Positions 1-64,000 of a stretch of DNA of 64,000 bases are shown piece after piece. This DNA comes from a phage. The notes under the pieces were generated by a model. The model saw nothing but the letters and a program-made list of their open reading frames with translations, was not told where the DNA came from and did not search any database. The stretch lies in sequence record PX104380.1; one strand, written 5' to 3'. The position numbers and the translations under genes were made by a program. How positions within the stretch are numbered: position 1 is the first letter of the stretch; the number at the start of each line of letters is the position of its first letter.

Positions 1-92
1 TTTTCATTAAAAAATTTAGATGTAGTCAGTTCAGCAGTCATTTTAGAAGTGGAAGCTTTAATCAAACGGGATTTTAAATCTGCAATAGACAT
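1..92 (-). CDS. uvsX: UvsX recombinase, N-terminal fragment (gene continues past window start)
   Basis: Minus-strand ATG at 90-92 reads MSIADLKSRLIKASTSKMTAELTTSKFFNEK, matching the T4 UvsX N-terminus from memory; truncated by window edge. Confidence 0.6.
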   Translation of the reverse strand, partial: MSIADLKSRLIKASTSKMTAELTTSKFFNE

Positions 93-169
93 TCATTTTT
101 TCCATAGGCATCATTATATTTTCCTCACTGGTTAAAGATAAAGTAATTATAACACAATAAATTTAGGCA

Positions 170-1018
170 TTAATCAACTGCTATCGGATGAATAGCATTA
201 AACTTATGAAATGCTTCTGATTTTTCTTTACGCGAAACACACATGCGAAGAACCTTTAATGGCTCGTCTTCTTCACCCAACGATTTTCGTTTTTCAATAT
301 TAGAAGTTTTCCAACGAGCTTGCTCTGGAAACTCTCTATTGATTTGCTCAAGCGCTCTATTATGTTTAGAATTACTACGAATTGAACTGCACCCGCCAGG
401 AGCTTGTGCTTTTCCAGATACAACCAGATATTTGAACAAGGCCAAATGCGGATAACCTTGATTAATTAAATTGAGAAATGCATACATATCTTCGCACAAA
501 TCAATTTTTCCATACCCAATTTGTTCTGTCGTAAGTTTTCCAAGGTCATACCATGTATTCGTGAATCCATACGAATTTTCACGATAATTACCCCAAGATG
601 AAGTAATTTTAAAAATAGGTAGACGAGCATGGCCATGATAATACCCACAATCCATGGCATCCTCAACATATTGAATCAATTCATAGAACTGTTCACGGGT
701 TAATTGATTGACTTTATCCACACAACGACGATCATCTCTTTTTCGCATTGAACTCATACGAATAGTAGTATCATCGTCAATCATCCAGATTCGTTGACCT
801 GCATACATATCAGTAATTGCTTTACGAGTACCGGCAATTCCGTTTACATCATCAGGAATAGTTATAATTTTAGCTCTAGACCCATAAGCGTCATGATAAG
901 CTTTTTCTTCATGTTCACGTACTACGATATGAGGTTCATAATCAGTCGGAAACATATCAAGGGCAGAAACTGCCCCTACACGTTGATAGCTCGGAATTAC
1001 GAATTGAATCATTTCCAC
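170..1018 (-). CDS. putative DNA-modifying glycosyltransferase (DDD motif) at the locus where T4 has beta-glucosyltransferase
   Basis: 282 aa track ORF; GTG at 1018, first ATG at 1012 overlaps gene 42 stop (ATGA); IWMIDDDT resembles a GT-A DxD motif; sequence is not T4 beta-gt. Confidence 0.55.
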   Translation of the reverse strand: MEMIQFVIPSYQRVGAVSALDMFPTDYEPHIVVREHEEKAYHDAYGSRAKIITIPDDVNGIAGTRKAITDMYAGQRIWMIDDDTTIRMSSMRKRDDRRCVDKVNQLTREQFYELIQYVEDAMDCGYYHGHARLPIFKITSSWGNYRENSYGFTNTWYDLGKLTTEQIGYGKIDLCEDMYAFLNLINQGYPHLALFKYLVVSGKAQAPGGCSSIRSNSKHNRALEQINREFPEQARWKTSNIEKRKSLGEEDEPLKVLRMCVSRKEKSEAFHKFNAIHPIAVD

Positions 1019-1749
1019 TCACCGTTATAATCTTTTTTCACAATATGAGTTTCGCCAGTATTCCACCAATGATCAACCAAGTAAAAATGACGAGAATATA
1101 CATGAAGACTTCCGACATTCCATATAATAGAACCTGCTTTATATTGCCGCGATGGGTCGCCTGCATTCAAATCAGATACTAATTTATCTAGTACGTATTT
1201 TTGCCAAGCATAATCATTACGATAGCCTGCCCAGCAATCATTGCTTCTCATGCTAACAACCGCATTGACTTTCTTATCACGAATCAGGTACTGTACTGTA
1301 TTAGTACACATGAAATCTGACATACCATCTTTATTGTAGTCAAATTGCATGGATGGACGAGTATAAATCATGATACCACGTCGAGAATCAGGATTTTGAC
1401 CAAGTTCAGCTAAACACATATCATACTGGGCATAGTTATCTTCTGACCAGATAGCCCAACCATAATTTGAGTTAATTTCACCTTTAGAAGATGCTACCTG
1501 CTGCCAAATCTTTGGTGTTTCACCTGGAATATCTTTAACAAACAAGCTCTTAGATTTATACCATTCAAGTTCACGTTGAATGTATTCATCATTAAGAGCG
1601 CCAAAAATAAACGGTTCATCTGCTACAAATGATGCGCCAATAATTTCAATAGTTTTAACGCCAGTTTTATCAACTACGAAATCTTTTTCTTTTAATGCAA
1701 GCCCCAAATGAAGACGGATTTCTTCAACTGTCATAGAGTCACTAATCAT
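1009..1749 (-). CDS. 42: dCMP hydroxymethylase
   Basis: 246 aa, same length as T4 gp42; thymidylate-synthase-like fold motifs; ATG at 1747-1749; synteny next to gene 43. Confidence 0.9.
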   Translation of the reverse strand: MISDSMTVEEIRLHLGLALKEKDFVVDKTGVKTIEIIGASFVADEPFIFGALNDEYIQRELEWYKSKSLFVKDIPGETPKIWQQVASSKGEINSNYGWAIWSEDNYAQYDMCLAELGQNPDSRRGIMIYTRPSMQFDYNKDGMSDFMCTNTVQYLIRDKKVNAVVSMRSNDCWAGYRNDYAWQKYVLDKLVSDLNAGDPSRQYKAGSIIWNVGSLHVYSRHFYLVDHWWNTGETHIVKKDYNGEWK

Positions 1750-1902
1750 TTAAACCTCAATTGATACATTCATATTTAACTTGTAACAGTAATAAACCCC
1801 AACCTAAAATAATAGTTGGAATCATAAGAGGAACCGTTACACTATAGTATATACTTATTATAATCATCAAGATTAAAAGCAACACTGCTATAATTTTGCT
1901 TT

Positions 1903-2154
1903 TCATTCCTTCTCTCTGATGATAATTACCTGATTTGGTTGTGCAGACTTTTTAGTTTCACCCGCAATTGACCAAATAAATGTAATAAACCAACCAATAA
2001 TTGACCAGTTAAACAGTAAAGATGTGAAAAAGATTCCTACTGTCGATTTTGACCCACGCATCAAGGCGATAAACCATGGAAGCATGTATATAATAATAGC
2101 CAACACACCTGAAACTAAAACCATAAAAATTGAACCTGCTACTAAAGTTTCCAT
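1903..2154 (-). CDS. imm: Imm superinfection immunity membrane protein
   Basis: 83 aa, two hydrophobic segments, position between 42 and 43 as in T4. Confidence 0.7.
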   Translation of the reverse strand: METLVAGSIFMVLVSGVLAIIIYMLPWFIALMRGSKSTVGIFFTSLLFNWSIIGWFITFIWSIAGETKKSAQPNQVIIIREKE

Positions 2155-2161
2155 GTTTTCC

Positions 2162-2542
2162 TCACTTAGTCAAATTTTTTACACATGAATTATAAGAATT
2201 CACTACATACTCCATCGGAGCATTTTTACCAGTACGCCATTGGTAATTATTAGCCCAATTAGCCCAAAGCTCGGCGCAGTAGTTTTCAATTTTTTCTTCG
2301 CGTGTAATTACATCCGAATTACGATATGCTTGAGCAGATTCATCTGGACGAATAGCTTCGTCAAAATTCGCCTGCATTTGTTCGACTGTTTGCTTTGGAG
2401 CTTCTTTATAACACTTGACATTAGGATTATAAAATTTGCTTGAACAGTTTACAATTTTTCCTACATCAGACTGATTTACTACCGGTCCTTGAGCTACACA
2501 ACCAGTAAGACCTAATGCAATAACCAAAATAGTGATTTTCAT
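2162..2542 (-). CDS. predicted lipoprotein (imm.1-like)
   Basis: 126 aa; N-terminal signal peptide with LTGC lipobox; Cys-rich mature part. Confidence 0.5.
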   Translation of the reverse strand: MKITILVIALGLTGCVAQGPVVNQSDVGKIVNCSSKFYNPNVKCYKEAPKQTVEQMQANFDEAIRPDESAQAYRNSDVITREEKIENYCAELWANWANNYQWRTGKNAPMEYVVNSYNSCVKNLTK

Positions 2543-2552
2543 AATAATTTCC

Positions 2553-2801
2553 TCAAATGCAAGTAGTAATTACTCCAGTAGTGCTTATGCAGGTATTACC
2601 CATTTGCACACCTAAAGATCCATTTGTATTCACATGAAGATTATCATCAATTTTAACTGATATTTTACCATTAGTGTGAATAACGGTGCTAGATTCAATC
2701 ACAGGTTGAGTATCATTTTCAACACTAACAAATGGAACTGCTGCTAATGCAACTAAACAAACTGCTAAGCATCCAATAACAATTTTCATTTTATTCTCCA
2801 A
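2553..2801 (-). CDS. small secreted protein (43.1-like)
   Basis: 82 aa with N-terminal signal peptide; preceded by conserved early promoter/leader cassette. Confidence 0.45.
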   Translation of the reverse strand: MENKMKIVIGCLAVCLVALAAVPFVSVENDTQPVIESSTVIHTNGKISVKIDDNLHVNTNGSLGVQMGNTCISTTGVITTCI

Positions 2802-2823
2802 ATCTGTATTAGTTGATAGTTGT

Positions 2824-2853
2824 ATAGTACCATGGAAGAACAGTCTTGTAAAC
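2824..2853 (-). promoter_or_regulatory. T4-type early promoter (-35 GTTTACA, 17-nt spacer, -10 TACTAT) with conserved leader
   Basis: Plus-strand atagta at 2824-2829 and tgtaaac at 2847-2853; cassette repeated at five other sites. Confidence 0.55.
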
Positions 2854-2940
2854 AGTTTTGTGAAAATTTTTTAGGGAATTCTAAAGGTCCAGAATCATCT
2901 GTTTTTCATAAGTATAGATTTATATTACTTGTATGAAAAA

Positions 2941-2956
2941 GGGACCCGGAGGTCCC
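2941..2956 (-). terminator. stem-loop followed by U-run downstream of gene 43 (minus strand)
   Basis: gggacccggaggtccc inverted repeat; minus strand reads GGGACCUCCGGGUCCC then UUUUU. Confidence 0.55.
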
Positions 2957-2969
2957 TAGATTTATTCTA

Positions 2970-5666
2970 TCAGCCAAACAGGAAGTCTAACGAAGCTTTT
3001 TCTTCATAGTCCATACCAGCCGATTCACACATGCCCGCAAGCGGTTTAACAAACGATTTTTGGAACAAAGTTGAATAGTCAATCCAAGACAGTACGTCAG
3101 AACGAATTTCTTTTGGAAGTTCTGTACCCGACGGCCAAGCAATGCATTTGTCACCAAATGGATTTCCTTCACGCAATGGAAGAACCATTACTTTATTTCC
3201 ATCCAAAATTGGAGCTACACCTAAACCGCTAACAGCTCGACGATAAGTTAGCACACCACGAATATGGAACGGACATTTAAATCCTGGCCAACCTTTATCA
3301 TCATATTTCGCTATATCGTTCGCAGTTTTTACTTCAGCAATAACTTTATAGTCAAGTTGACGATATTCTTTCTCGAAGTTCTTGTAATATTCTTGGACAG
3401 ACTCTTCACCTTCCTGAAGAATACGACGAATACTTTCTTCAAGAGCTTCTTGGACCGCTTTAGGCGTTGAACTTTGCTGAGTTTCCATACCCATGATTTT
3501 TAGATGCGGTTCAGCAAATCGCTTATCTTCCATATCATAAACGTTCAGAGCATAACGCTTTTTCGCTTTCCAAAATCCACCAACGCCCTTTGAACCAAGT
3601 GGAGGGCAAGAAATAGCTTCACGGTCCATATGCATCAGATGCTCGCGGTTATTCATATAATCACATAACTCACGATATGCAACATCAATCATAGGTTCCA
3701 TCTTTTTCTTACCGAACTGATTCATGAATTCAACTAAATCGTTCTGCTCTTTGAATCGGCCAAGACCAACTTTTTCAATAACTTTATCTACACAAACATA
3801 TACCGAATCAGTATCACCTGCTGCGATGAAATCTTCGCCATTAGTTCCGCATACTTTATTCAGATATTCATTAATTTTACGAGCAATCCACTGAATACCA
3901 ACTTGGCCGAAAATTGTGATAGCAGTAGCATTTCGCAAATCATAGTAACGGAAATGAATATTACCAAGAGCACCATAAAGACTGTTAATAAGAATTTTAC
4001 GGTTCAGCTGATTTGTGTTAGCAAGTGTAGCCGCTTTTTCACATTCTTCAATCAAACTATTGAGAACAGATTCAGTATAATTCGATAGTTCATTTAAGAA
4101 ATCATCACTGAACTTAACATATCGTTCAACTTCAGGTTTAGTTGAACAAGACCCTGCGCCTTTCATAATAATCTTTTTAATAGCTTCGGCATTCATTTCT
4201 TCAGCGAACATTTTCTTTTTCCAATCTTTACGCTGGAAAAATACTTTAGCGATTTCCTTTGGAATGATACCTTCTTGATGCTTATCGTACATCCATCCAT
4301 TCGGAGAACAAGAATATTCATCACTCGGTTTAGGAGCTGTTCCTGCGATATATTCATGAATTGGATGAACTTTAAACTGACCACGAATAGTCTCAGGACT
4401 AATGTTAACCTGACGAATAATGCTCGGATACAGAGAAGTCAAGTCAAAACTCATAATATATCGACGAGCAATTGGTTTAGGTTCAAATACGAATGCACCC
4501 GGAAAACTCTGTTTAACATGCGAACCTTGTTGAGGAATAACCTTATGTTCACCTTTCAATGAGTTAAAAATAATAGCATCCCAGGTTTTAATAGGACTCA
4601 TTACACCAGAAAAAGGCATTTTAGCGTAATAAGACATACTTAAAACTAGATCGATAAACCCGCGAATTTTATCAATTGCTTGAACTGATTCTACGTCAAT
4701 GATGTTATAACTAATGTATCGTTGATGATTAGTCTCACGAAGTTTATTAATAGGACCGTCGTATGGTAATTTACCTTTTTTGGTTTCATGCTGAGCAACT
4801 GATTCCAAAGAGAATGACGGCAAATTAGTAAATGCGAATTTCTTATACAAATCTAAATAATCAAGAATAGATACGCCATCAATAGAATAAATTTCTTTGC
4901 TACCGTACATATTTTGGATAAGTTTAGATTTTACTCGACCGATTGGAGAGAAGCGTTTCATACTACGTTCACCGAGAACCATTTTAACGCGATTCATGAT
5001 ATACGGAACGTCAAACCCCTCAATATTCCAACCAGTAAAAATAGCAGGTCGTTTCTGTTCCCAGAGATTGATATATTCCATGAGCATATCACGCTCATTA
5101 TCGAATGGCATATAAATTACTCGGTCAAGAATTTCTTGAGGAACTTCATCACCACCTTCACAGTCAAGCTTAGCAGCTAACTTTGCATCCCATTTTGATA
5201 CTGAACCATACATTGAATTCAAAAGGTCGAAAACATAAAAACGATCATCAATTGAATCGTAATGAGTGATAGCATCAATTTCATATTCTGCTTTCATTGG
5301 GTCAGGAAATTTATCGCCAGTAACCTCAATGTCACAGTTAGCTACACGAACAAATTTTCGGTCATAAACAATTTCTGAACCGTATGTATCACTGATATAA
5401 GCGAGTTTAAAATCGTTCATACCGAGAGCTTCGAGACCGATATCTTCCATTCGTTTCATCCAATCTCGAGCATCTTTCATTGATGGAAATTTTTGAGGAG
5501 CGCAGTTTTTACCATAGATGTCTTTGTACTTTGACTCTTCCTTACAATGCCTAAACATAGTTGGAAGATATTCTACTTCACGAGTACGTTCCTTTCCGTT
5601 TTCATCAATATAACGTTCAACAATGTTATTTCCGACTGTTTCAATAGAGATATAAAATTCTTTCAT
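2970..5666 (-). CDS. 43: DNA polymerase (family B) with 3'-5' exonuclease
   Basis: 898 aa, same length as T4 gp43; exo motif FDIE, polymerase motifs SLYPS and YGDTDS; ATG at 5664-5666. Confidence 0.95.
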   Translation of the reverse strand: MKEFYISIETVGNNIVERYIDENGKERTREVEYLPTMFRHCKEESKYKDIYGKNCAPQKFPSMKDARDWMKRMEDIGLEALGMNDFKLAYISDTYGSEIVYDRKFVRVANCDIEVTGDKFPDPMKAEYEIDAITHYDSIDDRFYVFDLLNSMYGSVSKWDAKLAAKLDCEGGDEVPQEILDRVIYMPFDNERDMLMEYINLWEQKRPAIFTGWNIEGFDVPYIMNRVKMVLGERSMKRFSPIGRVKSKLIQNMYGSKEIYSIDGVSILDYLDLYKKFAFTNLPSFSLESVAQHETKKGKLPYDGPINKLRETNHQRYISYNIIDVESVQAIDKIRGFIDLVLSMSYYAKMPFSGVMSPIKTWDAIIFNSLKGEHKVIPQQGSHVKQSFPGAFVFEPKPIARRYIMSFDLTSLYPSIIRQVNISPETIRGQFKVHPIHEYIAGTAPKPSDEYSCSPNGWMYDKHQEGIIPKEIAKVFFQRKDWKKKMFAEEMNAEAIKKIIMKGAGSCSTKPEVERYVKFSDDFLNELSNYTESVLNSLIEECEKAATLANTNQLNRKILINSLYGALGNIHFRYYDLRNATAITIFGQVGIQWIARKINEYLNKVCGTNGEDFIAAGDTDSVYVCVDKVIEKVGLGRFKEQNDLVEFMNQFGKKKMEPMIDVAYRELCDYMNNREHLMHMDREAISCPPLGSKGVGGFWKAKKRYALNVYDMEDKRFAEPHLKIMGMETQQSSTPKAVQEALEESIRRILQEGEESVQEYYKNFEKEYRQLDYKVIAEVKTANDIAKYDDKGWPGFKCPFHIRGVLTYRRAVSGLGVAPILDGNKVMVLPLREGNPFGDKCIAWPSGTELPKEIRSDVLSWIDYSTLFQKSFVKPLAGMCESAGMDYEEKASLDFLFG

Positions 5667-5669
5667 AGA

Positions 5670-5705
5670 TATTCCTTAGTTTATAGCCCGAGTTATTAGG
5701 CTCTT
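5670..5705 (-). promoter_or_regulatory. gene 43 translational operator (hairpin plus Shine-Dalgarno)
   Basis: Minus strand reads GAGCCUAAUAACUCGGGCUAUAAACUAAGGAAUAUCUAUG, recalled as the T4 gp43 autoregulatory operator. Confidence 0.6.
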
Positions 5706-5726
5706 GATATATTATACTCCAAATAA

Positions 5727-5740
5727 GGGGCCGAAGCCCC
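5727..5740 (-). other. UUCG-tetraloop RNA hairpin (GGGGCUUCGGCCCC on minus strand)
   Basis: Plus ggggccgaagcccc; one of a family of nine intergenic hairpins. Confidence 0.5.
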
Positions 5741-5744
5741 TTGC

Positions 5745-5966
5745 TTAAATTAGTACTATTTGTCGGTGAAAAATTGTCATTCCATCTGCATTAATTGACT
5801 TAACGACTGCAGTAAAGTGTTTTTGTTCTGGGTGAATTAATTTTTGAAATTCTACCTGAAATTTTAGTTGAAGATTTTCTGGTAAATCGAAAAGTGTTTC
5901 TGTTGCAGAAAGATTATATTTTTCTTTAAGAGACGCCATGTATTCTTGTGGAGTTATAGCAGTCAT
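5745..5966 (-). CDS. hypothetical small protein between regA and 43
   Basis: Track ORF 5745-6008; internal ATG at 5964-5966 sits 1 nt after the regA stop, giving 73 aa; no gene recalled here in T4. Confidence 0.35.
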   Translation of the reverse strand: MTAITPQEYMASLKEKYNLSATETLFDLPENLQLKFQVEFQKLIHPEQKHFTAVVKSINADGMTIFHRQIVLI

Positions 5967-5967
5967 A

Positions 5968-6336
5968 TTAATTACCAATCGTATATTTAGGAACGAGTTT
6001 CCATTCATGTTTTTGTTTAAAAGAAATAACTCGGAAGTTATTAGTTAAATCTTTCATAAAAGTTCTTTGACCAGGAACGATTTCAATCAGTCCCCAATCT
6101 TCTAATAGCCATGCAATCGAATCACGACGAACTTCATCTTCTTCTGTCATTTCAACTTGGCGACCATCCATACGAAGCATTTCTTTAAAATGAACGATAT
6201 AATATAGTCCTTTTTTCTGAAGAATATGACAGGACTGATACAGAACTTTATCTTTATTATTAGCAATTCCCATACGAGTCAAAGTTTCTTTTACTTTCAG
6301 AAAATCTTCAGGTTTTTTAAGAGTAATTTCAATCAT
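5968..6336 (-). CDS. regA: RegA translational repressor
   Basis: 122 aa, same length as T4 RegA; between 62 and 43. Confidence 0.85.
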   Translation of the reverse strand: MIEITLKKPEDFLKVKETLTRMGIANNKDKVLYQSCHILQKKGLYYIVHFKEMLRMDGRQVEMTEEDEVRRDSIAWLLEDWGLIEIVPGQRTFMKDLTNNFRVISFKQKHEWKLVPKYTIGN

Positions 6337-6337
6337 T

Positions 6338-6901
6338 TTACCATTCCAATGCTAGTTTTTTGAGTTGTTTCTGTTCTTTTACGTTCTTAGTCACTTCTTT
6401 CAAAAAATCATCCGTGACTAAACCTTTTAGTTCTTTTAATACTAAAGGTAGTTTTCCATTTTTAGTAAGAATTGATTTATAGTTAATTGCATCATTTGTG
6501 TTAACTTGATACCGCTTAGCAAGTAACTTAATAATCAATACTTCGGTGGAATCTTCAACCAGTTTTGCCCATTTACCATATCTTTTACCACGAGGAACTG
6601 CAGCCATTAGATAATTAAAATGGGCTTCATCACTTAAGCCTGATCCAATTAAATTCATAGCATATACAGCTGGCATGCACTCTGGAAATTGTGACAATGC
6701 ATTTTCAACCATGAATTTTGAATAATCTTTTTGAGCAATAGAGCATTTAGTTTTATTATTAATAGCTCCAATTATTTCAAAAAATTCATTTTCAGCTTTT
6801 TCTTTAAAAGAATCAGCAGCGGATTGGACAGCTGTCCAATCTTTAGAATACCAAGCAACTTGATGCTCGTTTAATTGAATATCATCTTCAAATAAGCTCA
6901 T
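6338..6901 (-). CDS. 62: clamp loader small subunit
   Basis: 187 aa, same length as T4 gp62; tightly coupled to gene 44. Confidence 0.85.
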
Positions 6902-6902
6902 A

Positions 6903-7877
6903 TCACTTCCACTGCATTTCGCATGCTAATTGAATGAAAAGATAAGCTAGATGCAATTCAGTATTAGCTGCAATACCATGATACTGATTATTTTCGCCGA
7001 CAATTTCGTACATACGAATAATACTCTGTGGTGTTACACGTGAATAGATTTCTTCGGCAAGTTTACCAACAAACCAAGAATAATCTGCTGCATATTTTGG
7101 TGCTAAAGCTCTGAGTTGTTTAACATCTTTATTTTTGAGAGACTCAAGAACATCATCAATAGCACCACGATCGTTAGTAACCAGTGATAAAATACCAGCA
7201 TCCAAAACACCTTTAGATGAATAACTATCGAGCTCGCCAATAGTTTTACGAAAATCAGGAAAATTCTTTTTAACCAAAGCTGCTACAACTTTCATATCAG
7301 CTATAGCAATACCTTCATGTTTACAGATTTCAGTCAACCGACGAATCATCTGCTTCATCATTTCAATTTTATCTTCATCGGTCGGTTGACCGAATGTGAT
7401 AACTCGACAGCGTGACTGAAGCGGTTTAATAATACCATCAATATTGTTAGCAGTAATAATAATACTACAGTTCGAACTATAAGCTTCCATAAAGGAACGA
7501 AGATGTCGCTGAGACTCTGCTAATCCTGAGCGGTCAAATTCATCAATAACAATTACCTTTTGACGACCATCAAATGAAGCGGCGCTGGCAAAATTAGTCA
7601 AAGGACCACGAACGAAATCAATTTTACAATCTGATCCATTCACAAACATCATATCAGCATTTACATCATGGCACAATGCTTTTGCTACAGTTGTTTTACC
7701 TGTTCCTGGAGAAGGAGAATGAAGAATAATATGTGGAATCTTACCTTTACTTGTAATAGATTTAAAGGTTTCTTTATCAAAGGCGGGAAGAATACATTCA
7801 TCGATAGTAGATGGACGATATTTCTGTTCAAGAATGTGTTCTTTTTCATTTACGGTAATCATAATTTCCTCATTCAA
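6903..7877 (-). CDS. 44: clamp loader ATPase (RFC-like)
   Basis: AAA+ motifs GTGKTT and VIDEFD; likely true start at internal Met (7862) giving 319 aa as in T4. Confidence 0.9.
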
Positions 7878-7896
7878 GTTTTAGTGTAAATTATAA

Positions 7897-7910
7897 AGGG
7901 CCGAAGCCCT
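7897..7910 (-). other. UUCG-tetraloop RNA hairpin between genes 45 and 44
   Basis: Plus agggccgaagccct. Confidence 0.5.
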
Positions 7911-7913
7911 CTA

Positions 7914-8600
7914 TTAAAAATCGTGGGTAGAATCAGCTTCAAGAGCTACTACATAATTCGCGTGTTCACCTTCAAATTTAGCAGCACCTTGTTTACCTTT
8001 TGCCCAGAGCAGAAGTTTATAATTTCCTGGTTGCATTTTCATATTTGCCATATTGATAATGAAATTAAATGTATTTTCACCATCATAATCACCAAGAGTC
8101 AAAGAATATTTAACACGTGTCAGAGCAGAATCTTCTACTTTATTAAAACCGTTAATTACGATTTTACCTTCTTTTACCGTGATAGCAATTGTATCAATTT
8201 GCAGACCACGAGATACACGCAACAGTTGTTGAAGGTCTTCAGCTTTAATTTCAGTAACAACAGATGCTACCGGGAATGGAATTGGTTTATTAGGAGCAAC
8301 TACTGTACTCGGATCGGCTGCTGGCCAAAAAATTGTTGAACGGGCATCAGCAATTTTAATATTTCCATCTTCTGACTGGGAAATTTCTGCATCATCATTA
8401 ACTAGAGACAGAATACCGAGAAAACCGTTCAAATCGTAAATTGCTACATCAAAATCAATAGTGTCAGAAATATTTGCTTCCGCATAAGTTGTACCATTAA
8501 CTGCGCGAGTCATAATAAATTGACCGGATTTAAGCATAATACCGGAGTTAATAGTAGCGAAATTTTTCAAAATATTCAGTGTGTCTTTAGATAATTTCAT
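7914..8600 (-). CDS. 45: sliding clamp
   Basis: 228 aa, same length as T4 gp45; synteny. Confidence 0.9.
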   Translation of the reverse strand: MKLSKDTLNILKNFATINSGIMLKSGQFIMTRAVNGTTYAEANISDTIDFDVAIYDLNGFLGILSLVNDDAEISQSEDGNIKIADARSTIFWPAADPSTVVAPNKPIPFPVASVVTEIKAEDLQQLLRVSRGLQIDTIAITVKEGKIVINGFNKVEDSALTRVKYSLTLGDYDGENTFNFIINMANMKMQPGNYKLLLWAKGKQGAAKFEGEHANYVVALEADSTHDF

Positions 8601-9484
8601 TTCAATTTCCTATTTACATAATAGTTAGACCAGGACCGTACAGCACCCTGATAAGATTCGTCGTTAAACCCATTAGCTACTGCAATTTTACGAAATTTAT
8701 TATAACTCGGTTTTCCGTAAGCATGCCATAAAGATTTTAATTCATCTTCATGTTCAATCCAAGTTCCTCTAGCTTTAGATTTTCTAAATTTTGATTTGAA
8801 TTCCGGTGAATTATTTCTAACAGTTGCTTGAATTGAAGCTCTCTGTCTTCTTTCAGCATTATTCCATAACTCTTTTTGAGATTTAGAAATTTTTGATTTT
8901 ACACTTTCTGAATTCATTATATCACTAAACTTTTTAGCATAACTGCAATCAAGATATTTCAATTTCATCTTATTTGAAAGTTTAAGCTTTTTCTCATCGG
9001 TCCAGTGATTCTTCATTGAATTAGATATTTTGTATTTTACGTCAGAACTATGTTTGTAACCTTTACGAATACCAACATAATCGGGCGTAATTTCAGATTG
9101 CGAAAGCTTTACAATTTTTCCAGTTAAAACATTTTTATATGTTCCATATCCTTTAGCGCCAATTAAAGTATTTTCATCTGCGTATGCTTTATTAAAATAT
9201 TTTATATTACTTTTTGCTTTAACTTTTAATTGAAAAAATCTTTCCAATTTTCTTGGATCTAATATAGTTTCAGCTAAAATTTTGACGGTATATTTAGTGG
9301 TTTTAATAAGCTCAAAATATTCATCGCTATAACTCGATGACACGCTTCCAGTATAAATCTTTCCAGCTGAATCAATTATATTTGTTCCATCGAAAATTGC
9401 GTCAATTTTCGAACCTATATAATAACATGGAAAAATATTTTTAGCTTCCCGCTCTGGAAAGCTAATAAGATATACTAAATTCAT
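8597..9484 (-). CDS. free-standing homing-endonuclease-like protein (degenerate GIY-YIG, NUMOD-like C-terminus)
   Basis: 295 aa inserted between 45 and rpbA; N-terminal VYLISF...YYIGSK; C-terminal repeats [10 protein letters not shown] and [11 protein letters not shown]; 4-nt overlaps at both ends. Confidence 0.5.
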
Positions 9485-9870
9485 TTATTAAAATCAGCCA
9501 CAATTGTTTCCGCAACAAGTTGAGCAGCAACAATTAGACGTTCATCTGCATTACCGCAATAATCATCTTCAAGACGTTCACCGCATGAAGTCATAATAAA
9601 TTTAGCGCCAGCATTTAGAGATTCTGTCGTATGTTTACGCATTAGTTCAATCCATTTATCACTCACTTCACGATCGATAGCTTCATAATACGCATGACGA
9701 GCAGGTGCAGATTTAATTTTGTTCTGTATAACTTCCATTGCGTTATCAGAAAGAGACAAAACCCATGCTCGACGAATTTTATTTTGGTTTTGCGGATTTG
9801 ATTCAGAACGCACGTGTTTTGGCTGAATATCTTTTACATCAACAGTATAATTCACAGTAATTTTAGTCAT
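9481..9870 (-). CDS. rpbA: RNA polymerase binding protein RpbA
   Basis: 129 aa, same length and position as T4 rpbA. Confidence 0.7.
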
Positions 9871-9879
9871 AATACACCT

Positions 9880-10068
9880 TTAGTCATAATAATCAGTAAC
9901 AGTCCAAGCTTCATTTCTATTGGACATTATTTTTGTATATTCTGCTTTAAATGCATTCCTAAGCATAGATTCAGTAACTATATGCTCTTCATTGGAAAAA
10001 TTATTTCTCAGAATATATCGTTTTATTTCAGGAAAAGTTAATAAATGCTGTCCAGTTGAATATTCCAT
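9880..10068 (-). CDS. hypothetical small protein (45.2-like)
   Basis: 62 aa; position between rpbA and 46. Confidence 0.5.
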   Translation of the reverse strand: MEYSTGQHLLTFPEIKRYILRNNFSNEEHIVTESMLRNAFKAEYTKIMSNRNEAWTVTDYYD

Positions 10069-10123
10069 GTTTTTCCTCCATAGAGATTATACTCTAATAA
10101 ATTAAAGCATAATCTCTTATAAA

Positions 10124-11806
10124 TTAAACCATTACAGTAAATCGACCAACTTTCTTCATTTGAAGATGCTGACCGTATTCTTGTGGGTCATGGTCTTTAT
10201 GCGAAATTATAAAAACATTAGTGTTTTTCATTGAATTTATAATATTAGCTACACCTTTAATACCTTCGGCATCAAATGACCCATCAAACACTTCATCGAG
10301 TATTAATGTACTAATACTAACACCAGATACAATAGAAGCAATATCACGCCAAGTAAATAAAAGAGCAATATCGATTCGTGCCTTTTCACCTTCACTAAAT
10401 GAAGCATAACTAAAATCTTCGCGACCACGGGATTTAATTGTCTCATTAAATTCTTCATCTAATGTAAACACATAATCCGCTTCCATTATTTTAAGATAAT
10501 GGTTAATCTGCTTATTAAATAATGGAATGTACTTTTTAATAATAGCACCTTTAATACCAGAATCTTTGAGCATATCAGTCAAAATTCCTCGGTGGTATTT
10601 TTCCATTACTAAATTAGTTTTTGTCTTAACAATTTTATCAAGTTCTTCTTGAAGCAGTGCTATTTCATCAGCATGGTCAATAAACTCAGAAGATGCTTTT
10701 TCTATAGCCGCTTTAACTTTTTTAGCTTTATCTACCGTCGTGATTAGAGATTGCTTTTTATTGCGAATATCATTTGCCAACGACTGTTGGGTTTTAATAT
10801 TATCTCGGTATTCATCAACAAGAACTTTTAAATTATCACGATGTGTTGAAAGCTGTTCAAACGAATGCGTGCATTCAGAAACTTTATCTTTAATTTTAGA
10901 AACAACTTTATCACCGGAACTCAATTGTGACAAACAGGTTGGACATAATCCACTTTCGTGATACATATTAATGACTTTATTATACGAGTCAATTTTTGAT
11001 TTAATTAAAACTGCTTCTTGACCGATTTTATTAAATGCATCAGTCGGGTCTTCATCCAAAACAATATTAACTAATCTTTCATTAGCTTCTTCTATTTCCG
11101 ATTTTAGCGTTCTAGCTTCTTTTGCCAAATCATCATACATATTTTGAAGACGAGTAAGGTTGTCACCTGTTAATTTTTTCTGGCGTTCAACGTTATCATT
11201 ATATATTTTAATTTGTTGGATAATACTATCTTTTTTAACATCAAGCACTTGGTTTTGTGAATTTAATTCACGTATTAGTGCTTTATTAAGCTTATCCATT
11301 TCAGCTAATGTTCCTACCTCAAGCAGGTCTTCCACAAGCTTTCTTCGCGCAGGGGTCGACAAACCCATGAAAGGGGTATACCCTGCTGTACCAAGGACAA
11401 CAATCTGCTTGAAACTGGCATATGACATTCCGATAAGCTGTTCAAATTCTGCTTGGAAATCTTTACTGCTGGCAGATTCATTAAGACGTGTACCGTTAAC
11501 GGTGATTTCGAAAACGTTTGGTTTTTGTCCTCTTTTGATATAATACTTTTTCTCATCATATTCCATCCACAGTTCAACTAAAAGTTCTTTCTTATTTGTG
11601 CTGTTTATTAATTGACCTTTCTTTACATCACGAAATGGCTTACCAAAAAGCCCAAATGTGATGGCTTCTAACATAGTAGACTTACCACCGCCATTTCGTC
11701 CAGTAATAAGAGTTTTTTGAACCTTATCTAATTGAATGTCAACTCCATTTTGACCAACTGACATTATATTTTTATATTTTACTCGGTTTAATTTAAAATT
11801 CTTCAC
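10124..11806 (-). CDS. 46: recombination nuclease ATPase subunit (SbcC/Rad50-like)
   Basis: 560 aa; Walker A GRNGGGKST, long coiled coil with CPTC zinc hook, C-terminal LILDEVFD. Confidence 0.9.
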   Translation of the reverse strand: MKNFKLNRVKYKNIMSVGQNGVDIQLDKVQKTLITGRNGGGKSTMLEAITFGLFGKPFRDVKKGQLINSTNKKELLVELWMEYDEKKYYIKRGQKPNVFEITVNGTRLNESASSKDFQAEFEQLIGMSYASFKQIVVLGTAGYTPFMGLSTPARRKLVEDLLEVGTLAEMDKLNKALIRELNSQNQVLDVKKDSIIQQIKIYNDNVERQKKLTGDNLTRLQNMYDDLAKEARTLKSEIEEANERLVNIVLDEDPTDAFNKIGQEAVLIKSKIDSYNKVINMYHESGLCPTCLSQLSSGDKVVSKIKDKVSECTHSFEQLSTHRDNLKVLVDEYRDNIKTQQSLANDIRNKKQSLITTVDKAKKVKAAIEKASSEFIDHADEIALLQEELDKIVKTKTNLVMEKYHRGILTDMLKDSGIKGAIIKKYIPLFNKQINHYLKIMEADYVFTLDEEFNETIKSRGREDFSYASFSEGEKARIDIALLFTWRDIASIVSGVSISTLILDEVFDGSFDAEGIKGVANIINSMKNTNVFIISHKDHDPQEYGQHLQMKKVGRFTVMV

Positions 11807-12066
11807 AAAAGATTCCTTTTAATGTATCTTTTAGACCATTCTATCATATCATCATAATCTAAAAAGTATTCATCAAATTCAGCCATGCAAACAACACCTT
11901 GTGCTGCTTTTGATGTGATATAAATTATTCCAACATATCTAGAATCTTCTTCGGTATAATCAATATTTGCTATGAATTCATCATTAATGTCAAATGTCGA
12001 AAACTTCACTGTATGCATCCTTAATACAAGATACAGCCATATCTCGTAATGATTTAGGTGTGTCAT
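11803..12066 (-). CDS. hypothetical protein (46.1-like)
   Basis: 87 aa ORF tightly coupled downstream of 47. Confidence 0.4.
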   Translation of the reverse strand: MTHLNHYEIWLYLVLRMHTVKFSTFDINDEFIANIDYTEEDSRYVGIIYITSKAAQGVVCMAEFDEYFLDYDDMIEWSKRYIKRNLL

Positions 12067-12253
12067 TATCTAAAATGTTGAAGTTAAAAGATACAGCCCA
12101 GTCAGTGCAGACCGTGACCTTTTTAATACAATTATCTTCAACCTCTAGCGGTTCAAACCAATATTCAATAATTTCTTTATGCCCAATATCATCTTTTACT
12201 TCGCATTCAAAATGCTGACTCATCATAACATTTTTAAATTCATCAAAAGTCAT
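11990..12253 (-). CDS. hypothetical protein (46.2-like)
   Basis: 87 aa; overlaps previous ORF, so one of the starts is probably internal. Confidence 0.4.
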   Translation of the reverse strand: MTFDEFKNVMMSQHFECEVKDDIGHKEIIEYWFEPLEVEDNCIKKVTVCTDWAVSFNFNILDNDTPKSLRDMAVSCIKDAYSEVFDI

Positions 12254-13269
12254 TGTGTTGCCTCTACATATAACTGATTTGCATATTGAATAAGTGCTTC
12301 ACGGTCAGAATCAGTGATGTCTGGAATTGCATTAATGTATTCTTCCATCAACGTCTGAAGCGATTGAACTTCAACTTCTTCACTATCATCTGACTCGACA
12401 GAGTTATCAATCTTTGACACAACTCGTAATGAATGCACAACTTTTTCTAGTTCAGATTCGAACTTCGTTAGATTTTTGTCTACTTCAGTTACTATAACAC
12501 GTACTGATAGATTTGTAAAATCTTTATAGTCAATTTTTCCTTTAAATGGATAATGAATTCTACGATGCCAGGTAGTATTGTTTGGAATAAATTCCATTCG
12601 TTCTGTTTCTGTATCAAACATCCAGAACCCACGAGGGTCATTCTCGTCACCTGCAGTTAGTGTCCATGGTGTCCCAATATATCTGACATTAGCAGCCTCA
12701 GAGATAGTATGGAAGTGACCAGACCACACTTCTTTATAAGTCTTAAGGAAATCAGGTTCAAGACCATGAGATTTCATTCCTTTATAAAAATAAAATCCGT
12801 TCAGTTCCCAGTGACCAACACAAAAAGAAGCAGATGAAGTTTTGATGTGCTCAAGAATTTCACCAGTATTTTCTTCACACATCCAAGGAATTAAATCAAT
12901 TAAACATCCGTCAAAATCTACCGTAGTAGGCTTATCATATACTTTAACATTAGGATATTTAGCCAAAAGCTCAGTAGAGGCATTTGGGGTTAAAGTATTT
13001 TTAAAGTGCATATCATGGTTTCCTACAACAGTATGTAGGGTAATACCGGCATCATCAAGCATTTGAACTATTTCACGAGCGAACTCCATAGTTTTATGCG
13101 TGATCGCTTTTCGTACATCAAAAATATCACCATATTGAATCCATACAGTAATTCCATTTTTCTTAGAATATTCTATCGCTTGCTTAATTCCATCAATTTG
13201 AATACCGCGAATCCACTCATCATCAGCTTTAACGCCTAAATGCCAATCACCTAAATTTAAAATTTTCAT
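12250..13269 (-). CDS. 47: recombination nuclease subunit (Mre11/SbcD-like phosphoesterase)
   Basis: 339 aa; calcineurin-like motifs GDWH, GDIFD, GNHD. Confidence 0.9.
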   Translation of the reverse strand: MKILNLGDWHLGVKADDEWIRGIQIDGIKQAIEYSKKNGITVWIQYGDIFDVRKAITHKTMEFAREIVQMLDDAGITLHTVVGNHDMHFKNTLTPNASTELLAKYPNVKVYDKPTTVDFDGCLIDLIPWMCEENTGEILEHIKTSSASFCVGHWELNGFYFYKGMKSHGLEPDFLKTYKEVWSGHFHTISEAANVRYIGTPWTLTAGDENDPRGFWMFDTETERMEFIPNNTTWHRRIHYPFKGKIDYKDFTNLSVRVIVTEVDKNLTKFESELEKVVHSLRVVSKIDNSVESDDSEEVEVQSLQTLMEEYINAIPDITDSDREALIQYANQLYVEATQ

Positions 13270-13432
13270 ATATCAAGAACCGTCATTGAAATGCAAAATA
13301 AAATTATTGAAATAAACCCATCTGGTGTGCTAAAGAACCCAATCCAACATGCTCTAGTGAATAGATAAAATGCAAGAAAAAGTATCACATATCCAAGAAA
13401 TATCATTGTATCAAACCTCCGTATAAAGCTAA

Positions 13433-13446
13433 AGGGCCGAAGCCCT
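13433..13446 (-). other. UUCG-tetraloop RNA hairpin between a-gt and 47
   Basis: Plus agggccgaagccct immediately downstream of a-gt stop. Confidence 0.5.
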
Positions 13447-14649
13447 TTATTTTGTAATAATGTCAAACTGTTCTTTAAAGCAGAAGCTTGAATCTTGATG
13501 CTGATACAAAAATTCATAAGCTTTTTCGCGTTCGCGGTCATAAAGAGTTCGGTCAGATGACAGTTCTTTAATACGCTCGAATGTTGATTCCATGTCATTT
13601 TCATCAAACCAAACGATACCGCTATCATGAGAAATTAATGGAGTGTTATCAACACGGAATTTTAAATTTTCGCCAGTAGATTTCCAAAATACCGGAATTG
13701 TTCCACATGCACCAAGCTCGAGATGAGTATATTCTAAAGAACGCTGTAGATATTTTTTGTCCAACTTACTCAGCTGATAACCAAAACCGGATTTACTCAT
13801 ACGTTCAAGCATTTCGCTATTTACATAACGGTCAAGAATTTGCGTTGGCAAATTAGGAGCAATTTTAATTTGGTCTACTTGATGAAGACGATAATACTCG
13901 TATGGAATTCCTTTTTCTTTAATAGGAATGAACGCTGGAGAACGTTCCAGACCTTCCATAATAGTACTTAGTCCTGCAGGTTTAAGATGTTTTTCATGAA
14001 AATCAAACATCTGATAAAAACCTTTCCATGTAGTCGTACGACCAATCCAACGGTTGATATTCATGTTAATTTCAGAAACATCTTTCCAGTAGGTTGACCG
14101 AACCTTCGCAATATCCATAGGAGGCTGAAAGTTATATACGGTCGGCGCTTCTTCAATATCATCAAACAGAGAAACAGTTTCTGGATACCATTCTTTCATC
14201 AGAACTTTATTAAAATCACCATTATCAGAATGGCTAAAAATAACATCAGCTCGACGAACAGTTTCTTCTAATCCCAAATTTCGACGCAAAGAAAGAGAAG
14301 AATGGTCGTGTTGATAAACTACAACACGAACAGAAGGTTTAATGTTATCAATAATTTTTTTATAGTTATTAATAGTGTCTTCTTCAACCGAAGTAGCAGG
14401 AACCGAATTGATAATTAGAATATCACAATCATTTACCAGCTTAAGTGTTTTATCGTATTCTTTTGCCAATAAAACCGGAATTGAAAATGATTTATAATCA
14501 TGCGCACAATTACGAGTAAATGATTTATCTTTAGCATAAACCAAAGTTACTTCATGACCATTTTTAATAAACCAATCACGTTGCTCAAGAGAAAATTTAG
14601 TTACACCACAACCTTCAAGACCTCGAGCCATAAAAATACATACTTTCAT
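13447..14649 (-). CDS. a-gt: DNA alpha-glucosyltransferase
   Basis: 400 aa; near-identical over long stretches to T4 alpha-gt as recalled (CIFMARGLEGCGVTKFSLEQRDWFIKNGHEVTLVYAKDKSF). Confidence 0.9.
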   Translation of the reverse strand: MKVCIFMARGLEGCGVTKFSLEQRDWFIKNGHEVTLVYAKDKSFTRNCAHDYKSFSIPVLLAKEYDKTLKLVNDCDILIINSVPATSVEEDTINNYKKIIDNIKPSVRVVVYQHDHSSLSLRRNLGLEETVRRADVIFSHSDNGDFNKVLMKEWYPETVSLFDDIEEAPTVYNFQPPMDIAKVRSTYWKDVSEINMNINRWIGRTTTWKGFYQMFDFHEKHLKPAGLSTIMEGLERSPAFIPIKEKGIPYEYYRLHQVDQIKIAPNLPTQILDRYVNSEMLERMSKSGFGYQLSKLDKKYLQRSLEYTHLELGACGTIPVFWKSTGENLKFRVDNTPLISHDSGIVWFDENDMESTFERIKELSSDRTLYDREREKAYEFLYQHQDSSFCFKEQFDIITK

Positions 14650-14700
14650 TTAATATCCTCTTTGTTTTGGTTTATTTTACCAAAAATTTATAAAGCAATA

Positions 14701-14718
14701 TAGGAGCCGAAGCTCCTA
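14701..14718 (-). other. RNA hairpin (UUCG-type loop)
   Basis: Plus taggagccgaagctccta. Confidence 0.45.
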
Positions 14719-14889
14719 TCCACATAATACATCATACAAAGGCTCATTAGAGCTTCTAAATTTTATGCGCTTATATGTTATAGTTCCTTCTGCTTTAGCT
14801 TTATCATGAGACTCTTTAAAGAGTCTCATCATTTCCTCTTTAGAGGAACGAATTTTATTATAATCTATTTCAGAAGTCTGGGTGTTCAT
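14716..14889 (-). CDS. hypothetical small protein (57 aa, below track cutoff)
   Basis: Hand-translated: ATG at 14887-14889 directly after upstream stop; MNTQTSEIDYNKIRSSKEEMMRLFKESHDKAKAEG... Confidence 0.3.
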   Translation of the reverse strand: MNTQTSEIDYNKIRSSKEEMMRLFKESHDKAKAEGTITYKRIKFRSSNEPLYDVLCG

Positions 14890-14892
14890 CTT

Positions 14893-15099
14893 TCATAACT
14901 GCCACCATTTTTTGACTTGATAAGAATCAACCCACACTTTCATATTAGGGTCTGCTCTTACAATAGGAGGATTAACTTCTTTAATTGAACTATCATGGTA
15001 TTCTTTTTCAGAAATTTTCACACAAAGATGACCATTCAAAGATTCAGTAAATCCTGCATTAATTTTAAGACGCTTGAATTTTACGTGTGTAAGCATCAA
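14893..15099 (-). CDS. hypothetical protein
   Basis: 68 aa track ORF between a-gt and 55. Confidence 0.4.
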   Translation of the reverse strand: MMLTHVKFKRLKINAGFTESLNGHLCVKISEKEYHDSSIKEVNPPIVRADPNMKVWVDSYQVKKWWQL

Positions 15100-15382
15100 T
15101 CATATCCTCAATTTGCGATCTAGTAGTCTTCCAAAGAATACTGATGAGTTCATCGTTATATGGCTGTTTTAGAATATCCCGACTTTTCTTGATAGCATAT
15201 TCGTATTGAGCAAAATTATTATTTTCAGCTGCAATCTGAGCGTGCTTATAAAGACGATTCAGTTCGCGTTTGTTTTTAGACAATAACTTATTTGCTTTTC
15301 TTTCTGCTTCAAGACGGTTCTTTTCTTCAATAGAAGAAATAAGCTTTTCCACTTCATCATTAATTTCGGGTTTATCAGTCAT
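15065..15382 (-). CDS. hypothetical coiled-coil protein
   Basis: 105 aa, charged helical. Confidence 0.5.
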   Translation of the reverse strand: MTDKPEINDEVEKLISSIEEKNRLEAERKANKLLSKNKRELNRLYKHAQIAAENNNFAQYEYAIKKSRDILKQPYNDELISILWKTTRSQIEDMIDAYTRKIQAS

Positions 15383-15383
15383 A

Positions 15384-15602
15384 TTATTTCTCTAATATAA
15401 AATAAAAATCATCATCTGTTAAATGATACCGATAGTTTAATTCTACACCATTAGATTTAAAAGCGGTATCATACGGATTTTCTGGATCAATATCAATGTC
15501 AAGAGCTAAAACTTCCCTGAGATACATTTTAAGTAAATAGGGAATAGCTTCAACTTCAGGTATTTCTTCCAAGAATCCGGAGAGGTTAATCGTTAGCCTC
15601 AT
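15384..15602 (-). CDS. hypothetical protein
   Basis: 72 aa, tightly coupled downstream of gene 55. Confidence 0.5.
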
Positions 15603-16149
15603 ATAAAAAATCCAAACTAGGAGAATCGTCTACAACACTTTTCTTTTCAGCCCCCGGTGTTCTATAGGTTGATTCTTCGTAATGCGTCATTTTATCGTAG
15701 ATGTCTTGAATAAAAGTTTCATCTACTAACGCAACCATATCGTCGTCACGACTGTCATAGACATTGTGAACGAAGTAACTATATTTCTTTGCAACTTCCT
15801 TACGTTCTTTTTTAATACGCTGGACGAATGCATTAAAACAAGCTTGAGTTATATATGCATGTGGGTTTTTATATTTCGTTTCATCAAAATTATGAAGTCC
15901 TTTAATAGAAGCTTCTATACCATCTGCAATCATTTCTTGTTTCCAAGACTGGGTGTATCCTGAAAAGTTGAAACGTTTAGATAAGCCTTCTGCAATAAGC
16001 ATAATGGCTAATCCGATAGTATCATTCTGACGAACTACTTTATTTGGGTCTTTATTATTTGCTAATTCTGTTTTCCAATCAATAATAGCTTGTAAAAGCT
16101 CTTTATTGTTTACGTAATTATATTTAGGCTTAGTTTCTGACATTTTCAC
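15586..16149 (-). CDS. 55: late-transcription sigma factor
   Basis: Internal Met at 16143 gives 185 aa starting [18 protein letters not shown], matching T4 gp55. Confidence 0.85.
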
Positions 16150-16225
16150 CTCTTAGCTCAATTCATAGATCTATTATATCATAATATTTGAAGATCTATC
16201 TTAAAGCATAGAGGATGAATCAATT

Positions 16226-16441
16226 TCAAGCATTCATCAGCTTAGCCGCTCCAAGAGCTGTATCTAGTGAATCAAATTGGTCAACATATTCAATCAATTC
16301 GCCGTAATTAGCATATAACCACCATTGGCTAAATTCATACTCAAGGATGAATCCGTTTCCTTCAATTTGAGTTAAACCATTGCCGTTTGTATTTACTTCA
16401 TATCCGGCAAGACGCAAATCGTTAATAAGAGCTTCGTTCAT
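16226..16441 (-). CDS. hypothetical protein (55.x)
   Basis: 71 aa track ORF. Confidence 0.45.
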   Translation of the reverse strand: MNEALINDLRLAGYEVNTNGNGLTQIEGNGFILEYEFSQWWLYANYGELIEYVDQFDSLDTALGAAKLMNA

Positions 16442-16443
16442 AA

Positions 16444-16770
16444 TTATACCTTAGTAATTTTCAGGTCTGCAAATTTTTTCTTGCGTTGATTTTTCATGCG
16501 ACGAATAGTTTTATCGGAAATTTCATGCTTTTGATAAGCTTTAGATTCTACACCAAAAGCTTTAACATCAAATTCTGACAAGATATATTGAACCAACAAT
16601 TCACGGACAGTATTGCGTCCAATCTTCTGATCATTCTGTTTCATCGTTTGATGAAGCTCTTTTTCCCATTTATCCAAAATTTGAGGAGTTACAATATCGC
16701 CTTTTTCTAGCAAAGAAACTACTTTATCATATGCGTAAGAATTAATGACGTTTTTAATTTGAATAGTCAT
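16444..16770 (-). CDS. hypothetical protein (55.x)
   Basis: 108 aa, basic C-terminus. Confidence 0.5.
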   Translation of the reverse strand: MTIQIKNVINSYAYDKVVSLLEKGDIVTPQILDKWEKELHQTMKQNDQKIGRNTVRELLVQYILSEFDVKAFGVESKAYQKHEISDKTIRRMKNQRKKKFADLKITKV

Positions 16771-16809
16771 ACATTATCCTCAATTACGTTAAAATTTTAT
16801 TATCCAAAA

Positions 16810-16823
16810 AGGGCCGAAGCCCT
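16810..16823 (-). other. UUCG-tetraloop RNA hairpin
   Basis: Plus agggccgaagccct. Confidence 0.5.
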
Positions 16824-17023
16824 TAGCTAAACTGTTTGGCACCCTTCCAGCCTTCGTACATCATTGCGGCTGATATTAATATTGCTCCTGAGCAACTTGA
16901 ATATTTGTGATTCCAAAACCAGTTTAGAAAAACTTCGTCATCAATACCTTGAGCTATCATATTTTCAAAGAACTGACGACGAGATTCGGCAATTCGTTGT
17001 GATAATTTAGATTCAGGATTCAT
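16823..17023 (-). CDS. hypothetical protein (55.x)
   Basis: 66 aa track ORF. Confidence 0.4.
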   Translation of the reverse strand: MNPESKLSQRIAESRRQFFENMIAQGIDDEVFLNWFWNHKYSSCSGAILISAAMMYEGWKGAKQFS

Positions 17024-17239
17024 TTAAATTTCCCAATTACCATTTTCATCAATAAATTTAATCCAGTCATTTACTGACCACTTAGTCGTATCGCCTTTTG
17101 GAGTAACATTTAAAGTATATAGCCCTTGCTTAAAAAGCATTCGTTTGATATTCATAATTTCCTCAGCTGTAACGATAACACTCGTTTGATTTACGTTTAG
17201 CAACTCGTTGAGAAGTATTATAATCAAAATCATCGTCAA
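17024..17239 (-). CDS. hypothetical protein (55.x)
   Basis: 71 aa; TTG start in track, ATG at codon 3 and codon 29. Confidence 0.4.
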   Translation of the reverse strand: MTMILIIILLNELLNVNQTSVIVTAEEIMNIKRMLFKQGLYTLNVTPKGDTTKWSVNDWIKFIDENGNWEI

Positions 17240-17495
17240 TGTAAACTGATTTTTTCAACTTTCTTACTTCACCACGTAATTGGCGATTTAGCTCATCTTT
17301 AACTTCTGAATCAATACCTTTCATTCTACGCCATTTATCTGAGCGAAAAATGTTTTCAACCATATCTTTATGACTTACCCCATCAGGAGCTTTACGCTTT
17401 CCGAAATAGTCATAATCACGCACTTTTAAGTCTTTACGACGATATGTTTTACCCATGGAGTTTAATTTCCTTAGCAACTGAACTAAATACAGCAC
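17163..17495 (-). CDS. hypothetical basic protein (55.x)
   Basis: 110 aa; likely starts at internal Met near 17456. Confidence 0.45.
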   Translation of the reverse strand: MLYLVQLLRKLNSMGKTYRRKDLKVRDYDYFGKRKAPDGVSHKDMVENIFRSDKWRRMKGIDSEVKDELNRQLRGEVRKLKKSVYIDDDFDYNTSQRVAKRKSNECYRYS

Positions 17496-17631
17496 GATCG
17501 CAAATCATACGTTTATGTAACTTGAGTATAATATAGCAAACTTCAAAACTATTTACATGAGTAACGCGAACAACATTACCATTAATAAAATAATATTGTC
17601 CCTTTTTAATTTCTTTATCAACCATAACCAT
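17449..17631 (-). CDS. hypothetical protein (55.x)
   Basis: 60 aa; ATG at 17629-17631 downstream of early promoter. Confidence 0.45.
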   Translation of the reverse strand: MVMVDKEIKKGQYYFINGNVVRVTHVNSFEVCYIILKLHKRMICDRAVFSSVAKEIKLHG

Positions 17632-17661
17632 ATCAATTCCTCAAAGGTAATTCATATGTTA

Positions 17662-17691
17662 ATAATACCACGGTTTGAACTTGTTGTAAAC
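17662..17691 (-). promoter_or_regulatory. T4-type early promoter
   Basis: Plus tgtaaac at 17685-17691 (-35 GTTTACA on minus) and ataata at 17662-17667 (-10 TATTAT). Confidence 0.45.
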
Positions 17692-17772
17692 AACTTTGTG
17701 AAAAATATTTTAGGGAATGATAAGAAGGGAACGATAGCTTAGAATGGTAATATACAGAATGTAAGAAAGAAA

Positions 17773-17785
17773 GGCCCAGAGGGCC
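17773..17785 (-). other. short GC hairpin
   Basis: Plus ggcccagagggcc. Confidence 0.35.
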
Positions 17786-17789
17786 CGTC

Positions 17790-18113
17790 TTAGTCTTCTA
17801 TGATATCTCTATCATATCCAAGTGAAATGAGAGTTTCTTTGAAGTGTTTAATGTTCTTTTGTCTAGAATCATTAATGAAAATGACAGGATACCGAATATT
17901 AAGAGATGTGAATCCAGCGCGTTTAGCAAGAGATACAATCAATGGGCGATCGTACTCAATCTTACCATTATTAGTAAGAACTTTATAGAAAGTAAAAGGA
18001 GCATTGAGCTCCTTTAGAAGTTTTGTAACTGATTGACATCCAGGACAACGACCTACTTCATCTGGAATTCCATAGACTTCAATCTTATTCTTTAAGTTCG
18101 AGTTTTGTTCCAC
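17790..18113 (-). CDS. nrdH: glutaredoxin-like NrdH
   Basis: CPGC redox motif; the 150-aa track ORF has an implausible hydrophobic N-terminus overlapping the upstream gene; GTG at 18111-18113 would give about 107 aa. Confidence 0.5.
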   Translation of the reverse strand: MEQNSNLKNKIEVYGIPDEVGRCPGCQSVTKLLKELNAPFTFYKVLTNNGKIEYDRPLIVSLAKRAGFTSLNIRYPVIFINDSRQKNIKHFKETLISLGYDRDIIED

Positions 18114-18396
18114 GAGAAATAATTCCTTGGTAAGCCCAATAAGGAGGATTAGCAGAATCCTCACCAGAGTTTTCTTCAGGAAAATAAACCTGGATAACGA
18201 AGCCGGATTCATCAAAGGTAAAATAAACCGTAGGCAGTTCACCTAACAAATCGGCACGAGCGTTGATTTCTTCGAGGTCTTGTTCACGTCCAGCCCAGAA
18301 GCTTGGGTTCAGACTACATTCATAGAAATAATAGTCATTACCGAACATATCAAAACCATTCCAACTCTCTACTACATACCGCTCAAAACTAATCAT
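18085..18396 (-). CDS. hypothetical protein
   Basis: 103 aa track ORF. Confidence 0.5.
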   Translation of the reverse strand: MISFERYVVESWNGFDMFGNDYYFYECSLNPSFWAGREQDLEEINARADLLGELPTVYFTFDESGFVIQVYFPEENSGEDSANPPYWAYQGIISRGTKLELKE

Positions 18397-18398
18397 AA

Positions 18399-18614
18399 TT
18401 AAGCCTTTTTATCAAGAACCGCATTCAGCTTGTTAGTAATTTTATCCAGACGCTCATTGAACTCACTAGAAGATAAGCCCTTTTCTGGAGAAATCAAACT
18501 AATTACGAAAAATATAACAATAAAAGGAATAAGGAAAATAGCTCCAACTGCCATGAACAAAAAGAATGTTACAGTTGTAAGAAAATCAGCTAAACCTTTA
18601 CGAAATTTATACAT
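18399..18614 (-). CDS. hypothetical membrane protein
   Basis: 71 aa with one long hydrophobic segment. Confidence 0.45.
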   Translation of the reverse strand: MYKFRKGLADFLTTVTFFLFMAVGAIFLIPFIVIFFVISLISPEKGLSSSEFNERLDKITNKLNAVLDKKA

Positions 18615-18729
18615 ATTTTACCCTTAATTGATTAACCAAGCATTGATAAGCACTAAACTATATTGCGAATAAAATTCTGGACCAAAATGAAAAATCATAT
18701 CATTTATAGTATCCATAATGTAATTCAAT

Positions 18730-19221
18730 TTAATCATGTGTCCACACCCCATCGGTATTTGACCAAAGTCGCTGATTATCTGATCCTCGCCACAGCTTTT
18801 TAGTCGGAAGATTTTTCTCATACTTCCCATCAATAATAACATCAACATATTTAAGCATTTCTAGTTGTTTAATATCTTCAAACTTATATCCTGTCCACAA
18901 CCAAATGCTTTTATTGGGATAAAGATTTTTAATAGTTTGAACCACAGAGTGAATCACGTCTCTGTTATCAGGATAAAGAGGGTCACCTCCGGTTATAGTT
19001 AATCCTTCTATATAATCATTATTCAAACATTCAATCAATTGTTCTAGTGTTTCACCAGTGAATGGAATACCATTTCTAGCATTCCATGTTGATTTATTAT
19101 AACACCCTTCGCATTTATGCAAACAACCTGTAACGAAAAGAACGACCCTGCATCCAGGGCCATTCACAAAGCAGCACGGGTATATTCTGTCATAATTCAT
19201 AATAATATCCAATTTTTCCAA
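18730..19221 (-). CDS. nrdG: anaerobic ribonucleotide reductase activating protein (radical SAM)
   Basis: CxxxCxxC-like cluster (CRVVLFVTGCLHKCEGC); internal Met at 19200 gives 156 aa as in T4. Confidence 0.85.
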   Translation of the reverse strand: MEKLDIIMNYDRIYPCCFVNGPGCRVVLFVTGCLHKCEGCYNKSTWNARNGIPFTGETLEQLIECLNNDYIEGLTITGGDPLYPDNRDVIHSVVQTIKNLYPNKSIWLWTGYKFEDIKQLEMLKYVDVIIDGKYEKNLPTKKLWRGSDNQRLWSNTDGVWTHD

Positions 19222-20027
19222 GCTTCATCAGTAGAATTACAGCGTTTTAGTATAAGATGTCTAGAAACTTTTATGGCATTTGAGCACTTTTTAATTGAAT
19301 CATATTTAATACCGTCAACTGAAACGGTTTTGCTCGTTGGAGAAATTTTTCCATACATTGGATTTTTTGAACCAACTTGAAGTCCTTTTAAAGCTTTTGA
19401 AAGCTTTTGTCTAGATTCCAATGACATGGGAGAATTCTTTTTACCTTCAATAATTCGCTTGCGATGAAGTTCGCGTTCTTCTTCGCTCAAAGAATTGTAA
19501 TATTTTTTAACACCGTTTGATATAGATAATTTATCTTTCTCAGACCGCTCTCCAACTAATTTACTTCTAACATCTTTTCGCTTCATAGCTATGCTTACAG
19601 CTTTATTTAAATTTGCTTGATGCTCTGGCGTACGTTTATATTTCTTTAAAGCACGTGAAATAGCTATTTTAGTTTCTACTGTTTTCTTTTTACCTTTATT
19701 TGCTAAACTATTTTTGTGGCGATGTTCAAGTGTCTGTTCATAAGCAGTTCCACCTTTTCCACCGGGTTTAATATTATATGTATTTTCTTTTAGACAATAC
19801 TCTTCGGTTACAAGTTCAGCTTCTTTATCATACATTTGTTTTTCATTATCAAAAACATGTAAAATTTCTTTATTAAAATTTTTTCTACCATATTTTAATA
19901 AAGCGGCACGAATCAATGTTCCTGATCCCATATAACCGTCATTTATGTTATCGGTGCTATGCGCACCGATATATTCCTTTGAATTAATTATATTTGTTAT
20001 TTTATAAATTATATAATACCTATGCAT
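19197..20027 (-). CDS. free-standing GIY-YIG homing endonuclease (Seg-like)
   Basis: 276 aa; N-terminal YYIIYKITNIINSKEYIGAHS, then NINDGYMGSG; NUMOD3-like repeats ETKIAISRAL and SRQKLSKALKG; overlaps nrdD stop and nrdG start. Confidence 0.7.
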   Translation of the reverse strand: MHRYYIIYKITNIINSKEYIGAHSTDNINDGYMGSGTLIRAALLKYGRKNFNKEILHVFDNEKQMYDKEAELVTEEYCLKENTYNIKPGGKGGTAYEQTLEHRHKNSLANKGKKKTVETKIAISRALKKYKRTPEHQANLNKAVSIAMKRKDVRSKLVGERSEKDKLSISNGVKKYYNSLSEEERELHRKRIIEGKKNSPMSLESRQKLSKALKGLQVGSKNPMYGKISPTSKTVSVDGIKYDSIKKCSNAIKVSRHLILKRCNSTDEAWKNWILL

Positions 20028-21837
20028 GTTTTACTCGTTTTACCATTTCTTTCATTTTACCTAAATTCCATGGAACAACGCTAGGAGTTCCAAGATATCC
20101 GCATGTTCTTCTTATGGTATTCATCTTTTTAGGATCAGTTTCTCCACAAATAGAACAAACAAATCCGTTTTCAGTAGGAGTCATTTCATGGGTACTTCCA
20201 CATGTAAAACATTTATCTACTGGCATATTAACACCAAAATAATCTAAATGTTGTGCAGCATAATCCCATACGGCCTCAAGACCCTTTAAGTTATTTTTCA
20301 TATCAGGAAGTTCAACATAAGAAATGTGGCCGCCTGTCGCAATGAAATGATATGGCGCTTCACGAGAAATCTTTTCAAACGGAGTAACATTTTCTTCTAC
20401 TGAAACGTGGAAACTGTTAGTGTACCAGCCTTTATCGGTAACATCTTTTACACTTCCATATTTTTCGGTATCAAGTTTACAGAAGCGATAACACAGGTTT
20501 TCAGCAGGAGTAGAATACAAGCTAAAAGCAAATCCGGTTCTTTCTGTCCACTGCTTAAGACGAGCATTCATTTTAGTTAAAATTTCTTGTCCAATATCAC
20601 GACCGACAAGAATATTCAATTCGTGAATACCAATGTATCCTAAGGACACTGAACTTCTACCGTTTTTAAATAACTCAATTATATCATCATCAGGTTTAAG
20701 ACGAACCCCGAATGCACCTTCTTGGTAAAGAATAGGAGCAACAGTCGCTTTAACTCCTTTTAAGGAACTAATTCTACACATCAAAGCTTCAAAACACAGA
20801 TCCATTCGTTCATTAAATAGCTCAACAAATTTCTGCTCATTGAATTGAGTTCCAATATAAGAATCTAATGCGATGCGAGGAAGATTCAATGTTACAACAC
20901 CAAGATTATTACGTCCATCAAGAATTTCATTACCGGTTGAATCTTTCCACACACTCAAGAAACTACGACAACCCATTGGAGAAACAGGAGTAGATGAGCC
21001 GGTGATAGCTTTATTGTTCTTAGCCGAAATGATGTCAGGATACATTCTTTTGCTTGCGCACTCTAGAGCAAGCTGTTTAATATCATAGTTCGGGTCGTCT
21101 TTATAAAGATTAACACCTTCTTCAACGAACATAACAAGTTTAGGGAAAATAGGAGTTATCCCATCACGACCAAGACCTTTAATACGATTTTTCAGAATTG
21201 CTTTCTGAATCATTCGTTCAGTCCAGTCAGTTCCCGTACCAAATGTAATTGTTACAAAAGGCGTTTGTCCGTTTGAACTAAAGAGAGTATTTACTTCATA
21301 TTCATAAGCTTGGAATGCATCGTATACATCTTTTTCTGTTTTAGATTGAGCATAATTCAACGCATCAGCGATTTGCCATTTTTCTGCATCCTCAATATGT
21401 TTTGCATAGGTGCGTTTAACATAAGGAGAAAGTACTTTATCTACATTCGCAAAAGTCGTTCCGCCGTATTGATGGGAAGCAACCTGTGCAGTAATTTGTG
21501 CCATAATTGCAGTAGCAACACCGATTGATTTAGGAGTTTCAATCTGTGCATTACCAAGCTTAAATCCGTTCTCAAGCATTCCTTTTAAATCTACTAAACA
21601 ACAATTAGTAAATGGAAGAGCAGGGGAATAATCAATATCATGGAAATGAATAATTCCGCTTTCATGCGCTTTCATAATAAAAGACGGGACCATATTTTTG
21701 GCAATGTGTTTAGACACAATACCAGCCATAAGGTCCCGTTGAGTTGGAAAAACACGAGAATCTTTATTAGCATTCTCGTTTAAAAGGTCTTTATTAGTTT
21801 TATGAATCAATCCTTCAATTTCTTTTTCAATTGTCAT
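20020..21837 (-). CDS. nrdD: anaerobic ribonucleoside-triphosphate reductase (glycyl radical enzyme), uninterrupted
   Basis: 605 aa single ORF; C-terminal zinc ribbon CFTCGS...CSICG and glycyl radical region. Confidence 0.9.
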   Translation of the reverse strand: MTIEKEIEGLIHKTNKDLLNENANKDSRVFPTQRDLMAGIVSKHIAKNMVPSFIMKAHESGIIHFHDIDYSPALPFTNCCLVDLKGMLENGFKLGNAQIETPKSIGVATAIMAQITAQVASHQYGGTTFANVDKVLSPYVKRTYAKHIEDAEKWQIADALNYAQSKTEKDVYDAFQAYEYEVNTLFSSNGQTPFVTITFGTGTDWTERMIQKAILKNRIKGLGRDGITPIFPKLVMFVEEGVNLYKDDPNYDIKQLALECASKRMYPDIISAKNNKAITGSSTPVSPMGCRSFLSVWKDSTGNEILDGRNNLGVVTLNLPRIALDSYIGTQFNEQKFVELFNERMDLCFEALMCRISSLKGVKATVAPILYQEGAFGVRLKPDDDIIELFKNGRSSVSLGYIGIHELNILVGRDIGQEILTKMNARLKQWTERTGFAFSLYSTPAENLCYRFCKLDTEKYGSVKDVTDKGWYTNSFHVSVEENVTPFEKISREAPYHFIATGGHISYVELPDMKNNLKGLEAVWDYAAQHLDYFGVNMPVDKCFTCGSTHEMTPTENGFVCSICGETDPKKMNTIRRTCGYLGTPSVVPWNLGKMKEMVKRVKHA

Positions 21838-22307
21838 TTTAAACTCTTTCTAAGCTGCTTCTTGAATGAAGCTATTAATTGTGTTTTGGTGTCAGATTCA
21901 TTATATTCAAATCCTCTTTGAAGCATCTCGGCAATCATTTCCTCTTTTCCTAAACGAGAAAATTCCTTTGATTTATCTCCAACAAAGTTAGGGTGAATAT
22001 TATTTTGGGTGTAATCGGATTTTAAATAAGTAAGTAAATTTTCTAACCATTCAAGATAATCAACACCTTGCCCCTTTAAGCCAGAACGATTAAATTTATG
22101 TTTCATTTGACCTTCCGCGGCATTGCAGAGATTACAAAGCAATCCACGTACCTTTCCTGCTTTTGGTCCATTTAATTCATGGTCATGGTCAAGGTGATTA
22201 GCTTGAACATCAGGATTTAATTCTCGTTGGCAAATTAAGCATTTACCATTTTGTGCATCATAAAATTTCTGTTTTTCTTCTTTATATAATTTGCCAGTCA
22301 ATAACAT
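21834..22307 (-). CDS. 49: endonuclease VII (Holliday junction resolvase)
   Basis: 157 aa, same length as T4 gp49; CLIC...CNLC zinc site and HLDHDH. Confidence 0.8.
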   Translation of the reverse strand: MLLTGKLYKEEKQKFYDAQNGKCLICQRELNPDVQANHLDHDHELNGPKAGKVRGLLCNLCNAAEGQMKHKFNRSGLKGQGVDYLEWLENLLTYLKSDYTQNNIHPNFVGDKSKEFSRLGKEEMIAEMLQRGFEYNESDTKTQLIASFKKQLRKSLK

Positions 22308-22348
22308 AATAAACCCTTACCTTAAATAGATAAGGGTATTTATTATTT

Positions 22349-22852
22349 TCAAGTATTGTAAAACATTCGATGCAATCGCTTATATTGCCGAATCTTTTGG
22401 TCAGAAAAAGAAATTTGGGTTTCAAGCCATTCAATATATTCTGCCGCAGCTTGCATCAGGTTACCTTCATAGCCATCGTTATTTTCTTGCGCAGCTAATT
22501 TAGCTAATGCGTATGAAATACGTTCACCTTGAAAATCGGCTTTAGGCTTCTGAACAACTTGATTAGTTCGCTCTACAACTTCTTCAATTTCGCCATTTTC
22601 AACGGATTCAGTATTCCATAAGCACCAATACGTAATTGGCTTATCATAGATATTAATAATCTTTCCGTCGGAAAGTTCAATTTCAATAATTCCAGTATCA
22701 GGCTCTATATCATCTTCACATTCTTTTGCAAGTTCACGAACTTTAAAGACAGTACCTGCGCTAAGTTCCGGCCAGTAATTACACAGCCCTGTATCAGCAC
22801 GATTAATTCTAAACCACTTATCTACTGTAATCATGTCCCATCTCCATATCAA
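22349..22852 (-). CDS. hypothetical protein (position of pin/49.x)
   Basis: 167 aa; assignment to pin is by position only. Confidence 0.35.
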   Translation of the reverse strand: MIWRWDMITVDKWFRINRADTGLCNYWPELSAGTVFKVRELAKECEDDIEPDTGIIEIELSDGKIINIYDKPITYWCLWNTESVENGEIEEVVERTNQVVQKPKADFQGERISYALAKLAAQENNDGYEGNLMQAAAEYIEWLETQISFSDQKIRQYKRLHRMFYNT

Positions 22853-22956
22853 TTAAGTCATTTATCGTTGGTTCATTATATACTGTTTCTTCATCAGTGT
22901 AAACCGGTTCTTCCGGCTCTGGCTCTACAGTTTCCCATCTAGCCGCCCACCAAGGT

Positions 22957-23166
22957 TTAACCCCGAAGCTTATTAAGTTCTTCATCATCAATCCAGGATT
23001 CTAGTCCTGTTGGCAGGTCACATTCAATTTCCCAAAGAAGTTCTTCAATTTTCTGAAGACGATCTAGTTCTTCAGCAGGAATAGTAACCATTGACGGAGC
23101 TCTTGCTACATTAATATCGTAAATCATATTTACCCCAGTTTGACCATACAATCGCCGTATTTCCAC
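22957..23166 (-). CDS. hypothetical protein
   Basis: 69 aa track ORF. Confidence 0.4.
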   Translation of the reverse strand: MEIRRLYGQTGVNMIYDINVARAPSMVTIPAEELDRLQKIEELLWEIECDLPTGLESWIDDEELNKLRG

Positions 23167-23345
23167 TTAGAAATAGACTTTTCACCATTAGAATAATAAA
23201 CTTCAAGTTTAGCACGATTATTTTTAATTTGAATAACCTTGGCTGTCATCAAAGTTCCATACCCATAATAAACTGCAACTTCATCACCTACATATACCGC
23301 GCTTCCGCGGTAATCATGGATATAATCAGTTCCTTCGAGCATCAT
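23130..23345 (-). CDS. hypothetical protein
   Basis: 71 aa track ORF. Confidence 0.4.
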   Translation of the reverse strand: MMLEGTDYIHDYRGSAVYVGDEVAVYYGYGTLMTAKVIQIKNNRAKLEVYYSNGEKSISKWKYGDCMVKLG

Positions 23346-23605
23346 TTAAAGTATTCCCGCAATTGGTCAAATCCACCAATATGACTTCCATCAGGAGCAA
23401 ATACTTGTGGCATTGTCAAACCAATTTGAGTATCACGACCTAGTTTAGTCAGAAGCTCAGCGATTTTCTCATCATCAAAAACACCTTTTTCCGGCATAAT
23501 GTTGATAAATTCAAACGGCTGTTTCTTCACGGTCAAAAGACGTTTTGCATTATCACAATACACGCATTTGTGGATGTTGCTATCATAACCATATACTTTA
23601 AACAT
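23342..23605 (-). CDS. nrdC: phage thioredoxin/glutaredoxin
   Basis: 87 aa, CVYC active site, same length as T4 NrdC. Confidence 0.8.
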   Translation of the reverse strand: MFKVYGYDSNIHKCVYCDNAKRLLTVKKQPFEFINIMPEKGVFDDEKIAELLTKLGRDTQIGLTMPQVFAPDGSHIGGFDQLREYFK

Positions 23606-23606
23606 A

Positions 23607-23849
23607 TTATTCCTTAATTCCTAGTACTTGTTTAAAAGTCTCGTCGTAATCAAGACTTTGACCCGTTTGTTCTTTATGTTTGTATATAATATCACTTACT
23701 TCTGATAGCATATTTTTATATGAACGAGTTAAAGCAGATTTAAGCACGCTGTATCTATCAGGAAATTTACCATGTTCATTATAATAAGCTATTGCTAATT
23801 CACGGACTGCCTTTTCAGCAGCCTCCATATATTCTTTACGCTTGGTCAT
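23607..23849 (-). CDS. hypothetical protein (nrdC.1-like)
   Basis: 80 aa. Confidence 0.5.
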
Positions 23850-23851
23850 TT

Positions 23852-24241
23852 TTAATCCAAAATATTATTAGGCATTGGTTGAACACTCACAAGTTCTTTA
23901 AAGAACTCAGTAGAATCAGGCAATTTAACCATTTCCGGAGCATGCTTACTGAATTTATGTTTACATTGACGGCATTTATATTCAAGCTCTGGTTTACGCC
24001 AGTTAATCAATTGAACTTGTTCAGTACCGCATTCAGGGCAATTAGGAACATTTTTAGAAGCTCTTTCACGTCGTTCAACCATAACCATAATGGCATCCCA
24101 AGCAGGAGGTTTAAAGTCTAAATCGTCACAACCATGAATCTTTCCACGCATTTCCAAATCGTCTTCTTCACCAGCCATAATAATTTTAATTAGACTAGAA
24201 TTACTTGAAGCTGCAATATCTTCTAATAAACGCTTTTTCAT
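23852..24241 (-). CDS. zinc-ribbon protein
   Basis: 129 aa; CPECG...CRQC four-Cys motif. Confidence 0.5.
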
Positions 24242-25164
24242 TTCAGTACCTCAATAGCATCACGTAAACCATTTGCTTTGGCGGTTAAAGCCTTAAGAAC
24301 TTTAGTATGCTCTTCAATTTGTTTTTCAACTTCAATCAAACGAGCATTGAGATATTCGCGTTCTTCTTTCATAGTATCATTTCCATGATTGGATTTTGGT
24401 GTAGGTTTAAATTCACTAGGGTCCTTTAACTTAATAACAAATTTAGTTTCAAACAGTGAAAGACCATAATTCGTATTATCATCAAAGGATTTAACTACAT
24501 CCATATTAGATAATAACTCATGCAAATTATAAGACAAAGAACTAATAGTTTCATTGTGTTTATTAGCTTCGCGTGGTTTCATATACGGAAGATTTTTATA
24601 TATCTCATGCGGAGCGCAAACGATAATTGACAATTCAAATTGTCCATTCTGGGACGATGGAATGAATTTAGCCGTAACCCAGTCTTTTACATTCACATTA
24701 ATAGTACGGTTATCACCATGACAAAACAGTCTACGAGAATGCTTAAAAAGCATATTCACGTTATTATTGAATTCGTGTGAAAATTCACTAGCAAATTTTT
24801 CTTTACTATCTTTAGAAAACCATTCTTCTAAATAAGTTCTTTTCACGTCATTAATAATATTAAATGTAACAACACTAGCATTTGATACATTAGTCTTAAT
24901 GTAGCTTGGATACATAAATTTTTTAACATTATTAACAGCTATCACAGAAGATAGTAATCGGGAACGTTTGAACCACTCGAGCAAAGAACCAAGAGAATGT
25001 GAATACGCATTTTGTGTATCTTTACAAATATGGTTTTCCCATCCAATATAGTCTAAAAAATCACGAAGAATATTATTGATTACTGCTCTGTGTCCGATCT
25101 GATAATTACGATGTTTAGTAATAAGACTGTCAAAATAATCAATATAATGTTTACGAGTTTTCAT
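24238..25164 (-). CDS. hypothetical protein with C-terminal coiled coil (paralog family member 1)
   Basis: 308 aa; begins MKTRKHY; shares LFKHSRRLFCHGD-type motif and C-terminal coiled coil with the next three genes. Confidence 0.55.
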   Translation of the reverse strand: MKTRKHYIDYFDSLITKHRNYQIGHRAVINNILRDFLDYIGWENHICKDTQNAYSHSLGSLLEWFKRSRLLSSVIAVNNVKKFMYPSYIKTNVSNASVVTFNIINDVKRTYLEEWFSKDSKEKFASEFSHEFNNNVNMLFKHSRRLFCHGDNRTINVNVKDWVTAKFIPSSQNGQFELSIIVCAPHEIYKNLPYMKPREANKHNETISSLSYNLHELLSNMDVVKSFDDNTNYGLSLFETKFVIKLKDPSEFKPTPKSNHGNDTMKEEREYLNARLIEVEKQIEEHTKVLKALTAKANGLRDAIEVLK

Positions 25165-25216
25165 GTTCTTCTCACTTGGTTAATGATTTATACTCCGAGC
25201 CATCCTTGGCTTTAAA

Positions 25217-26269
25217 TTACTTAATTAACTGTAAAGCCTGTTCTAAACGATCAAGACGATTAACAGATTCTTCCCAAATCCTTTTAGCCTGCTCATATTC
25301 TTTCTGCGCTTTATTAGAAATTTCTAGAACTTCTTTATAAGCTTTTTCTAATGCAATAACTTCTGGACGAATTTCTACCGGTTCAGGTGAATCATCAAGA
25401 CATTCCATTAGTTCCTCAAGGGTAGTTTCTTCTTTAGGAGTATTCACAATTTCATCACATTTTTGTTGGTAAATTTCTTTACTAGTAGGTGAATAAGTAC
25501 ATTTCACTTCACGAAGACTAACTACAATTTTATATCCTTCCCAACCGCATATATTCTTAAAAGGATATGTATGAATATTTTCTACCGTTTCCATACAAAG
25601 TAATGCAGTCTCTAACTGATGAGTTGTATCACTAGCAATTGAGAAAAATTTATTAATATTCTTTTGATTAGCTTCTGGTGTAAAAAATTCATAATTCACA
25701 AAAATAGCTGCTTTATTTTTATCAAGTTCATATTCTTTTATGATAATCATATCAGAAGCCAAAGGATGAATTTGACGATAATCGCCATAACATAATTTAG
25801 AAGCTGATTTTAGAATTTGCTTCTTGAAAAGTCTAAAATTACTAATCCAACGACGAGTAAAAATATTCTCAGGGTCTTCTTTATTATTAAGATGATAAGA
25901 ATTAACATCACCGAACCAACTGTATCCTACTACATCTTTGGTTCGTTTAATTTCTTTCCCAAAATTACTAAGAATATCTTGATTAACTAAATATGAAAGA
26001 AGACGAGACCCTTTAAAGGTTTCCTTAATATCATCTTTATCTACACGACTAGAAATTTTATGAACTTCATGAATAAATTTGCTGGAAGAAACAATACTTG
26101 CATCAGTATTGTTGAGCCACTGATTGATAATAGAAAGAACACTATTCTGACTAGACATAGGTTTAACTTTATCATCAATAACACTATTGAATGATTTGAT
26201 ATATTCGTTACGAGTCATATTAATCTCCTCAGTAGAAAGTAAGAACATTATACCACATCCTTGTGGCAA
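25217..26269 (-). CDS. hypothetical protein with C-terminal coiled coil (paralog family member 2)
   Basis: Track start lies inside the promoter; ATG at 26216-26218 (MTRNEYIKSF) with GGAG leader is the likely start; FRLFKKQILKSASKLCYGD motif. Confidence 0.55.
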   Translation of the reverse strand: MPQGCGIMFLLSTEEINMTRNEYIKSFNSVIDDKVKPMSSQNSVLSIINQWLNNTDASIVSSSKFIHEVHKISSRVDKDDIKETFKGSRLLSYLVNQDILSNFGKEIKRTKDVVGYSWFGDVNSYHLNNKEDPENIFTRRWISNFRLFKKQILKSASKLCYGDYRQIHPLASDMIIIKEYELDKNKAAIFVNYEFFTPEANQKNINKFFSIASDTTHQLETALLCMETVENIHTYPFKNICGWEGYKIVVSLREVKCTYSPTSKEIYQQKCDEIVNTPKEETTLEELMECLDDSPEPVEIRPEVIALEKAYKEVLEISNKAQKEYEQAKRIWEESVNRLDRLEQALQLIK

Positions 26270-26276
26270 AGTAAAC
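26247..26276 (-). promoter_or_regulatory. T4-type early promoter (-10 TATAAT)
   Basis: Plus attata at 26247-26252 and gtaaac at 26271-26276, 18-nt spacing. Confidence 0.5.
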
Positions 26277-27280
26277 TAGTTCAGTGCATTTAGTGCGTTG
26301 TTCAATTTAGAACGTTGCTTCGTGAGATTTTTTACTTTTTCTTGAGCTTTTTCTAGCATCTTTTCAGCTTCTAACACTTCATTAGTTGCTTTAACGAGTT
26401 CATCATCTACTGCCTTGATAGACTTCTCAATCGCATCCGCGTGCCATTTTTCAACAGGTTTAAGACTCGGATTTTCAACAGGAAGAAAATTCACTTTATT
26501 GAATTTCCATGCATCATTATTACCTGAACTATACATCCAAAATTTAGGATCGTTTGATGAGTAATTAGTTTGGTGTTCAGGTTTTTTCTCTTGTATAACT
26601 TCGTCCTTTCTCAAAAAATCGTATTTAAATGAAACGATCATATCAAGTTCATACGTTGTTGTGTCTAATTTAAATCGTTCAAAACGAGGTAAAATCTTAG
26701 ATTGAACAGCAGCAACAACATCCATATACTTAAATGCTTCTGTCAGCTGTGATTTAAGACATTCACAAATTGAAAGAGAATTTTTTGTATTAGGTTTAAA
26801 GCTAATTCGTGCAGTTCTATTATTTTCTTTTAATGGTCTTACTTCCATCTGAAGAGTATAACCATCAAATTTCAGGTTCTTTAAGTTAATGTCAGAACCT
26901 TTTAATCGACTAGCCGTCGACAAAATTTGCTTTAATTGTTTACGGAATAGAGCAATAAATCTCCATTCAATACGATAATGATTTGGATTGAAAAATCCAG
27001 ATGATAAATCGACCTTACTTTGACCAACGCCTTGAACAAATAAAGGATTTTTATAATCAATAGTTTTACAGAAATCGGTGAGCTGCTCACGAGCAGTCAT
27101 TTGTGTAATATACCCTGCTTCATTAAAATTACGCACCCATTCACTGCTATTCATATATTTAAAGTGAATGGAACTATTAACTTTATCAGGGTCTAAATTA
27201 TTTTGGCACAAAAATGTCATAACATCACGAGTATAGCTGGCATTACGAACCATATCTTCAATTTGAGAACGAGTTTTCAT
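26276..27280 (-). CDS. hypothetical protein with C-terminal coiled coil (paralog family member 3)
   Basis: 334 aa; begins MKTRSQIEDM; ALFRKQLKQILSTASRLKGSD motif. Confidence 0.55.
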   Translation of the reverse strand: MKTRSQIEDMVRNASYTRDVMTFLCQNNLDPDKVNSSIHFKYMNSSEWVRNFNEAGYITQMTAREQLTDFCKTIDYKNPLFVQGVGQSKVDLSSGFFNPNHYRIEWRFIALFRKQLKQILSTASRLKGSDINLKNLKFDGYTLQMEVRPLKENNRTARISFKPNTKNSLSICECLKSQLTEAFKYMDVVAAVQSKILPRFERFKLDTTTYELDMIVSFKYDFLRKDEVIQEKKPEHQTNYSSNDPKFWMYSSGNNDAWKFNKVNFLPVENPSLKPVEKWHADAIEKSIKAVDDELVKATNEVLEAEKMLEKAQEKVKNLTKQRSKLNNALNALN

Positions 27281-27288
27281 GGTGTTCC

Positions 27289-28191
27289 TTAAGATTTAAG
27301 TAAATCAACAATTTTAATTAATTTTTCACGTTCAGATTTAGCTTTACTACTCAATCCGGATAGTCTAAAGATTTCATCGTCATACTGTTGAATAGAAATA
27401 TTTAGCTCTTCAATTTGCTTATTAAAATAATCAATTTGCTCAGAATGTTTTTCGTTACTGCGAACTGGTACAGGTTTTGTAGGCAATTTAGTTAAACTGG
27501 ATTCATCCGGGCGATAAATTAAAATACAACTTGAACCAATCGGGCATTTTGCACCAGATGAATATTCTAATGTTCCGGCTTCTTTTAAAACTTCAAAAGC
27601 TAAACAGAGATGATGCCCCATATTAACATAATCTGTAGAGCGAGCTCTGACGTAATAATCATCGCCGCGAATACTAAATTTAAAGCATTTAAGGTCTTCT
27701 GTATTATTGGTCTTAAAAATCATTTGTTTATCTAGACCTTTAGCTAATCGAGCGCCTAATGCTAATAATCGTCGTTGATTTTCCCACAAATCTGCGATCA
27801 TTTGGTCAAATGATAATTTCGGCATTAGTCGACCATAAAGGTCATATCCTTTATTATAATTACGAAGGATTTCACTCGCGTTAATACGAGACAATGCTCC
27901 AATTTTATTAAGGGCTTTCATAATGCGATTAGATAAACCCATTCCAGACCCGTTTGTTCGCTGCAAATGTTTTTCTAATCCAAATCCAATATCAACTTTA
28001 AACTTATCTAAAATTTCTGCATGAACATCTCTGTCAATAACATTCAAATCCAAAGTTGGGTTAAATCTATGAAAAAATTTATCTGGCTCTCCACGACGAA
28101 GTACAGTCCATTCATTCATTTTTTTATTAACTAAAGATTTAATTACTGTATTGACATTATTAATTACTACTGACATATTTTTCTCACTCAA
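27289..28191 (-). CDS. hypothetical protein with C-terminal coiled coil (possible family member 4)
   Basis: 300 aa; weaker similarity (RLLALGARLAKGLD), same C-terminal architecture. Confidence 0.5.
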   Translation of the reverse strand: MSEKNMSVVINNVNTVIKSLVNKKMNEWTVLRRGEPDKFFHRFNPTLDLNVIDRDVHAEILDKFKVDIGFGLEKHLQRTNGSGMGLSNRIMKALNKIGALSRINASEILRNYNKGYDLYGRLMPKLSFDQMIADLWENQRRLLALGARLAKGLDKQMIFKTNNTEDLKCFKFSIRGDDYYVRARSTDYVNMGHHLCLAFEVLKEAGTLEYSSGAKCPIGSSCILIYRPDESSLTKLPTKPVPVRSNEKHSEQIDYFNKQIEELNISIQQYDDEIFRLSGLSSKAKSEREKLIKIVDLLKS

Positions 28192-28592
28192 TTTTCAATT
28201 TTACTAAATACACAGAATATGATGGAAAAGACTATATAAGCACCGCATACAGATTGAACTAATACCATTCCAAAGAACCAAACAATATTATCAAACAATG
28301 TCTGTTTTACGTCGAAAGGACGTAAACTTACAGTAATATTATCGCCTTTTTCTATTGATGAATACATCTCTGGTGAAATATATTCGCTAAATCTATAACC
28401 ATCATTCAGCTCATATACAGCAATAAACGATAAACTAGACCCCTTTCCTTGTGTTCCTGTAATAGTATTAACTACAGTAACATCATAATCTTTATAATGC
28501 ATATAATCATTAATTGCATAATAACCATATGCAATTACTATACATAAACAACATATCAATAAATTCAATCTTTTAATTATCAACTGTTTCAT
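28188..28592 (-). CDS. hypothetical membrane protein
   Basis: 134 aa with N- and C-terminal hydrophobic helices. Confidence 0.5.
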   Translation of the reverse strand: MKQLIIKRLNLLICCLCIVIAYGYYAINDYMHYKDYDVTVVNTITGTQGKGSSLSFIAVYELNDGYRFSEYISPEMYSSIEKGDNITVSLRPFDVKQTLFDNIVWFFGMVLVQSVCGAYIVFSIIFCVFSKIEN

Positions 28593-28647
28593 AATAATCT
28601 CAATTAAAAGGGCTTAGAACCATTATACCATCCTTGGTATAAAGCGG

Positions 28648-29175
28648 TTATGCGAGTACCGTCTTTAACCGTTCTTCAAACTTCCGAAGAGTATTCTGGC
28701 GTTCAGCTCTTTGCTTTTTGTAAGTTTCAATACGCTCTGAAATGAGAGTGTATCGTTCATTTACTGATTCTTTCATAAAATCAGGAATTTCACGAGAAGC
28801 TTTAATCTCATCAAATTTATCAATAACAGCTTGCTCTTCAGCAATTAAGTTATCATACATCAAAATATCTTTCTTGATGAACTCAATATCTTCTTGAGTT
28901 ACACGAGATAACTTAGATGCTTTATCCTTTTTGTACTGTTCGTTAGTATCACGAGACCAGTGTAATGTACGATTTTTATTCGTATTTTTGTAAATTTCTA
29001 CGATACCAATCTCATCAATAATAACGATCCAATTCCAACGGGATTTGTAAATTTGTCCTCCATCAACTGTGATTTCACCTCCGATTGAGATGTCATTAAA
29101 GAACTTGCTTTGTGCTTCAGATTTAAATTTACCATCGTTGTAATTTACCAAGTTGAAAATATCTTTAGCGTTCAT
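28648..29175 (-). CDS. hypothetical protein
   Basis: 175 aa; ATG at 29175 preceded by conserved early promoter/leader cassette. Confidence 0.55.
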   Translation of the reverse strand: MNAKDIFNLVNYNDGKFKSEAQSKFFNDISIGGEITVDGGQIYKSRWNWIVIIDEIGIVEIYKNTNKNRTLHWSRDTNEQYKKDKASKLSRVTQEDIEFIKKDILMYDNLIAEEQAVIDKFDEIKASREIPDFMKESVNERYTLISERIETYKKQRAERQNTLRKFEERLKTVLA

Positions 29176-29203
29176 TTTCTGTTCCTCTGTAGTTGATAGT
29201 TGT

Positions 29204-29233
29204 ATAGTACCACAGAGGAACAGTCTTGTAAAC
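29204..29233 (-). promoter_or_regulatory. T4-type early promoter with conserved leader
   Basis: Plus atagta at 29204-29209 and tgtaaac at 29227-29233. Confidence 0.55.
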
Positions 29234-29235
29234 CA

Positions 29236-29550
29236 CTAAAAGAAACTTCTTTCACAATTTTTTCCACTGAACCACGCGCTCACTGCTTTCTTAGTCTCAG
29301 GAGCAGTGTTATCCATAAACCATTCAAAGGCAGCCTTTTTATGATTCTGGAGGGCTTCTCGGGCTTTAATCTGCTCACGGTCTATTAACACTAACATATG
29401 AGCCTTTCTTGTCACCAAGGGCTTCTTATGATTTTTTGAATACTCCCAATCATTTGTCCATCGCATCGTTGTTGCGAACTGAAATACTGCTTCTTTAATT
29501 TTAGTTTCGTAAATTTCACGAGCCTTTGAGTATAACATCATTACCTCCAT
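29236..29550 (-). CDS. hypothetical protein
   Basis: 104 aa track ORF. Confidence 0.5.
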   Translation of the reverse strand: MEVMMLYSKAREIYETKIKEAVFQFATTMRWTNDWEYSKNHKKPLVTRKAHMLVLIDREQIKAREALQNHKKAAFEWFMDNTAPETKKAVSAWFSGKNCERSFF

Positions 29551-29620
29551 TTACTAGTTTAATTCTAGTCATCTTTTTGATGGCAGTCCATATAATCTAT
29601 TTCTGAACTGCCTTTTTGTC

Positions 29621-30340
29621 TTAGGATTCTTCTAAATGTCTTTTCTGAAAAGTTGATACCATACTACGATACGGTTCATTTGGATACCCGTGTTTTATAG
29701 CTTCCTTTGTAAATTTTCTCCATCCATATTTAGTTTCTTTCCAAAGCTCGAATAATTCATCTTCATACTGCCATATAGTTAAATGAGAACGCTTTGCAGC
29801 TTTAATTCCATTAATATGCTTTTCTTTTACTACAGGATTGCTTAGTTTCTTTTTAATAATATTACTAACTTTTCTAACAAAAACTGGGTCCTTATATCGT
29901 TGCGAAGTTTTTATTGAAGTGTTTAATTTAGCTTCCGGTGTGGATGTGACCTCTTTCATCTTTTTCTTCATATGCTGTATATGATTAGGATTTTTCCATA
30001 AATTTATAGAATGCTTTTTGCATTTTATCCTAGTTTCATCTGCAACCTTTCCTCCTTCACCTCCGTATGACAGGTTAACACAGTTTTTTCCATATTTCAA
30101 TTTACCTGCCATGATATATAATATTTCAGCTTGTACCATTTTATCATAATTATCAAAAACTTCTAAAACCGTTTTTGATAATATGTGGTCATTTGACACT
30201 TTTACACGTTCTATATAATTTCCACTACCAACATACGAATCATTGATGTTATTAGTTATATGTCGACCATAATAGTATTTCTTAATACCTGTCTTTAAAT
30301 TTAATATTTCAGTTTTATAGATAGTAAAATATTTTTTCAT
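29621..30340 (-). CDS. free-standing GIY-YIG-like homing endonuclease
   Basis: 239 aa; FTIYKTEILNLKTGIKKYYYGRH then NINDSYVGSG, the same motif as the 19197-20027 protein. Confidence 0.6.
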   Translation of the reverse strand: MKKYFTIYKTEILNLKTGIKKYYYGRHITNNINDSYVGSGNYIERVKVSNDHILSKTVLEVFDNYDKMVQAEILYIMAGKLKYGKNCVNLSYGGEGGKVADETRIKCKKHSINLWKNPNHIQHMKKKMKEVTSTPEAKLNTSIKTSQRYKDPVFVRKVSNIIKKKLSNPVVKEKHINGIKAAKRSHLTIWQYEDELFELWKETKYGWRKFTKEAIKHGYPNEPYRSMVSTFQKRHLEES

Positions 30341-31473
30341 TTTAATAATACCGTTTCAGCAATTTCTTCCCAATGATTTTTGTCGGTCATAATAAAGTCA
30401 GCAAGATAAAGAGCAGTACGCAGTGAAACATTGCGTAAACGATTAACATTGACTTTCATCCATGATAATGCTTTATAAGTTTCTTCATCAGAAAGACCGC
30501 GCTTTTGCATCATGTCAGTTGAAAGAATAACATCTTCAACCCTGACCATAATTTCTTCATTAGTGTGAACACCCAAATCCAAATAAACTGAGCGGGACAC
30601 TAATGCTTGTAAATGTGGAGCAAGTTTAGTACCACGGTCTAATTCGCGGTCAATGTCAACGTTTGTGATAAAAACAATCGTTCCTTTAAATTCAAACTCA
30701 CGCTCAATGCCTTTTTCTTCTAAGTAAGAAGATGCGGTGCTCCAGCAGACTTTACGGGTCTCTCCAGTGTCCAGAGCAGCTTTCAGAAGATTAAGAATGT
30801 CCATATCAGAGAAAACATCCACATCATCAATCAAAAGGACAGAATTCTCTTCACGATTATTCCAAAGCTGTTCATAAAGACCGATACCAGAGATTTTACC
30901 ATTAATGCTTTTATACTCAATGTATCCAATATCATTTGCTTTATTTAAAGCTTTATCTAAAGAATACGTTTTACCAATACCCGCCGCGCCAGAGATAATT
31001 AATGAACGAATGTTTCCGTTAATAATACCATTCGTCATCATTCCCATAACATTAAATCTTTTATTAATGCGGGTTTTCATATCTTCATACGATTCTTTAA
31101 CTTCTTCAACTTTTACACCATCATATGAAATGTCTGATTTGTAAACCCAAACACCGCGACGTTTACCGTCAATTTCAACAAAAACTTTACCATCTCCTTG
31201 TGCATCTACTGGAGCATTATCAGGGAACCACTCACCTAAGAGTTCAAAGGTTCCAGAGATTTCTTTGCCAAAGTAAATACCCTTATTGATAGTTACAGTT
31301 TTCATTTTATTCTCCAAATCTGTATCAGTTGATAGTTGTATAGTACCATAAAGCTTTATGCTTGTAAACAACTTTGTGAAAAATTTTTGAAATAAAAAAA
31401 GGGAGCCCGAAGGCTCCCTATCATTTATAATAACTTCGATGGTTTTCAAGATAGACCTTCTCAAGGAAGTCAT
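30337..31473 (-). CDS. AAA-type P-loop ATPase (nrdC.10-like)
   Basis: Walker A GAAGIGKT, Walker B LLIDDVD; track N-terminus runs through the promoter; ATG at 31303-31305 with GGAG leader gives about 322 aa. Confidence 0.7.
   Translation of the reverse strand: MTSLRRSILKTIEVIINDREPSGSLFLFQKFFTKLFTSIKLYGTIQLSTDTDLENKMKTVTINKGIYFGKEISGTFELLGEWFPDNAPVDAQGDGKVFVEIDGKRRGVWVYKSDISYDGVKVEEVKESYEDMKTRINKRFNVMGMMTNGIINGNIRSLIISGAAGIGKTYSLDKALNKANDIGYIEYKSINGKISGIGLYEQLWNNREENSVLLIDDVDVFSDMDILNLLKAALDTGETRKVCWSTASSYLEEKGIEREFEFKGTIVFITNVDIDRELDRGTKLAPHLQALVSRSVYLDLGVHTNEEIMVRVEDVILSTDMMQKRGLSDEETYKALSWMKVNVNRLRNVSLRTALYLADFIMTDKNHWEEIAETVLLK
31340..31369 (-). promoter_or_regulatory. T4-type early promoter with conserved leader
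   Basis: Plus atagta at 31340-31345 and tgtaaac at 31363-31369. Confidence 0.55.
31401..31418 (-). terminator. stem-loop between the nucleotidyltransferase-like gene and the promoter
   Basis: Plus gggagcccgaaggctccc, flanked by A-run on plus (U-run on minus). Confidence 0.5.
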
Positions 31474-32434
31474 CCCAGAAACTCATATCTACCTTATCAG
31501 GCATACCGTTCTTAGAAGCTTCAGTAGATGCTGCTTCTACTTGATCAACCACATCTTCCAAAAACTCTTGAACTGTTTTAAATGGATGTTTACCCAGCTT
31601 CACGTCGAGAATAAATGGAGCATCTTGAAGTGGATAAATTAAGTCGCCAGTTTTGTAAATTTCCAATAGTTGGAGTCCACCACGACAAGCATGACTCAAA
31701 GCTTTCCAGTCAATGCCTTCATTGGCTTCGGCTTTACGAGCACGTTCACCGTATTCAGCATCTAATTTGTTCAGTGACTGCTTAAGCTCAATAAGAGAAA
31801 GCGTTGTCTGATATTTACGACCCAACACAGTGTAGAACGTTTGTGGGCCTGTTTTCTCATGATTATGGAACACCCATTCACAGAATTCGTTTTCTGGAAG
31901 ACGATGCTTAATATCTTCAATTTTAGTGCGACGTTGTCCTTGTGTTCCATCTTCTCGGTAGACATTCCGTTGATCAGGAATTTGATTAATTACTTTCAAC
32001 ACATCACGTAATGCAGCTAGACGAGAACCTTTAACACCATATTTAGAAGCTTGCTTGCGAACATATCCTAAATAGGATTTCATGTTAGTCGTATAAAAAC
32101 GAGAACGGTTGTCTTGAATAAACTTCCACACATCAGGCAAATCAGATTTAACCACTAGTTCAGGTGGAGTGTGTAGCATATCCAATGCTACAGTTTCACC
32201 ATCTGCTGCTAATTTAAAGAAATATTTAAGACTGTATAGTTCATGGTCAATATCATCTTTAGTGTTTTTAGATGATGTGTTGTTAGTGTTTTTACTCATG
32301 TGCTCTTTGACATTTCCGATAAGAATATCGCGAGCAGGAGGAACAAAGATTTCTTTAAAATCTACATCAGATTCTGGAGTAGAAATTCCATAAAGATGAC
32401 TACCAAAATAGCTTTTCATTACTGTTTTCATCAT
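31421..32434 (-). CDS. Pol-beta-superfamily nucleotidyltransferase-like protein (nrdC.11-like)
   Basis: 337 aa; N-terminal FGSHLYGISTPESDVDF fits the GS-x(9-13)-DxD nucleotidyltransferase signature. Confidence 0.55.
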   Translation of the reverse strand: MMKTVMKSYFGSHLYGISTPESDVDFKEIFVPPARDILIGNVKEHMSKNTNNTSSKNTKDDIDHELYSLKYFFKLAADGETVALDMLHTPPELVVKSDLPDVWKFIQDNRSRFYTTNMKSYLGYVRKQASKYGVKGSRLAALRDVLKVINQIPDQRNVYREDGTQGQRRTKIEDIKHRLPENEFCEWVFHNHEKTGPQTFYTVLGRKYQTTLSLIELKQSLNKLDAEYGERARKAEANEGIDWKALSHACRGGLQLLEIYKTGDLIYPLQDAPFILDVKLGKHPFKTVQEFLEDVVDQVEAASTEASKNGMPDKVDMSFWDDFLEKVYLENHRSYYK

Positions 32435-32892
32435 TCAGCCTTATATTCAATAACAGGACATACTTTAGCTTTACGAGCTTTTAAAAATTCAACGATAATC
32501 GATTTCTTGGGTTGAATAGGAGGTAAACCTTTATTTTTCCTATCAATGTTTTCTACGTGTAAAGCATAATCCTTTTTCCATTTATAATCTTTATATTTTT
32601 CACGCAAATGTACAGGAATAACAAATGAACCAATAATAAGTAAAACAACCAAAAGCGCAAGTATAAATGCTGATGGAAGCAAAGTCCATAAACTACCAAA
32701 AATAAGCCAGCGCTGTAAACTTTCTGCACAAATAATTGTCAGCCCTACGAGTATAGCACACCCAAAAATAGAAACGAAAAATGTAGGGATAACAATAGAC
32801 CAAAAGTATGCACATAGCGTCTTAGGTCGTTGCCATTCATCGTTAAACAATTTGAATAATTTATAGTGCCAAGAGTTTTCATTAATAATCAT
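32431..32892 (-). CDS. hypothetical integral membrane protein
   Basis: 153 aa with three predicted transmembrane helices. Confidence 0.5.
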   Translation of the reverse strand: MIINENSWHYKLFKLFNDEWQRPKTLCAYFWSIVIPTFFVSIFGCAILVGLTIICAESLQRWLIFGSLWTLLPSAFILALLVVLLIIGSFVIPVHLREKYKDYKWKKDYALHVENIDRKNKGLPPIQPKKSIIVEFLKARKAKVCPVIEYKAE

Positions 32893-32894
32893 AA

Positions 32895-33416
32895 TTATCC
32901 TTTCATTGAAGGCGTAACGGTTGTTAAATACTTAATCATAGCTTCAGCTTCTGATTTTGATAATGAAATTTCTCCATTGTTTTGACGAATAGAAATAAAA
33001 TCCGGATGACGGTCACCACCAGCTTTTAAAACGCACATATAAGTATCAACTTCGCCTTCAATATTTGAAATGATTGAAGCAGTTCCACATGAATGCGGTT
33101 TTTGATAAATCAATGCAGCTTTTCTTCCGCCATTTGACTGTTCATAAACTTTTAATACATCAAACAAATCACTTCTTTTATCAATAGCTAAAATGTTATT
33201 TTCATCTTCAATGTTAAATCCTTCGGATACTTCATAAAGTGTCACCCATAAATCGCCAATATCAATAACAGCGTTCACTTTTCCATGACTTTCAAGAGCA
33301 TGACAAATTTTCTTGATTTCGTCATAACCCATTTTAATAATATCATCTCCTTGAATAAGAAAGATGTCATTTTTAAATTCAACACGAATTAAACCACTTC
33401 CACTTGAAATAAACAT
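32895..33416 (-). CDS. hypothetical protein (tandem paralog A)
   Basis: 173 aa; C-terminus EAEAMIKYLTTVTPSM resembles the next gene. Confidence 0.5.
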   Translation of the reverse strand: MFISSGSGLIRVEFKNDIFLIQGDDIIKMGYDEIKKICHALESHGKVNAVIDIGDLWVTLYEVSEGFNIEDENNILAIDKRSDLFDVLKVYEQSNGGRKAALIYQKPHSCGTASIISNIEGEVDTYMCVLKAGGDRHPDFISIRQNNGEISLSKSEAEAMIKYLTTVTPSMKG

Positions 33417-33422
33417 ATTTCC

Positions 33423-33977
33423 TCACTTTGAAATCATAGTTGGAATGACAGAATCAAGATAATTCTTTAGCGCAATAGCTTCGTCTTTGGTAAATGTGAC
33501 AATATGTGCTCGAGAATCATCATTTTGGCGAACAAGTACGACATCGCCATCTTCATAAGAAGTCTTGACATCCAAAGTCGTAGTATAGTTTGCAGCTACT
33601 GGATTAATAATGCTAGCACCGCGATCTTTAGCCCATTGAAGTTTAACCTTTTCGGGTGTTTCGACTGTTTCAGATTCCAAGAATTCTTTCACCTTGGTAA
33701 CGAATGTTGCCCAATTGTTGATAGAAAGACACATAAATTCAGTTTCAATATTACCGCCGTAAAGGCCACGATAAAAACGAACTTGGAGGTCGCCTGTAAT
33801 ATTAGTTACACCGGTAACTCCTGAGGGAGCATAAGATAAAATCGCAGCCAGTTCCATAGGGAGAATAGTAATACTATCGTCTTCCTGCGTCAGAACGTAT
33901 ACATTATCACGTTTTTCGATAACCAGGTCACCGAACAAATCAGTTGTTTCAATTACAGCTTTCATATTATTTACCAA
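33423..33977 (-). CDS. hypothetical protein (tandem paralog B)
   Basis: 184 aa; C-terminus DEAIALKNYLDSVIPTM. Confidence 0.5.
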   Translation of the reverse strand: MVNNMKAVIETTDLFGDLVIEKRDNVYVLTQEDDSITILPMELAAILSYAPSGVTGVTNITGDLQVRFYRGLYGGNIETEFMCLSINNWATFVTKVKEFLESETVETPEKVKLQWAKDRGASIINPVAANYTTTLDVKTSYEDGDVVLVRQNDDSRAHIVTFTKDEAIALKNYLDSVIPTMISK

Positions 33978-34152
33978 TTAAAGTTTCAATATAAGAATCA
34001 AGATTTACTTTAGCTTCTTCCATAAGAATTTTGTATTTAATCTTGTTAGCATGTCCGGAGAAAGCTGATTCATCAATAATTGTTGATGTATGAACAGCTC
34101 TACTATACGTCTCAATTAATTCTCTTAATTTAAAAGCCTGCTCACTTGTCAT
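33967..34152 (-). CDS. small helical protein (small-protein family member)
   Basis: 61 aa; MTSEQAFKLRELIETY...LDSYIETLIGK. Confidence 0.5.
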   Translation of the reverse strand: MTSEQAFKLRELIETYSRAVHTSTIIDESAFSGHANKIKYKILMEEAKVNLDSYIETLIGK

Positions 34153-34256
34153 TACATACTCCTTTGAATAATATCAATAATGTTATTCACCAGATTATAA
34201 GTAAACATTGGGTAATTATATTGAATCATCACATACACAACAAACAAAACTTTCAT
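34152..34256 (-). CDS. possible 34-aa hydrophobic peptide
   Basis: Hand-translated: ATG at 34254-34256 after aaggag; stop overlaps next start (TAATG). Confidence 0.25.
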   Translation of the reverse strand: MKVLFVVYVMIQYNYPMFTYNLVNNIIDIIQRSM

Positions 34257-34284
34257 TCTCTTCTCCTTGGCAGTTGACAAGATT

Positions 34285-34314
34285 ACTATACCATAACCTT
34301 GCCAACTTGTAAAC
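34285..34314 (-). promoter_or_regulatory. T4-type early promoter
   Basis: Plus tgtaaac at 34308-34314, actata at 34285-34290 (-10 TATAGT), 17-nt spacer. Confidence 0.45.
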
Positions 34315-34316
34315 CA

Positions 34317-34490
34317 TTAAATGACGTTTTCGATAAAATTCTGAAGCTTTGTATGAGCATCAACCATGATTTTCATTTCTTCCTTTGCGAAAGCTGTGCC
34401 TCTTTCACGAGAAGAACATTCATAGTCAGAAACTGCATTAGCATATTCTTCAATTAGCTTCATTAAAAACATCTGCTTTTCAGTTTTCAT
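34317..34490 (-). CDS. small helical protein (family member, 57 aa, below track cutoff)
   Basis: Hand-translated MKTEKQMFLMKLIEEYANAV...LQNFIENVI; ATG at 34488-34490 overlaps upstream stop. Confidence 0.4.
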   Translation of the reverse strand: MKTEKQMFLMKLIEEYANAVSDYECSSRERGTAFAKEEMKIMVDAHTKLQNFIENVI

Positions 34491-34674
34491 TATTCCACCT
34501 AATCATTTCAAGATATTGAACTAACTTAGCTTTGGATTTATCCAAATCCTTTTTAGCTGTTGCTATACCTTCGTATGAATATCCTTCACAATGCTCAACT
34601 GCTAATTGATATGAATCTATTTCAACATCACGTGCTAATTTAATGATTTTTTCAAACTGTTCGTGTGTTAACAT
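34480..34674 (-). CDS. small helical protein (family member)
   Basis: 64 aa; MLTHEQFEKIIKLARD...LVQYLEMI. Confidence 0.5.
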   Translation of the reverse strand: MLTHEQFEKIIKLARDVEIDSYQLAVEHCEGYSYEGIATAKKDLDKSKAKLVQYLEMIRWNNEN

Positions 34675-34676
34675 AA

Positions 34677-34916
34677 TTAAACTCTCGTATTATGATCGAT
34701 AATTTCATCAAGAAACATATCTAACGCTTCTATAGCATTATCCACTTTAGTTTCAAAGTCTTTAATGCCTTTATTCGAAATACCCGATGAATACCAAGCA
34801 AAGTCAATCAGCTCTTCATCTGCTTTGCGAATTGAAGCCACTAATTCCTTGATTTTATCTGCTTGCTCTACGCTAATCATTATTCCACCACATATGACAG
34901 AGAGAATATTGCACAC
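34677..34916 (-). CDS. small helical protein (family member)
   Basis: 79 aa; [16 protein letters not shown]...LDMFLDEI. Confidence 0.5.
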
Positions 34917-35113
34917 GCCATGTGAGTTGCAACTTCATCACACATATTATAACGTTTCTTAAGAAGTTCTACAAGTTCTTCACTAGTAACTTCATCCATG
35001 TCGACGAAAAAATCACCATTAATGATGACGTAGATATTTCCTTCTTGATTGAGTGCTTCAATTTTCATGATGTTCTCCTCTTTATCCGATGGTTGTATAG
35101 TATCACAGCTCAA
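34880..35113 (-). CDS. hypothetical small protein
   Basis: Track start lies inside the promoter; ATG at 35066-35068 (MKIEALNQ) gives about 62 aa. Confidence 0.45.
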
Positions 35114-35126
35114 ACGGAAAGTAAAC
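35097..35126 (-). promoter_or_regulatory. T4-type early promoter
   Basis: Plus atagta at 35097-35102 and agtaaac at 35120-35126. Confidence 0.45.
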
Positions 35127-35142
35127 CGGTAAAATGAAAAAA

Positions 35143-35158
35143 GTCTCCCGAAGGAGAC
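35143..35158 (-). other. UUCG-tetraloop RNA hairpin
   Basis: Plus gtctcccgaaggagac. Confidence 0.45.
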
Positions 35159-35163
35159 TAATG

Positions 35164-35550
35164 TTATTCGAGGGAAAGAAGATACTTACTCTGGTAAAAC
35201 ATTCCAGTAATATCATCTATCGTGCTTTGAATGGCTGGAGGCATTTCTTTATAAATGCTGTTAGATTGGTCTAGTATGCGATCAATCATTTTAATTGTGT
35301 CGGTAGGAAGTTTACTGGCATCTGGAATTGAAGGCGTGTATTTTCTACCAGAATACCCCAAATATTGCTCACCAAATTTATCAATCAAATCTGGCAATTC
35401 GGAGAAAATAAAATCGTATGCTTTGTGTCTAGCATAACTTTTAGTTTCAAAATGCGCAGAATGAAAATAAGCTTGTGCAGCCATTAATAAACCTAAGTAT
35501 TCATCTGCCTTTGAAGGTTTTCCACTTTGTGAAAAGTCGCTGAATTTCAT
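35164..35550 (-). CDS. hypothetical protein (rI.-1-like)
   Basis: 128 aa; immediately downstream of rI. Confidence 0.55.
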
Positions 35551-35840
35551 TCAGTCTCCAATTTAATGTTCATAATTCTAGCGTATGATTGTGCCATCTC
35601 CGCGCCTCGTTCTATACATTCGAAATCAGAAGAGCACGGGTCATTTTTATAGGTCGTTCTCATAAAACTATAGAACTGTTCAGATGATTCTACGCTTTTA
35701 TTTTCAAAAAGCATATAAACATGTCTAATACCAGATTCCATAAATTTATCAAAATGAGGATCGACATTCGCTTCAATTGGTGGAGATAAAGCAAATGACA
35801 ATCCTAGCATGGCAAATAGTGCCGTTGCTTTTAAGGCCAT
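35547..35840 (-). CDS. rI: lysis inhibition regulator RI
   Basis: 97 aa, same length as T4 RI; N-terminal signal-anchor; adjacent to tk. Confidence 0.7.
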   Translation of the reverse strand: MALKATALFAMLGLSFALSPPIEANVDPHFDKFMESGIRHVYMLFENKSVESSEQFYSFMRTTYKNDPCSSDFECIERGAEMAQSYARIMNIKLETE

Positions 35841-35852
35841 AAAGGCCTCCTA

Positions 35853-36065
35853 TCATTTTTGTCCTGTATTTACTTTATGCCGATGCACGGCCTTAACTTT
35901 ATCAAGGTATTTTTCAAAATTTCGCAATCTAGTATAGTCTGCCGGAGATTGGTTGAGTGATACTTCTCGACGCAAAGCTGAAATGATATTTCCAACTTCC
36001 CTACGAATTTCATCTAATTGAAGCACAGTAAGATTGCGAAGTTGCTTTTCAGTTAATTGTAGCAT
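35853..36065 (-). CDS. small helical protein (rI.1-like; possible family member)
   Basis: 70 aa; [12 protein letters not shown]...FEKYLDKV. Confidence 0.5.
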
Positions 36066-36107
36066 ATATACCCCTTTAGTTAGATAAACCTATTTATAAC
36101 TTTTGCA

Positions 36108-36689
36108 CTAACCGAGCTTTTTAGTTAATTCGTTCCAGTGTTTTCTACACAAAGAAACATAAATTTCATCACCAATACAGATTTGATTACCTTCTTTAAC
36201 TGGTGTTCCATCTTCCATTAATCGAGCTGTCATAATCGCTTTTTTGCCGCAATGACAAACTGCCTTTAGTTCAATAAGTTTATCTGCAATCGCTAAAAGT
36301 TCTTTAGAACCTTCAAACAATTTTCCAGCGAAATCAGTCCTTAACCCATAAGCCATAACAGGAACATTATATGTATCAACAATTCGACTCAATTGATGCA
36401 CTTGTTCAGTTTTTAAAAATTGGGCTTCATCTACAAATACGCAATGAATATCTTTTTGTGCTTCAGCCCATTTATAGAACTCGAAAATATCCATATCATC
36501 TGTAATAATATTCGCTTCCTGTTTAATTCCAATGCGAGAAACAACTTCACAGACAGAATCACGAGTATCAATAGCAGGCTTAAGAACTAATACACTCATT
36601 CCACGTTCTTTATAATTATGTGCAGCAGTCAAAAGAGAAGCAGATTTTCCAGCATTCATTGCTGCATAAGTAAAAATTAAACTCGCCAT
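36108..36689 (-). CDS. tk: thymidine kinase
   Basis: 193 aa, same length as T4 Tk; P-loop AAMNAGKS; C-terminal Cys cluster. Confidence 0.9.
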   Translation of the reverse strand: MASLIFTYAAMNAGKSASLLTAAHNYKERGMSVLVLKPAIDTRDSVCEVVSRIGIKQEANIITDDMDIFEFYKWAEAQKDIHCVFVDEAQFLKTEQVHQLSRIVDTYNVPVMAYGLRTDFAGKLFEGSKELLAIADKLIELKAVCHCGKKAIMTARLMEDGTPVKEGNQICIGDEIYVSLCRKHWNELTKKLG

Positions 36690-36690
36690 C

Positions 36691-36879
36691 TTAGTCCTTA
36701 GTTAAATTTTCTAAATATGTTTCTAAATCATTTTCAGCTTTATCGATAGATTTTACTAATTCGTAATATGTTTCGGCATCTCCATATTCAGAAGATATTT
36801 CAAAAGACAAATCCTTTTCTAAACTAATAATTTCACCAACTAAAAATAATATTTCGTTCTTTTGTTCGCGAGTAATCAT
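36691..36879 (-). CDS. small helical protein (tk.1-like, family member)
   Basis: 62 aa; MITREQKNEILFLVGEI...LETYLENL. Confidence 0.5.
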   Translation of the reverse strand: MITREQKNEILFLVGEIISLEKDLSFEISSEYGDAETYYELVKSIDKAENDLETYLENLTKD

Positions 36880-37061
36880 AAGGAATTTATATAATCAATG
36901 AGTTCTTGTTCTTTATTATCAAATTCTTTGGAAAGTTCTTCATATTCATTTGCGCTAAAAGGACCGCATTCATTACAAACTTTTTCCAATTCACTATTTT
37001 TATCCATAATTTCGTGGATAAGAGAAAAGAGTTTGTCTTTTTGTTCTTTGCTTAGGCTCAT
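36876..37061 (-). CDS. small helical protein (tk.2-like, family member)
   Basis: 61 aa; MSLSKEQKDKLFSLIHEI...LIDYINSL. Confidence 0.5.
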   Translation of the reverse strand: MSLSKEQKDKLFSLIHEIMDKNSELEKVCNECGPFSANEYEELSKEFDNKEQELIDYINSL

Positions 37062-37231
37062 ATATTAATTTCCAGAAGTTTTAAAATAATTCGCTTTTGC
37101 TTAAATATTTCCACAGTTAAATGATCAGTATCTTTTTGACCAATTCCAATGGCAAAACCTTTATTAACAGCGAGTTCAATTAAATTATCAAGTTCACGTA
37201 ACACTTCATATTGTAACTCAGAACTATTCAT
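37058..37231 (-). CDS. small helical protein (family member, 57 aa, below track cutoff)
   Basis: Hand-translated MNSSELQYEVLRELDNLIELAV...; ATGA overlaps at both ends. Confidence 0.4.
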   Translation of the reverse strand: MNSSELQYEVLRELDNLIELAVNKGFAIGIGQKDTDHLTVEIFKQKRIILKLLEINI

Positions 37232-37455
37232 TTCGGTTTACCTTCTTTAACGAAATCTGGATAAGGATAAAATCCCGAATAAAATCCTTCACCTTTATGA
37301 TTGATGCATCCTTTATTAGAACAATAGCACCAATAATCGAAATCACAAGCCATTTCATCGTTACATAAAGCAAAAACAACCGGCCACTTACACTTTTCAC
37401 AGTGGGCATTTTTAAGAATACTAGTTTGGCTCATAACCATGTAACCTTTAAGCAA
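37228..37455 (-). CDS. Cys-rich small protein (probable zinc binding)
   Basis: 75 aa with CEKCKW and several further Cys/His. Confidence 0.45.
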   Translation of the reverse strand: MLKGYMVMSQTSILKNAHCEKCKWPVVFALCNDEMACDFDYWCYCSNKGCINHKGEGFYSGFYPYPDFVKEGKPK

Positions 37456-37643
37456 TATTCTTCTACATGTTGTTTACGACCTTTCTTATCAATAAAGGTA
37501 TATTCAACGAATGTTCCAATGTAGTCTTTATCTACATCATGTGGACTATTAATTGGGCATTTAGTACGGCAAATGCGTTCCCATTGACGAATAATTACTG
37601 CTTTGTTTTTAGGATCAAACGGATGTGGGTAATGTACTTTCAT
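37431..37643 (-). CDS. hypothetical protein
   Basis: 70 aa track ORF. Confidence 0.45.
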   Translation of the reverse strand: MKVHYPHPFDPKNKAVIIRQWERICRTKCPINSPHDVDKDYIGTFVEYTFIDKKGRKQHVEEYCLKVTWL

Positions 37644-38094
37644 AATCCACCACTATTAAATCAATATCAGGAGTAAACATGTCGATTAATTTAGAAACCT
37701 TATCCCAATCGCCGCCAGCAATACCACAACCTATACGTGGAATGTAAATTACTGGTTTAAACAAAAGGGTTTCTGCCTGTAGATTTAATTCTATCATGCA
37801 GTTTACTAAAGCACCATAATCAAGATTAGGACCTGGTTCGTATTGCGTATACAAGTTATAACATATGCCAAACCCATTAGGTTTATGTTTAAAAACAATA
37901 GACATATCGCCTAATTTATCACGAGAACCGTACTCAGTAGTGGTTTTATCTATTTCTAAAATTTTGGGATAGGCTCTTGCTAATTGACCAGCTACACCAC
38001 TGCCCATTGTATGAAAACAGTTACACCCGTGCGCAATAATATTACCTTCAAGAAAGAGGGCGACAATATCGCCCTTGATATATTTTACAATCAT
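37615..38094 (-). CDS. macro-domain (ADP-ribose binding/processing) protein
   Basis: 159 aa; IKGDIV, IIAHGCNC and MGSGVAGQLARAYP resemble macro-domain GDIT, VNAAN and GGGVxGAI motifs. Confidence 0.55.
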   Translation of the reverse strand: MIVKYIKGDIVALFLEGNIIAHGCNCFHTMGSGVAGQLARAYPKILEIDKTTTEYGSRDKLGDMSIVFKHKPNGFGICYNLYTQYEPGPNLDYGALVNCMIELNLQAETLLFKPVIYIPRIGCGIAGGDWDKVSKLIDMFTPDIDLIVVDYESTLPTSV

Positions 38095-38438
38095 CTAGTA
38101 CTCAATCCTCGATTATAAGAATCTACTAAACGGTCAACCATTGAATGACAAGCGGCTTTATCTTTTTCCTCCGCAACTGAACATTCTAGGGTATTCCACT
38201 TTTTAGCATATCGTTTTAATAATGTATCGTTTTTGTATCTGCTTGATTTATCTCTTTCTCCGTCTTTATATGCATATATTAATTTCTGCGCAAATTCAGC
38301 TTGGCATGCTTTATTTTTCCCGCAATAATCTGCCGCAGTGCGGTTCACATACTCCCTAATTTCAGTATATGATGTATCTGCTGACGCATAAGCAGAAAAT
38401 GAAATTAATCCTATACATAAAACCAAAATTTTAGTCAT
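38091..38438 (-). CDS. secreted Cys-containing protein
   Basis: 115 aa; N-terminal signal peptide. Confidence 0.5.
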   Translation of the reverse strand: MTKILVLCIGLISFSAYASADTSYTEIREYVNRTAADYCGKNKACQAEFAQKLIYAYKDGERDKSSRYKNDTLLKRYAKKWNTLECSVAEEKDKAACHSMVDRLVDSYNRGLSTR

Positions 38439-38976
38439 TTACTATTTCCAAAAGTTTATTATTTTTAAGGTAATTAGCCTTTTCTAGGACTTCAGAAGCA
38501 TATTTAGAACCTGCTTTAACATTCCATCCCGAATTATAAGAGGATATTGCTTTTCTTATATCGCCCTTATGTATATTTAACCAATAAGAAAGTTCAATGT
38601 ACGCCCAGGAAGCTGAATTGGATCGTTTATTCAACATTCTTTTTATTTCAGCATCGGTCATATTATAACCAAGTTCCTTAACTCTCGCTCGCATAGTAGG
38701 CAAATAATTTTGGAACATTCCGTAAGCATGATGTTTTGGTTTAGATTTTAAATTAACTCCGCCAGAGCTTTCTTGCCATAAAATAGCAGCCATTATATGA
38801 CCTAATCCGCTCTTGTGGATATTTTTGTGTGTTTTATATTTTCCATCCTTAGAAAATTGTTCCCCGAATTGATACGCGTAACGCATGTTATCGAGTTGGA
38901 CATTACTGAAAGTATGCTCGGAGCTATGTGCCATCATTGAAATGGCCAATAGACCAGCGAGTAGTGCTTTTCTCAT
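38431..38976 (-). CDS. secreted protein with lytic-transglycosylase-like motif
   Basis: 181 aa; signal peptide; AILWQESSGG resembles the SLT catalytic E-S motif. Confidence 0.45.
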   Translation of the reverse strand: MRKALLAGLLAISMMAHSSEHTFSNVQLDNMRYAYQFGEQFSKDGKYKTHKNIHKSGLGHIMAAILWQESSGGVNLKSKPKHHAYGMFQNYLPTMRARVKELGYNMTDAEIKRMLNKRSNSASWAYIELSYWLNIHKGDIRKAISSYNSGWNVKAGSKYASEVLEKANYLKNNKLLEIVND

Positions 38977-38983
38977 GTTTACC

Positions 38984-39445
38984 TCATTGAGTTTTAATTA
39001 CTGCTTTAGAAGCCTTTCCTGGTAAACGACGACTGTTGATAATTGCCATCCTACATTGAAGTGACGGGTCTTTGAACTTCTCATTAGGTTTACAAACTGT
39101 AAATCCAAGCCAAAGATTTCCATCTGTAATTTCTAAACGTCCAGGACGATATTCAACTCCATCAATAAAATCCTCATCAATGTCAGGACGCGGAGGCATA
39201 CTCAGGAATTCATTAACTTCTAAAACATGGTCTTTTATTTTATGGAATAATTCAAAAACATATGTCTCATCAATCTCCCGTTGAATTGCACGATCAAGAA
39301 GATGTTGAGAATATTTTAGATGAAACGATGAGACCCCTGCTGCTTTTGATGCCTCACGAATCTCATTGTTAATTTGACGAAACTCCGACTCAAAGTGACG
39401 ACGAAGCTTATTTCGACGGATAAAAACTTCTGTATTGATAGTCAT
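38984..39445 (-). CDS. regB: RegB site-specific endoribonuclease
   Basis: 153 aa, same length as T4 RegB; ATG at 39443-39445 behind an early promoter. Confidence 0.7.
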   Translation of the reverse strand: MTINTEVFIRRNKLRRHFESEFRQINNEIREASKAAGVSSFHLKYSQHLLDRAIQREIDETYVFELFHKIKDHVLEVNEFLSMPPRPDIDEDFIDGVEYRPGRLEITDGNLWLGFTVCKPNEKFKDPSLQCRMAIINSRRLPGKASKAVIKTQ

Positions 39446-39472
39446 GTTATTCTCCTCTTAACTGATAGAAAA

Positions 39473-39502
39473 ATTATACCACAGTCAAGAGGAAAAGTAA
39501 AC
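39473..39502 (-). promoter_or_regulatory. T4-type early promoter (-10 TATAAT)
   Basis: Plus attata at 39473-39478 and agtaaac at 39496-39502. Confidence 0.5.
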
Positions 39503-39504
39503 AG

Positions 39505-39825
39505 TTATTCTTTAAATCTAATCAATTTATTCATAGACTTTGAAACTTCTGCACGAACCTCATGTAAGTTTTTAAGCTGTTCAAGACGCTGCGTATAGTA
39601 AGCAATTTCATCTTCTTCGAGACAGTCCTGTGAATCTTCTTTAAGATAACGTGCATAGTCCTGAAAAGCTTTACGGACTACTTCCTGGAAGTCATCAAGA
39701 CTTTGAATTTTCTTAGGAGCGGCAGATACACGACGAGGTGCAGTATAATACTCATAACCAAACCCTGCACTTAATTGAGCCATTAGTATTTTTCCTCTGG
39801 TTGGAACACTGCACGACAAGCCCAC
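39505..39825 (-). CDS. hypothetical protein (vs.x region)
   Basis: 106 aa track ORF. Confidence 0.45.
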
Positions 39826-40085
39826 ATACTGGCTTCTTTGAGTTTCGTTTTAGCAATAGTTAACTGATCGAGGCTTTCAGCATAATTCTTCGCGAGTTCA
39901 TCATCTTCACAGCTATCAAATGCTTCCCAAAATTCATCGTATAAAGCATCAAAGATAAGTCCTAAACGAACTTCAGCGTCTTTGATAGCATTCACTTTAC
40001 TGATTTTCTCTTCGGTATGCGGCTTATAACCCTTAATATCTTCAATCATATTTGACTTCCTTACCAGTACATAAATCATATTCAA
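39783..40085 (-). CDS. hypothetical acidic protein (vs.x region)
   Basis: 100 aa. Confidence 0.45.
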
Positions 40086-40263
40086 CTAAACGAATAGGTT
40101 CATGAATGCCATATCCCTGAACAGAAATTTCTGTCGTGGGATAAATTCCATCAATATCACCCATATTCCAGGCTTCATTAAATTGCTGTTCGCCTGAATT
40201 ACTAAACCACTCGGCGAAAGCATTTAGCACATCTTCAGAACCTTCAATAATTATCTTTGCCAT
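40042..40263 (-). CDS. hypothetical acidic protein (vs.x region)
   Basis: 73 aa. Confidence 0.45.
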   Translation of the reverse strand: MAKIIIEGSEDVLNAFAEWFSNSGEQQFNEAWNMGDIDGIYPTTEISVQGYGIHEPIRLVEYDLCTGKEVKYD

Positions 40264-40625
40264 TACAAACTCTCGGTGAAGGTACGAGCGATAACGTCGC
40301 GCTGCTGTTCCGGAGTCAGAGAGTTAAAGCGAACTGCATAACCGGATACACGGATGGTCAGCTGCGGATATTTTTCCGGATGCTTAACTGCATCTTCCAG
40401 AGTTTCACGACGCAGAACGTTAACGTTCAGGTGTTGACCACCTTCAATTTTAACTGTAGGTTGTGTTTCAATTTCAATTTCACGGGCATGCAAACCGTAG
40501 AAAATTTCCGGGTCTACAAAAGAGTCCTCTTTAAAGGTTTTAGAGACAATAATTCGTGCTTGAATACCATCTTCAAAATAAATAGTACCTTTATGTGTGC
40601 CTTCAAGAATTTGATATGCTTTCAT
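40263..40625 (-). CDS. autonomous glycyl radical cofactor (GrcA/YfiD-like)
   Basis: 120 aa; C-terminal [31 protein letters not shown] matches the glycyl-radical motif RVSGY. Confidence 0.8.
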
Positions 40626-40632
40626 ATAAACC

Positions 40633-41013
40633 TCAATTAGAAAATAAATTTATCCAAGATTGTTCTTTAATTAAAAACGGCTCAGAATCATATGCCATTA
40701 AACTTTGCGTAATTAATCCTTTAAAAGGTCCATCAATAAATTCCATGGTAAAATATGGAATTTTATTCATTAGCCGTGCATTAGGAGCAGTACATAAAAC
40801 TCTGCATCCTTTGAATACACCTTTTTGTAATTTGTATTGCTTGGGATAAAATTCGCTCAAAATGTTATTATTTGCTAAAATTTCAAAATGATTCACCAAT
40901 TTATTTTTAATAGTTTTTGGCGAAAAATAAAGATATTCGAAAAGTTGCGTATCTGTCATCATTGCATTCCAATTACGAAAAACTGCGGACGAGTAATACC
41001 ACCAATACAGCAT
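40633..41013 (-). CDS. hypothetical protein
   Basis: 126 aa; likely starts at internal Met near 40960 overlapping the upstream stop. Confidence 0.45.
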
Positions 41014-41612
41014 TTACTATTGCAGCAATATTGCACAGTTTCAATATGAATATCGTAAATTTTATCCATATCAGGAGATTTAACAGGCTCATCGATTATA
41101 TACAAAATTCGAGAAAGCGATAAACCTCTGAACTTGCTACCTCTATTACCAACAAAACTACGGACAGAATCAGTAAATAAACGAAAACGTATATCATCAT
41201 TAGAATAACGCGAAAATTCCTTTTTAATGTTATTTGCAGAAATTTCAGCGTAAGCTGAAGTATTAGAAAGAACAATAACTGTTCCGCCATCATACAGCCA
41301 ATTAGCAGCAAAGTTAGTCACAGCAATTGATTTACCGGATTGACGTCCACCATCTATACGAAGTGTGCAGTACTGTTTAAGTAATTCTTCAAATGGCGGG
41401 ATATATTCGTTTTTACAAATTTCTTCTACTCTAGCATCAGAATGGTGTGTAAAAGCATTCATCAGGGATAGATACGGGCCAGTTAAAAATGTTCTCATAT
41501 TATTTCTCTTAAGGTTTTTGGGCCATTCCATGGCACATGAGTTGTCCATTCCTGCATTACCCATTACCGCACTTGGGCTCGACCTTATTACAGGTTGGCG
41601 GGAATCCCTCAT
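40959..41612 (-). CDS. small P-loop NTPase of unknown function
   Basis: Walker A GGRQSGKS and Walker B ILYIIDEP; several in-frame Met starts. Confidence 0.55.
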   Translation of the reverse strand: MRDSRQPVIRSSPSAVMGNAGMDNSCAMEWPKNLKRNNMRTFLTGPYLSLMNAFTHHSDARVEEICKNEYIPPFEELLKQYCTLRIDGGRQSGKSIAVTNFAANWLYDGGTVIVLSNTSAYAEISANNIKKEFSRYSNDDIRFRLFTDSVRSFVGNRGSKFRGLSLSRILYIIDEPVKSPDMDKIYDIHIETVQYCCNSKCCIGGITRPQFFVIGMQ

Positions 41613-41641
41613 AGAATCATGAGGTCCAGGTTGTTCCCATA

Positions 41642-42115
41642 TTATTTGAACGATTTAACGTACTGAATAGAACCTTTACTATTTACAAAGGCAATTTTAC
41701 CATTTTTATTATACATGGTAGCAGTACGTTGATAACCATAAGTTTGTTTACCAGATTGATAACCAACTAATGCGAAATTATCTTCGCCCATTTTATTCTG
41801 TTTAGCGCGAATGCGTTCATGACCATGTGCCATAAGAACCTTAGCATCACCAGTTACAATGGATCGACGAGTTTTTTCATCTTCAACTGTATTAACAAAG
41901 TCGTCAAATGAATCAAATTTAGCATGAGATTTATTATACAGTTTTCCATCTACTGCATAATTATATCCCTGTACATCCATCTCAACTTCTGTACCATCAT
42001 CCAATACAGCAGTAATTTTCTGTCCTTTTTTAAATTTCAAAAGATCAGTAAAAGATTCAGCAATAATTTGAGAATTAATAGCTGCTTCAGTGATAAATTC
42101 TTGATATGTTTTCAT
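41642..42115 (-). CDS. capsid internal protein (IPII/IPIII-like)
   Basis: 157 aa beginning MKTYQEFITEA, the capsid-targeting sequence of T4 internal proteins; upstream of gene e. Confidence 0.7.
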   Translation of the reverse strand: MKTYQEFITEAAINSQIIAESFTDLLKFKKGQKITAVLDDGTEVEMDVQGYNYAVDGKLYNKSHAKFDSFDDFVNTVEDEKTRRSIVTGDAKVLMAHGHERIRAKQNKMGEDNFALVGYQSGKQTYGYQRTATMYNKNGKIAFVNSKGSIQYVKSFK

Positions 42116-42168
42116 GTGTTTCCTTTAAATATTTTAATTAGTAATTTGTCTCTTCAAGCAACTGTGAA

Positions 42169-42198
42169 TATACTATCACAATTCTAGGAGAAAGTAAA
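42169..42198 (-). promoter_or_regulatory. T4-type early promoter
   Basis: Plus agtaaac at 42192-42198; -10 around 42169-42174. Confidence 0.4.
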
Positions 42199-42203
42199 CA
42201 ACT

Positions 42204-42734
<531 letters not shown>

Positions 42735-43190
42735 TTAAAAGAGGCTGTTCATTATTCGGTAAAGTGAAGGACCCATCACATATTGCCACTGAGTACGAGG
42801 AATAAGAGCAAAAGCATCCATCTCTGGAATCATAACGCCATCTTTATTTTCAAAATAAGACTCGCAATGGCAATTTCTGAACATCTCATGCTCTACTGGA
42901 ATCGTATAATAAAATAACTGTAAGTCTTTATTACTAGAATATTTAAATACACCTAGGTCTTCTAGAAGGTCTGGATTATAATTGCTAAAACCGGTCTCTT
43001 CTAAGCATTCTCTTTTTGCAGCTTCCAATGCATTCAAATCAGAATTTTCTACGCGGCCCTTTGGAATATCCCAACGATGTGCCATCATTCCAGGCTTACG
43101 AGAACCAGTAACCCGACCCATAAATAAATCTTTATCTTCTGTCATAAAGATAATACCAGCTGATAGTGTTTTCATTTTAATTTCCTGCAT
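42735..43190 (-). CDS. nudE: Nudix hydrolase
   Basis: 151 aa; Nudix box GRVENSDLNALEAAKRECLEETGF. Confidence 0.85.
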   Translation of the reverse strand: MQEIKMKTLSAGIIFMTEDKDLFMGRVTGSRKPGMMAHRWDIPKGRVENSDLNALEAAKRECLEETGFSNYNPDLLEDLGVFKYSSNKDLQLFYYTIPVEHEMFRNCHCESYFENKDGVMIPEMDAFALIPRTQWQYVMGPSLYRIMNSLF

Positions 43191-43660
43191 TCAGTGATAA
43201 AGTTATTTAAATTTTGAGTATATTTCTTTTCATCAAAAATCTTTTGTTGTCTGCGTAAACGCCATGGCATTTCAATGAACACGCACCACATTCCTGATAA
43301 TATTGCTGCTGTCAAAATATTAACAAGCATAATTAAAAGAATCCAATCTCCTGTTCTGCCTATTGGACTTTCACCAAAGAAGCAAAATACAAATGATGTC
43401 ACAGGAAAACTAATGATATACCACAGAATCATAATCTTATTTGTAAACCAATCAGCGTTCGTTAGCTTAGCGCGACCATTATGAATACACACGAATTTAT
43501 CATCTGTTATAATAGATGGCTTAGCTGCTTGATATCCCATTCTAAACTCCCTAATCAACAAATTTTTCATATCTTCGGAACAACCATTCCAGTCAACTCT
43601 ATTAACTGAAATGCCATCATCCCCATCATCTAAATCATACCAGCGAGTTTTTAAAATCAT
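43172..43660 (-). CDS. hypothetical membrane protein (e.x region)
   Basis: 162 aa with central transmembrane segments. Confidence 0.5.
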   Translation of the reverse strand: MILKTRWYDLDDGDDGISVNRVDWNGCSEDMKNLLIREFRMGYQAAKPSIITDDKFVCIHNGRAKLTNADWFTNKIMILWYIISFPVTSFVFCFFGESPIGRTGDWILLIMLVNILTAAILSGMWCVFIEMPWRLRRQQKIFDEKKYTQNLNNFITECRKLK

Positions 43661-44019
43661 TTAATTTTCCTGCAATCACTCACAAACTCTTCCATTGATT
43701 CTTTTTCAATATAAGACATGTAGTTGTTATATTCCTTTAATTGTATTTTGTAATCCTTTTTTCTTTGCCAATTTATTTTAAAATTATCATAATGAAAATA
43801 TAACATGGTACCAAAGAATGAAAATAATGAAATAATTTTAGTATAGTGAAGTTCACTCCAAACTTCTATTATATTTACTGTGCCGTCAATGTTTAAAATA
43901 ATACAGTCAATTAACAATCCAAAAAGACTACCCGCAAGAGCTGCAGCCAACGCCACAGCAAAAATTAAAAATGACTCAGGAAGAGAATATTTGACTTTAT
44001 TTAGTTTTGGCTTTTGCAT
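43657..44019 (-). CDS. hypothetical membrane protein (e.x region)
   Basis: 120 aa, two hydrophobic helices. Confidence 0.5.
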   Translation of the reverse strand: MQKPKLNKVKYSLPESFLIFAVALAAALAGSLFGLLIDCIILNIDGTVNIIEVWSELHYTKIISLFSFFGTMLYFHYDNFKINWQRKKDYKIQLKEYNNYMSYIEKESMEEFVSDCRKIK

Positions 44020-44393
44020 CGTGATTCCTTAACAAATTTCATAATTTCATCAAATTCATGTGCAGCAAGTTTAAGCTGATGTTCCTTTTTAATCTTTTTA
44101 CACTGGGCTTTCCAATCACGTACACGTTTACGATAGTGTCTTCCTTGATACCAGTATCCCACCCAATTTACAGGTACTAATAAAAATGGAACTATCATTG
44201 GAAGAATTAGTGTTGACGCAAATATTACATTAGATTCAATATCAGTCATAACATCTATAACTATTCCAACCCCCAGTAGAATTACAAATGATACAGCTAT
44301 TACAGGACCTATTAATACATCAGTAGAAATTAGCTGGCGCTTTAATTCATACTTCAACGGTTTACTTGGAAGATACATTGATGGCTTTGACAT
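44001..44393 (-). CDS. hypothetical membrane protein (e.x region)
   Basis: 130 aa, two hydrophobic helices, basic C-terminus. Confidence 0.5.
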   Translation of the reverse strand: MSKPSMYLPSKPLKYELKRQLISTDVLIGPVIAVSFVILLGVGIVIDVMTDIESNVIFASTLILPMIVPFLLVPVNWVGYWYQGRHYRKRVRDWKAQCKKIKKEHQLKLAAHEFDEIMKFVKESRCKSQN

Positions 44394-44970
44394 ATTCTCT
44401 ACATTCCTTCACAAATTTTTCTAATAATAAATCGCTTTCAAAATTGGGATTTTCCACGAATTTATCAAAAAGATCATCAACAATAGTTAAGATATTCTTT
44501 TTACTAAGAATACGCTTATTTTCATGCTTCGTTTCAGAATCAACTATAAGAGTAAAGAAATATTTCTTGCCCTGAAATTTTACAGTAGTATCAATATAGA
44601 ATAAATTTGACTTTTGTAAATTACGTTTAAACCATGCATCACTTAAACTATAAACGCCAAGATAATCATAATCGTCGTTTAAATAACAGACCGTCCATTC
44701 AGGAGAAACAAAATCAGTAAATTCAACGTCAAAATCGCATGTTAATGAATGAATTGATTCAATACTGTTAATAAGTATTCCAGGACGTATTAAAGACTTT
44801 TTACCTCTAGAAAATCTTCCAGAAAGATTTTCATCAGTTTCATATGAAGAACCCCAATAATAATTACGTCCTTCTGCCATACGTTTAAGAGCATTTAATA
44901 ATTGGTCTGGAACATCAACTCGTCTTTGGAACTCTTCAAACATTGAATTGAAATCACTTTGCATTTTCAT
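44362..44970 (-). CDS. hypothetical protein (e.x region)
   Basis: 202 aa. Confidence 0.5.
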   Translation of the reverse strand: MKMQSDFNSMFEEFQRRVDVPDQLLNALKRMAEGRNYYWGSSYETDENLSGRFSRGKKSLIRPGILINSIESIHSLTCDFDVEFTDFVSPEWTVCYLNDDYDYLGVYSLSDAWFKRNLQKSNLFYIDTTVKFQGKKYFFTLIVDSETKHENKRILSKKNILTIVDDLFDKFVENPNFESDLLLEKFVKECREYVKAINVSSK

Positions 44971-44990
44971 TCCTACTTACTCCAAGTAAT

Positions 44991-45006
44991 AGGGGCCGAA
45001 GCCCCT
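44991..45006 (-). other. UUCG-tetraloop RNA hairpin
   Basis: Plus aggggccgaagcccct. Confidence 0.5.
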
Positions 45007-45011
45007 TATCA

Positions 45012-45605
45012 TTATTTCAGAGAATTAATGTATTCCTGAACATCGGCAGAGGTAGTTTCAACCCCAGAAATATTGCCATTAAAGGTTTCAACTCGGGCAA
45101 GAGTATCTTCAATATCAACCTTAGTCAGTGCTGCAATTTCAACTACATCATCAGCAGTACTAATTCCAAGTGCATTCGCAGCACGAGTTTCACGGATATA
45201 TTCCAATTTAACTGCAAGTTCTTGACGAGCATCATCTAACTCAACTACTTTCTTGGCGATTTCAATTCGCATTTCAGCATAACCATCAGCTTTAGTAGTC
45301 AACTGCTCAGCTGTTCGACGATATAGTAAACCGAGTTTAGCATGCATTGTTACATCTTGACCTTCAGAAAGGAGCTTGCGAATTTCGCGCTCTTTTGATT
45401 CGGCCTGCTTATTCTTTTCGACAATAAGTTCACGAATACGCTTTTCTTCGTTAATAGATTTAATGGAAGCAGTTTTTAGGTCTTTAATCTTATCAAGTAG
45501 TTTTGCTGCTGCAGCAGTATACTGTTCTTCAACAGATAGATTTTTAGCCATAGCAGAACCAAGTTTAGTGCGAATAAACTCAACAATTTTCTTCAGTGTG
45601 TTCAT
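45012..45605 (-). CDS. coiled-coil protein, possibly PspA/IM30-like
   Basis: 197 aa, almost entirely helical with heptad-like charge pattern; resemblance to PspA is impressionistic. Confidence 0.45.
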
Positions 45606-45647
45606 AGTATTTCCTTAGGTTGATTAAAATTAAAATCCACAGAAAAA

Positions 45648-46181
45648 TTATATCATGCTATTTAAGAGATGTAAACTATTTTTAATTTTACAAATTCGTT
45701 CAGCTTCTTCAACAGCGGCAGTGATAATGCTTTTAGCTATAGGAGTACTAATACTAGTAGCTTTTACACTTAACACGATTTCTTTATCTTTACCAGGCCA
45801 ACCCCACGATTTTTCACCATGAGTGCCTTTAATTACAGCAGACACCTCAAGTGAGCATCCATTATCACATGTTTTTACATTAACAACCCAAGTGTCACTT
45901 TTCTCAACCGGTTTATCCCAGTAAATATTAAGAATACGTGGGACATCAAATTTAGCAGGGCAAATCTTAACAGTAAGACCTTCGCTTTCTAGCCAATTAA
46001 TAAGAGGGCGTTCATACATGCGGCGATGTGGGCTTTGAACTCGACAAGCTTTGTACCCATTGCTTGCGGCTTCACTAAGCTCTTCTAATACCTGCTTTTG
46101 CATTATTGATAAGATACCATCAAAAGATTTTTCGGAAGTTTCATTCAGTTCGGTATAAAGAGACATAACAGTTTTCCTCAA
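45648..46181 (-). CDS. hypothetical protein
   Basis: 177 aa; track start is TTG, first ATG at 46164-46166. Confidence 0.5.
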   Translation of the reverse strand: MRKTVMSLYTELNETSEKSFDGILSIMQKQVLEELSEAASNGYKACRVQSPHRRMYERPLINWLESEGLTVKICPAKFDVPRILNIYWDKPVEKSDTWVVNVKTCDNGCSLEVSAVIKGTHGEKSWGWPGKDKEIVLSVKATSISTPIAKSIITAAVEEAERICKIKNSLHLLNSMI

Positions 46182-46192
46182 ATTATAGGCTC

Positions 46193-46222
46193 ATAATATC
46201 TCAATCATGAGCCTATGTAAAC
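46193..46222 (-). promoter_or_regulatory. T4-type early promoter
   Basis: Plus tgtaaac at 46216-46222 and ataata at 46193-46198. Confidence 0.45.
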
Positions 46223-46498
46223 TTATTTCATATTATTGAAATATTCTTCTGCAATTTCGTCGTTATCATGATAAACTTTAGAAGACAGTTTAACATAACC
46301 TTCAGCAGTGAACATGTTAATCACAACCTTTACAGTATACCACTGACCATCTTCATTACCCATTACTGCGTAAGTTTCAAACATCGGATGATCAGGACCG
46401 ATAACTTTAATATCATTCACTGTACGACCAAAATCTTCTGAAACACATTTCATAAAGAAGTTGAACAGTTCGCCGTAATTATCCATTTCATTCTCCAA
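46223..46498 (-). CDS. hypothetical protein
   Basis: Track start is TTG; ATG at 46484-46486 (MDNYGELF) preceded by conserved ggagaatgaa leader. Confidence 0.5.
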   Translation of the reverse strand: MENEMDNYGELFNFFMKCVSEDFGRTVNDIKVIGPDHPMFETYAVMGNEDGQWYTVKVVINMFTAEGYVKLSSKVYHDNDEIAEEYFNNMK

Positions 46499-46529
46499 GT
46501 TGTTTTCTGTATCAGTAGTTGATAGTTGT

Positions 46530-46559
46530 ATAGTACCATAGAAGAACAGGGATGTAAAC
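46530..46559 (-). promoter_or_regulatory. T4-type early promoter with conserved leader
   Basis: Plus atagta at 46530-46535 and tgtaaac at 46553-46559. Confidence 0.55.
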
Positions 46560-46697
46560 AGTTTTGTGAAAAATTTTTTAAAAAGTTTTGGGGAATTCTA
46601 GGGCAAGGAGGGGAAATTAAAGGATAGGATAATATATTATAAAGGGTAGAAACTAAATGATGCCTAGAGAGGCCTGGAAAGGCCTAGATACCAAAAA

Positions 46698-46719
46698 GCC
46701 CCAACCTTTCGGTCGGGGC
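46698..46719 (-). terminator. rho-independent terminator (minus strand)
   Basis: Minus strand GCCCCGACCGAAAGGUUGGGGC followed by UUUUU. Confidence 0.55.
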
Positions 46720-47030
46720 TAAGCCTTGCGGCAACCTTGTCGGGGTTCCACCTGCTAAGGCAAGTGTTTGTACGAAACGCCGGGATTCGAACCCGGTTAT
46801 TAAGCAGTTGACGCTACTCAATATTTTTAAAAGGCCATATCTCGACCATATCCGAACGTTCCGTCAAAAACGCTACTCGGCTTACGGCAAAGATATTTCC
46901 TCGAATCGATAATTCGGTGCGCCGTTTCTGCTGTGATGTAAGAGGGCATCAATAAACGCAAGGATTATTAACGCAATTCCTTACTCAGGGAACATCAGTC
47001 CGACGACTTACCGGTAGCGACCCGGTTTCT
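46720..47030 (-). ncRNA. candidate stable structured RNA with tRNA-like T-arm, downstream of tRNA-Arg
   Basis: No ORF of 60 aa or more; minus strand contains CCGGGUUCGAAUCCCGG (5-bp stem, canonical T-loop) near 46779-46795 and ends at the terminator. Confidence 0.4.
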
Positions 47031-47380
47031 TAATATTCTTTTAAAGCATAAATCTGTTTACGGCGTTCACGCCATAAATCAATTGCTTCATACGCGGATT
47101 CAACATTTCGAATTGGACGGCATTTATATAAAGATTTGTGATTTTGATATTGCGTAGATAACGGAATTTTATCTAAAAGGTCTTTACGTTCAAAGTATTC
47201 GTAACCATCTAAGCCAAATGAACGATTTTTGAGAAATTGCCAATGACCAAATTCGTTTTGAATATAAATATAATCCGCGTGTTGATAAAGTAAATTAATT
47301 TCACGAAATGAGATATGTTTTTCATATTCATTGAAGTAAAATGTTAAATCATGAACTACTAAATAAACATTACCTTTCAT
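47030..47380 (-). CDS. hypothetical protein inside the tRNA region
   Basis: 116 aa ORF between tRNA-Arg and the structured RNA. Confidence 0.45.
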   Translation of the reverse strand: MKGNVYLVVHDLTFYFNEYEKHISFREINLLYQHADYIYIQNEFGHWQFLKNRSFGLDGYEYFERKDLLDKIPLSTQYQNHKSLYKCRPIRNVESAYEAIDLWRERRKQIYALKEY

Positions 47381-47398
47381 ATTTTCCTCACTTATAAT

Positions 47399-47474
47399 TG
47401 GTCGAGGCAGTAGGGATCGAACCTACGACCTAGGACTTAGAAGGTCCTTGCTCTTCCTTCTGAGCTATGCCCCG
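47399..47474 (-). tRNA. tRNA-Arg (anticodon UCU)
   Basis: 76 nt cloverleaf by hand folding; acceptor CGGGGCA/UGCCUCG, anticodon loop CUUCUAA, T-loop UUCGAUC, CCA encoded. Confidence 0.85.
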
Positions 47475-47478
47475 TAAT

Positions 47479-47554
47479 TGGGGTGACCGATGGGAGTCGA
47501 ACCCATGACTACGAGAATCACAATCTCGAGTTCTACCAACTGAACTACGGCCAC
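47479..47554 (-). tRNA. tRNA-His (anticodon GUG)
   Basis: 76 nt; anticodon stem CGAGA/UCUCG, loop UUGUGAU, discriminator C73, CCA encoded; no encoded G-1. Confidence 0.8.
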
Positions 47555-47668
47555 ATTAATACCTACTCCAACAATCAAGATGTCTTCACACGAAATTAAG
47601 AGAAGAGTGATCAGTTCAACCCCTATAATCGCGTCAAGTAGATATTAATGTGACAGTTGTCACAAATT

Positions 47669-47743
47669 TGGCGGACGTGATAGGATTCGAACCTATAACC
47701 AATCGCTTAACAGGCGATCGCTCTGCCATTGAGCTACACATCC
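47669..47743 (-). tRNA. tRNA-Asn (anticodon GUU)
   Basis: 75 nt; anticodon stem AUCGC/GCGAU, loop CUGUUAA, T-loop UUCGAAU, CCA encoded. Confidence 0.8.
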
Positions 47744-47747
47744 AAAT

Positions 47748-47834
47748 TGGTGGGGAGTGGTGGAGTCGAACCACCCGAGTCGCAATGACAATGAATTTAC
47801 AGTCCACACCGCTACCTCTACGGGATAACTCCCC
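47748..47834 (-). tRNA. tRNA-Tyr (anticodon GUA), class II
   Basis: 87 nt with long variable arm; anticodon loop CUGUAAA; acceptor GGGGAGU/ACUCCCC; CCA encoded. Confidence 0.75.
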
Positions 47835-47843
47835 AAATTAATT

Positions 47844-47918
47844 TGGTGGCCCTGGGTGGAATTGAACCACCATCTGGCGATTATGAGTCGCTTGCTTGAA
47901 CCTTCCAGCTACAGGGCC
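47844..47918 (-). tRNA. tRNA with CAU anticodon (Ile2 by position, or Met)
   Basis: 75 nt; anticodon loop CUCAUAA; acceptor GGCCCUG/CAGGGCC; CCA encoded. Confidence 0.75.
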
Positions 47919-47919
47919 T

Positions 47920-47995
47920 TGGTGCTGATTAACGGAATCGAACCGCCGACCTTCTCATTACAAGTGAGTTGCTCTACCTACTGAGCTAAATCAGC
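47920..47995 (-). tRNA. tRNA-Thr (anticodon UGU)
   Basis: 76 nt; anticodon loop CUUGUAA; T-loop UUCGAUU; CCA encoded. Confidence 0.8.
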
Positions 47996-48000
47996 AAAAC

Positions 48001-48090
48001 TGGCGGAGGTGATAGGATTCGAACCTATGAATCGCCGGAGCGACTGCCGGTTTTCAAGACCGGTGCATTCAACCACTCTGCCACACCTCC
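48001..48090 (-). tRNA. tRNA-Ser (anticodon UGA), class II
   Basis: 90 nt; anticodon stem CCGGU/ACCGG, loop CUUGAAA; long variable arm; CCA encoded. Confidence 0.8.
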
Positions 48091-48092
48091 AG

Positions 48093-48166
48093 TCTCCATA
48101 CAAGGATTTGAACCTTGGACCTCCTGATCCCAAATCAGGCGCTCTACCAAACTGAGCTACACGGAG
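48093..48166 (-). tRNA. tRNA-Pro (anticodon UGG)
   Basis: Anticodon stem CCUGA/UCAGG, loop UUUGGGA; C1-G72; 3' CCA not encoded. Confidence 0.8.
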
Positions 48167-48176
48167 TAAATTAAAT

Positions 48177-48250
<74 letters not shown>

Positions 48251-48255
48251 AAATT

Positions 48256-48342
48256 TGGTGCGAGAAGTGGGACTCGAACCCACAAGGAAATCATTCCGCA
48301 GCATTTTAAGTGCTGTGCCTTTACCAATTTGACCATTCTCGC
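48256..48342 (-). tRNA. tRNA-Leu (anticodon UAA), class II
   Basis: 87 nt; anticodon stem CAGCA/UGCUG, loop CUUAAAA; long variable arm; CCA encoded. Confidence 0.8.
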
Positions 48343-48343
48343 G

Positions 48344-48416
48344 CTGGGAATAAAGGACTCGAACCTTTGCATCCTGGAATCAAAATCCAGTGCCTTACCA
48401 ACTTGGCTAATTCCCA
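48344..48416 (-). tRNA. tRNA-Gln (anticodon UUG)
   Basis: 73 nt; U1-A72; anticodon stem CUGGA/UCCAG, loop UUUUGAU; CCA not encoded; 1 nt from tRNA-Leu. Confidence 0.8.
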
Positions 48417-48513
48417 ATTATTAACAAAGGCTCTCAAGCAAGAACCCTTGATGATAGAGGGTATTAATCAGTGCGGTATGAGTTAATAATAACAAATAAT
48501 TCTTAAAGCATAT

Positions 48514-48801
48514 TTACCATTTATGATAATACATATTTACGATGCACTCAAGACCCAAAGGATTCTTGAAAATATCATATTCAAGAGGACCTTTTTCTGT
48601 TTCAATAAAGAAATCAAAATTTACTGTATTAAATTTATGGTCTTCCTTCACTAATTTAACTTGAGAAGATGAACGGTCAATGTAAACTTTTTCAACTTCA
48701 AAACATGTTAAAATACCATAATCATCAATCAAGGCTTTAGCTGCTTCTTGATCATATTTATATCCATTTTCAATGGATGATACTTTTGCATAAAGAATCA
48801 T
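48514..48801 (-). CDS. hypothetical protein
   Basis: 95 aa, tightly coupled to upstream ORF. Confidence 0.5.
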   Translation of the reverse strand: MILYAKVSSIENGYKYDQEAAKALIDDYGILTCFEVEKVYIDRSSSQVKLVKEDHKFNTVNFDFFIETEKGPLEYDIFKNPLGLECIVNMYYHKW

Positions 48802-48804
48802 TAT

Positions 48805-49224
48805 TTACCCTTCATCAACAATAGTATGAGTGTGGGCATTTACAATTTGCCACCAATCAAAGCGATTAGAACCATACATTGGTTTGTTCTCATTTTCTTT
48901 GATAATGTCACGGAGTTCATCTTCGGTAGCGGCTTTCGCGATTAAATCAGCATACCCACCGCGAGGATAATAATTATCACCCGCAAAAAGTAAAAAGTTC
49001 GGTTTAATATTATTGAACTCTTCAAGAGTAATAACTTTTCCTGTCGGTTGAACAATCTCTACATATTTATATCCTAATTTTTGAGCAGCATCTACTGCTT
49101 CAAGCAGGGTATCATGAGCCCATCCAATTTGGCAATCTGGCTTTTCAGATGGATTAGCCTGATAATCCGCGTACACTTTATACATTCTATTCACCTTTAG
49201 AAATTTTATCCATAACGATAGCAA
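48805..49224 (-). CDS. hypothetical protein
   Basis: 139 aa; probable start at internal Met (MYKVYADYQ). Confidence 0.5.
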   Translation of the reverse strand: MLSLWIKFLKVNRMYKVYADYQANPSEKPDCQIGWAHDTLLEAVDAAQKLGYKYVEIVQPTGKVITLEEFNNIKPNFLLFAGDNYYPRGGYADLIAKAATEDELRDIIKENENKPMYGSNRFDWWQIVNAHTHTIVDEG

Positions 49225-49372
49225 TTAAACCAATTAAAAATGCTACTACAAGTGAAAAAACATTTTCTGCTGTAGTCAATAATCCGCATATAAATCCAAC
49301 AAACATTGAAAAACTAAAAGCAGAAGCAGAAATTGCAATAGCAACATTTCGAATTAATTCACAGCGTTTCAT
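49187..49372 (-). CDS. small membrane protein
   Basis: 61 aa, almost entirely hydrophobic; behind an early promoter. Confidence 0.45.
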   Translation of the reverse strand: MKRCELIRNVAIAISASAFSFSMFVGFICGLLTTAENVFSLVVAFLIGLIAIVMDKISKGE

Positions 49373-49400
49373 TTTATTCTCCTCAGTAGTTGATAGGGTA

Positions 49401-49430
49401 ATAGTATCACAACTAAAACCCTATGTAAAC
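49401..49430 (-). promoter_or_regulatory. T4-type early promoter in a stem-loop context
   Basis: Plus atagta at 49401-49406 flanked by inverted repeat tagggt...accctat; tgtaaac at 49424-49430. Confidence 0.5.
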
Positions 49431-49448
49431 AACTTTGTGAAAAATTTA

Positions 49449-49733
49449 TTACAAAAGATTTTTAGCAATAATTTTAAGCTGAGCTACTGAAATATGCTTG
49501 GCTTTAAACAAAGCAGTTTCTTCAGCAGGGGAGATAACGATTGTAGCACCATCTTTCTTAGCGGACCATCCATCACCCAGGTAAACAGTACCTTTGACTT
49601 CTTCGCCATCAACCAGGCTAATCATCGGTTTACCTTCACGTCCTTTGTTTGCTTTAATAACTTCAGAAGTAAGGGTCGCTTCAGTCAAAGTAGAAGCGTT
49701 AGTGGTTGAAGTGAATTCTTGATAAGTTTTCAT
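49449..49733 (-). CDS. ipI: capsid internal protein I-like
   Basis: 94 aa beginning MKTYQEF (capsid-targeting sequence); T4 position of ipI next to 57B; strong early promoter upstream. Confidence 0.7.
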   Translation of the reverse strand: MKTYQEFTSTTNASTLTEATLTSEVIKANKGREGKPMISLVDGEEVKGTVYLGDGWSAKKDGATIVISPAEETALFKAKHISVAQLKIIAKNLL

Positions 49734-49762
49734 TTTATTTTCCTAATTAATTTTGATGAGGT

Positions 49763-49792
49763 AATAGTATCACTACCTCATCAGCATGTAAA
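49763..49792 (-). promoter_or_regulatory. T4-type early promoter in a stem-loop context
   Basis: Plus atagta at 49763-49768 inside inverted repeat tgatgaggta...tacctcatca; tgtaaac at 49786-49792. Confidence 0.5.
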
Positions 49793-49805
49793 CAACTTTG
49801 TGAAA

Positions 49806-50502
<697 letters not shown>

Positions 50503-50503
<1 letters not shown>

Positions 50504-51267
50504 TATAGTACCTTTAGTGTATTTTTAATTTTAGAAAAAAGTTCTTCAAGAGAACCATCGTTTGTAATTACTAAATCGCCATCACGAATTGGCAATCCAG
50601 CTTCTGTAATATGTGTATCATTGGATTTTTGACCAGGACGAACTACATGAATTACTGTAGCACCCATCGCCCTAGCCGCATCCATTTCATGATCTTGACG
50701 AGTATCAGGAACGATATAATAATCATAACCTGAGTTAAATTTATCAAGATAATCTAAAGCAAATAATTTTACCCAGTACATGCGGTCGAAGTTATTAACA
50801 ATCAAATCCGTACCTAGGGCTTGCATCAGACGACGGACTGACCATTGATCTTCAATATTATTTATAACGTCAATAATCTTGTTAAATGCTACGGAATTAA
50901 CTGATTCTTGTCCTTCGTCATCAAAAACAAACACACCCTTAATTGGGCTTTTACCGTTAAGATAGCAAAATGCTTGTTCCATAATCGTGATTACTTCTGA
51001 TTTAGTCAGATTTAAATTAGTCTCACGATCATAGTCAATTCCTTCAAACTCTTTACGAGTTAAGCAAGGATAGTCAGTGTTTTCTGCAAATACGCCCCAT
51101 GCATAAGCCAATGCATCCTTAATAGGACCAGCAAGTTGGTATTTAACTGCAGAATAATTGCTCATGATAAAATCAGCAGTAGTATCTTTTCCACTACGCT
51201 TTACACCGCTTAAAAAGATTAGTTTCATGTGTTTCTCCTCAAATTTAATTAAGATTATAACACACAA
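50503..51267 (-). CDS. 1: deoxynucleoside monophosphate kinase
   Basis: P-loop GVKRSGKDT; internal Met at 51228 gives 241 aa as in T4 gp1. Confidence 0.85.
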
Positions 51268-51277
51268 AACTGAAGCA

Positions 51278-51889
51278 TTAAACTTCCGCTATAATTTTTC
51301 CATCTTTTTCTACTTGAAAATACGTATAAGGAATCGTTGCTGTACATACTAAAGCCGGGTCTGAATCTTCTGTGTAGCTAAATTCTACTTCAGATAGGTC
51401 AGAAACCCAAGGCTTATAAAAATTTATTGACATCACGATTTCAGTTTTGCTATTATCTAAAATGTAAAGCGTAATGTATTCAGGACCTGTTTTTTGGGCA
51501 GTATTTTCACCTGTAAGATAGTTGCTAGTTCCTAGCATCCATTCATACATTCCTATCCATGACTTAAGTTCTTCATCAACTATAAATCTCACGATGAGTG
51601 GATCGTACTCAAATGTAGCACCTGGACGTTGTGCTCGGCCCAGTCCAAACGGCCCAGTCACGGTATCGGTAACAGGTATCCTAATTCCAGGAATAGGAAC
51701 TGACTGAGCATTTAAAGTAAAAGCAGATGTAGTATTACTATGTGGTATTGATACTACAAAGTTAGTTGTATTTGCTTGGTTAAAAATTTGTTGCAGTGCT
51801 TGCGACATATATTCCTCATAATGCTTTATAACTGTTGGTGGTATAATGGGTCTAAGTCCCTTCCATTCAATTCCATTTAGAACAAACAA
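51278..51889 (-). CDS. 3: tail completion / sheath stabiliser protein
   Basis: Internal Met at 51808 gives 176 aa as in T4 gp3; synteny 1-3-2-4. Confidence 0.75.
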   Translation of the reverse strand: MFVLNGIEWKGLRPIIPPTVIKHYEEYMSQALQQIFNQANTTNFVVSIPHSNTTSAFTLNAQSVPIPGIRIPVTDTVTGPFGLGRAQRPGATFEYDPLIVRFIVDEELKSWIGMYEWMLGTSNYLTGENTAQKTGPEYITLYILDNSKTEIVMSINFYKPWVSDLSEVEFSYTEDSDPALVCTATIPYTYFQVEKDGKIIAEV

Positions 51890-51914
51890 CAGAAAAGAAT
51901 GGAAGATAATAGAA

Positions 51915-52739
51915 TTAGATATTTGACCAGACTTTGTTTGCAGAGAAACGTTTTCCTTTTGAAACGAACTGCTGAAGTGGCATTAACACAACGTTCGCCC
52001 AGTCTTTCGGGGCGATTTCAACAAGGCTACCCATAATATTACCGGGGATATATGCCTTAATCATTTGGTCTGCACCCCTAAATCCTTTCACTTGACTCCA
52101 ATCAATTTTTAATTTCGTTTTATTAGTAATAGTAGGTGTATTTGAATATTGCTTTAAAAGCTCTTCTAGAAACTGTTGACGAGCTTTAGGTGGAATATAG
52201 TGCAAGTTTAATCCATACATTAAATTATGCTTACCTAAACCAAGGTAAATTATTAAAGGAAATTTATCCCAGTAAGGAAGAGTTTCCTTGTGTTTAGCAT
52301 CATAAGCAAAAGCATATATTCGTCCCGGCTGCGGGCGAACAACTTTATGTCCTTTTACTTGCTTAATAGTTTCAGCAAACCATTTTCTGGTTTTATTATT
52401 AATTGCTGCACCTTCATTACGAATTTTATCGCGCAATGTTTGTCTGAATGAATTTATCATAAGCAGTTGTCTTTCTTGCTTATTGAGCTTATTCATTGGT
52501 TTTGATTCAAGCTTTTGAATCTTTTCAGCTGTTTTAATTCCTGAAGCATATTTTGACATTGCTGAAGTAAACGTGGAGTATTTGATTCCTCTTTCTTCAG
52601 CAAATTGTTTTCCTGTCATTCCTTTTGCTTTGGCCTTTTTATATTCAAGACCTATTTGAATCCATTTCTTTTCGTTTAATGATTGCTTAACCTTTGGAAC
52701 TTGGGGAGTGCTTTCATTAATTATTTGAAAAATAGCCAT
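51915..52739 (-). CDS. 2: DNA end protector protein
   Basis: 274 aa, same length as T4 gp2; synteny. Confidence 0.8.
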
Positions 52740-53191
52740 TATGCCCCCTTAAAGCCAAGAGCTCGTAATCCATCTTCTGTTAGAATTCTAAATTTTATTC
52801 CACGCTTTTCAGCTAAAGATTGCGCTGCTTTCCATTTGTCGGTGTTAACAGACCAGGTATAAATTTCATTCATAAATCTTTTCTTCGCTGCGGTTGTTAG
52901 ATGCGCCGGTTTAACTGGTGGTTGTGTTTCTTTTTTAGGTTTTATTTCAATAAAAAATTCTTGTCCAGAAGAATCTTTCATCCAAATATCCATGAAGTAT
53001 CTACGTTTTTTCCCTTCTGCATTACAAAAATAAGGAATTACTGCTGTTTCACTACCCCATGCAATAATTTCTGGATTTTTATCTAACCATTCAAAAAAGA
53101 ATTTTTCCCAATTTGATCTATACGTAATTTTTTTAGGGTCACCTCTATATTTTGATATATTTTTAGGAACCCATTTTCCAGAATATGCCAT
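52739..53191 (-). CDS. 4: head completion protein
   Basis: 150 aa, same length as T4 gp4; ATG at 53189-53191 downstream of a minus-strand late promoter. Confidence 0.8.
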
Positions 53192-53202
53192 TGGATTCTC
53201 CT

Positions 53203-53210
53203 TATAAATA
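53203..53210 (+). promoter_or_regulatory. late promoter TATAAATA for gene 53
   Basis: Exact TATAAATA about 30 nt upstream of the gene 53 ATG. Confidence 0.6.
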
Positions 53211-53217
53211 GATAATA

Positions 53218-53225
53218 TATTTATA
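53218..53225 (-). promoter_or_regulatory. late promoter TATAAATA (minus strand) for genes 4-2-3-1
   Basis: Plus tatttata is TATAAATA on the minus strand, about 27 nt upstream of the gene 4 ATG. Confidence 0.55.
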
Positions 53226-53238
53226 AACAGGAGGGCCC

Positions 53239-53829
53239 ATGCTCTTTACATTTTTTGATCCGATTGAATATGCGGCCAAAACGGTGAATAAAAACGCGCC
53301 GACTATTCCTATGACAGATATTTTTAGAAACTATAAAGACTATTTTAAACGCGCTCTTGCGGGATACCGCTTACGTACTTATTATATTAAAGGTTCACCA
53401 CGCCCGGAAGAATTAGCAAATACTATATATGGAAATCCACAGTTGTATTGGGTTTTATTGATGTGTAATGATAATTATGACCCGTATTATGGATGGATTA
53501 CTTCGCAAGAAGCTGCTTATCAAGCATCTATACAAAAATACAAAAACGTAGGTGGAGACCAAATAGTATATCATGTGAATGAGAACGGTGAAAAATTTTA
53601 TAATTTAATATCATACGATGATAATCCATATGTTTGGTATGACAAAGGTGATAAAGCTAGAAAATATCCTCAATATGAAGGAGCACTTGCTGCTGTTAAT
53701 ACGTATGAAGCTGCTGTTCTTGAAAATGAAAAACTTCGTCAAATAAAAATAATAGCAAAATCAGACATCAATTCATTTATGAACGACCTTATACGTATAA
53801 TGGAGAAATCTTATGGAAATGATAAGTAA
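53239..53829 (+). CDS. 53: baseplate wedge protein
   Basis: 196 aa, same length as T4 gp53; first gene of the plus-strand late module. Confidence 0.85.
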   Translation: MLFTFFDPIEYAAKTVNKNAPTIPMTDIFRNYKDYFKRALAGYRLRTYYIKGSPRPEELANTIYGNPQLYWVLLMCNDNYDPYYGWITSQEAAYQASIQKYKNVGGDQIVYHVNENGEKFYNLISYDDNPYVWYDKGDKARKYPQYEGALAAVNTYEAAVLENEKLRQIKIIAKSDINSFMNDLIRIMEKSYGNDK

Positions 53830-55540
53830 TAACCTTAATTGGTTTGTTGGTGTTGTTGAAGATAGAATGGACCCATTAAAATTAGGTCGTGTTCGTGTTC
53901 GTGTGGTTGGTCTGCATCCACCACAAAGAGCACAAGGTGATGTAATGGGTATTCCAACTGAAAAATTACCATGGATGTCAGTTATTCAACCTATAACTTC
54001 TGCAGCAATGTCTGGAATTGGAGGTTCCGTTACTGGACCGGTAGAAGGAACTAGAGTTTATGGTCATTTTTTGGACAAATGGAAAACTAACGGAATTGTT
54101 CTTGGCACGTATGGTGGAATAGTTCGCGAAAAACCGAATAGACTTGAAGGATTTTCTGACCCGACTGGGCAATATCCTAGACGTTTAGGAAATGATACTA
54201 ACGTACTAAACCAAGGCGGAGAAGTAGGATATGATTCGTCTTCTAACATTATCCAAGATAGTAACTTAGACACCGCAATAAATCCCGATGATAGACCACT
54301 ATCAGAGATTCCAACTGATGATAATCCAAATATGTCAATGGCTGAAATGCTTCGCCGTGATGAAGGATTAAGACTAAAAGTTTATTGGGATACAGAAGGA
54401 TATCCGACAATTGGTATTGGTCATCTTATCATGAAGCAGCCAGTTCGTGATATGACCCAAATTAATAAAGTTTTATCAAAACAAGTTGGTCGTGAAATTA
54501 CCGGAAATCCAGGTTCTATTACAATGGAAGAAGCGGTAACTTTATTTGAACGCGATTTGGCTGATATGCAACGTGACATTAAATCACATTCTAAAGTAGG
54601 ACCAGTCTGGCAAGCTGTCAACCGTTCTCGTCAAATGGCATTAGAAAATATGGCATTTCAGATGGGTGTTGGCGGTGTAGCTAAATTTAACACAATGTTA
54701 ACTGCTATGTTAGCAGGAGATTGGGAAAAAGCATATAAAGCCGGTCGTGATTCATTGTGGTATCAACAAACAAAAGGCCGTGCATCCCGTGTTACCATGA
54801 TTATTCTTACGGGGAATTTGGAATCATATGGTGTTGAAGTGAAAACTCCAGCTAGGTCTTTGTCGGCAATGGCTGCTACTGTGGCGAAGTCTTCTGATCC
54901 AGCTGACCCTCCTATTCCAAATGACTCAAGAATTTTATTCAAAGAACCAGTTTCTTCATATAAAGGCGAATATCCTTATGTGCATACAATGGAAACTGAA
55001 AGTGGACATATTCAGGAATTTGATGATACCCCTGGGCAAGAACGATATAGATTAGTTCATCCAACTGGAACTTATGAAGAAGTATCACCGTCAGGGAGAA
55101 GAACAAGAAAAACAGTTGATAATTTATATGATATAACCAACGCTGATGGTAATTTTTTGGTAGCCGGTGATAAAAAGACTAACGTCGGTGGTTCAGAAAT
55201 TTATTATAACATGGATAATCGTCTTCACCAAATAGATGGAAGCAATACAATATTTGTACGTGGCGATGAAACTAAGACGGTTGAAGGTAATGGAACTATC
55301 CTAGTTAAAGGTAATGTTACTATTGTAGTTGAAGGTAATGCTGACATTACAGTTAAAGGAGATGCTACTACTTTAGTTGAAGGAAATCAGACTAATACAG
55401 TAAATGGAAATCTTTCTTGGAAAGTTGCTGGGACAGTTGATTGGGACGTTGGTGGTGATTGGACAGAAAAAATGGCATCTATGAGTTCTATTTCATCTGG
55501 TCAATACACAATTGATGGATCGAGGATTGACATTGGCTAA
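53813..55540 (+). CDS. 5: baseplate hub / cell-puncturing protein with lysozyme domain
   Basis: 575 aa; internal T4-lysozyme-like domain (MAEMLRRDEGLRLKVYWDTEGYPTIGIGHL); C-terminal VxGxxxxx beta-helix repeats. Confidence 0.95.
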   Translation: MEMISNNLNWFVGVVEDRMDPLKLGRVRVRVVGLHPPQRAQGDVMGIPTEKLPWMSVIQPITSAAMSGIGGSVTGPVEGTRVYGHFLDKWKTNGIVLGTYGGIVREKPNRLEGFSDPTGQYPRRLGNDTNVLNQGGEVGYDSSSNIIQDSNLDTAINPDDRPLSEIPTDDNPNMSMAEMLRRDEGLRLKVYWDTEGYPTIGIGHLIMKQPVRDMTQINKVLSKQVGREITGNPGSITMEEAVTLFERDLADMQRDIKSHSKVGPVWQAVNRSRQMALENMAFQMGVGGVAKFNTMLTAMLAGDWEKAYKAGRDSLWYQQTKGRASRVTMIILTGNLESYGVEVKTPARSLSAMAATVAKSSDPADPPIPNDSRILFKEPVSSYKGEYPYVHTMETESGHIQEFDDTPGQERYRLVHPTGTYEEVSPSGRRTRKTVDNLYDITNADGNFLVAGDKKTNVGGSEIYYNMDNRLHQIDGSNTIFVRGDETKTVEGNGTILVKGNVTIVVEGNADITVKGDATTLVEGNQTNTVNGNLSWKVAGTVDWDVGGDWTEKMASMSSISSGQYTIDGSRIDIG

Positions 55541-56069
55541 TATACTTCCAATGAGCGCTGATTTAGGAGAATCCATGGAAGGTTCTTCTATCGACGTCAC
55601 CTTTACCGCTCAATTAGAAACAGGTGAAACGTTAGTATCTATAAATATAACTAGTTACGAAGAAACTCCTGGGGTTTTAGTAGAAGAAAATCGCTTATAT
55701 GGAACATATGAATCTGTGTTTGGATTTGGAAATGACGCGTTGAAATATCGTTTAGGTGATGAATTTAAAACTGTTGCTTCATGGGAAGAACTTCCTACTG
55801 ATTCTGATACTCAGTTGTATTTGTGGAAAGCTCCTCAAAATCTCCAGAAGACATTCACTTACGAAGTAACATTAATATATGACTACCAAGAACAAAGTGA
55901 ATCTGGAGGTTCTGGCAGTAATTCTAGGTCATCTTCTGATACTACTGAACCAACAGATCCTCCTGCTCCAGTAAGAAAAACTCTCGTTAAAAATTATACT
56001 AAAACTATAGTTGGAAATTGGAGTCGTTGGGCTAATAAATTAAGAAGCTATGTGTATGAGAGGTCATAG
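55512..56069 (+). CDS. hypothetical baseplate-region protein (5.1-like)
   Basis: 185 aa between genes 5 and 5.4. Confidence 0.6.
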
Positions 56070-56363
56070 ATGTCAGGATTAAGTTATGATAAATGTGTTA
56101 CTGCTGGTCATGAAGCATGGCCTCCAACAGTTGTGAATGCTACACAAAGTAAAGTATTCACTGGAGGAATTGCTGTTCTCGTAGCAGGCGATCCAATTAC
56201 AGAACATACAGAAATTAAAAAGCCATATGAAACACATGGCGGAGTGACACAACCTAGAACTTCTAAGGTATATGTCACTGGAAAGAAAGCTGTTCAAATG
56301 GCTGATCCAATATCATGCGGTGATACTGTGGCTCAGGCATCATCTAAAGTATTCATTAAATAG
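56070..56363 (+). CDS. 5.4: PAAR-repeat spike tip protein
   Basis: 97 aa, same length and position as T4 gp5.4. Confidence 0.7.
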
Positions 56364-56371
56364 GATTTAAA

Positions 56372-58354
56372 ATGGCAAATACCCCTGTAAATTATCAATT
56401 AACAAGAACAGCAAATGCTATTCCCGAGATATTCGTCGGGGGTACGTTTGCTGAAATAAAACAAAACCTCATTGAATGGCTTAATGGCCAAAATGAATTT
56501 TTGGATTATGATTTTGAAGGCTCAAGATTAAACGTTCTGTGCGACCTTTTAGCTTATAATACATTGTACATTCAGCAGTTTGGTAATGCTGCTGTATATG
56601 AAAGCTTCATGCGTACTGCTAACTTACGAAGTTCAGTTGTTCAGGCTGCACAAGATAACGGATATTTACCTACTTCAAAATCCGCTGCGCAGACCGAAAT
56701 TATGTTAACATGCACCGACGCATTGAATAGAAATTACATTACTATTCCTCGCGGTACTCGCTTTTTAGCATATGCAAAGGATACTTCTGTTAATCCATAT
56801 AACTTCGTTTCTACCGAAGATGTTATTGCTATTCGTGATAAAAATAACCAATATTTTCCACGATTAAAATTAGCTCAAGGACGTATAGTAAGAACTGAAA
56901 TCATTTATGATAAATTAACACCTATTATCATTTATGACAAAAACATAGATAGAAACCAAGTTAAACTATACGTTGATGGAGCAGAATGGATTAACTGGAC
57001 AAGAAAGTCAATGGTTCATGCTGGTTCTACATCAACAATTTACTACATGCGTGAAACTATTGATGGAAACACTGAATTCTATTTTGGCGAAGGTGAAATT
57101 TCTGTTAATGCGGCAGAAGGAGCTCTAACTGCTAACTATATTGGAGGTCTTAAACCTACCCAGAACTCTACTATTGTTATTGAGTACATCAGTACTAACG
57201 GTGCAGATGCGAATGGTGCAGTCGGATTTTCATACGCAGATACATTAACAAATATAACTGTCATCAATATTAACGAAAATCCAAATGATGACCCAGATTT
57301 TGTTGGGGCAGATGGCGGTGGCGATCCAGAAGATATTGAGCGTATTCGCGAATTGGGTACTATTAAACGCGAAACCCAGCAACGCTGCGTAACCGCAACT
57401 GACTATGATACATTTGTCTCAGAAAGATTTGGTTCTATTATTCAAGCTGTTCAGACTTTCACTGATTCTACTAAACCTGGGTATGCATTTATTGCTGCTA
57501 AACCTAAATCAGGACTATATTTAACTACTGTGCAACGTGAAGATATTAAAAATTATCTCAAAGACTATAATTTAGCTCCTATTACGCCATCAATTATTTC
57601 TCCTAATTATCTTTTTATTAAGACTAATTTAAAAGTCACATATGCTTTAAATAAACTACAAGAATCCGAACAGTGGCTTGAAGGTCAAATAATTGATAAA
57701 ATTGATCGCTATTATACCGAAGATGTAGAAATTTTTAACTCATCTTTTGCCAAGTCTAAGATGTTAACTTACGTAGATGATGCAGATCATTCTATCATTG
57801 GTTCATCAGCGACTATTCAAATTGTTCGTGAAGTACAAAACTTCTATAAAACGCCTGAAGCAGGTATTAAATACAATAATCAAATAAAAGATCGTTCTAT
57901 GGAATCTAATACGTTTTCATTTAATTCTGGACGAAAGGTTGTAAATCCTGATACCGGTTTAGAAGAAGATGTATTATATGACGTTCGTATAGTATCAACA
58001 GACCGAGATTCTAAAGGAATTGGTAAAGTTATTATTGGTCCATTTGCTTCTGGCGATGTTACAGAAAATGAAAACATTCAGCCGTATACAGGCAACGATT
58101 TTAACAAATTAGCAAATTCTGATGGACGCGACAAATACTATGTTATCGGTGAAATAAATTATCCAGCTGACATGATTTATTGGAATATCGCTAAAATTAA
58201 TTTAACATCTGAAAAATTTGAAGTTCAGACTATTGAATTATATTCTGACCCAACCGATGATGTTATCTTTACTCGCGATGGTTCACTGATTGTATTTGAA
58301 AATGACTTACGTCCACAATACTTAACTATCGATTTGGAGCCTATATCACAATGA
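56372..58354 (+). CDS. 6: baseplate wedge protein
   Basis: 660 aa, same length as T4 gp6; synteny. Confidence 0.9.
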   Translation: MANTPVNYQLTRTANAIPEIFVGGTFAEIKQNLIEWLNGQNEFLDYDFEGSRLNVLCDLLAYNTLYIQQFGNAAVYESFMRTANLRSSVVQAAQDNGYLPTSKSAAQTEIMLTCTDALNRNYITIPRGTRFLAYAKDTSVNPYNFVSTEDVIAIRDKNNQYFPRLKLAQGRIVRTEIIYDKLTPIIIYDKNIDRNQVKLYVDGAEWINWTRKSMVHAGSTSTIYYMRETIDGNTEFYFGEGEISVNAAEGALTANYIGGLKPTQNSTIVIEYISTNGADANGAVGFSYADTLTNITVININENPNDDPDFVGADGGGDPEDIERIRELGTIKRETQQRCVTATDYDTFVSERFGSIIQAVQTFTDSTKPGYAFIAAKPKSGLYLTTVQREDIKNYLKDYNLAPITPSIISPNYLFIKTNLKVTYALNKLQESEQWLEGQIIDKIDRYYTEDVEIFNSSFAKSKMLTYVDDADHSIIGSSATIQIVREVQNFYKTPEAGIKYNNQIKDRSMESNTFSFNSGRKVVNPDTGLEEDVLYDVRIVSTDRDSKGIGKVIIGPFASGDVTENENIQPYTGNDFNKLANSDGRDKYYVIGEINYPADMIYWNIAKINLTSEKFEVQTIELYSDPTDDVIFTRDGSLIVFENDLRPQYLTIDLEPISQ

Positions 58355-61300
58355 CAGTAAAAGCACCTTCAGTCACTAGTCTCAGAATTTCCAAGTTATC
58401 CGCTAATCAGGTGCAAGTACGCTGGGATGACGTTGGTGCTAATTTCTACTATTTTGTAGAAATCGCTGAGACAAAATCAAACTCGGGAAAAAATCTCCCG
58501 AGTAATCAATATCGTTGGATTAATTTAGGATATACAGCAAATAATAGTTTCTTTTTTGATGATGCTGATCCATTGACATCATATGTTATTAGAGTAGCTA
58601 CAGCTGCGCAAGATTTTGAGCAGTCTGATTGGATTTATACCGAAGAGTTTGAAACTTTTGCTACAAATGCTTATACATTTCAAAACATGATTGAAATGCA
58701 ATTAGCCAATAAATTCATTCAGGAAAAATTTACTCTTAATAATTCTGATTATGTTAATTTCAATAATGACACAATAATGGCTGCGTTGATGAATGAATCA
58801 TTTCAGTTCAGCCCATCGTATGCTGATGTCTCATCAATCAGTAATTTTATTATTGGTGAAAACGAGTATCATGAAATACAAGGTTCTATCCAGCAAGTAT
58901 GTAAGGATATTAACCGAGTTTATTTGATGGAATCAGAAGGGATTCTATATCTTTTTGAGCGTTATCAACCCGTAGTTAAAGTATCAAATGATAAAGGACA
59001 AACTTGGAAAGCTGTAAAGCTCTTCAATGACCGTGTAGGATATCCTTTATCTAAGACTGTATATTACCAATCTGCAAACACAACATACGTTCTAGGATAC
59101 GATAAGATTTTCTATGGCCGTAAATCGACTGACGTTAGATGGTCAGCAGATGATGTCAGATTCAGTTCACAGGATATAACATTTGCTAAATTAGGAGACC
59201 AACTTCATTTAGGATTCGATGTTGAAATCTTCGCTACTTATGCGACTTTACCAGCGAATGTATATCGTATAGCTGAAGCCATTACTTGTACGGATGATTA
59301 TATCTATGTTGTTGCCAGAGATAAAGTTAGATATATAAAAACGAGTAATGCACCTATAGATTCTGACCCGTTATCACCAACATACTCGGAAAGACTTTTT
59401 GAACCTGATACAATGACTATAACTGGAAATCCTAAAGCTGTATGCTATAAAATGGATTCTATTGGTGATAAAGTTTTTGCTCTTATTATTGGTGAAGTTG
59501 AAACATTAAATGCTAATCCTAGAACATCAAAAATAATTGATTCCGCTGATAAAGGAATATATGTTTTAAATCATGACGAAAAAACATGGAAAAGAGTTTT
59601 TGGTAATACCGAAGAAGAAAGAAGACGTATTCAACCCGGATATGCGAATATGTCAACTGATGGTAAATTAGTTTCTCTGTCTTCGAGTAATTTTAAATTT
59701 TTAAGTGATAACGTTGTTAATGACCCTGAAACTGCTGTAAAATACCAGTTAATCGGTGCTGTCAAATATGAATTTCCTCGCGAATGGTTAGCTGATAAAC
59801 ATTATCATATGATGGCGTTTATAGCGGATGAAAAATCTGATTGGGAGACTTTTACTCCTCAACCGATGAAATACTACGCAGAACCGTTCTTTAATTGGTC
59901 TAAAAAATCTAACACTCGTTGTTGGATAAACAACTCTGATAAAGCTGTTGTAGTTTATGCAGATTTGAAATACACCAAAGTTATTGAAAATATTCCAGAA
60001 ACGTCACCAGATAGATTAGTGCATGAATACTGGGATGATGGCGATTGCACTATAGTAATGCCAAATGTTAAATTCACTGGATTTAAAAAATACGCATCAG
60101 GAATGCTTTTTTATAAATCTTCTGGTGAAATAATTTCTTATTATGATTTTAACTATCGCGTGAGAGATACAGTAGAAATTATTTGGAAGCCGACTGAAGT
60201 ATTTTTAAAAGCATTTTTACAAAACCAAGAGCGTGAAACTCCTTGGTCACCAGAAGAAGAACGTGGATTAGCTGACCCTGATTTAAGACCATTAATTGGC
60301 ACAATGATGCCTGATTCTTATTTGTTACAAGATTCTAATTTTGAGGCATTTTGCGAAGCATATATTCAGTATCTTTCTGACGGATATGGAACTCAGTATA
60401 ACAATTTACGAAATTTAATTCGTAACCAATATCCACGAGAAGAGCATGCGTGGGAATATTTATGGTCAGAAATATATAAAAGAAACATTTATTTAAATGC
60501 TGACAAACGCGATGCTGTTGCAAGATTTTTTGAATCACGTAGCTATGATTTTTATTCTACTAAAGGAATTGAAGCATCATATAAATTTCTTTTTAAAGTT
60601 CTTTATAATGAAGAAGTTGAAATTGAAATTGAATCGGGAGCAGGTACTGAATATGATGTAATCATTCAATCTGATTCTCTTACAGAAGATTTAGTAGGAC
60701 AAACTATCTATACTGCAACCGGAAGATGTAATGTTACTTATATAGAAAGAAGTTATTCTAATGGTAAATTGCAATGGACCGTGACTATACATAATCTTTT
60801 GGGGCGGTTAATAGCAGGACAAGAAGTTAAAGCAGAAAGACTTCCGGGCTTTGAAGGCGAAATTATTCGTGGGGTTAAAGGAAAAGATTTGCTTCAAAAT
60901 AATATAGACTATATTAATAGAAGTAGATCATATTATGTAATGAAAATTAAATCCAATTTACCTTCTTCTCGTTGGAAATCTGACGTTATTCGTTTTGTTC
61001 ATCCAGTAGGATTTGGATTTATAGCAATCACGCTTTTAACTATGTTTATTAATGTCGGTTTAACTCTTAAACACACAGAGACAATAATTAATAAATATAA
61101 AAACTATAAATGGGATTCTGGATTGCCTACTGAATATGCTGATAGAGTAGCTAAATTGACTCCAACTGGTGAAATTGAGCATGATTCGGTAACAGGCGAA
61201 GCAATTTATGAGCCTGGCCCAATGGCTGGTGTAGAATATCCTCTTCCTGATGACTATAATGCTGAAAATAACAATTCAATATTTCAAGGTCAATTGCCGT

Positions 61301-61449
61301 CTGAACGACGTAAATTAATGAGTCCTTTATTTGATGCATCTGGAACAACATTTGCACAATTTAGAGATTTAGTTAATAAACGTCTAAAAGATAATATAGG
61401 AAATCCAAGAGACCCTGAAAATCCAACACAGGTTAAAATAGATGAATGA
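58351..61449 (+). CDS. 7: baseplate wedge protein
   Basis: 1032 aa, same length as T4 gp7; synteny. Confidence 0.9.
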   Translation: MTVKAPSVTSLRISKLSANQVQVRWDDVGANFYYFVEIAETKSNSGKNLPSNQYRWINLGYTANNSFFFDDADPLTSYVIRVATAAQDFEQSDWIYTEEFETFATNAYTFQNMIEMQLANKFIQEKFTLNNSDYVNFNNDTIMAALMNESFQFSPSYADVSSISNFIIGENEYHEIQGSIQQVCKDINRVYLMESEGILYLFERYQPVVKVSNDKGQTWKAVKLFNDRVGYPLSKTVYYQSANTTYVLGYDKIFYGRKSTDVRWSADDVRFSSQDITFAKLGDQLHLGFDVEIFATYATLPANVYRIAEAITCTDDYIYVVARDKVRYIKTSNAPIDSDPLSPTYSERLFEPDTMTITGNPKAVCYKMDSIGDKVFALIIGEVETLNANPRTSKIIDSADKGIYVLNHDEKTWKRVFGNTEEERRRIQPGYANMSTDGKLVSLSSSNFKFLSDNVVNDPETAVKYQLIGAVKYEFPREWLADKHYHMMAFIADEKSDWETFTPQPMKYYAEPFFNWSKKSNTRCWINNSDKAVVVYADLKYTKVIENIPETSPDRLVHEYWDDGDCTIVMPNVKFTGFKKYASGMLFYKSSGEIISYYDFNYRVRDTVEIIWKPTEVFLKAFLQNQERETPWSPEEERGLADPDLRPLIGTMMPDSYLLQDSNFEAFCEAYIQYLSDGYGTQYNNLRNLIRNQYPREEHAWEYLWSEIYKRNIYLNADKRDAVARFFESRSYDFYSTKGIEASYKFLFKVLYNEEVEIEIESGAGTEYDVIIQSDSLTEDLVGQTIYTATGRCNVTYIERSYSNGKLQWTVTIHNLLGRLIAGQEVKAERLPGFEGEIIRGVKGKDLLQNNIDYINRSRSYYVMKIKSNLPSSRWKSDVIRFVHPVGFGFIAITLLTMFINVGLTLKHTETIINKYKNYKWDSGLPTEYADRVAKLTPTGEIEHDSVTGEAIYEPGPMAGVEYPLPDDYNAENNNSIFQGQLPSERRKLMSPLFDASGTTFAQFRDLVNKRLKDNIGNPRDPENPTQVKIDE

Positions 61450-62446
61450 TTCAAGTGTTATCTATCGTGCGATAGTTACTTCAAAATTTAGAACAGAAAA
61501 AATGTTGAATTTTTATAATTCAATTGGAAGTGGTCAGGATAAAAACACTATCTTTATCACATTTGGAAGATCAGAACCGTGGTCATCAAATGAAAATGAG
61601 GTGGGCTTTGCCCCACCTTATCCTACCGATTCTGTATTAGGTGTAACTGACATGTGGACGCATATGATGGGAACAGTAAAGGTTCTTCCATCTATGCTTG
61701 ATGCAGTTATTCCTCGTCGAGATTGGGGAGATACTAGATATCCGGATCCATACACATTTAGAATTAATGATATTGTAGTGTGCAACTCAGCTCCTTACAA
61801 CGCTACTGAATCAGGCGCGGGATGGTTAGTGTATCGCTGTTTAGATGTTCCTGATACTGGAATGTGCTCAATAGCATCTTTAACTAATAAGGATGAATGT
61901 CTTAAATTAGGTGGAAAATGGACTCCTTCTGCTAGGTCAATGACTCCTCCTGAAGGCCGAGGAGATGCTGAAGGAACAATTGAACCTGGCGATGGATATG
62001 TATGGGAATATCTTTTTGAGATTCCGCCTGATGTATCTATAAATAGATGCACGAATGAGTATATTGTAGTTCCTTGGCCCGAGGAATTAAAAGAAGACCC
62101 GACTAGATGGGGGTATGAAGATAATCTCACTTGGCAGCAAGATGATTTTGGATTAATTTACCGTGTTAAGGCAAATACTATCCGTTTTAAAGCATATTTA
62201 GATTCAGTTTATTTTCCTGAAGCTGCATTGCCAGGAAATAAAGGATTTAGACAAATATCAATAATTACGAATCCTCTTGAAGCTAAAGCTCATCCAAATG
62301 ACCCAAATGTTAAAGCTGAAAGGGATTATTATGATCCGGAAGATTTAATGAGGCATTCGGGCGAAATGATTTATATGGAAAATAGGCCACCTATTATTAT
62401 GGCAATGGATCAGACAGAAGAAATCAATATTCTGTTTACATTTTAA
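61442..62446 (+). CDS. 8: baseplate wedge protein
   Basis: 334 aa, same length as T4 gp8; synteny. Confidence 0.9.
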   Translation: MNDSSVIYRAIVTSKFRTEKMLNFYNSIGSGQDKNTIFITFGRSEPWSSNENEVGFAPPYPTDSVLGVTDMWTHMMGTVKVLPSMLDAVIPRRDWGDTRYPDPYTFRINDIVVCNSAPYNATESGAGWLVYRCLDVPDTGMCSIASLTNKDECLKLGGKWTPSARSMTPPEGRGDAEGTIEPGDGYVWEYLFEIPPDVSINRCTNEYIVVPWPEELKEDPTRWGYEDNLTWQQDDFGLIYRVKANTIRFKAYLDSVYFPEAALPGNKGFRQISIITNPLEAKAHPNDPNVKAERDYYDPEDLMRHSGEMIYMENRPPIIMAMDQTEEINILFTF

Positions 62447-62451
62447 ATTAA

Positions 62452-62474
62452 GGGAGCCCATGGGCTCCCTTTTT
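62452..62474 (+). terminator. rho-independent terminator after gene 8
   Basis: Perfect inverted repeat gggagcccatgggctccc followed by ttttt. Confidence 0.7.
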
Positions 62475-62477
62475 CTT

Positions 62478-62485
62478 TATAAATA
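62478..62485 (+). promoter_or_regulatory. late promoter TATAAATA for gene 9
   Basis: Exact TATAAATA about 25 nt upstream of the gene 9 ATG. Confidence 0.6.
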
Positions 62486-62509
62486 CTATAAACTCATAAG
62501 GAAACCGCT

Positions 62510-63376
62510 ATGTTCATTCAAGAACCAAAGAAATTGATTGATACCGGCGAAATTGGTAACGCTTCTACTGGTGATATCTTATTCGACGGTGGTAATAAAA
62601 TTAATAGTGATTTTAACGCAATTTATAACGCGTTTGGCGATCAACGTAAAATGGCAGTAGCAAATGGCACTGGAGCAGATGGTCAAATTATCCATGCTAC
62701 TGGATATTATCAAAAACATTCTATTGCAGAGTATGCAACTCCAGTAAAAGTTGGCACTAGGCATGATATTGATACCTCTACTGTAGGTGTTAAAGTTATC
62801 ATTGAAAGAGGCGAACTTGGCGACTGCGTTGAATTTATTAACTCAAATGGATCAATATCAGTTACTAATCCTTTAACGATTCAAGCTATTGATTCAATTA
62901 AAGGCGTTTCAGGTAATTTAGTAGTAACTAGTCCATATAGTAAAGTTACCTTACGTTGTATTTCATCTGATAATTCTACGTCGGTTTGGAATTATTCTAT
63001 TGAAAGTATGTTTGGTCAAAAGGAATCACCTGCTGAAGGTACATGGAATATTTCTACATCTGGATCAGTTGACATTCCACTATTTCATCGCACTGAATAC
63101 AATATGGCTAAATTGCTAGTTACGTGCCAATCAGTAGATGGAAGAAAAATTAAAACAGCAGAAATAAATATTCTTGTGGATACTGTTAATTCAGAAGTTA
63201 TTTCTTCTGAGTATGCTGTCATGCGAGTTGGAAATGAAACAGAAGAAGACGAAATCGCTAATATTGCATTTAGTATTAAAGAAAATTACGTAACGGCGAC
63301 TATAAATTCTTCAACTGTCGGCATGAGAGCAGCAGTTAAAGTTATCGCTACGCAGAAAATCGGGGTGGCTCAATAA
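62510..63376 (+). CDS. 9: baseplate wedge / tail-fibre socket protein
   Basis: 288 aa, same length as T4 gp9; synteny. Confidence 0.9.
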   Translation: MFIQEPKKLIDTGEIGNASTGDILFDGGNKINSDFNAIYNAFGDQRKMAVANGTGADGQIIHATGYYQKHSIAEYATPVKVGTRHDIDTSTVGVKVIIERGELGDCVEFINSNGSISVTNPLTIQAIDSIKGVSGNLVVTSPYSKVTLRCISSDNSTSVWNYSIESMFGQKESPAEGTWNISTSGSVDIPLFHRTEYNMAKLLVTCQSVDGRKIKTAEINILVDTVNSEVISSEYAVMRVGNETEEDEIANIAFSIKENYVTATINSSTVGMRAAVKVIATQKIGVAQ

Positions 63377-64000
63377 TGAAACAAAATATTAATATCGGTA
63401 ATGTTGTAGATGATGGTACCGGTGACTACCTGCGTAAAGGTGGTATAAAAATAAATGAAAACTTTGATGAGCTTTATTATGAACTCGGTGATGGTAATGT
63501 TCCATATTCAGCCGGTGCCTGGAAAACTTATAATGCTTCATCTGGGCAAACATTAAAAGCTGAATGGGGAAAATCATACGCTATTAATACTTCGTCTGGA
63601 AGAGTAACACTGCAACTTCCTAAAGGAACTGTTAATGATTATAATAAAGTAATTAGAGCTAGGGATGTATTTGCAACATGGAATGTTAATCCAGTTACTT
63701 TAGTAGCCGCTTCTGGTGATACTATCAAAGGATCATCGTCATCGGTTGAAATTAACGTTCAATTTAGTGATTTAGAGCTAGTTTATTGCGCTCCGGGTCG
63801 TTGGGAATATGTCAAAAATAAACAAATTGACAAAATTATTAGTTCAGACATTAGCAATGTAGCTCGTAAAGAATTTTTAGTCGAAGTTCAAGGACAAACA
63901 GACTTTTTAGATATTTTCCGTGGAACTAGTTATAATGTTAATAACATCAGAGTAAAACACCGCGGTAATGAATTGTATTACGGCGATGTTTTTAGCGAAA
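63376..64000 (+). CDS. 10: baseplate wedge / short tail fibre attachment protein, N-terminal part (continues past window end)
   Basis: ATG at 63376-63378 overlaps gene 9 stop (TAATG); reads MKQNINIGNVVDDGTGDYLRKGG, recalled as the T4 gp10 N-terminus; open to the window end. Confidence 0.8.
   Translation, partial: MKQNINIGNVVDDGTGDYLRKGGIKINENFDELYYELGDGNVPYSAGAWKTYNASSGQTLKAEWGKSYAINTSSGRVTLQLPKGTVNDYNKVIRARDVFATWNVNPVTLVAASGDTIKGSSSSVEINVQFSDLELVYCAPGRWEYVKNKQIDKIISSDISNVARKEFLVEVQGQTDFLDIFRGTSYNVNNIRVKHRGNELYYGDVFSE

Follow-up and report, generated by a model that had tools for sequence, protein, structure and literature searches.

Which host defences are able to act against a T-even phage depends on the sugars that its 5hmC carries; the defences concerned include GmrSD-type type IV restriction enzymes, CRISPR nucleases, the DNA glycosylases Brig1 and Brig3, and the glucosidase BapA. 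Knowledge of the gene set behind this sugar pattern is of use both in annotation and in the choice of phages. In the phage DNA analyzed here, a stretch of 64,000 nucleotides (PX104380.1; hereafter the window), the locus at which T4 carries beta-gt is occupied by a minus-strand open reading frame that had been predicted, from the letters of the sequence, to encode a different glycosyltransferase. This raises the question of which enzyme fills the slot, on which acceptor it acts, and what sugar pattern the phage DNA would carry as a consequence.

Identity of the gene in the beta-gt slot

The open reading frame spans exactly positions 170..1018 of the minus strand and can be read as 282 residues from a GTG at 1018 or as 280 residues from an ATG at 1012, which agrees with the product length given in the original prediction. 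The start region, read on the minus strand, is ...AACGGTGAGTGGAAATGATTCAA..., in which the ATG (1012..1010) lies over the TGA of gene 42 (1011..1009) to form an ATGA overlap at 1009..1012. The records of both T2 genomes annotate an orthologue of 280 residues with the identical overlap, and nearly all of the cluster members listed have this length. For these reasons we take the coding sequence of the beta-glucosyl-HMC-alpha-glucosyltransferase gene, ba-gt (also named g-gt, ggt or TAGT), to be 170..1012 on the minus strand, with its stop codon at 170..172. The GTG at 1018 was rejected as a start in view of the overlap with gene 42 and the length of the orthologues, and 280 residues from the ATG is the likelier product. 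The overlap also suggests that translation of ba-gt may be coupled to that of gene 42.

A scan for promoters and terminators around ba-gt gave nothing convincing. The lone terminator-like hairpin (978..958, minus strand) lies within the coding sequence and is probably due to chance, and the consensus promoter scan called no promoter in the 77-nt spacer that separates ba-gt from uvsX, in which two TATAAT hexamers are visible.

The protein matches PHROG 842, "beta-glucosyl-HMC-alpha-glucosyltransferase", over residues 2-277 with an E-value of 3e-89, and the match is therefore far beyond chance. It also matches the Pfam family PF20691 (TAGT, TET-associated glycosyltransferase) with 41.3 bits against a gathering cut-off of 27.5, residues 5-209 being aligned to profile positions 2-205 of 205. 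The proteins found at the same site in T2 and T6 are identical to it at 277 and 276 of 280 residues, respectively. The exact 280-residue sequence is already public, being present on 22 contigs, and one deposited name of the identical protein, from Shigella phage SHBML-50-1 (ANN87250.1), is again beta-glucosyl-HMC-alpha-glucosyltransferase. NCBIfam holds no model for ba-gt or alpha-gt. Both the T2 and the T6 gene have reportedly been cloned, according to a 1993 note in Nucleic Acids Research.

Comparison with T4 beta-gt gives the opposite picture. BLASTP finds no similarity between this protein and that of the window (best E-value 2.2), and tblastn finds no homologue of T4 beta-gt anywhere in the 64-kb window at E<=10. 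In a Pfam scan the window protein is matched by PF20691 only and T4 beta-gt by PF09198 (E-value 9e-98). These results make it almost certain that the window gene is a T2/T6-type beta-glucosyl-HMC-alpha-glucosyltransferase, which extends phage DNA that is already glucosylated. The original prediction had named this enzyme and had noted the lack of resemblance to T4 beta-gt; both points are borne out by the 99% identity to the T2 and T6 proteins, the two family matches and the separate Pfam families. The window allele differs from T2 at three residues and from T6 at four, and we assume from the 99% identity that it would be active.

Predicted fold and conserved residues

A homologue search of two rounds recovered 51 relatives, PF20691 being present in 45 of them. 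In an alignment of 49 sequences, which reaches down to about 13% identity and includes metagenomic members, only R11, R63 and D79-D80-D81 are invariant, and I6, P7, R32, Y39, T62 and R212 are near-invariant. All of the invariant residues are intact in the window protein. The triple aspartate, which had been picked out from the sequence as a GT-A-like motif, is real; its codons lie at 770..778 (minus strand), it follows directly after a predicted strand formed by residues 74-78, and as a DXD-type motif it presumably binds the divalent metal and the UDP-sugar. A second motif, V5-IPSYQ-R11 (codons at 980..1000, minus strand), stands after the first strand and resembles the nucleotide-binding motif of GT2-type enzymes. 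In GT2-type GT-A enzymes the motif at the IPSYQ position lines the nucleotide pocket, and general knowledge of the GT-A fold points to a role in nucleotide binding for the window motif as well.

The AlphaFold2 model built on the homologue alignment has a mean pLDDT of 92.2 and a pTM of 0.90, and is of the alpha/beta type. The predicted fold consists of one Rossmann-like alpha/beta/alpha domain, and it can be superposed on GT-A enzymes of solved structure. The fold rests on prediction, since a search of the PDB by sequence returned no solved relative, with a best E-value of 1.6 to an unrelated protein. The window enzyme is thus predicted to be of the GT-A fold with a DXD motif, the fold that the original prediction had expected a structure model to give. 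The T6 enzyme has likewise been assigned to PF20691 and modelled as GT-A, and the phage TAGTs have been placed as a sister group of GT2 (PMC13216743, 2026 Nucleic Acids Research).

The enzyme of the window and T4 beta-gt share the genomic slot next to gene 42, and T4 beta-gt and ba-gt both use UDP-glucose to form a beta linkage on T-even DNA (PMC13160076, PMC13216743). They differ in family and in fold, T4 beta-gt being a GT-B enzyme of PF09198 and the window protein a predicted GT-A enzyme of PF20691. They also differ in acceptor, which is 5hmC itself for T4 beta-gt, and alpha-glucosyl-5hmC for ba-gt of the T2/T6 type.

Since a GT-A fold alone does not reveal donor specificity, we considered a donor sugar different from glucose, such as arabinose as in RB69-type phages. 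T4-like phages do show a diversity of sugars (PMC6024577); however, none of the known glucosyltransferases has a homologue in RB69, which relies on another gene, ORF003c, and the window protein is 99% identical to T2 and T6 enzymes whose product is gentiobiose (PMC6024577). We therefore regard a different donor as extremely improbable, and glucose is the donor assumed below.

Predicted glucosylation and the T2 and T6 alleles

The acceptor of the T2/T6 enzyme is the product of two further activities, both of which are encoded in the window. Gene 42, for dCMP hydroxymethylase, lies directly upstream of ba-gt (1009..1749, minus strand) and is identified by a Pfam Thymidylat_synt match (E-value 7e-15) and by the annotations of near-identical phages. 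The DNA alpha-glucosyltransferase gene, alpha-gt (13447..14649, minus strand), matches PF11440 AGT with an E-value of 6e-236, and its product is identical to that of T4 alpha-gt at 363 of 400 residues (91%). It is clearly orthologous to the T4 gene, although its earlier description as nearly T4-identical was too strong. With both genes encoded, the phage can therefore make alpha-glucosyl-5hmC.

In the pathway that we propose, gp42 would make hydroxymethyl-dCMP, and its incorporation by the phage polymerase would place 5hmC in the DNA. With UDP-glucose as donor, the alpha-gt enzyme would place an alpha-linked glucose on about three quarters of the 5hmC, and ba-gt, by analogy with T2 and T6, would add a second glucose from UDP-glucose to the first in beta-1,6 linkage to give gentiobiosyl-5hmC. 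This last reaction presumably inverts the anomeric configuration, like the reactions of the GT2-type enzymes that are closest in structure. The 5hmC that is out of reach of alpha-gt would stay unglucosylated, because there is no T4-type beta-gt, as happens with some 25% of it in T2 and T6. Acceptor, linkage and effects on defence are here carried over from the T2/T6 literature. The T2/T6 genomes resemble the window phage, as seen over 64 kb, in having alpha-gt and gene 42 and in lacking a T4-type beta-gt. Given alpha-gt and ba-gt together and the absence of beta-gt, the DNA of the window phage is predicted to be T2/T6-like, with gentiobiosyl- and alpha-glucosyl-5hmC and some naked 5hmC, and would bring T2/T6-like sensitivity to the defences named above.

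The effect of the second sugar is known from T6, in which deletion of ba-gt leaves alpha-glucosyl-5hmC as the only glucosylated form, increases the sensitivity of the phage to Brig1 and allows both the Brig1 glycosylase and the BapA glucosidase to use its DNA as a substrate; in vitro, both enzymes are blocked by the doubled sugar (PMC11078745, PMC13160076). The same deletion bears on the possibility that the enzyme is a primary transferase acting on naked 5hmC, which would take the place of beta-gt and would not extend alpha-glucosyl-5hmC. The gene does occupy the positional slot of beta-gt, and some members of the family must act on the base, since distant TAGTs occur in phages without alpha-gt or beta-gt (PMC13216743). 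These other-phage members of PF20691 share R11, R63 and the triple aspartate with the window protein at 13-35% identity; they are linked to TET/5mC-oxidation pathways or are found in the phages just mentioned (PMC13216743), and for these reasons they probably glycosylate the base directly. In contrast, T2 and T6, with enzymes 99% identical to that of the window, keep about 25% of their 5hmC unglucosylated and have no beta-glucosyl-5hmC, and the T6 deletion mutant retains alpha-glucosyl-5hmC at the level expected of an enzyme that acts only by extension (PMC11078745, PMC13160076). A primary transferase is thus very unlikely in the window phage, and extension of alpha-glucosyl-5hmC remains the reading that we adopt.

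The extent of this extension is a separate matter. T2 DNA carries approximately 70% alpha-glucosyl-, 5% gentiobiosyl- and 25% naked 5hmC, and T6 DNA approximately 3% alpha-glucosyl-, 72% gentiobiosyl- and 25% naked 5hmC (PMC6024577, PMC13160076, PMC11078745). Gentiobiosylation is therefore about 14-fold apart in two phages with near-identical enzymes, and the level in the window phage is not readable from its sequence. There is a modest chance that the orthologue is weak in the window phage, as it is in T2, such that mono-alpha-glucosyl-5hmC is dominant and gentiobiosyl-5hmC minor; such a phage would differ from a T6-like one in extent, not in kind. Despite its 99% identity, the T2 gene yields gentiobiosyl-5hmC at a level of only about 5%, compared with about 72% for T6 (PMC6024577, PMC13160076), and the window protein is marginally nearer to the T2 protein (277/280) than to that of T6 (276/280). 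A candidate argument on the other side is that the window allele lacks one substitution that is peculiar to T2.

With the residue of the reference phage given first, the window protein carries H11R, Y40H and S251P relative to T2, and N40H, G55D and H106R relative to T6. The first of these positions is the invariant arginine of the N-terminal motif. R11H is present in ba-gt of both deposited T2 genomes (L002:4283-5125, AP018813; L006:1786-2628, MH751506), and arginine stands at residue 11 in all of the other sequences examined, which comprise 48 divergent homologues and a further 15 close alleles. Within the set of 17 close alleles the substitution is thus confined to T2, and the window has the arginine of T6 and of the family consensus. 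It is conceivable, though we would put it as a doubtful suggestion from the alignment, that R11H is hypomorphic and that the ba-gt allele itself sets the long-known difference in gentiobiosylation between T2 (~5%) and T6 (~72%); the gap could equally well have its cause in expression or in alpha-gt. If R11H were the true cause, the window allele, with R11 and an intact triple aspartate, would be expected to give heavy, T6-like gentiobiosylation, and a single residue would predict the sugar pattern of several hundred sequenced Tequatroviruses.

The deposited T6 genomes call for a comment of their own. In one of them (AP018814 = NC_054907; L003:4135-4974) ba-gt lacks three nucleotides, which reduces the family-invariant DDD to DD. 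In the other (MH550421; L005:1501-2343) codon 10 is changed from CAG to TAG (amber), and the 'ggt' coding sequence is annotated from a downstream start as a protein of 261 residues. We considered whether the loss of one aspartate in AP018814 is a trait of the T6 enzyme as such, and rejected this because MH550421 keeps DDD. As T6 is the classic heavily gentiobiosylated phage, and yet each of its genomes has a lesion in ba-gt, some of the sequenced laboratory stocks of T6 may be mutant in ba-gt. The window allele carries neither of the two lesions.

Distribution and neighborhood of ba-gt

The replacement of beta-gt by ba-gt, as the original prediction had put it, is correct in that a different enzyme sits in the T4 slot; the polarity that it implies is misleading. 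In the phage collection a ba-gt homologue of at least 95% protein identity occurs in about 473 phage records, and a T4-type beta-gt of at least 90% identity in only 29, so that ba-gt is the common state of Tequatrovirus, T4 is the exception and the window phage the norm. This is consistent with published work, in which most glycosyltransferase-encoding phages pair an alpha-GT or a beta-GT with a TAGT, and the pair of alpha-GT and beta-GT seen in T4 is restricted to a few phages closely related to it (PMC13216743). The gene has already been described in print, together with its function, activity, fold and distribution (T6 ba-gt deletions; PMC13216743), the exact protein is deposited, and none of this is new.

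About 200 further records hold a homologue at 60-80% identity, mostly from Klebsiella and Enterobacter T4-like phages, and in these too the gene adjoins gene 42. In the T4-like phages of Klebsiella, Enterobacter, Salmonella and Citrobacter (CC31, Merlin, STP4-a and others) the homologue adjoining gene 42 is 64-66% identical to the window protein. Unlike the window, the phages of the CC31, STP4-a and Merlin type have a homologue of T4 beta-gt (~49% identity) as the neighbour of the ba-gt homologue (~65%). In CC31 (NC_014662 / GU323318) the beta-gt and ba-gt homologues lie at 22120-23193 and 23199-24026, and the records of Merlin, CF1 and similar phages have both annotations under the same match. 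This side-by-side arrangement suggests a beta-glucosyl-primed disaccharide and not the alpha-primed gentiobiose of T2 and T6; the acceptor in these phages is probably beta-glucosyl-5hmC instead of alpha-glucosyl-5hmC.

The order of genes on the minus strand of the window is uvsX, ba-gt, gene 42, a 49-aa open reading frame, imm, imm.1, an 82-aa open reading frame and gene 43. The order uvsX - glycosyltransferase - 42 - imm - 43 that had been read from the sequence is therefore correct, with all of these genes on the minus strand. The 5' end of uvsX (1..92, minus strand; start ATG at 92..90) lies just downstream of ba-gt and is recognized by its sequence and by the annotations of matching phages. 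The genes imm (1903..2154, minus strand; Imm_superinfect, E-value 8e-16), imm.1 (2162..2542, minus strand; DUF5481) and gene 43 for DNA polymerase (2970..5666, minus strand; from the list of open reading frames) follow upstream of gene 42. T2 and T6 have ba-gt at the same position, flanked by uvsX and gene 42; the length of 280 residues and the ATGA overlap are shared, the amino acid identity is 99%, and positions 1..2554 of the window are collinear with T2 at 96.6% identity.

Alignment of positions 1..3000 with the T4 locus by blastn shows that the assignment of ba-gt to the T4 beta-gt locus holds, as the gene fills the slot between T4-homologous flanks. Homology to T4 ends at position 80, after 89% identity over the 5' end of uvsX (1..80), and restarts at 1027 in the region of gene 42, which is 95% identical to T4 at the nucleotide level. 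The cassette between the junctions (81..1026) is unlike T4; it measures 946 nt in the window phage, made up of the intergenic spacer and ba-gt, and 1,941 nt in T4, made up of segA and beta-gt. The segA homing endonuclease gene, which in T4 lies between uvsX and beta-gt (L001:9571-10236), is absent from 81..169 and from the window cassette as a whole. Gene 42 itself contains the junction at 1027, about 18 nt from its 3' end, so that the final few codons for gp42 move together with the glucosyltransferase cassette and not with the remainder of the gene.

Other insertions were seen in this part of the genome. In the related phages JK23, PYps14T and AV120 the region that matches window positions 1..1800 is interrupted by an insertion of about 630 nt, and the annotation of JK23 under that match includes a 'site-specific intron-like DNA endonuclease'. 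The 82-aa open reading frame between imm.1 and gene 43 (2553..2801, minus strand) belongs to PHROG 4189, to which PHROG assigns no function. T2 has an open reading frame of similar size (83 aa) at this position; the DNA at 2555..2809 has no blastn match to T2 or T4, and the region looks like another small replaceable cassette. Finally, an open reading frame of 295 aa (8597..9484, minus strand) lies between gene 45 (7914..8600) and rpbA (9481..9870), with a 4-nt overlap at both ends, at a position where T2, T4 and T6 have nothing. It occurs at 95% identity or more in only 25 phage records, and at 100% in one (Tequatrovirus BCH953P4, OZ035784). Its product matches PHROG 655 'homing endonuclease' with an E-value of 3e-32, and the gene is probably a mobile insertion encoding a Seg-like endonuclease.

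Follow-up and report, generated by a model that had tools for sequence, protein, structure and literature searches.

Early promoter/leader cassettes of the T4 type, and the hairpins within them, in a Tequatrovirus genome

The window (the whole 64,000-nucleotide stretch of phage record PX104380.1 that was analyzed) carries 13 copies of a repeated element, and these are very probably T4-type early promoter/leader cassettes of the promoter-early stem-loop (PeSL) type. The module itself is already described, a strong early promoter with a ribosome-binding leader being standard in T4-like phages, and most of the cassettes are positionally stable orthologues of promoters that serve conserved early genes. 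The comparisons support exchange of genes at four cassette slots (the open reading frame [ORF] after gene 43, ipI, ipII/III, and e.7) and do not support it for nrdC.8, nrdC.10, e.8, trna.4, and regB.

Cassettes and their T4 counterparts

The window derives from a Tequatrovirus with ~97% identity to RB51, AR1, and G4507; identity to T4 is 93 to 98% over most of the cassette region, with two short segments at ~73% and ~86%. The exact motif GTTTACA-N17-TACTAT occurs six times, always on the minus strand (2824-2853, 29204-29233, 31340-31369, 46530-46559, 49401-49430, and 49764-49793), which agrees with the six copies reported in the initial annotation. That figure is nevertheless an undercount, since a weight matrix scan of the window adds cassettes at 17691, 34314, 35126, 39502, 42199, 45676, and 46222; the plus strand has none, the total of 13 being confined to the minus strand. 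With up to two mismatches, the core motif has 18 matches, compared with 3.2 ± 1.5 in 100 shuffles, none of which reached 18. Exact and near matches are thus far above chance, and all of those in the window lie on the early-gene strand. Across all loci, matches number 277 on the sense strand versus 8 on the antisense strand. The cassettes and associated features are as follows.

P2853, 2784..2878, minus: UP element, GTTTACA (2853-2847), 17-nt spacer, TACTAT (2829-2824), leader, GGAGAATAAAA, ATG at 2786
ORF behind P2853, 2553-2786, minus: 77 aa, absent from T4
P17691, 17629..17716, minus: upstream of 55.6; -10 box TATTAT; no significant hairpin in the shuffle test
P29233, 29173..29258, minus: upstream of nrdC.8; nrdC.9 stop codon 2 nt before the -35 box
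Hairpin of P29233, 29179..29223, minus: 15 bp, 5' arm in the spacer, -23.9 kcal/mol, z = -6.3
P31369, 31302..31419, minus: upstream of nrdC.10; exact RegB/S1 site GGAGAATAAAA at 31305-31315; preceded by a canonical intrinsic terminator (31400-31419 plus T-run)
P34314, 34254..34339, minus: upstream of mobD.2; hairpin 34272-34307 around the -10 box, z = -4.25
P35126, 35066..35159, minus: upstream of mobD.5; intrinsic terminator 35142-35159 before the cassette
P39502, 39443..39527, minus: regB early promoter; hairpin 39450-39496, -22.4 kcal/mol, z = -5.3
P42199, 42113..42224, minus: upstream of an internal-protein-like ORF
ORF behind P42199, 41642-42115, minus: 157 aa, starting MKTYQEFITEA; Pfam DUF7412
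P45676, 45603..45701, minus: upstream of e.6; overlaps the 3' end of the preceding ORF
P46222, 46164..46247, minus: upstream of a 172-aa ORF in place of T4 e.7; hairpin 46185-46216 around the -10 box, z = -4.7
P46559, 46484..46584, minus: upstream of e.8; canonical terminator farther upstream (46697-46720)
P49430, 49370..49455, minus: upstream of trna.4; hairpin 49393-49424 (ATAGGGT/ACCCTAT) around the -10 box, z = -2.3; exact RegB/S1 site at 49372-49382
P49793, 49731..49818, minus: upstream of ipI; hairpin 49754-49783 of ~13 pairs, core TGATGAGGTA/TACCTCATCA, z = -4.3, only part of the -10 box being left unpaired, in the loop

Six different ORFs lie directly 3' of the six exact copies (the 77-aa ORF, nrdC.8, nrdC.10, e.8, trna.4, and ipI), as the initial annotation had stated, but they are not all small, nrdC.10 having ~320 aa.

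Each cassette occupies the position of an early promoter in T4, where the counterparts are the promoters of imm.1 (the orthologue of P2853), 55.6, nrdC.8, nrdC.10, mobD.2, mobD.5, regB, e.6, e.7, e.8, trna.4, ipI, and the ipIII slot. The corresponding alignments fall at T4 positions 27080, 41706, 53943, 55384, 57990, 58780, 62797, 66498, 69967, 70696, 73572, and 73939 and at the e.8/e.7 junction. T4 early promoters (Hinton 2010, PMC2988021; Nolan 2006, PMC1524935) resemble the cassettes in their elements, their position 5' of early genes, and their use of the early strand, and we see no essential difference from them in the cassettes themselves. The differences from T4 lie downstream, in the extra ORF after gene 43, the e.7 replacement, and the different internal-protein genes. 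From this orthology and the consensus matches, the cassettes are predicted to be active as promoters.

Their elements come in the order A/T-rich UP element, GTTTAC (-36 to -31), 17-nt spacer ending in TGn, -10 box (TAnnnT), conserved start region (CTATCAAC), and, ~20 to 50 nt beyond the latter, a GGAG Shine-Dalgarno sequence. T4 early promoters likewise have GTTTAC at -36 to -31 and an A-rich UP element and have been called “uber UP/-35/TGn/-10 promoters” (PMC2988021; PMC1524935), and the T4/PST consensus TTTACW-N17-TAYWAT (Comeau 2014, PMC4122927) also fits. Alignment of the cassettes bore out the extended module described in the initial annotation: the copies are alike in register over 40 to 84 nt, with conserved blocks upstream (AAAWTTTTCACAAAGTT), in the start region (ACAACTATCAACTA), and at the 3' end (GGAGAATAAAATG), and P2853 and P31369 are identical at 72 of 84 positions (longest exact run, 27). 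The 3' block equals the T4 consensus RegB/S1 site GGAGRAYARAA (Durand 2006, PMC1702504). Only P2853, P31369, and P49430 match the site GGAGAAUAAAA exactly; in the ten others the match is inexact, several being only one or two substitutions off, and some carry GGAA (for example, ipI with AGGAAAATAAAA), a variant that is poorly cut by RegB (PMC1702504). The enzyme needs its site in a single-stranded state and is inhibited by secondary structure (PMC1702504).

The resemblance to PeSL cassettes that had been proposed for these repeats holds, as they are the element type described by Arbiol 2010 (PMC2839356) and Comeau 2014 (PMC4122927). Like PeSLs and the internal-protein-locus elements of Repoila 1994, they combine an AT-rich region with an early promoter, a stem-loop, and a Shine-Dalgarno-ATG segment, and all three kinds share a single orientation, plastic early regions, and indel or replacement junctions. 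In contrast to PeSLs, most cassettes here flank conserved rather than shuffled genes.

Gene exchange and positional stability

The initial annotation had taken the genes behind the cassettes as candidates for recent exchange, and comparison of flanking gene content across relatives upholds this in part. A presence/absence polymorphism affects the ORF behind P2853, which occurs in 317 of 515 matching phage records and is missing from T4. The ipI slot behind P49793 holds zero to five different internal-protein ORFs in relatives, and both the e.7 slot, between P46222 and its downstream border P45676, and the ipII/III slot behind P42199, where the 157-aa ORF takes the place of T4 ipIII/ipII/denV, are multiallelic across phage records. 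At the e.7 slot, T4 homology stops right after the P46222 hairpin and restarts at the e.6 Shine-Dalgarno sequence. However, nrdC.8, nrdC.10, e.8, trna.4, and regB, with their promoters, are at the same place in T4, and the four that were also compared with more distant T4-like contigs (nrdC.8, e.8, trna.4, and regB) are in place in many of those.

Many copies point the same way and have 40 to 85 nt of near-identical sequence in common, so that homologous recombination between two of them probably swaps, inserts, or deletes the intervening ORF on occasion, as seen at the internal-protein and e.7 slots. Homology breakpoints fall inside cassettes in 10 of 66 cases, whereas cassettes make up ~4% of the sequence, an enrichment confounded by their being intergenic, where whole-gene indels must end anyway. 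Homing-endonuclease genes with no relation to the cassettes account for most of the indels relative to T4.

Alternatively, the copies might owe their likeness to convergence of strong early promoters and leaders on one optimum, with no descent, gene conversion, or use as recombination sites. [quoted passage not shown] We nevertheless consider this unlikely, as nonadjacent copies have in common positions to which no function is known to attach, such as the spacer sequence agactgttc in P2853 and P29233 and the leader sequence atacagattt in P2853 and P31369, and as T4 homology breaks exactly inside cassettes at four slots. Furthermore, a cassette of one relative (L026) is a chimera, with the upstream flank of P49793 joined to the spacer, -10 box, and discriminator of P49430.

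Hairpins within the promoters

Inverted repeats around the -10 box had been pointed out in two copies; those at P49430 and P49793 are real, but significant hairpins with the 5' arm in the -35/-10 spacer are present in six of the 13 cassettes (P29233, P34314, P39502, P46222, P49430, and P49793; z values are against 300 dinucleotide shuffles). In two of these, the 3' arm is the Shine-Dalgarno sequence: CAGAGGAACAG for nrdC.8, and, for regB, CAGTTAAGAGG, which includes that sequence and pairs with the spacer segment CCTCTTGACTG. Among 233 unique promoters from T4-like loci, spacers pair with their own leaders (≤ -12 kcal/mol) in 43% of cases versus 5.5% with other leaders (P of about 1e-30), although P values from this set are inflated by its inclusion of orthologues.

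Pairing is kept in distant relatives despite different arm sequences. In regB orthologues, an anti-Shine-Dalgarno is present at spacer position 2-3 in 14 of 17 unique sequences, and the Watson-Crick pair at helix positions +2, +4, +5, and +6 varies among three to four types, a covariation count that needed anchoring on the Shine-Dalgarno core. Column-based RNAalifold found no consensus pairs in the regB set because helices shift register between lineages. The arms of the nrdC.8 and trna.4 orthologues turn over in a manner like that of regB.

[quoted passage not shown] The published figure legend for T4/PST places stem-loops upstream of the promoter, whereas here this is so only at P2853, P31369, P35126, and P46559.

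Under the original PeSL model, the embedded stem-loops would be terminators or attenuators of upstream transcription. One RB49 PeSL stem-loop was active as a terminator in a lacZ reporter (Arbiol 2010, PMC2839356), and embedded hairpins are negatively associated with a separate upstream terminator, occurring where one is absent. However, the hairpins here are AT-richer than those of PeSLs and lack G/C-tract stems, which makes a terminator function doubtful, and a T-run follows only 2 of 122 embedded hairpins, so that they are not obviously the terminators assumed by that model. A terminator scan of 28000-47999, which takes in four of the six window hairpins, detected none of these but did detect the canonical terminators that precede P31369, P35126, and P46559. 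In 41 of the 122, the Shine-Dalgarno sequence itself forms the 3' arm, an arrangement indicative of control over translation or over access by RegB, and we regard termination as improbable.

Least probable of all, and by our estimate very unlikely, is that the inverted repeats act as DNA, either as a cruciform or single-strand hairpin with TGn/-10 in its loop or as a site for a dimeric protein, and so influence the opening of the promoter, the shut-off of early promoters, or recombination. In favor of this, 42 of 122 hairpins have a loop of exactly 9 nt, the most frequent size and that of TGn plus the -10 hexamer; the mechanism of T4 early-promoter shut-off is reported as unresolved (PMC3014915), and Arbiol 2010 (PMC2839356) speculated about a stem-loop-binding recombination protein. 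However, a protein that binds a specific sequence is hard to reconcile with arms that differ wholly from one promoter to another and among orthologues, folding is more stable in the sense strand, which has more G-U pairs than the antisense strand (93 versus 66), and the tight loop is more simply explained by TGn/-10 being fixed by promoter function and the arms limited to free positions on either side.

Predicted roles of the hairpins in RNA

Unmodified host sigma-70 RNA polymerase very probably reads the cassettes in the first minutes of infection, and the full-form Shine-Dalgarno sequence GGAGAAUAAAA doubles as a RegB/S1 endoribonuclease target at which early mRNAs are later inactivated. [quoted passage not shown] A role in RNA is the reading that we prefer, and its details are tentative, with a likelihood approaching even, as they come from geometry and covariation. 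In read-through RNA of regB and nrdC.8, the Shine-Dalgarno sequence would be paired, with neither translation nor RegB cleavage at that site, and expression would therefore depend on the proximal early promoter. In cassettes whose arms merely surround the -10 box, the hairpin may mark or insulate the upstream cistron at its 3' end where the junction leaves no room for a separate terminator. The distance from the upstream stop codon to the -35 box has a median of 10 nt for embedded-hairpin promoters versus 43 nt (P of about 1e-6).

The regB/nrdC.8 arrangement resembles the ribosome-binding-site-sequestering hairpins of T4 e, soc, 49, and I-TevI (Uzan & Miller 2010, PMC3014915), in which the Shine-Dalgarno sequence is likewise paired with an arm 5' of the proximal start site, so that only the proximal transcript has a free ribosome-binding site. 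We found no description of such sequestration with an early promoter at regB or nrdC.8 in the literature searched. In the T4 genes, the internal promoter is late and translation is delayed until late infection (PMC3014915), whereas here the promoter is early, with the 5' arm in its spacer, and the hairpin would restrict translation to the immediate-early period.

Predicted early promoter cassettes of the window

The window contains exactly six perfect matches to GTTTACA-N17-TACTAT, all on the minus strand and all where the initial annotation had placed them. Allowing up to two mismatches gives 18 matches versus 3.2 expected. Six is the number for the exact pattern but not the total, as a weight matrix built on the cassette sites finds 13 above threshold, every one on the minus strand; the plus strand has none. 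Each lies immediately 5' of an open reading frame (ORF) with a Shine-Dalgarno (SD) sequence. All 13 are located within 1 to 53 kb; the part of the window that carries late genes has none. A generic sigma-70 promoter scan was uninformative (95 sites versus 82 expected), and only the T4-specific pattern stands out; Rfam at gathering thresholds returned tRNAs only and no family matching the cassettes. The cassette feature is real, nonrandom, and correctly located.

Cassettes found with the weight matrix, named by the window position of the 5' G of GTTTACA, with the predicted hairpin where folding from the -35 box to the ATG differed significantly from 300 dinucleotide shuffles
P2853: 2853, minus; as shuffles
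P17691: 17691, minus; as shuffles
P29233 (nrdC.8): 29233, minus; -23.9 kcal/mol, z -6.3
P31369: 31369, minus; as shuffles
P34314: 34314, minus; -19.0 kcal/mol, z -4.25
P35126: 35126, minus; as shuffles
P39502 (regB): 39502, minus; -22.4 kcal/mol, z -5.3
P42199: 42199, minus; as shuffles
P45676: 45676, minus; as shuffles
P46222: 46222, minus; -18.1 kcal/mol, z -4.7
P46559: 46559, minus; as shuffles
P49430: 49430, minus; -14.2 kcal/mol, z -2.3
P49793: 49793, minus; -17.4 kcal/mol, z -4.3

GTTTACA or GTTTACT, at about -36 to -30, and a spacer of 17 nt are found in all 13 cassettes. The spacer ends in TGn in 12 of them, the exception being P46222, which has "gaga," and the -10 box is TACTAT, TATTAT, TATAAT, TATAGT, or TAGTAT. 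Upstream of the -35 box, most have a UP element, either AAAWTTTTCACAAAGTT or a related A/T-rich run. The copies read on the minus strand have TGG or TGA immediately 5' of the -10 box, share a start region (ACAACTATCAACTA or TACCCTATCAACTA), and end in GGAGAATAAAATG. Pairwise, they are alike in register over 40 to 84 nt; P2853 and P31369, for example, agree at 72 of 84 positions.

G+C content in the window is 32 to 40%, and nearly all genes up to ~53 kb are on the minus strand. Megablast searches with two regions (28 to 33 kb and 44 to 52 kb) gave 96 to 98% identity to many Tequatrovirus genomes, including RB51, RB68, AR1, RB14, T6, and G4507. The window is colinear with T4 from gene 42 to gene 10, with 93 to 98% identity across most of the region and ~20 indels or replacements breaking the alignment. 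ORF-by-ORF BLASTP recovered the T4 gene order (42, imm, imm.1, 43, regA ... nrdC.1-11 ... regB ... e ... tRNAs ... ipI, 57B, 57A, 1, 3, 2, 4) on the minus strand, which is thus the T4 early/middle strand.

By their sequence and position, the cassettes are predicted T4 early promoters (Pe). The early promoters of T4 are active as soon as infection begins and need no phage protein synthesis. They carry an A-rich UP element and GTTTAC at -36 to -31 (PMC1524935), belong to an "uber UP/-35/TGn/-10" class with further consensus regions (PMC2988021), and include that of regB, which is documented as early (PMC3014915). The motif, the spacer with TGn and -10 box, the UP element, and the position, orientation, and T4 orthology were all found in the cassettes. 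A scan of T4 located the same promoter in the orthologous place for imm.1, 55.6, nrdC.8, nrdC.10, mobD.2, mobD.5, regB, ipIII, e.6, e.8, trna.4, and ipI, and the T4 e.8/e.7 junction also matches a window cassette. Promoter features are absent from the T4 GenBank and RefSeq records, and the main text of a time-resolved omics paper on T4 (PMC9697503) has no list of start sites. The repeated module consists of known elements rediscovered in a new T4-like genome; it is ordinary for T4-type phages and already described. For annotation, the 13 sites are useful as markers of where early transcription units lie in this phage, and they single out the small ORFs predicted to be early genes with expression of their own.

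The conserved 3' end of the cassette appears to be more than an SD sequence, as GGAGAAUAAAA is the T4 consensus target of the RegB/S1 endoribonuclease, which has the general form GGAGRAYARAA and is single stranded within the translation-initiation region (PMC1702504). Exact predicted sites occur at three places, all of them in cassettes, versus 0.43 expected in the window:
2789-2799: predicted RegB/S1 site
31305-31315: predicted RegB/S1 site
49372-49382: predicted RegB/S1 site
No strong structure is predicted for the leaders that carry them.

Hairpins embedded in early promoters

The initial annotation had described inverted repeats around the -10 region in two copies. Both are real, but two is too few, as six of the 13 cassettes fold significantly; the folding of the remaining seven is no different from that of dinucleotide shuffles. 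In all six, the -35/-10 spacer supplies the 5' arm, and the promoter's own transcript would therefore be without that arm. The 3' arm is the SD sequence itself in P29233 (nrdC.8) and P39502 (regB), and in the other four the arms merely enclose the -10 box. T4 carries the same hairpins and one more, of 14 bp, at the ipII promoter, whose slot is replaced in the window. In the T4 record (L002, 65718-65799), this ipII hairpin has a perfect stem of the CTCCTAGAATTGTG/CACAATTCTAGGAG type around the -10 box, with a fold energy of -20.4 kcal/mol. Pairing of a spacer TTCTTCC with GGAGAA in P2853 and P46559 was also considered and was dropped (z = +0.4 and 0.0 versus shuffles).

Separate putative terminators lie upstream of four cassettes (P2853, P31369, P35126, and P46559). 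The one at P2853, after gene 43, was read directly from the sequence, and the terminator scan found hairpins that look like intrinsic terminators at three places:
31400-31419: upstream hairpin
35142-35159: upstream hairpin
46697-46720: upstream hairpin
The other three of the 13 cassettes have neither an embedded nor a canonical upstream hairpin. At the six promoters with embedded hairpins, the upstream stop codon is 0 to 18 nt before the -35 box.

For comparison among relatives, 56 IMG/VR loci around 57B and nrdC.11, plus T4 and the window, yielded 233 unique early promoters; the T4-like loci had 277 sense-strand and 8 antisense-strand promoter matches. Pairing of the spacer with its own leader reached -12 kcal/mol or lower in 43% of the 233 promoters, versus 5.5% when spacers were paired with the leaders of other promoters (Mann-Whitney P of about 1e-30, which, like the other P values on this set, overstates independence because orthologues are included). 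Among the 122 hairpins of -10 kcal/mol or lower, 77 begin immediately 3' of the -10 box, 41 overlap the SD sequence, and the modal loop is 9 nt, corresponding to TGn plus the -10 hexamer. Sense strands fold better than antisense strands (-10.9 versus -10.0 kcal/mol; Wilcoxon P = 4e-7) and have more G-U pairs (93 versus 66), which hints at a role at the RNA level.

Among orthologues, the arm sequences change completely while pairing is kept. In regB, an anti-SD sequence is found at spacer position 2 or 3 in 14 of 17 unique promoters, and an SD-anchored count gives three or four distinct Watson-Crick pair types at each of helix positions +2, +4, +5, and +6. Compensatory arm changes are also found in several nrdC.8 orthologues. 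Column-based analysis with RNAalifold of a MAFFT alignment of 19 regB promoters found no pairs, since the register of the helices varies from lineage to lineage, and it was replaced by the anchor-based count and the test of cognate versus noncognate duplexes.

Judged by sequence, intrinsic termination was rejected as an unlikely function of the embedded hairpins: a T-run follows only 2 of the 122, and the terminator scan over 28000-47999, which covers four of the six in the window, picked up none of these. Promoters with a canonical terminator upstream have an embedded hairpin less often (odds ratio, 0.34; P = 0.04), and the median distance from the upstream stop codon to the promoter is 10 nt with an embedded hairpin versus 43 nt otherwise (P of about 1e-6). 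Together, their wide distribution, covariation, scarcity of T-runs, compact junctions, and SD sequestration at regB and nrdC.8 suggest control of translation or RNA stability in read-through RNA rather than the termination proposed in the promoter-early stem-loop (PeSL) model.

Our tentative explanation, which we regard as possible but somewhat short of probable, is that in about half of T4-like early promoters the spacer doubles as the 5' arm of a hairpin confined to read-through RNA, with one subclass acting as an anti-SD gate and another as an insulator or 3'-end stabilizer enclosing the -10 box. In the anti-SD subclass, translation would be limited to transcripts begun at the proximal early promoter, as would RegB cleavage at that site. 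The -10-enclosing subclass could serve as a compact insulator without a terminator, or as a 3'-end stabilizer, at junctions where the upstream ORF ends right at the -35 box.

The clearest anti-SD case is regB, where the arrangement persists, with compensatory changes, among relatives that share only ~58 to 78% identity in RegB; nrdC.8 is the second. At both P39502 and P29233, the SD sequence is predicted to be paired in RNA started upstream, and the 5' arm is missing from the proximal transcript. They share with the gates of e, soc, 49, and I-TevI a promoter placed within a hairpin that sequesters the SD sequence, but the internal promoter of those gates is late (gp55), whereas P29233 and P39502 are of the early sigma-70 type. 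The two hairpins would thus work like these gates and are not members of the described set. We infer that the SD-sequestering subclass is an early-promoter version of the same device; if true, it would be the immediate-early counterpart of the late-promoter hairpin gates (PMC3014915). In the PeSL and T4 promoter literature examined, we found no mention of the scarcity of T-runs in T-even embedded hairpins or of their clustering where a stop codon abuts the -35 box, and no description of an SD-sequestering subclass at early promoters. The embedded hairpin is the one part of the cassette that could add to current knowledge, and its reading as an RNA gate or insulator is alone in meriting follow-up.

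Apparent gene exchange at some cassettes

The kind of element that the initial annotation had recognized, a T4-type early promoter stem-loop cassette, agrees with published descriptions of PeSLs. In phages phi1 and RB49, a PeSL comprises an AT-rich region, an early promoter, a stem-loop, and SD-ATG, with the stem-loop most often between -35 and -10 or overlapping -10 (Arbiol 2010; PMC2839356); a passage of that paper, citing Repoila 1994, notes analogous AT-richer elements at T-even internal-protein loci. Recombination between PeSL copies is expected to give mini-circles, which were sought in RB49 by inverse PCR. PeSLs were later extended to T4 and PST, with the consensus TTTACW-N17-TAYWAT, and were shown near indels (Comeau 2014; PMC4122927). 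These papers describe the same kind of element as the window cassettes, in which the promoter, AT-rich upstream region, and SD-ATG are found together with six embedded and four canonical upstream hairpins.

The proposal that the genes behind the cassettes are exchanged cargo holds for P2853 and P49793 among the six copies first noted but not as a generalization to all copies. Judging from gene content, apparent exchange is also borne out at two cassettes outside those six, P46222 (e.7 slot) and P42199 (ipII/III slot). Clean cassette-bounded gene slots are those of the ORF after gene 43, ipII/III, e.7, and ipI; most cassettes are stable promoters and not signs of recent exchange.

At P2853, homology to T4 spans the promoter, leader, and ATGAAAAT and picks up again at ATGAAAAT of imm.1. 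The 77-amino-acid ORF behind this cassette is missing from T4 and present in 317 of 515 matching phage records. This ORF (2553-2786, minus) has a hydrophobic signal-like start (MKIVIGCLAVCLVALAAVPF...), no Pfam match, and, in several GenBank records, an annotation as a second "immunity" gene beside imm. In the e.7 slot, the window equals T4 through the P46222 promoter and hairpin, and the match breaks off immediately past the 3' arm. The ORFs that follow are unrelated and the e.6 promoters differ, and the two sequences rejoin at the e.6 SD sequence. Only 106 of 546 records have the window allele, and several other insert lengths occur. The e.6 promoter P45676 (-35 through -10; 45648-45701, minus) is within the 3' end of the preceding 172-amino-acid ORF, and the -10 box and the stop codon of that ORF overlap. 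Behind P42199, the window has a different internal-protein-like ORF. The slot between 57B and trna.4 holds zero to five ORFs in relatives, all starting MKTYQEFI..., with one to three cassettes, and the window ipI allele is found in only 168 of 589 records. One relative (locus L026) has a mosaic cassette that joins the P49793 upstream flank to the P49430 spacer, -10 box, and discriminator, which points indirectly to exchange between copies.

Relative to five close relatives, 10 of 66 breakpoint clusters fall in cassettes, which make up ~4% of the sequence, a comparison that has no control for the cassettes being intergenic. Gene and promoter are kept together in T4 for nrdC.8, nrdC.10, e.8, trna.4, regB, mobD.2, mobD.5, and 55.6, and in some more distant relatives too for nrdC.8, e.8, trna.4, regB, and 55.6. 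Homing-endonuclease genes without a cassette (mobB, mobC/seg, I-TevII, segE-like, mobD, segB, and segC) account for most of the indels that distinguish the window from T4. The exchange of g49.2/.3 in PST was reported not to be PeSL mediated (Comeau 2014; PMC4122927); in agreement, genes 49.2/49.3 are replaced in the window relative to T4 (22958-23341), with no cassette nearby.

Other differences from T4

Further differences from T4 were found at these sites:
5748-5968: ~220-bp insertion between gene 43 and regA
8597-9484, minus: 295-amino-acid ORF between 45 and rpbA, which are only 52 nt apart in T4
14640-14665, 21299-21302, and 56066-56071: differences in the homing-endonuclease set
19197-20027, minus, and 29621-30340, minus: differences in the homing-endonuclease set
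37062-37430: ~370-bp insertion between tk.2 and tk.3
47399-48416, minus: 11 tRNA genes, versus 8 in T4

The position and size of the 295-amino-acid ORF suggest a free-standing insertion like those of homing endonucleases; it has no confident Pfam match, the sole match being to DUF7132 below threshold. A seg-like GIY-YIG/NUMOD3 gene is present in place of mobC, and nrdC.9 and nrdC.10 are separated by an inserted segE-like ORF; the window has no mobB, no I-TevII intron in nrdD, and no segC, and its tRNA cluster lacks segB. The tRNAs are those for Arg, His, Asn, Tyr, Met, Thr, Ser, Pro, Gly, Leu, and Gln.

Follow-up and report, generated by a model that had tools for sequence, protein, structure and literature searches.

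A SegG-like gene between rpbA and gene 45 of a T4-like phage, probably a free-standing homing endonuclease gene with candidate gene 45 expression signals

The open reading frame at positions 8597-9484 on the minus strand of a 64,000-nucleotide stretch of phage DNA (record PX104380.1, the whole of which is termed the window) belongs to the SegG-like family and is probably a free-standing homing endonuclease gene, which encodes a divergent GIY-YIG-fold domain, would spread by homing and embeds candidate expression signals for the downstream gene 45. The frame, designated here as seg, comprises 295 amino acids plus a stop codon with an ATG start, and its assignment to the free-standing homing endonuclease type is founded on the ORF listing, the PHROG match, the homology to T4 SegG and the dN/dS values. 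In the initial annotation, the product had been read as a free-standing Seg-type mobile endonuclease, and this reading is supported by the SegG homology, PHROG 655, Foldseek and the sporadic distribution, with cleavage predicted from the sequence.

The window contains the T4-like (Tequatrovirus) replication-gene cluster on its minus strand, where all features described below are located. The gene order is 46, 45.2, rpbA, seg, 45, 44 and 62, with gene 46 at 10124-11806, gene 45.2 at 9880-10068, rpbA at 9481-9870 (phrog_1285, 3.3e-54) and gene 45, encoding the sliding clamp gp45, at 7914-8600 (phrog_223, 1.6e-86). Direct reading of the sequence confirmed that the frame is wedged between gene 45 and rpbA with overlaps of 4 nt on both sides, as had been claimed. 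Both overlaps read ATGA; at 9481-9484 the rpbA stop TGA (9483-9481) overlies the seg ATG (9484-9482), and at 8597-8600 the seg stop TGA (8599-8597) overlies the gene 45 ATG (8600-8598). The accompanying statement that rpbA stands directly next to gene 45 in T4 holds as far as adjacency is concerned but not as abutment, since the two neighbours are separated by a 55-bp spacer in T4 (AF158101.6).

The distribution of seg among relatives was surveyed by megablast with positions 7900-10100 as the query against 50,697 phage records, 626 of which were matched as related. The ORF was present in only 25 of them (~4%), corresponding to ~21 distinct phages after the removal of RefSeq/GenBank duplicates, while the remaining ~96% gave a two-piece alignment across the empty 55-bp rpbA-45 spacer. 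The view of seg as an inserted and sporadic gene is therefore borne out, and comparison of the 45-rpbA junction in related phages, which had been proposed as a check, found the gene to be absent from most relatives. A 75-nt right junction occurs in exactly the 25 carrier records, identically in 17 and with one mismatch in eight. The gene is annotated as a "(putative) homing endonuclease" in the carriers PaulHMueller/Bas45 and the RefSeq record of SHBML-50-1, and as hypothetical in most carriers. Full-length homologues with 51-63% amino acid identity occupy this locus in three further phage lineages, represented by Mosigvirus FL31 (together with AV115, listed with it, whose gene is split by a frameshift), Gaprivervirus VR26 and the metagenomic T4-like contig L018. 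The 4-nt overlap of seg with gene 45 recurs in FL31, AV115, VR26 and L018, and the upstream junction with rpbA is a GTGA overlap in VR26 and TAATG in the L018 contig. A family HMM detected no other SegG-family member in the window besides the ORF itself (1.1e-36). No publication that names or tests a seg gene at rpbA/45 came up in a literature search, and the T4 homing-endonuclease sites listed in a 2010 review (PMC2988022) do not include this one.

Membership of the family was disclosed by the full-length match of the protein to PHROG 655, termed "homing endonuclease" (3e-32), along with phrog_7504 (3.4e-17), and by the similarity of residues 1-102 to T4 SegG (38.8% identity over 102 aa, E 1e-8, tblastn), an active free-standing GIY-YIG homing endonuclease targeting gene 32 (PMC2988022). 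The N-terminal nuclease domain with a divergent GIY-YIG-like fold extends over approximately residues 1-105 (9170-9484) and is defined by a set of conserved residues. Ten of these, P19, Y22, G24, S25, K26, Y44, S47, E81, N98 and A102, are invariant in a 47-sequence family alignment, and Y5, I23 and F97 are near-invariant; the family residues are invariant or at least 90% conserved in both the 47-sequence and a 27-sequence alignment, and every one of them is found in the seg protein (Y5, P19, Y22-I-G-S-K26, Y44, S47, E81, F97-N98 and A102). An AlphaFold2 model built on the 47-sequence alignment has a mean pLDDT of 76.5 and exceeds 90 over most of residues 1-100, and its core is a strand-strand-helix-strand-helix arrangement with a beta-hairpin insertion at residues 27-53, so that the seg protein displays the beta-beta-alpha-beta-alpha order of the GIY-YIG fold. 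Searching the model against BFVD with Foldseek returned SegG, Gp32.1 and annotated GIY-YIG or group-I-intron endonucleases, with 29 matches at E<=1e-3. The counterparts of the GIY and YIG elements, V4-Y5-L6 and Y22-I23-G24, are conserved family-wide, their register being set by motif and predicted secondary structure, and E81 and N98, which correspond to E75 and N90 of I-TevI, are invariant in the 47 sequences and occupy the helix 77-87 and the loop following it, as in I-TevI. The degenerate GIY-YIG-like N-terminus noticed at the outset is thus upheld by the SegG homology, the model and Foldseek, and the description fits the whole SegG-type clade. Among 1.84 billion, 763 representative proteins matched a profile of this domain at E<=1e-3.

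Standard models were silent on the same domain. Pfam GIY-YIG (PF01541) matched neither the seg protein nor the 47 family members nor ten distant representatives, the NCBIfam scan of the seg protein gave no match, and searches of PDB sequences with single-sequence phmmer and two family profiles yielded chance matches only. The alignment by hhalign of the family profile with I-TevI 1-92, a query sequence confirmed against 1mk0/1ln0, had a probability of 5% and paired the I-TevI YVGS with K42-I-Y-T-G-S47, and it is therefore not counted as evidence. The HMM search for GIY-YIG and NUMOD domains that had been suggested as a check consequently had a divided outcome, in which the nuclease fold was found by other means, while Pfam GIY-YIG failed and NUMOD3 remained below threshold. 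The catalytic arginine of helix 1 (R27 in I-TevI) was not found at the aligned position. Its probable counterpart in SegG is Arg53, and this column holds E55 in the seg protein; across the four rpbA/45 lineages the column reads E, L, L and Y, and it is variable family-wide. Because the rpbA/45 clade has E, L, L and Y there, catalysis may be altered or lost. The clade possesses an invariant D-P-R(K/R) motif, in which R78 lies three residues before E81 on the same helix, and by its position R78 may substitute for the missing helix-1 arginine.

The C-terminal half harbors Lys/Ser-rich helical repeats of NUMOD3-like character at approximately residues 142-233 (8786-9061), which are presumed to bind DNA and were recognized from a sub-threshold Pfam hit, an internal repeat and the model. 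Pfam NUMOD3 (PF07460) reached 10.4 bits at residues 142-158, against a cut-off of 20.4 (E 0.65). Residues 142-161 and 188-207 form an internal repeat with a score of 39, for which the maximum in 500 shuffles was 36, and a weaker repeat at residues 158-177 scored 23, near the 95th percentile of shuffles; six consecutive helices are modelled between residues 147 and 233. Significant NUMOD3 was found in ten of the 47 relatives, and of ten distant relatives, five reached or exceeded the Pfam cut-off and one more stood at 18 bits. Hence the NUMOD-like repeats of the initial annotation are upheld by the repeat and by the NUMOD3 of relatives, but not by the seg protein's own Pfam score. The last three helices (246-253, 259-270 and 278-290) constitute a C-terminal region of residues 246-295 (8600-8749; pLDDT ~42-64), where conservation across the four lineages is highest and which, to judge from the model, is possibly a helix-turn-helix DNA-binding module. 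The overall plan of a nuclease domain, a linker, NUMOD3-like helices and a C-terminal helical module is that of I-TevI and the Segs.

The gene is under purifying selection for a functional protein, as indicated by dN/dS values of 0.06-0.30. Five intact Tequatrovirus copies form nine informative pairs, eight with a ratio of 0.06-0.15 and one with 0.30, and a tenth pair without synonymous differences; between genera the ratio was ~0.2, with dS saturated near 1.8. Broken copies also occur, namely a +1 T frameshift in EC121 and split genes in ESh24 (an "UNVERIFIED" record) and AV115, for which sequencing error is possible. Occasional broken copies amid purifying selection fit the usual life cycle of homing endonuclease genes.

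The insert also bears on the expression of gene 45. Mapped T4 middle promoters in the review table include P45, starting at 32626, and P45.2, starting at 33257 (PMC2988022). The T4 gene 45 ATG is at 32603, which places the P45 start 23 nt upstream, within the replaced spacer, and P45 is therefore removed by the insert. A scan with the pattern nnTGCTTnn N11-13 TAnnnT recovered exactly P45 and P45.2 in T4 and slur03, and P45.2 together with a site inside seg in the window. The latter is a candidate MotA-dependent middle promoter at 8699-8725, consisting of CATGCTTAC, a 12-nt spacer and TATAAT, whose box has its first base at -125 relative to the gene 45 ATG. FL31, VR26 and L018 have a consensus box (A/T)(A/T)TGCTTTA N12 TATATT, each exactly at -125 from the gene 45 ATG. 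Synonymous sites are saturated among the four lineages with this element; GCT is fixed in four of four, TTA in three and TAT in four of four, and synonymous sites of the spacer vary. Two positions of the window's MotA box, TGCTTAC, deviate from the consensus, and each motif base is also under coding constraint. On these sequence grounds, the -125 element is presumed to be a replacement for the deleted P45. The gene 45 Shine-Dalgarno AGGAAA (8606-8611) can be read directly in the last seg codons (..AAT AGG AAA TTG AAA TGA); AATAGGAAA is kept there in all four lineages and equals the GGAAATT of the empty site. Since all four lineages finish with AAT AGG AAA nnn AAA TGA, the Shine-Dalgarno of gene 45 is encoded by the end of seg, where AGG is a rare arginine codon in T4-like phages. 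The embedded candidate promoter and the Shine-Dalgarno would tie the retention of the cassette to the expression of gene 45.

Signals serving seg itself are scarce. There is no Shine-Dalgarno upstream of the seg ATG, and translation of seg is therefore presumably coupled to that of rpbA. No T4 late promoter (TATAAATA) was found within 26 kb of the locus, and a generic sigma-70 scan was uninformative (15 sites versus 11.9 expected). At the 5' end of the gene, a terminator scan detected a perfect 10-bp hairpin (9465-9441, codons 7-15) followed by AAAUAUUUUU, altogether at 9431-9465 with a folding z of -2.0, which is predicted to be a terminator-like or translation-modulating RNA structure, its tail being a poor U-tract. 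The hairpin sequence is identical in all seven occupied Tequatrovirus sequences aligned, and non-identical hairpins are located at the equivalent place in VR26 (z -2.55) and L018, giving three of the four lineages; folding revealed none in FL31. Many seg and mob genes are promoter-less cassettes, the segG ORF carries gene 32 promoters, and in mobE and segF a terminator is situated at the 5' end of the reading frame (PMC2988022). Because the 2010 review describes the same devices, seg seems to work like its known relatives.

The junction was resolved by aligning seven occupied Tequatrovirus sequences with the empty T4 and slur03. Of the 55 bp that separate rpbA from gene 45 in empty genomes, ~49 bp have been exchanged precisely for the cassette, with one common junction in every carrier. 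The exchange is bounded on the left by the last rpbA codon, AAA (Lys), and TGA (9484-9486), where empty sites have CGT (Arg) and TAA; the end of rpbA reads ..AAT AAA TGA in seven of seven occupied genomes as against ..AAT CGT TAA in T4 and slur03. Homology between occupied and empty sites resumes at GGAAATT, the gene 45 Shine-Dalgarno. Beyond it, three synonymous differences in codons 3 and 6 of gene 45 (8583-8594; TTA..GAC versus CTG..GAT) are shared by all seven occupied sequences aligned and not by T4 and slur03. Strict linkage of these variants with the insert is not supported, in that the empty LH2 and RPN226 carry them too, and for this reason the changes can be read in two ways, as either a co-conversion tract or a cleavage-resistant allele, that is, a target-site immunity polymorphism. 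The T4-type allele, which shows additional differences at gene 45 codons 7-11, was counted in 437 of 500 empty genomes. Beyond a few tens of bases, the flanks of carriers are mosaic and resemble different empty genomes. A test for a recent sweep gave ~98.3% for the insert among carriers, versus 98.0% and 97.2% for two downstream flank segments (the upstream-flank mean is skewed by an HNH-gene insertion in phage N2). A very recent sweep is not indicated, since conservation of the insert does not exceed that of the flanks. Between genera, seg (51-63% aa identity) has diverged to a degree that follows its neighbours rpbA, 45 and 44, which would also fit long vertical residence.

The following course of events is proposed for a homing cassette. 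Without a promoter or ribosome-binding site of its own, seg would be transcribed from upstream promoters such as P45.2, and its translation would be low and coupled to rpbA termination at the ATGA overlap; the hairpin and U-rich tail at codons 7-15 may further limit expression or read-through. The essential gene 45 would then regain its middle-mode expression through the MotA-box/-10 element in the 3' part of seg and the terminal Shine-Dalgarno. When a carrier and an insert-free phage infect the same cell, the enzyme would be expected to cleave the empty genome at the rpbA-45 junction or close to it, and recombinational repair would copy seg with short flanks into the cut genome. The codon 3/6 changes and the altered rpbA terminus would represent the co-converted tract or protect the carrier genome from cutting.

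Some of these observations can be accommodated by an unlikely alternative, according to which seg descends from a homing endonuclease gene but has been domesticated or has lost catalysis, and no longer homes. The protein would be kept for sequence-specific DNA binding, for example to repress its own gene or to tune the gene 45 promoter embedded in it, as I-TevI acts at its own operator, and the DNA for the gene 45 promoter and ribosome-binding site. Such a fate agrees with the absence of the canonical arginine from the aligned position, with a dN/dS of 0.06-0.30 although divergence tracks that of the neighbouring genes, with an insert no better conserved than its flanks, and with the embedded promoter and Shine-Dalgarno, which would make deletion costly; autorepression is documented for T4 intron endonucleases (PMC2988022). 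It is opposed by the putative catalytic Tyr, Tyr, Glu and Asn, which stay invariant or almost invariant although synonymous divergence between the lineages is saturated, and by the clade's invariant R78, three residues before E81, which could take over from the arginine. Moreover, a gene of use to its host should be found in more than ~4% of Tequatrovirus records, and frameshifted or split copies occur in otherwise complete phage genome records. A related proposition, that the rpbA/45 clade comprises GIY-YIG-fold enzymes with an active site rewired around R78 or else nuclease-dead regulators of the gene 45 promoter, is regarded as rather doubtful; if it were true, a selfish element would have become structurally locked into sliding-clamp expression in at least four T-even lineages.

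Less probable still is the notion that the T-even replication cluster ancestrally contained seg as a non-mobile gene, which was deleted in most lineages. The same position and junctions in four lineages (Tequatrovirus, Mosigvirus, Gaprivervirus and the metagenomic contig) and a divergence close to that of the neighbouring rpbA, 45 and 44 would be expected of such a gene. However, empty genomes exhibit no deletion scar but a complete spacer with the mapped P45 and a different rpbA terminus, and repeated independent deletions would each need to regenerate that spacer. Furthermore, the family encompasses 763 representative clusters, the phage members examined are situated at other intergenic sites, namely 59/32, 49/nrdD and uvsW-region-like positions, and within one genus the mosaic flanks of carriers resemble different empty genomes. 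A chance ORF or annotation artefact in an AT-rich spacer, to which only the failure of the Pfam and NCBIfam models lends any color, can practically be dismissed because of the PHROG 655 match (3e-32), the full-length homologues at the locus, the N-terminal pLDDT above 90 and the cross-genus dN/dS of ~0.2.

Considered as a homing endonuclease gene, seg is an ordinary, uncharacterised SegG-like representative of a familiar class, integrated into gene regulation in the way usual for its family. What is newly seen, as read from the sequences, is the removal of P45, the MotA-box/-10 element at -125 and the terminal Shine-Dalgarno in four lineages, and the 5' hairpin in three, and these traits match published features of segG, mobE and segF. 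The current understanding of homing endonucleases is unchanged by the gene, which extends the T-even repertoire by a further uncharacterised Seg-type endonuclease, offers naturally occurring carriers (the BASEL phage PaulHMueller among them) and non-carriers that could be crossed, and exemplifies how a cassette can be tolerated, with the essential-gene promoter P45 deleted and a candidate substitute and the gene 45 ribosome-binding site supplied in an arrangement conserved across genera. Given that the SegG-type nuclease domain, with its 763 representative clusters, is missed by Pfam GIY-YIG, automated annotation often returns "hypothetical protein".

The closest known system is T4 SegG (gp32.1, between genes 59 and 32), whose N-terminal domain is homologous to that of seg, with the family-invariant residues common to both. 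Each gene fills an intergenic position immediately preceding a co-oriented, essential replication gene, and the design of a promoter-less cassette with the promoter of the downstream gene inside, which has been published for segG and gene 32 (PMC2988022), is inferred for seg and gene 45. The differences reside in the C-terminal halves, which are unrelated (SegG has 210 aa without NUMOD3-like repeats, whereas seg has 295 aa), in the insertion site (59/32 versus rpbA/45), and in the column occupied by Arg53 in SegG and by Glu55 in seg. The activity of SegG, its distant cleavage site and marker exclusion were reportedly demonstrated by Liu et al. 2003.

I-TevI of the T4 td intron is intron-encoded, whereas seg is free-standing, and sequence and profile searches detected no similarity between them. 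Unlike I-TevI, seg has a 27-residue beta-hairpin insertion between the YIG strand and helix 1, which carries the invariant Y44 and S47 in a G-K-x-Y-x-G-S motif; a counterpart of R27 was not found at the aligned position, and a zinc finger is not evident in seg. T4 mobE and segF share with seg a hairpin and U-rich tract at the 5' end of the ORF and, beyond it, a separate promoter, in seg a candidate one, for a downstream essential gene. MobE is an HNH enzyme, unlike seg, and the seg hairpin differs from those of mobE and segF in its poor U-tract tail and in the FL31 lineage without a hairpin; termination at the mobE hairpin was measured at ~30% (PMC2988022), while the seg hairpin is predicted.

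The region spanning genes 46 to 45 appears to be a hotspot of mobile nuclease genes. An HNH endonuclease gene is located on the opposite strand in the interval between 45.2 and gene 46 in both phage N2 (L015, 5224..5940) and the Mosigvirus phage FL31 (L004, 581..1297), and EC121, GRNsp7 and N2 have, downstream of gene 46, an ORF of ~285 aa that is annotated in N2 as a homing endonuclease. The window harbors neither the 45.2-46 HNH endonuclease gene nor the ~285-aa ORF downstream of gene 46. At the rpbA-45 junction itself, the insert-free phages LH2 (L016) and RPN226 (L017) retain the native spacer, including the mapped middle promoter P45, and codons 3 and 6 of their gene 45 display the synonymous variants typical of the phages that carry the SegG-like gene (seg ORF), namely ATGAAATTATCTAAAGAC. 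These junctions could represent naturally resistant target alleles, or else they could be recombinants.

Besides the candidate gene 45 promoter within the seg ORF, a second consensus element composed of a MotA box and a -10 hexamer, T(A/T)TGCTTTA N11 TATAAT, was found at -341 from gene 45 in the seg ORFs of the Gaprivervirus phage VR26 (L003, ~2544) and of FL31 (L004, ~2547), and the seg copy of AV115 possesses it as FL31 does. The element at -341 is missing from the seg copy of the window, whose box has the sequence TGCTAAA. In the window, T4 and the typical insert-free genome slur03 alike, the third match to the MotA-box/-10 pattern, TATGCTTAA N12 TATTAT, is situated inside gene 45 at +62 from its ATG (window 8539..8565, minus strand). 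Since this gene 45-internal match does not figure among the mapped T4 middle promoters listed, it may have arisen by chance, and a rough false-positive rate of ~1 per 1.6 kb was derived from it for the scan.

The 5' end of the seg ORF is predicted to form a hairpin with a possible alternative pairing (window 9431..9465 and 9405..9484, minus strand), in which the GGGAA segment of the window has two possible partners, the upstream UUUCC in codons 9-10 or a second, downstream UUUCC in codons 18-19. The corresponding GGGAA of VR26 pairs with the downstream partner, and the two pairings may constitute an alternative-structure switch.

Elsewhere in the replication-gene cluster, an 87-aa ORF matching phrog_3826 is placed between regA and gene 43 (window 5745..6008, minus strand), and its counterpart in a metagenomic T4-like contig (L018) matches the Pfam family Phage_RB18_ORF43. 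The regA-43 gap measures ~301 bp in the window versus 78 bp in T4, and the extra ~223 bp is likewise absent in all five Tequatrovirus carriers of the seg ORF that were compared (G10400, ESh24, EC121, GRNsp7 and N2).

Follow-up and report, generated by a model that had tools for sequence, protein, structure and literature searches.

The closest described systems are those of phage T4 and its relatives. In T4, the SegA-SegG endonucleases cut near their own loci and cause localised marker exclusion, autorepression by I-TevI is known, and mobC is located between nrdG and nrdD (review). MobE of T4 drives the I-TevIII intron into new genomes (trans-homing). A different gene occupies this position in RB3, in which record AY262138.2 was deposited as 'SegH, homing endonuclease', and according to the title of the corresponding paper segH takes the place of mobC (Sandegren, Nord and Sjoberg, Nucleic Acids Res 2005). 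The gene is already annotated as segH in dozens of genome records, while the genome records of RB3-RB10 wrongly label it 'segD'. SegH is reportedly an active homing endonuclease that cuts DNA near its own locus and homes in mixed infections; segH-carrying DNA is said to be cut by it too, and a possible advantage of this to have been discussed.

We analysed a 64,000-nucleotide stretch of phage DNA (record PX104380.1, hereafter the window), in which the gene order on the minus strand is 49-nrdD-segH-nrdG, the same as in T6 and RB3. The three genes at the locus are:

19197..20027, minus strand: segH, free-standing GIY-YIG homing endonuclease gene, 276 aa (ORF listing and match to RB3 and T6 SegH)
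20020..21837, minus strand: nrdD, large subunit of the anaerobic ribonucleotide reductase, 605 aa, without an intron (Pfam)
18730..19200, minus strand: nrdG, activase of the anaerobic reductase, 156 aa, ATG at 19200 (Pfam)

The 605-aa ORF was identified as NrdD by Pfam (PF13597, E 6.6e-172, with the whole model matched, in addition to Gly_radical), and this end-to-end match, together with the ORF listing, confirmed the single unbroken frame described in the initial annotation. The nrdG ORF was listed at 163 aa (18730-19221, minus strand, from a TTG at 19221) and matched NrdG-type activases through Fer4_12 (E 8e-49) and Radical_SAM. Since nrdG is annotated as 471 nt long in T6, T4 and CrRp10 alike, we take this TTG to be merely an upstream in-frame alternative start. 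The segH ATG sits within ...AAAC-ATGCATAG, and its overlap with the nrdD stop is therefore 8 nt, while its TGA and the nrdG ATG at 19200 overlap by 4 nt (ATGA). The GIY-YIG ORF thus adjoins nrdD and overlaps both of its neighbours, as had been noted. The GC content of segH is 0.29-0.33, compared with 0.36-0.40 for nrdD.

The encoded protein was identical to RB3 SegH (ABI48949.1) at 272 of 276 residues (98.6%, equal length), the substitutions H104R, K115R, V117E and V158A being conservative and none of them falling on a family-invariant residue. At this locus T6 has a gene annotated as segH, and only 3 of 276 residues set its product apart from the window protein; the proteins of RB3, T6 and KM16 are likewise 276 aa long. 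Matches were also obtained to PHROG 314 'homing endonuclease' (E 8e-59) and to the group I intron endonuclease model TIGR01453 (E 5.9e-12, under the cut-off of that model). This ORF is very likely segH, a homing endonuclease gene that is free-standing and has been inserted between nrdD and nrdG in a T6-like Tequatrovirus. The free-standing GIY-YIG endonuclease of the initial annotation, for which intron-less homing or marker exclusion around nrdD had been proposed, corresponds to this known gene, given the identity to RB3 SegH and the shared locus. As a discovery it carries little weight, since gene, locus and activity have been in print since 2005.

SegH falls into three parts: a GIY-YIG nuclease domain at the N-terminus, a linker that is helical and includes NUMOD3, and a DNA-binding domain like that of I-TevI at the C-terminus. 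They are encoded as follows:

19752..20027, minus strand: GIY-YIG catalytic domain, residues 1-92 (alignment, PF19835, hhalign, AF2 and Foldseek)
19344..19430, minus strand: NUMOD3 motif in the helical linker/DNA-binding region, residues 200-228 (PF07460, E 3.7e-07, 30.4 bits with a cut-off of 20.4)
19209..19352, minus strand: C-terminal I-TevI-like DNA-binding domain, residues 226-273 (PF20987, E 2.7e-4, 21.2 bits, under the cut-off of 27)

The C-terminus was 30% identical to that of I-TevI over 53 aa (BLASTP). At the N-terminus, the GIY and YIG motifs are I6-I7-Y8 and Y19-I20-G21, with Ile in place of the first Gly; the ten residues between them agree with the spacing of 10-11 expected in the GIY-YIG superfamily. 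Alignment of 36 homologues showed that Tyr8, Tyr19, Gly21, Glu69 and Asn85 are invariant, so the loss of catalytic residues that the initial annotation had considered was not seen at these positions. Y8, Y19 and G21 align to Y6, Y17 and G19 of I-TevI, and Asn85 was paired with I-TevI Asn90 by hhalign. The same program paired I-TevI Glu75 with SegH Glu75 and not with Glu69; the latter nevertheless appears to be the likelier equivalent of the catalytic glutamate, because it is invariant and its distance to the Asn is 16 residues, compared with 15 in I-TevI, the match being ambiguous at the residue level. Neither the 36-homologue alignment nor hhalign revealed an equivalent of the catalytic I-TevI residue Arg27 in SegH; the I-TevI segment bearing this residue is inserted with respect to the SegH family. 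Residue 40, an Arg in the window protein, is not conserved, being Gln in KM16 SegH and Lys or Leu in others.

The SegH profile matched I-TevI residues 1-99 with an hhalign probability of 94.8%. The AF2 model had a pLDDT of 92-98 over residues 1-90, and its three best PDB matches were I-TevI catalytic domains (Foldseek; probability 1.00; TM 0.59-0.64 normalised to the target; best matches 1mk0 and 1ln0). A phmmer search of SegH against PDB sequences returned nothing meaningful, and a profile search of the PDB placed I-TevI on top, yet with an E-value of only 0.2-0.4. PF01541 scored 16.4 bits (cut-off 22.6), while PF19835 (SegE_GIY-YIG) scored 18.6 bits on full-length SegH and 30.9 bits on the isolated N-terminal domain (cut-off 25). 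The earlier description of the protein as a canonical GIY-YIG endonuclease is borne out by Y8, Y19-I20-G21, E69, N85 and the I-TevI-like fold, with the qualification that no equivalent of Arg27 could be identified and that the Pfam GIY-YIG cut-offs are missed by the full-length protein, only its isolated N-terminal domain passing PF19835.

These two departures could be read as signs that segH is the remnant of a homing endonuclease, inactive and decaying, and kept since its deletion would interfere with nrdD and nrdG, which it overlaps. Decay after fixation is frequent among free-standing endonuclease genes, and I-TevIII of T4 is defective (review). We consider this highly improbable. The ORF is full length, as in RB3, T6 and KM16, every family-invariant residue is kept, the catalytic domain is modelled at high confidence, and the RB3 protein, reported to be active, differs at only 4 residues. 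Moreover, about 92% identity was retained by the block containing segH after transfer between genera (see below), and segH is far from fixation, because only about 10% of related genomes have it.

Close relatives differ in whether they carry segH at this fixed site. Of roughly 700 records of T4-like coliphages, about 66-70 have the gene (68-70 being those in which 80% or more of the segH locus is covered), whereas the junction is empty, with nrdD abutting nrdG, in about 583 and is occupied by mobC in about 47 (T4 and near-copies). In the empty-site phages nrdD and nrdG overlap by ATGA; T2, RB69 and CrRp10 are among the phages without segH. At the segH position, T4 has the HNH gene mobC and not I-TevII. 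Further afield, Klebsiella phage Earwig has a SegH-like gene of 47% identity immediately downstream of its nrdD, and when IMG/VR was scanned for close relatives of segH, distant homologues alone came up (identity over the catalytic domain no higher than 54%).

Comparison with a phage of another genus and with segH-free relatives delimited the following features:

19110..20115, minus strand: mobile block common to the window and Moonvirus KM16, comprising segH and about 90 bp each of nrdD and nrdG (identity steps)
20020..20098, minus strand: segH-linked recoded nrdD 3' end, codons 581-605, candidate location of the SegH target in segH-free genomes (fixed differences at 20053-20094)
19171..19189, minus strand: segH-linked nrdG 5' variant block, codons 4-10, with I6F and C10D compared with segH-free alleles (fixed differences)

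The Tequatrovirus window and Salmonella phage KM16 (genus Moonvirus) share a 1-kb block of about 92% identity. Per gene, identity to KM16 was 91.8% for segH, 73.7% for nrdD and 75.2% for nrdG; it rose from about 0.75 to at least 0.85-0.98 within the block and went down to 0.6-0.7 outside. Elsewhere, KM16 is 97-100% identical to the segH-free phage Moon. These identity steps indicate that segH was transferred between phage genera with about 90 bp on each flank, and point to horizontal spread together with co-converted flanks. When 5 segH-carrying and 5 segH-free genomes were compared over 4.7 kb, all fixed differences between the two groups, as defined by these ten genomes only, fell at 20053-20094 and 19171-19189. 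Three further fixed sites within segH were artefacts of the alignment against T4 mobC. The NrdD tail reads GTPSVVPWNLGKMKEMVKRVKHA in segH-carrying and GNPNERGFNLGKNKEIMHRVKHQ in segH-free genomes, with 11 of the last 22 residues changed, compared with 4 of the first 583. The codon of the radical residue Gly580 is at 20098-20100, and the nrdD differences begin four codons beyond it. The locus offers a worked example in which a mobile unit, including a rewritten NrdD C-terminal tail, is delimited by sequence comparison alone, and the same comparison documents its transfer between two phage genera.

From the position of these differences we infer that the SegH target would lie in a stretch of roughly 115 bp running from the last nrdD codons into the first nrdG codons, in segH-free alleles between nrdD codon about 580 and nrdG codon about 10. 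In a mixed infection, SegH would cut both DNA strands of a segH-free co-infecting phage close to where nrdD meets nrdG; GIY-YIG enzymes leave 3' overhangs of 2 nt. Recombination-dependent repair, with the segH-carrying genome as template, would then bring in segH together with about 90 bp of the adjoining nrdD and nrdG sequence. The outcome would be homing with co-conversion of flanking markers, which in genetic terms would amount to marker exclusion. A 9-mer at the segH start, ATGCATAGG, recurs in the nrdD 3' end of segH-free alleles. It was rejected as an ancestral insertion point or operator, the nrdD 3' ends being collinear without a gap, and the match, which is offset by 18 nt, may be a coincidence.

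Upstream of nrdD, a pattern scan detected one promoter-like element:

21900..21925, minus strand: MotA-type middle promoter lookalike, TGCTTCA-N12-TATAAT (consensus match only)

This putative promoter is the likely source of an nrdD-segH-nrdG transcript. Upstream of segH, the pattern scan found no exact late promoter TATAAATA, and sigma-70-like sites were fewer than in shuffled sequence. The gene thus has no recognisable promoter of its own and is probably cotranscribed with its neighbours nrdD and nrdG; that it overlaps each of them (by 8 nt and by ATGA) is consistent with translation from a shared message. RNA structure at the segH 5' region was not significantly stable (z = -1.68), leaving the start codon unsequestered. 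This last result bears on the possibility that segH is more than selfish DNA and has been co-opted for a phage function, for example excluding rival genomes or regulating nrdD and nrdG by binding its own locus. The occurrence of ATGCATAGG both at the segH start and in segH-free nrdD 3' ends would permit SegH to bind at its own start, comparable with I-TevI autorepression, and SegH reportedly cuts segH-carrying DNA as well, for which a possible advantage is said to have been discussed. Such a role is nonetheless unlikely: about 90% of related phages do without segH, the start site is not sequestered by RNA structure, and the ATGCATAGG match is single, short and perhaps coincidental.

The initial annotation had contrasted this locus with the intron-containing nrdD of T4. 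The corresponding position in the window is:

21300..21301, minus strand: unoccupied site at which nrdD of T4 carries its group I intron, at the codon 179/180 boundary (T4 homology breaks around the 1033-nt T4 insert)

An Rfam search of the whole window detected no group I intron, while the nrdD intron was detected in the positive controls T4, EC128 and BYEP01. The length of nrdD is the same as that of the intron-less NrdD of RB69, CrRp10 and ime09. An overlooked nrdD intron, which had been raised as an objection, is therefore ruled out by the end-to-end Pfam match, the length equal to intron-less orthologues and the Rfam result with its controls. At the insertion site, GAATATGAAGTAAATACTCTCTTTAGT is common to all 7 of the 7 intron-less genomes compared, whereas the intron-carrying T4 and EC128 have another exon sequence, common to both. 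The absence of the intron here was thus borne out, but as a contrast with T4 it carries little information, since an intron-less nrdD is the usual state (intron in 0 of 34 sampled segH-free non-T4 records). Neither is segH an alternative to the intron, because both occur together in 15 of 49 distinct segH-carrying phages among the records listed.

This co-occurrence (15/49 compared with 0/34; Fisher p = 2e-4, with shared ancestry ignored) raises the possibility of a cooperation between SegH and the nrdD intron, in which SegH would cut the intron insertion site or its vicinity, or would spread the intron through long co-conversion tracts, with the trans-homing of the I-TevIII intron by T4 MobE as a precedent. 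The insertion site, however, is about 1.27 kb from segH and has no segH-linked differences, the intron-less alleles there being identical in segH-carrying and segH-free genomes. In addition, the KM16 block stops about 90 bp into nrdD, the window has no intron, and phage F1 carries the intron without segH. We therefore regard cooperation of this kind as improbable, and there is a similarly small chance that SegH breaks near the nrdD 3' end might also help to spread the intron 1.27 kb upstream in a MobE-like manner. If they did, this would explain why the intron is seen outside T4 mostly in segH-carrying genomes, and the window would represent a segH-carrying genome yet to gain the intron, with the common intron-less homing-site sequence.

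Taking segH as a homing endonuclease gene that spreads on its own account, the locus can be set against the known systems. The RB3 and T6 SegH represent the same gene, with the same nrdD/nrdG position and the same overlaps with both neighbours. T4 MobC, an uncharacterised HNH protein, is encoded at the same junction, co-oriented with and overlapping both neighbours, but belongs to an unrelated family (HNH as opposed to GIY-YIG). The nrdD 3' end of T4 is still of the type seen in segH-free genomes, and the start of mobC duplicates the nrdG start (MNYDRIY), indicating an insertion event distinct from that of segH. SegA-SegG of T4 are likewise encoded by free-standing GIY-YIG genes between conserved genes, but at other loci and with other targets, and are about 30% identical to SegH, the nearest being SegD (31%). 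The intron-encoded I-TevI and I-TevII of T4 share the modular plan of a GIY-YIG domain, a linker and an I-TevI-type C-terminal DNA-binding domain. Unlike these, SegH is not encoded within an intron, no zinc finger was detected in it, and in place of the I-TevI helix bearing Arg27 and His31 it has a conserved H23-x-T25...D30-x-Y32-M-G-S-G36 loop.

The 276-aa ORF between nrdD and nrdG lies in a T6-like Tequatrovirus window (~96% identity to T6 across 24 kb), to which no record in the phage collection compared was identical. The features considered are as follows.

Features of the nrdD/nrdG locus (window positions)
21925-21900, minus strand: MotA-type middle-promoter-like sequence upstream of nrdD (pattern scan)
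21834-22307, minus strand: gene 49, endonuclease VII (ORF list and Pfam)
20020-21837, minus strand: nrdD, 605 aa (Pfam NrdD end to end, E 6.6e-172)
20020-20098 and 19171-19189, minus strand: recoded NrdD C-terminal tail and nrdG changes that always accompany segH
19197-20027, minus strand: segH, 276 aa (ORF list)
ATG at 19200, minus strand: nrdG, radical-SAM activase (Pfam; small ORF 3' of segH)

As described in the initial annotation, nrdD was a single uninterrupted frame and the GIY-YIG gene overlapped both neighbours: sequence inspection placed the segH ATG within ...AAAC-ATGCATAG-G, in an 8-base overlap with the nrdD stop, and the nrdG ATG and segH TGA shared an ATGA overlap. A TTG at 19221, taken from the mechanical ORF list, was rejected as the nrdG start because the T6, T4 and CrRp10 annotations all give a 471-nt nrdG. 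Elsewhere in the window, a 103-aa ORF (18085-18396) between nrdH and 55.8 shares sequence with the 5' end of a longer nrdH frame; EC128, CrRp10 and F1 list it as a hypothetical protein, and the T4 and T6 annotations of this interval lack it. Ten clustered tRNA genes (47402-48416, minus strand) correspond to the T4-type tRNA region, the site of segB in T4.

By tblastn, ~70 phage records matched the ORF at an identity of at least 95%. One of these, AY262138.2, is a 2.7-kb RB3 deposit annotated as 'nrdD, partial; SegH (segH), complete; nrdG, partial', with the product 'homing endonuclease'. The window protein differed from RB3 SegH at 4 of 276 residues and from the product of the T6 gene annotated segH at 3, and by this similarity the ORF is the already described segH, confirming the observation of a free-standing homing endonuclease at nrdD and supporting its interpretation. 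In the RB3, RB5, RB6, RB7, RB9 and RB10 records (KM606994-KM606999, NC_025419) the gene at this locus is labelled 'segD', but both its sequence and its location identify it as segH. SegH reportedly cleaves near its own locus, is said to cleave segH-carrying DNA as well, and its gene reportedly homes in mixed infections.

Salmonella phage KM16 (NC_070779.1, Moonvirus) carried segH at the same site, with an identity to the window of 91.8% for segH versus 73.7% for nrdD and 75.2% for nrdG. The identity profile stepped up at ~20115 and down at ~19110, delimiting a block (2560-3570 in the KM16 sequence, L010) composed of segH and ~90 bp of each flank, at ~92% against a background of 74-75%, while up to ~85 bp before the nrdD stop KM16 was 97-100% identical to the segH-free Citrobacter phage Moon. 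In this Moonvirus, segH arrived together with ~90 bp of flank on either side from a donor of Tequatrovirus type. Homing accompanied by short co-conversion tracts would leave a footprint like this 1-kb block, in agreement with the initial annotation, which had proposed homing or marker exclusion, and the block shows that the segH unit crossed a genus boundary. As segH itself was already described, and is of low interest in that respect, what this analysis adds is the limits of the mobile block, with evidence for inter-genus transfer.

We also compared 4.7 kb between five segH-carrying phages (the window, T6, RB3, G3F7 and EC128) and five segH-free ones (CrRp10, F1, RB69, ime09 and T4). All fixed differences between the two groups fell at 20053-20094 or 19171-19189, with the exception of three sites, which were alignment artefacts of segH aligned against mobC. 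The NrdD tail was GTPSVVPWNLGKMKEMVKRVKHA with segH versus GNPNERGFNLGKNKEIMHRVKHQ without it, and 11 of the last 22 residues of NrdD differed versus 4 of the first 583. Recoding begins four codons after Gly580 (codon at 20098-20100), the glycyl-radical site established for T4 NrdD. In NrdG only I6F and C10D differed. These changes may reflect passive co-conversion, target-site protection or co-adapted NrdD/NrdG contacts. The 9-mer ATGCATAGG, which encodes MHR at the segH start (20019-20027), recurs in alleles that lack segH, within the 3' end of nrdD but 18 nt further upstream. There it specifies M-H-R of NrdD and is kept in T4, RB69, CrRp10 (L006, ~2047-2055), ime09 and Moon; this repeat may be a coincidence, an insertion relic or a binding site.

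Junction states were scored with a 900-nt query made of the joined nrdD and nrdG flanks. In ~583 records the two genes abutted with no insert, overlapping by ATGA in the empty-site phages, while ~66 records had an 836-nt insert corresponding to segH and ~47 a 635-nt insert corresponding to mobC (T4 and its copies). The segH-free junction was well conserved in Tequatrovirus, Mosigvirus and Moonvirus, which fits the probable location of the SegH target at the nrdD/nrdG junction of segH-free genomes. The title of Sandegren, Nord and Sjoberg (Nucleic Acids Res 2005) states that segH replaces mobC, which a review lists among uncharacterised genes as an HNH gene lying between nrdG and nrdD, the position shown in the T4 record. 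T4 mobC opens with a second copy of the nrdG start, ATGAATTATGACAGAAT (encoding MNYDRIY; L002, the T4 sequence, ~4520-4539; NC_000866 ~43519-43538), which marks its insertion, inside the initial nrdG codons, as an event separate from that of segH.

Among the listed T4-like phages of Klebsiella, the stretch from nrdD to nrdG was ~170-200 bp longer and a small hypothetical ORF was annotated between the two genes. Klebsiella phage Earwig (L013, PP738774.1) carried at 2459-3310 a SegH-like GIY-YIG gene of 47% identity, located 53 nt 3' of a 705-aa nrdD and followed by two small ORFs and then nrdG, suggesting a long association of the SegH-type endonuclease lineage with the nrdD 3' end. The nrdD/nrdG junction is therefore a recurrent landing site. 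Relatives belonging to the G3F7 and PM123 group have a ~180-nt extra gene between pin and gene 49 (501-677 in G3F7, L004, MZ234035.1), and their nrdG is annotated in two pieces (3828-4299 in G3F7), as might result from a frameshift or from a sequencing error.

The initial annotation had contrasted the intron-less nrdD with the intron of T4. Homology between the window and T4 ran from 22400 to 21302 and then from 21299 to 20045, the 1033-nt T4 intron falling between the two stretches. With Rfam, the window gave no group I intron at the gathering threshold, and relaxing the limit to E up to 1 for the 3.8 kb surrounding the locus gave none either, while the nrdD intron was detected in T4, EC128 and BYEP01 as positive controls. 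The vacant site, GAATATGAAGTAAATACTCTCTTTAGT, was the same in 7/7 intron-less genomes compared and different from the exon sequence common to the intron-carrying T4 and EC128. The absence of an intron was thus upheld, although not its significance: an intron-less nrdD is the norm, since none of 34 sampled segH-free non-T4 records had the intron, and segH and the intron are not mutually exclusive, because 15 of 49 distinct segH-carrying phages, among those listed, had both. This apparent enrichment (Fisher p = 2e-4, a statistic that ignores shared ancestry) would be compatible with trans-homing of the intron by SegH, but phage F1 (L007) has the intron without segH. Among the genomes compared, the intron site also showed no segH-linked polymorphism; we retain trans-homing only as an improbable reading. 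BYEP01 (L011, OR757453.1), one of the 15 phages with both, has a ~345-nt nrdD insert (866-1101; Rfam group I intron, 72 bits) whose annotation includes no endonuclease ORF, so that it appears to be an intron without a homing endonuclease gene.

A pattern scan upstream of segH gave no exact match to a late promoter, and the overlap of the gene with both neighbours suggests a promoter-less cassette that would be read from the nrdD message, an arrangement shared by several T4 seg and mob genes according to the review. The Shine-Dalgarno sequence was weak (GAG, 7 bases before the ATG), and fold analysis revealed no significant structure in the segH 5' region. One robust hairpin, whose arms form a perfect 9-bp inverted repeat around a 5-nt loop (TATCGGTGC-GCATA-GCACCGATA, 19949-19971), lay inside segH codons 19-27 (YIGAHSTD), leaving the start site untouched; it was identical in KM16 and had no T-run after it on the sense strand, while on the antisense strand it scored as terminator-like.

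In full-length SegH, NUMOD3 (residues 200-228) scored above the Pfam cut-off, and the I-TevI DNA-binding domain (residues 226-273) and SegE_GIY-YIG below it. The isolated N-terminal 102 residues reached 30.9 bits for SegE_GIY-YIG (cut-off 25), PF01541 remaining under its cut-off here too. Alignment with 35 database homologues revealed as invariant Y8, T11, Y19, G21, H23, T25, D30, Y32, G34-S35-G36, G47, F51, E69, V73, Y84, N85 and G89-G90. The family profile matched I-TevI residues 1-99 (hhalign probability 94.8%), and the AlphaFold model (pLDDT 92-98 for residues 1-90) had the I-TevI catalytic domain as its three best PDB matches. The description as a canonical GIY-YIG protein holds for this fold and for Y8, Y19, G21, E69 and N85, with a reservation for Arg27: the helix bearing this residue in I-TevI is an insertion relative to the SegH family, whose alignment has no invariant basic residue in its place, and Arg40 of the window SegH is Gln in KM16. 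The partner of I-TevI Glu75 is ambiguous, and we favour the invariant Glu69 as the candidate.
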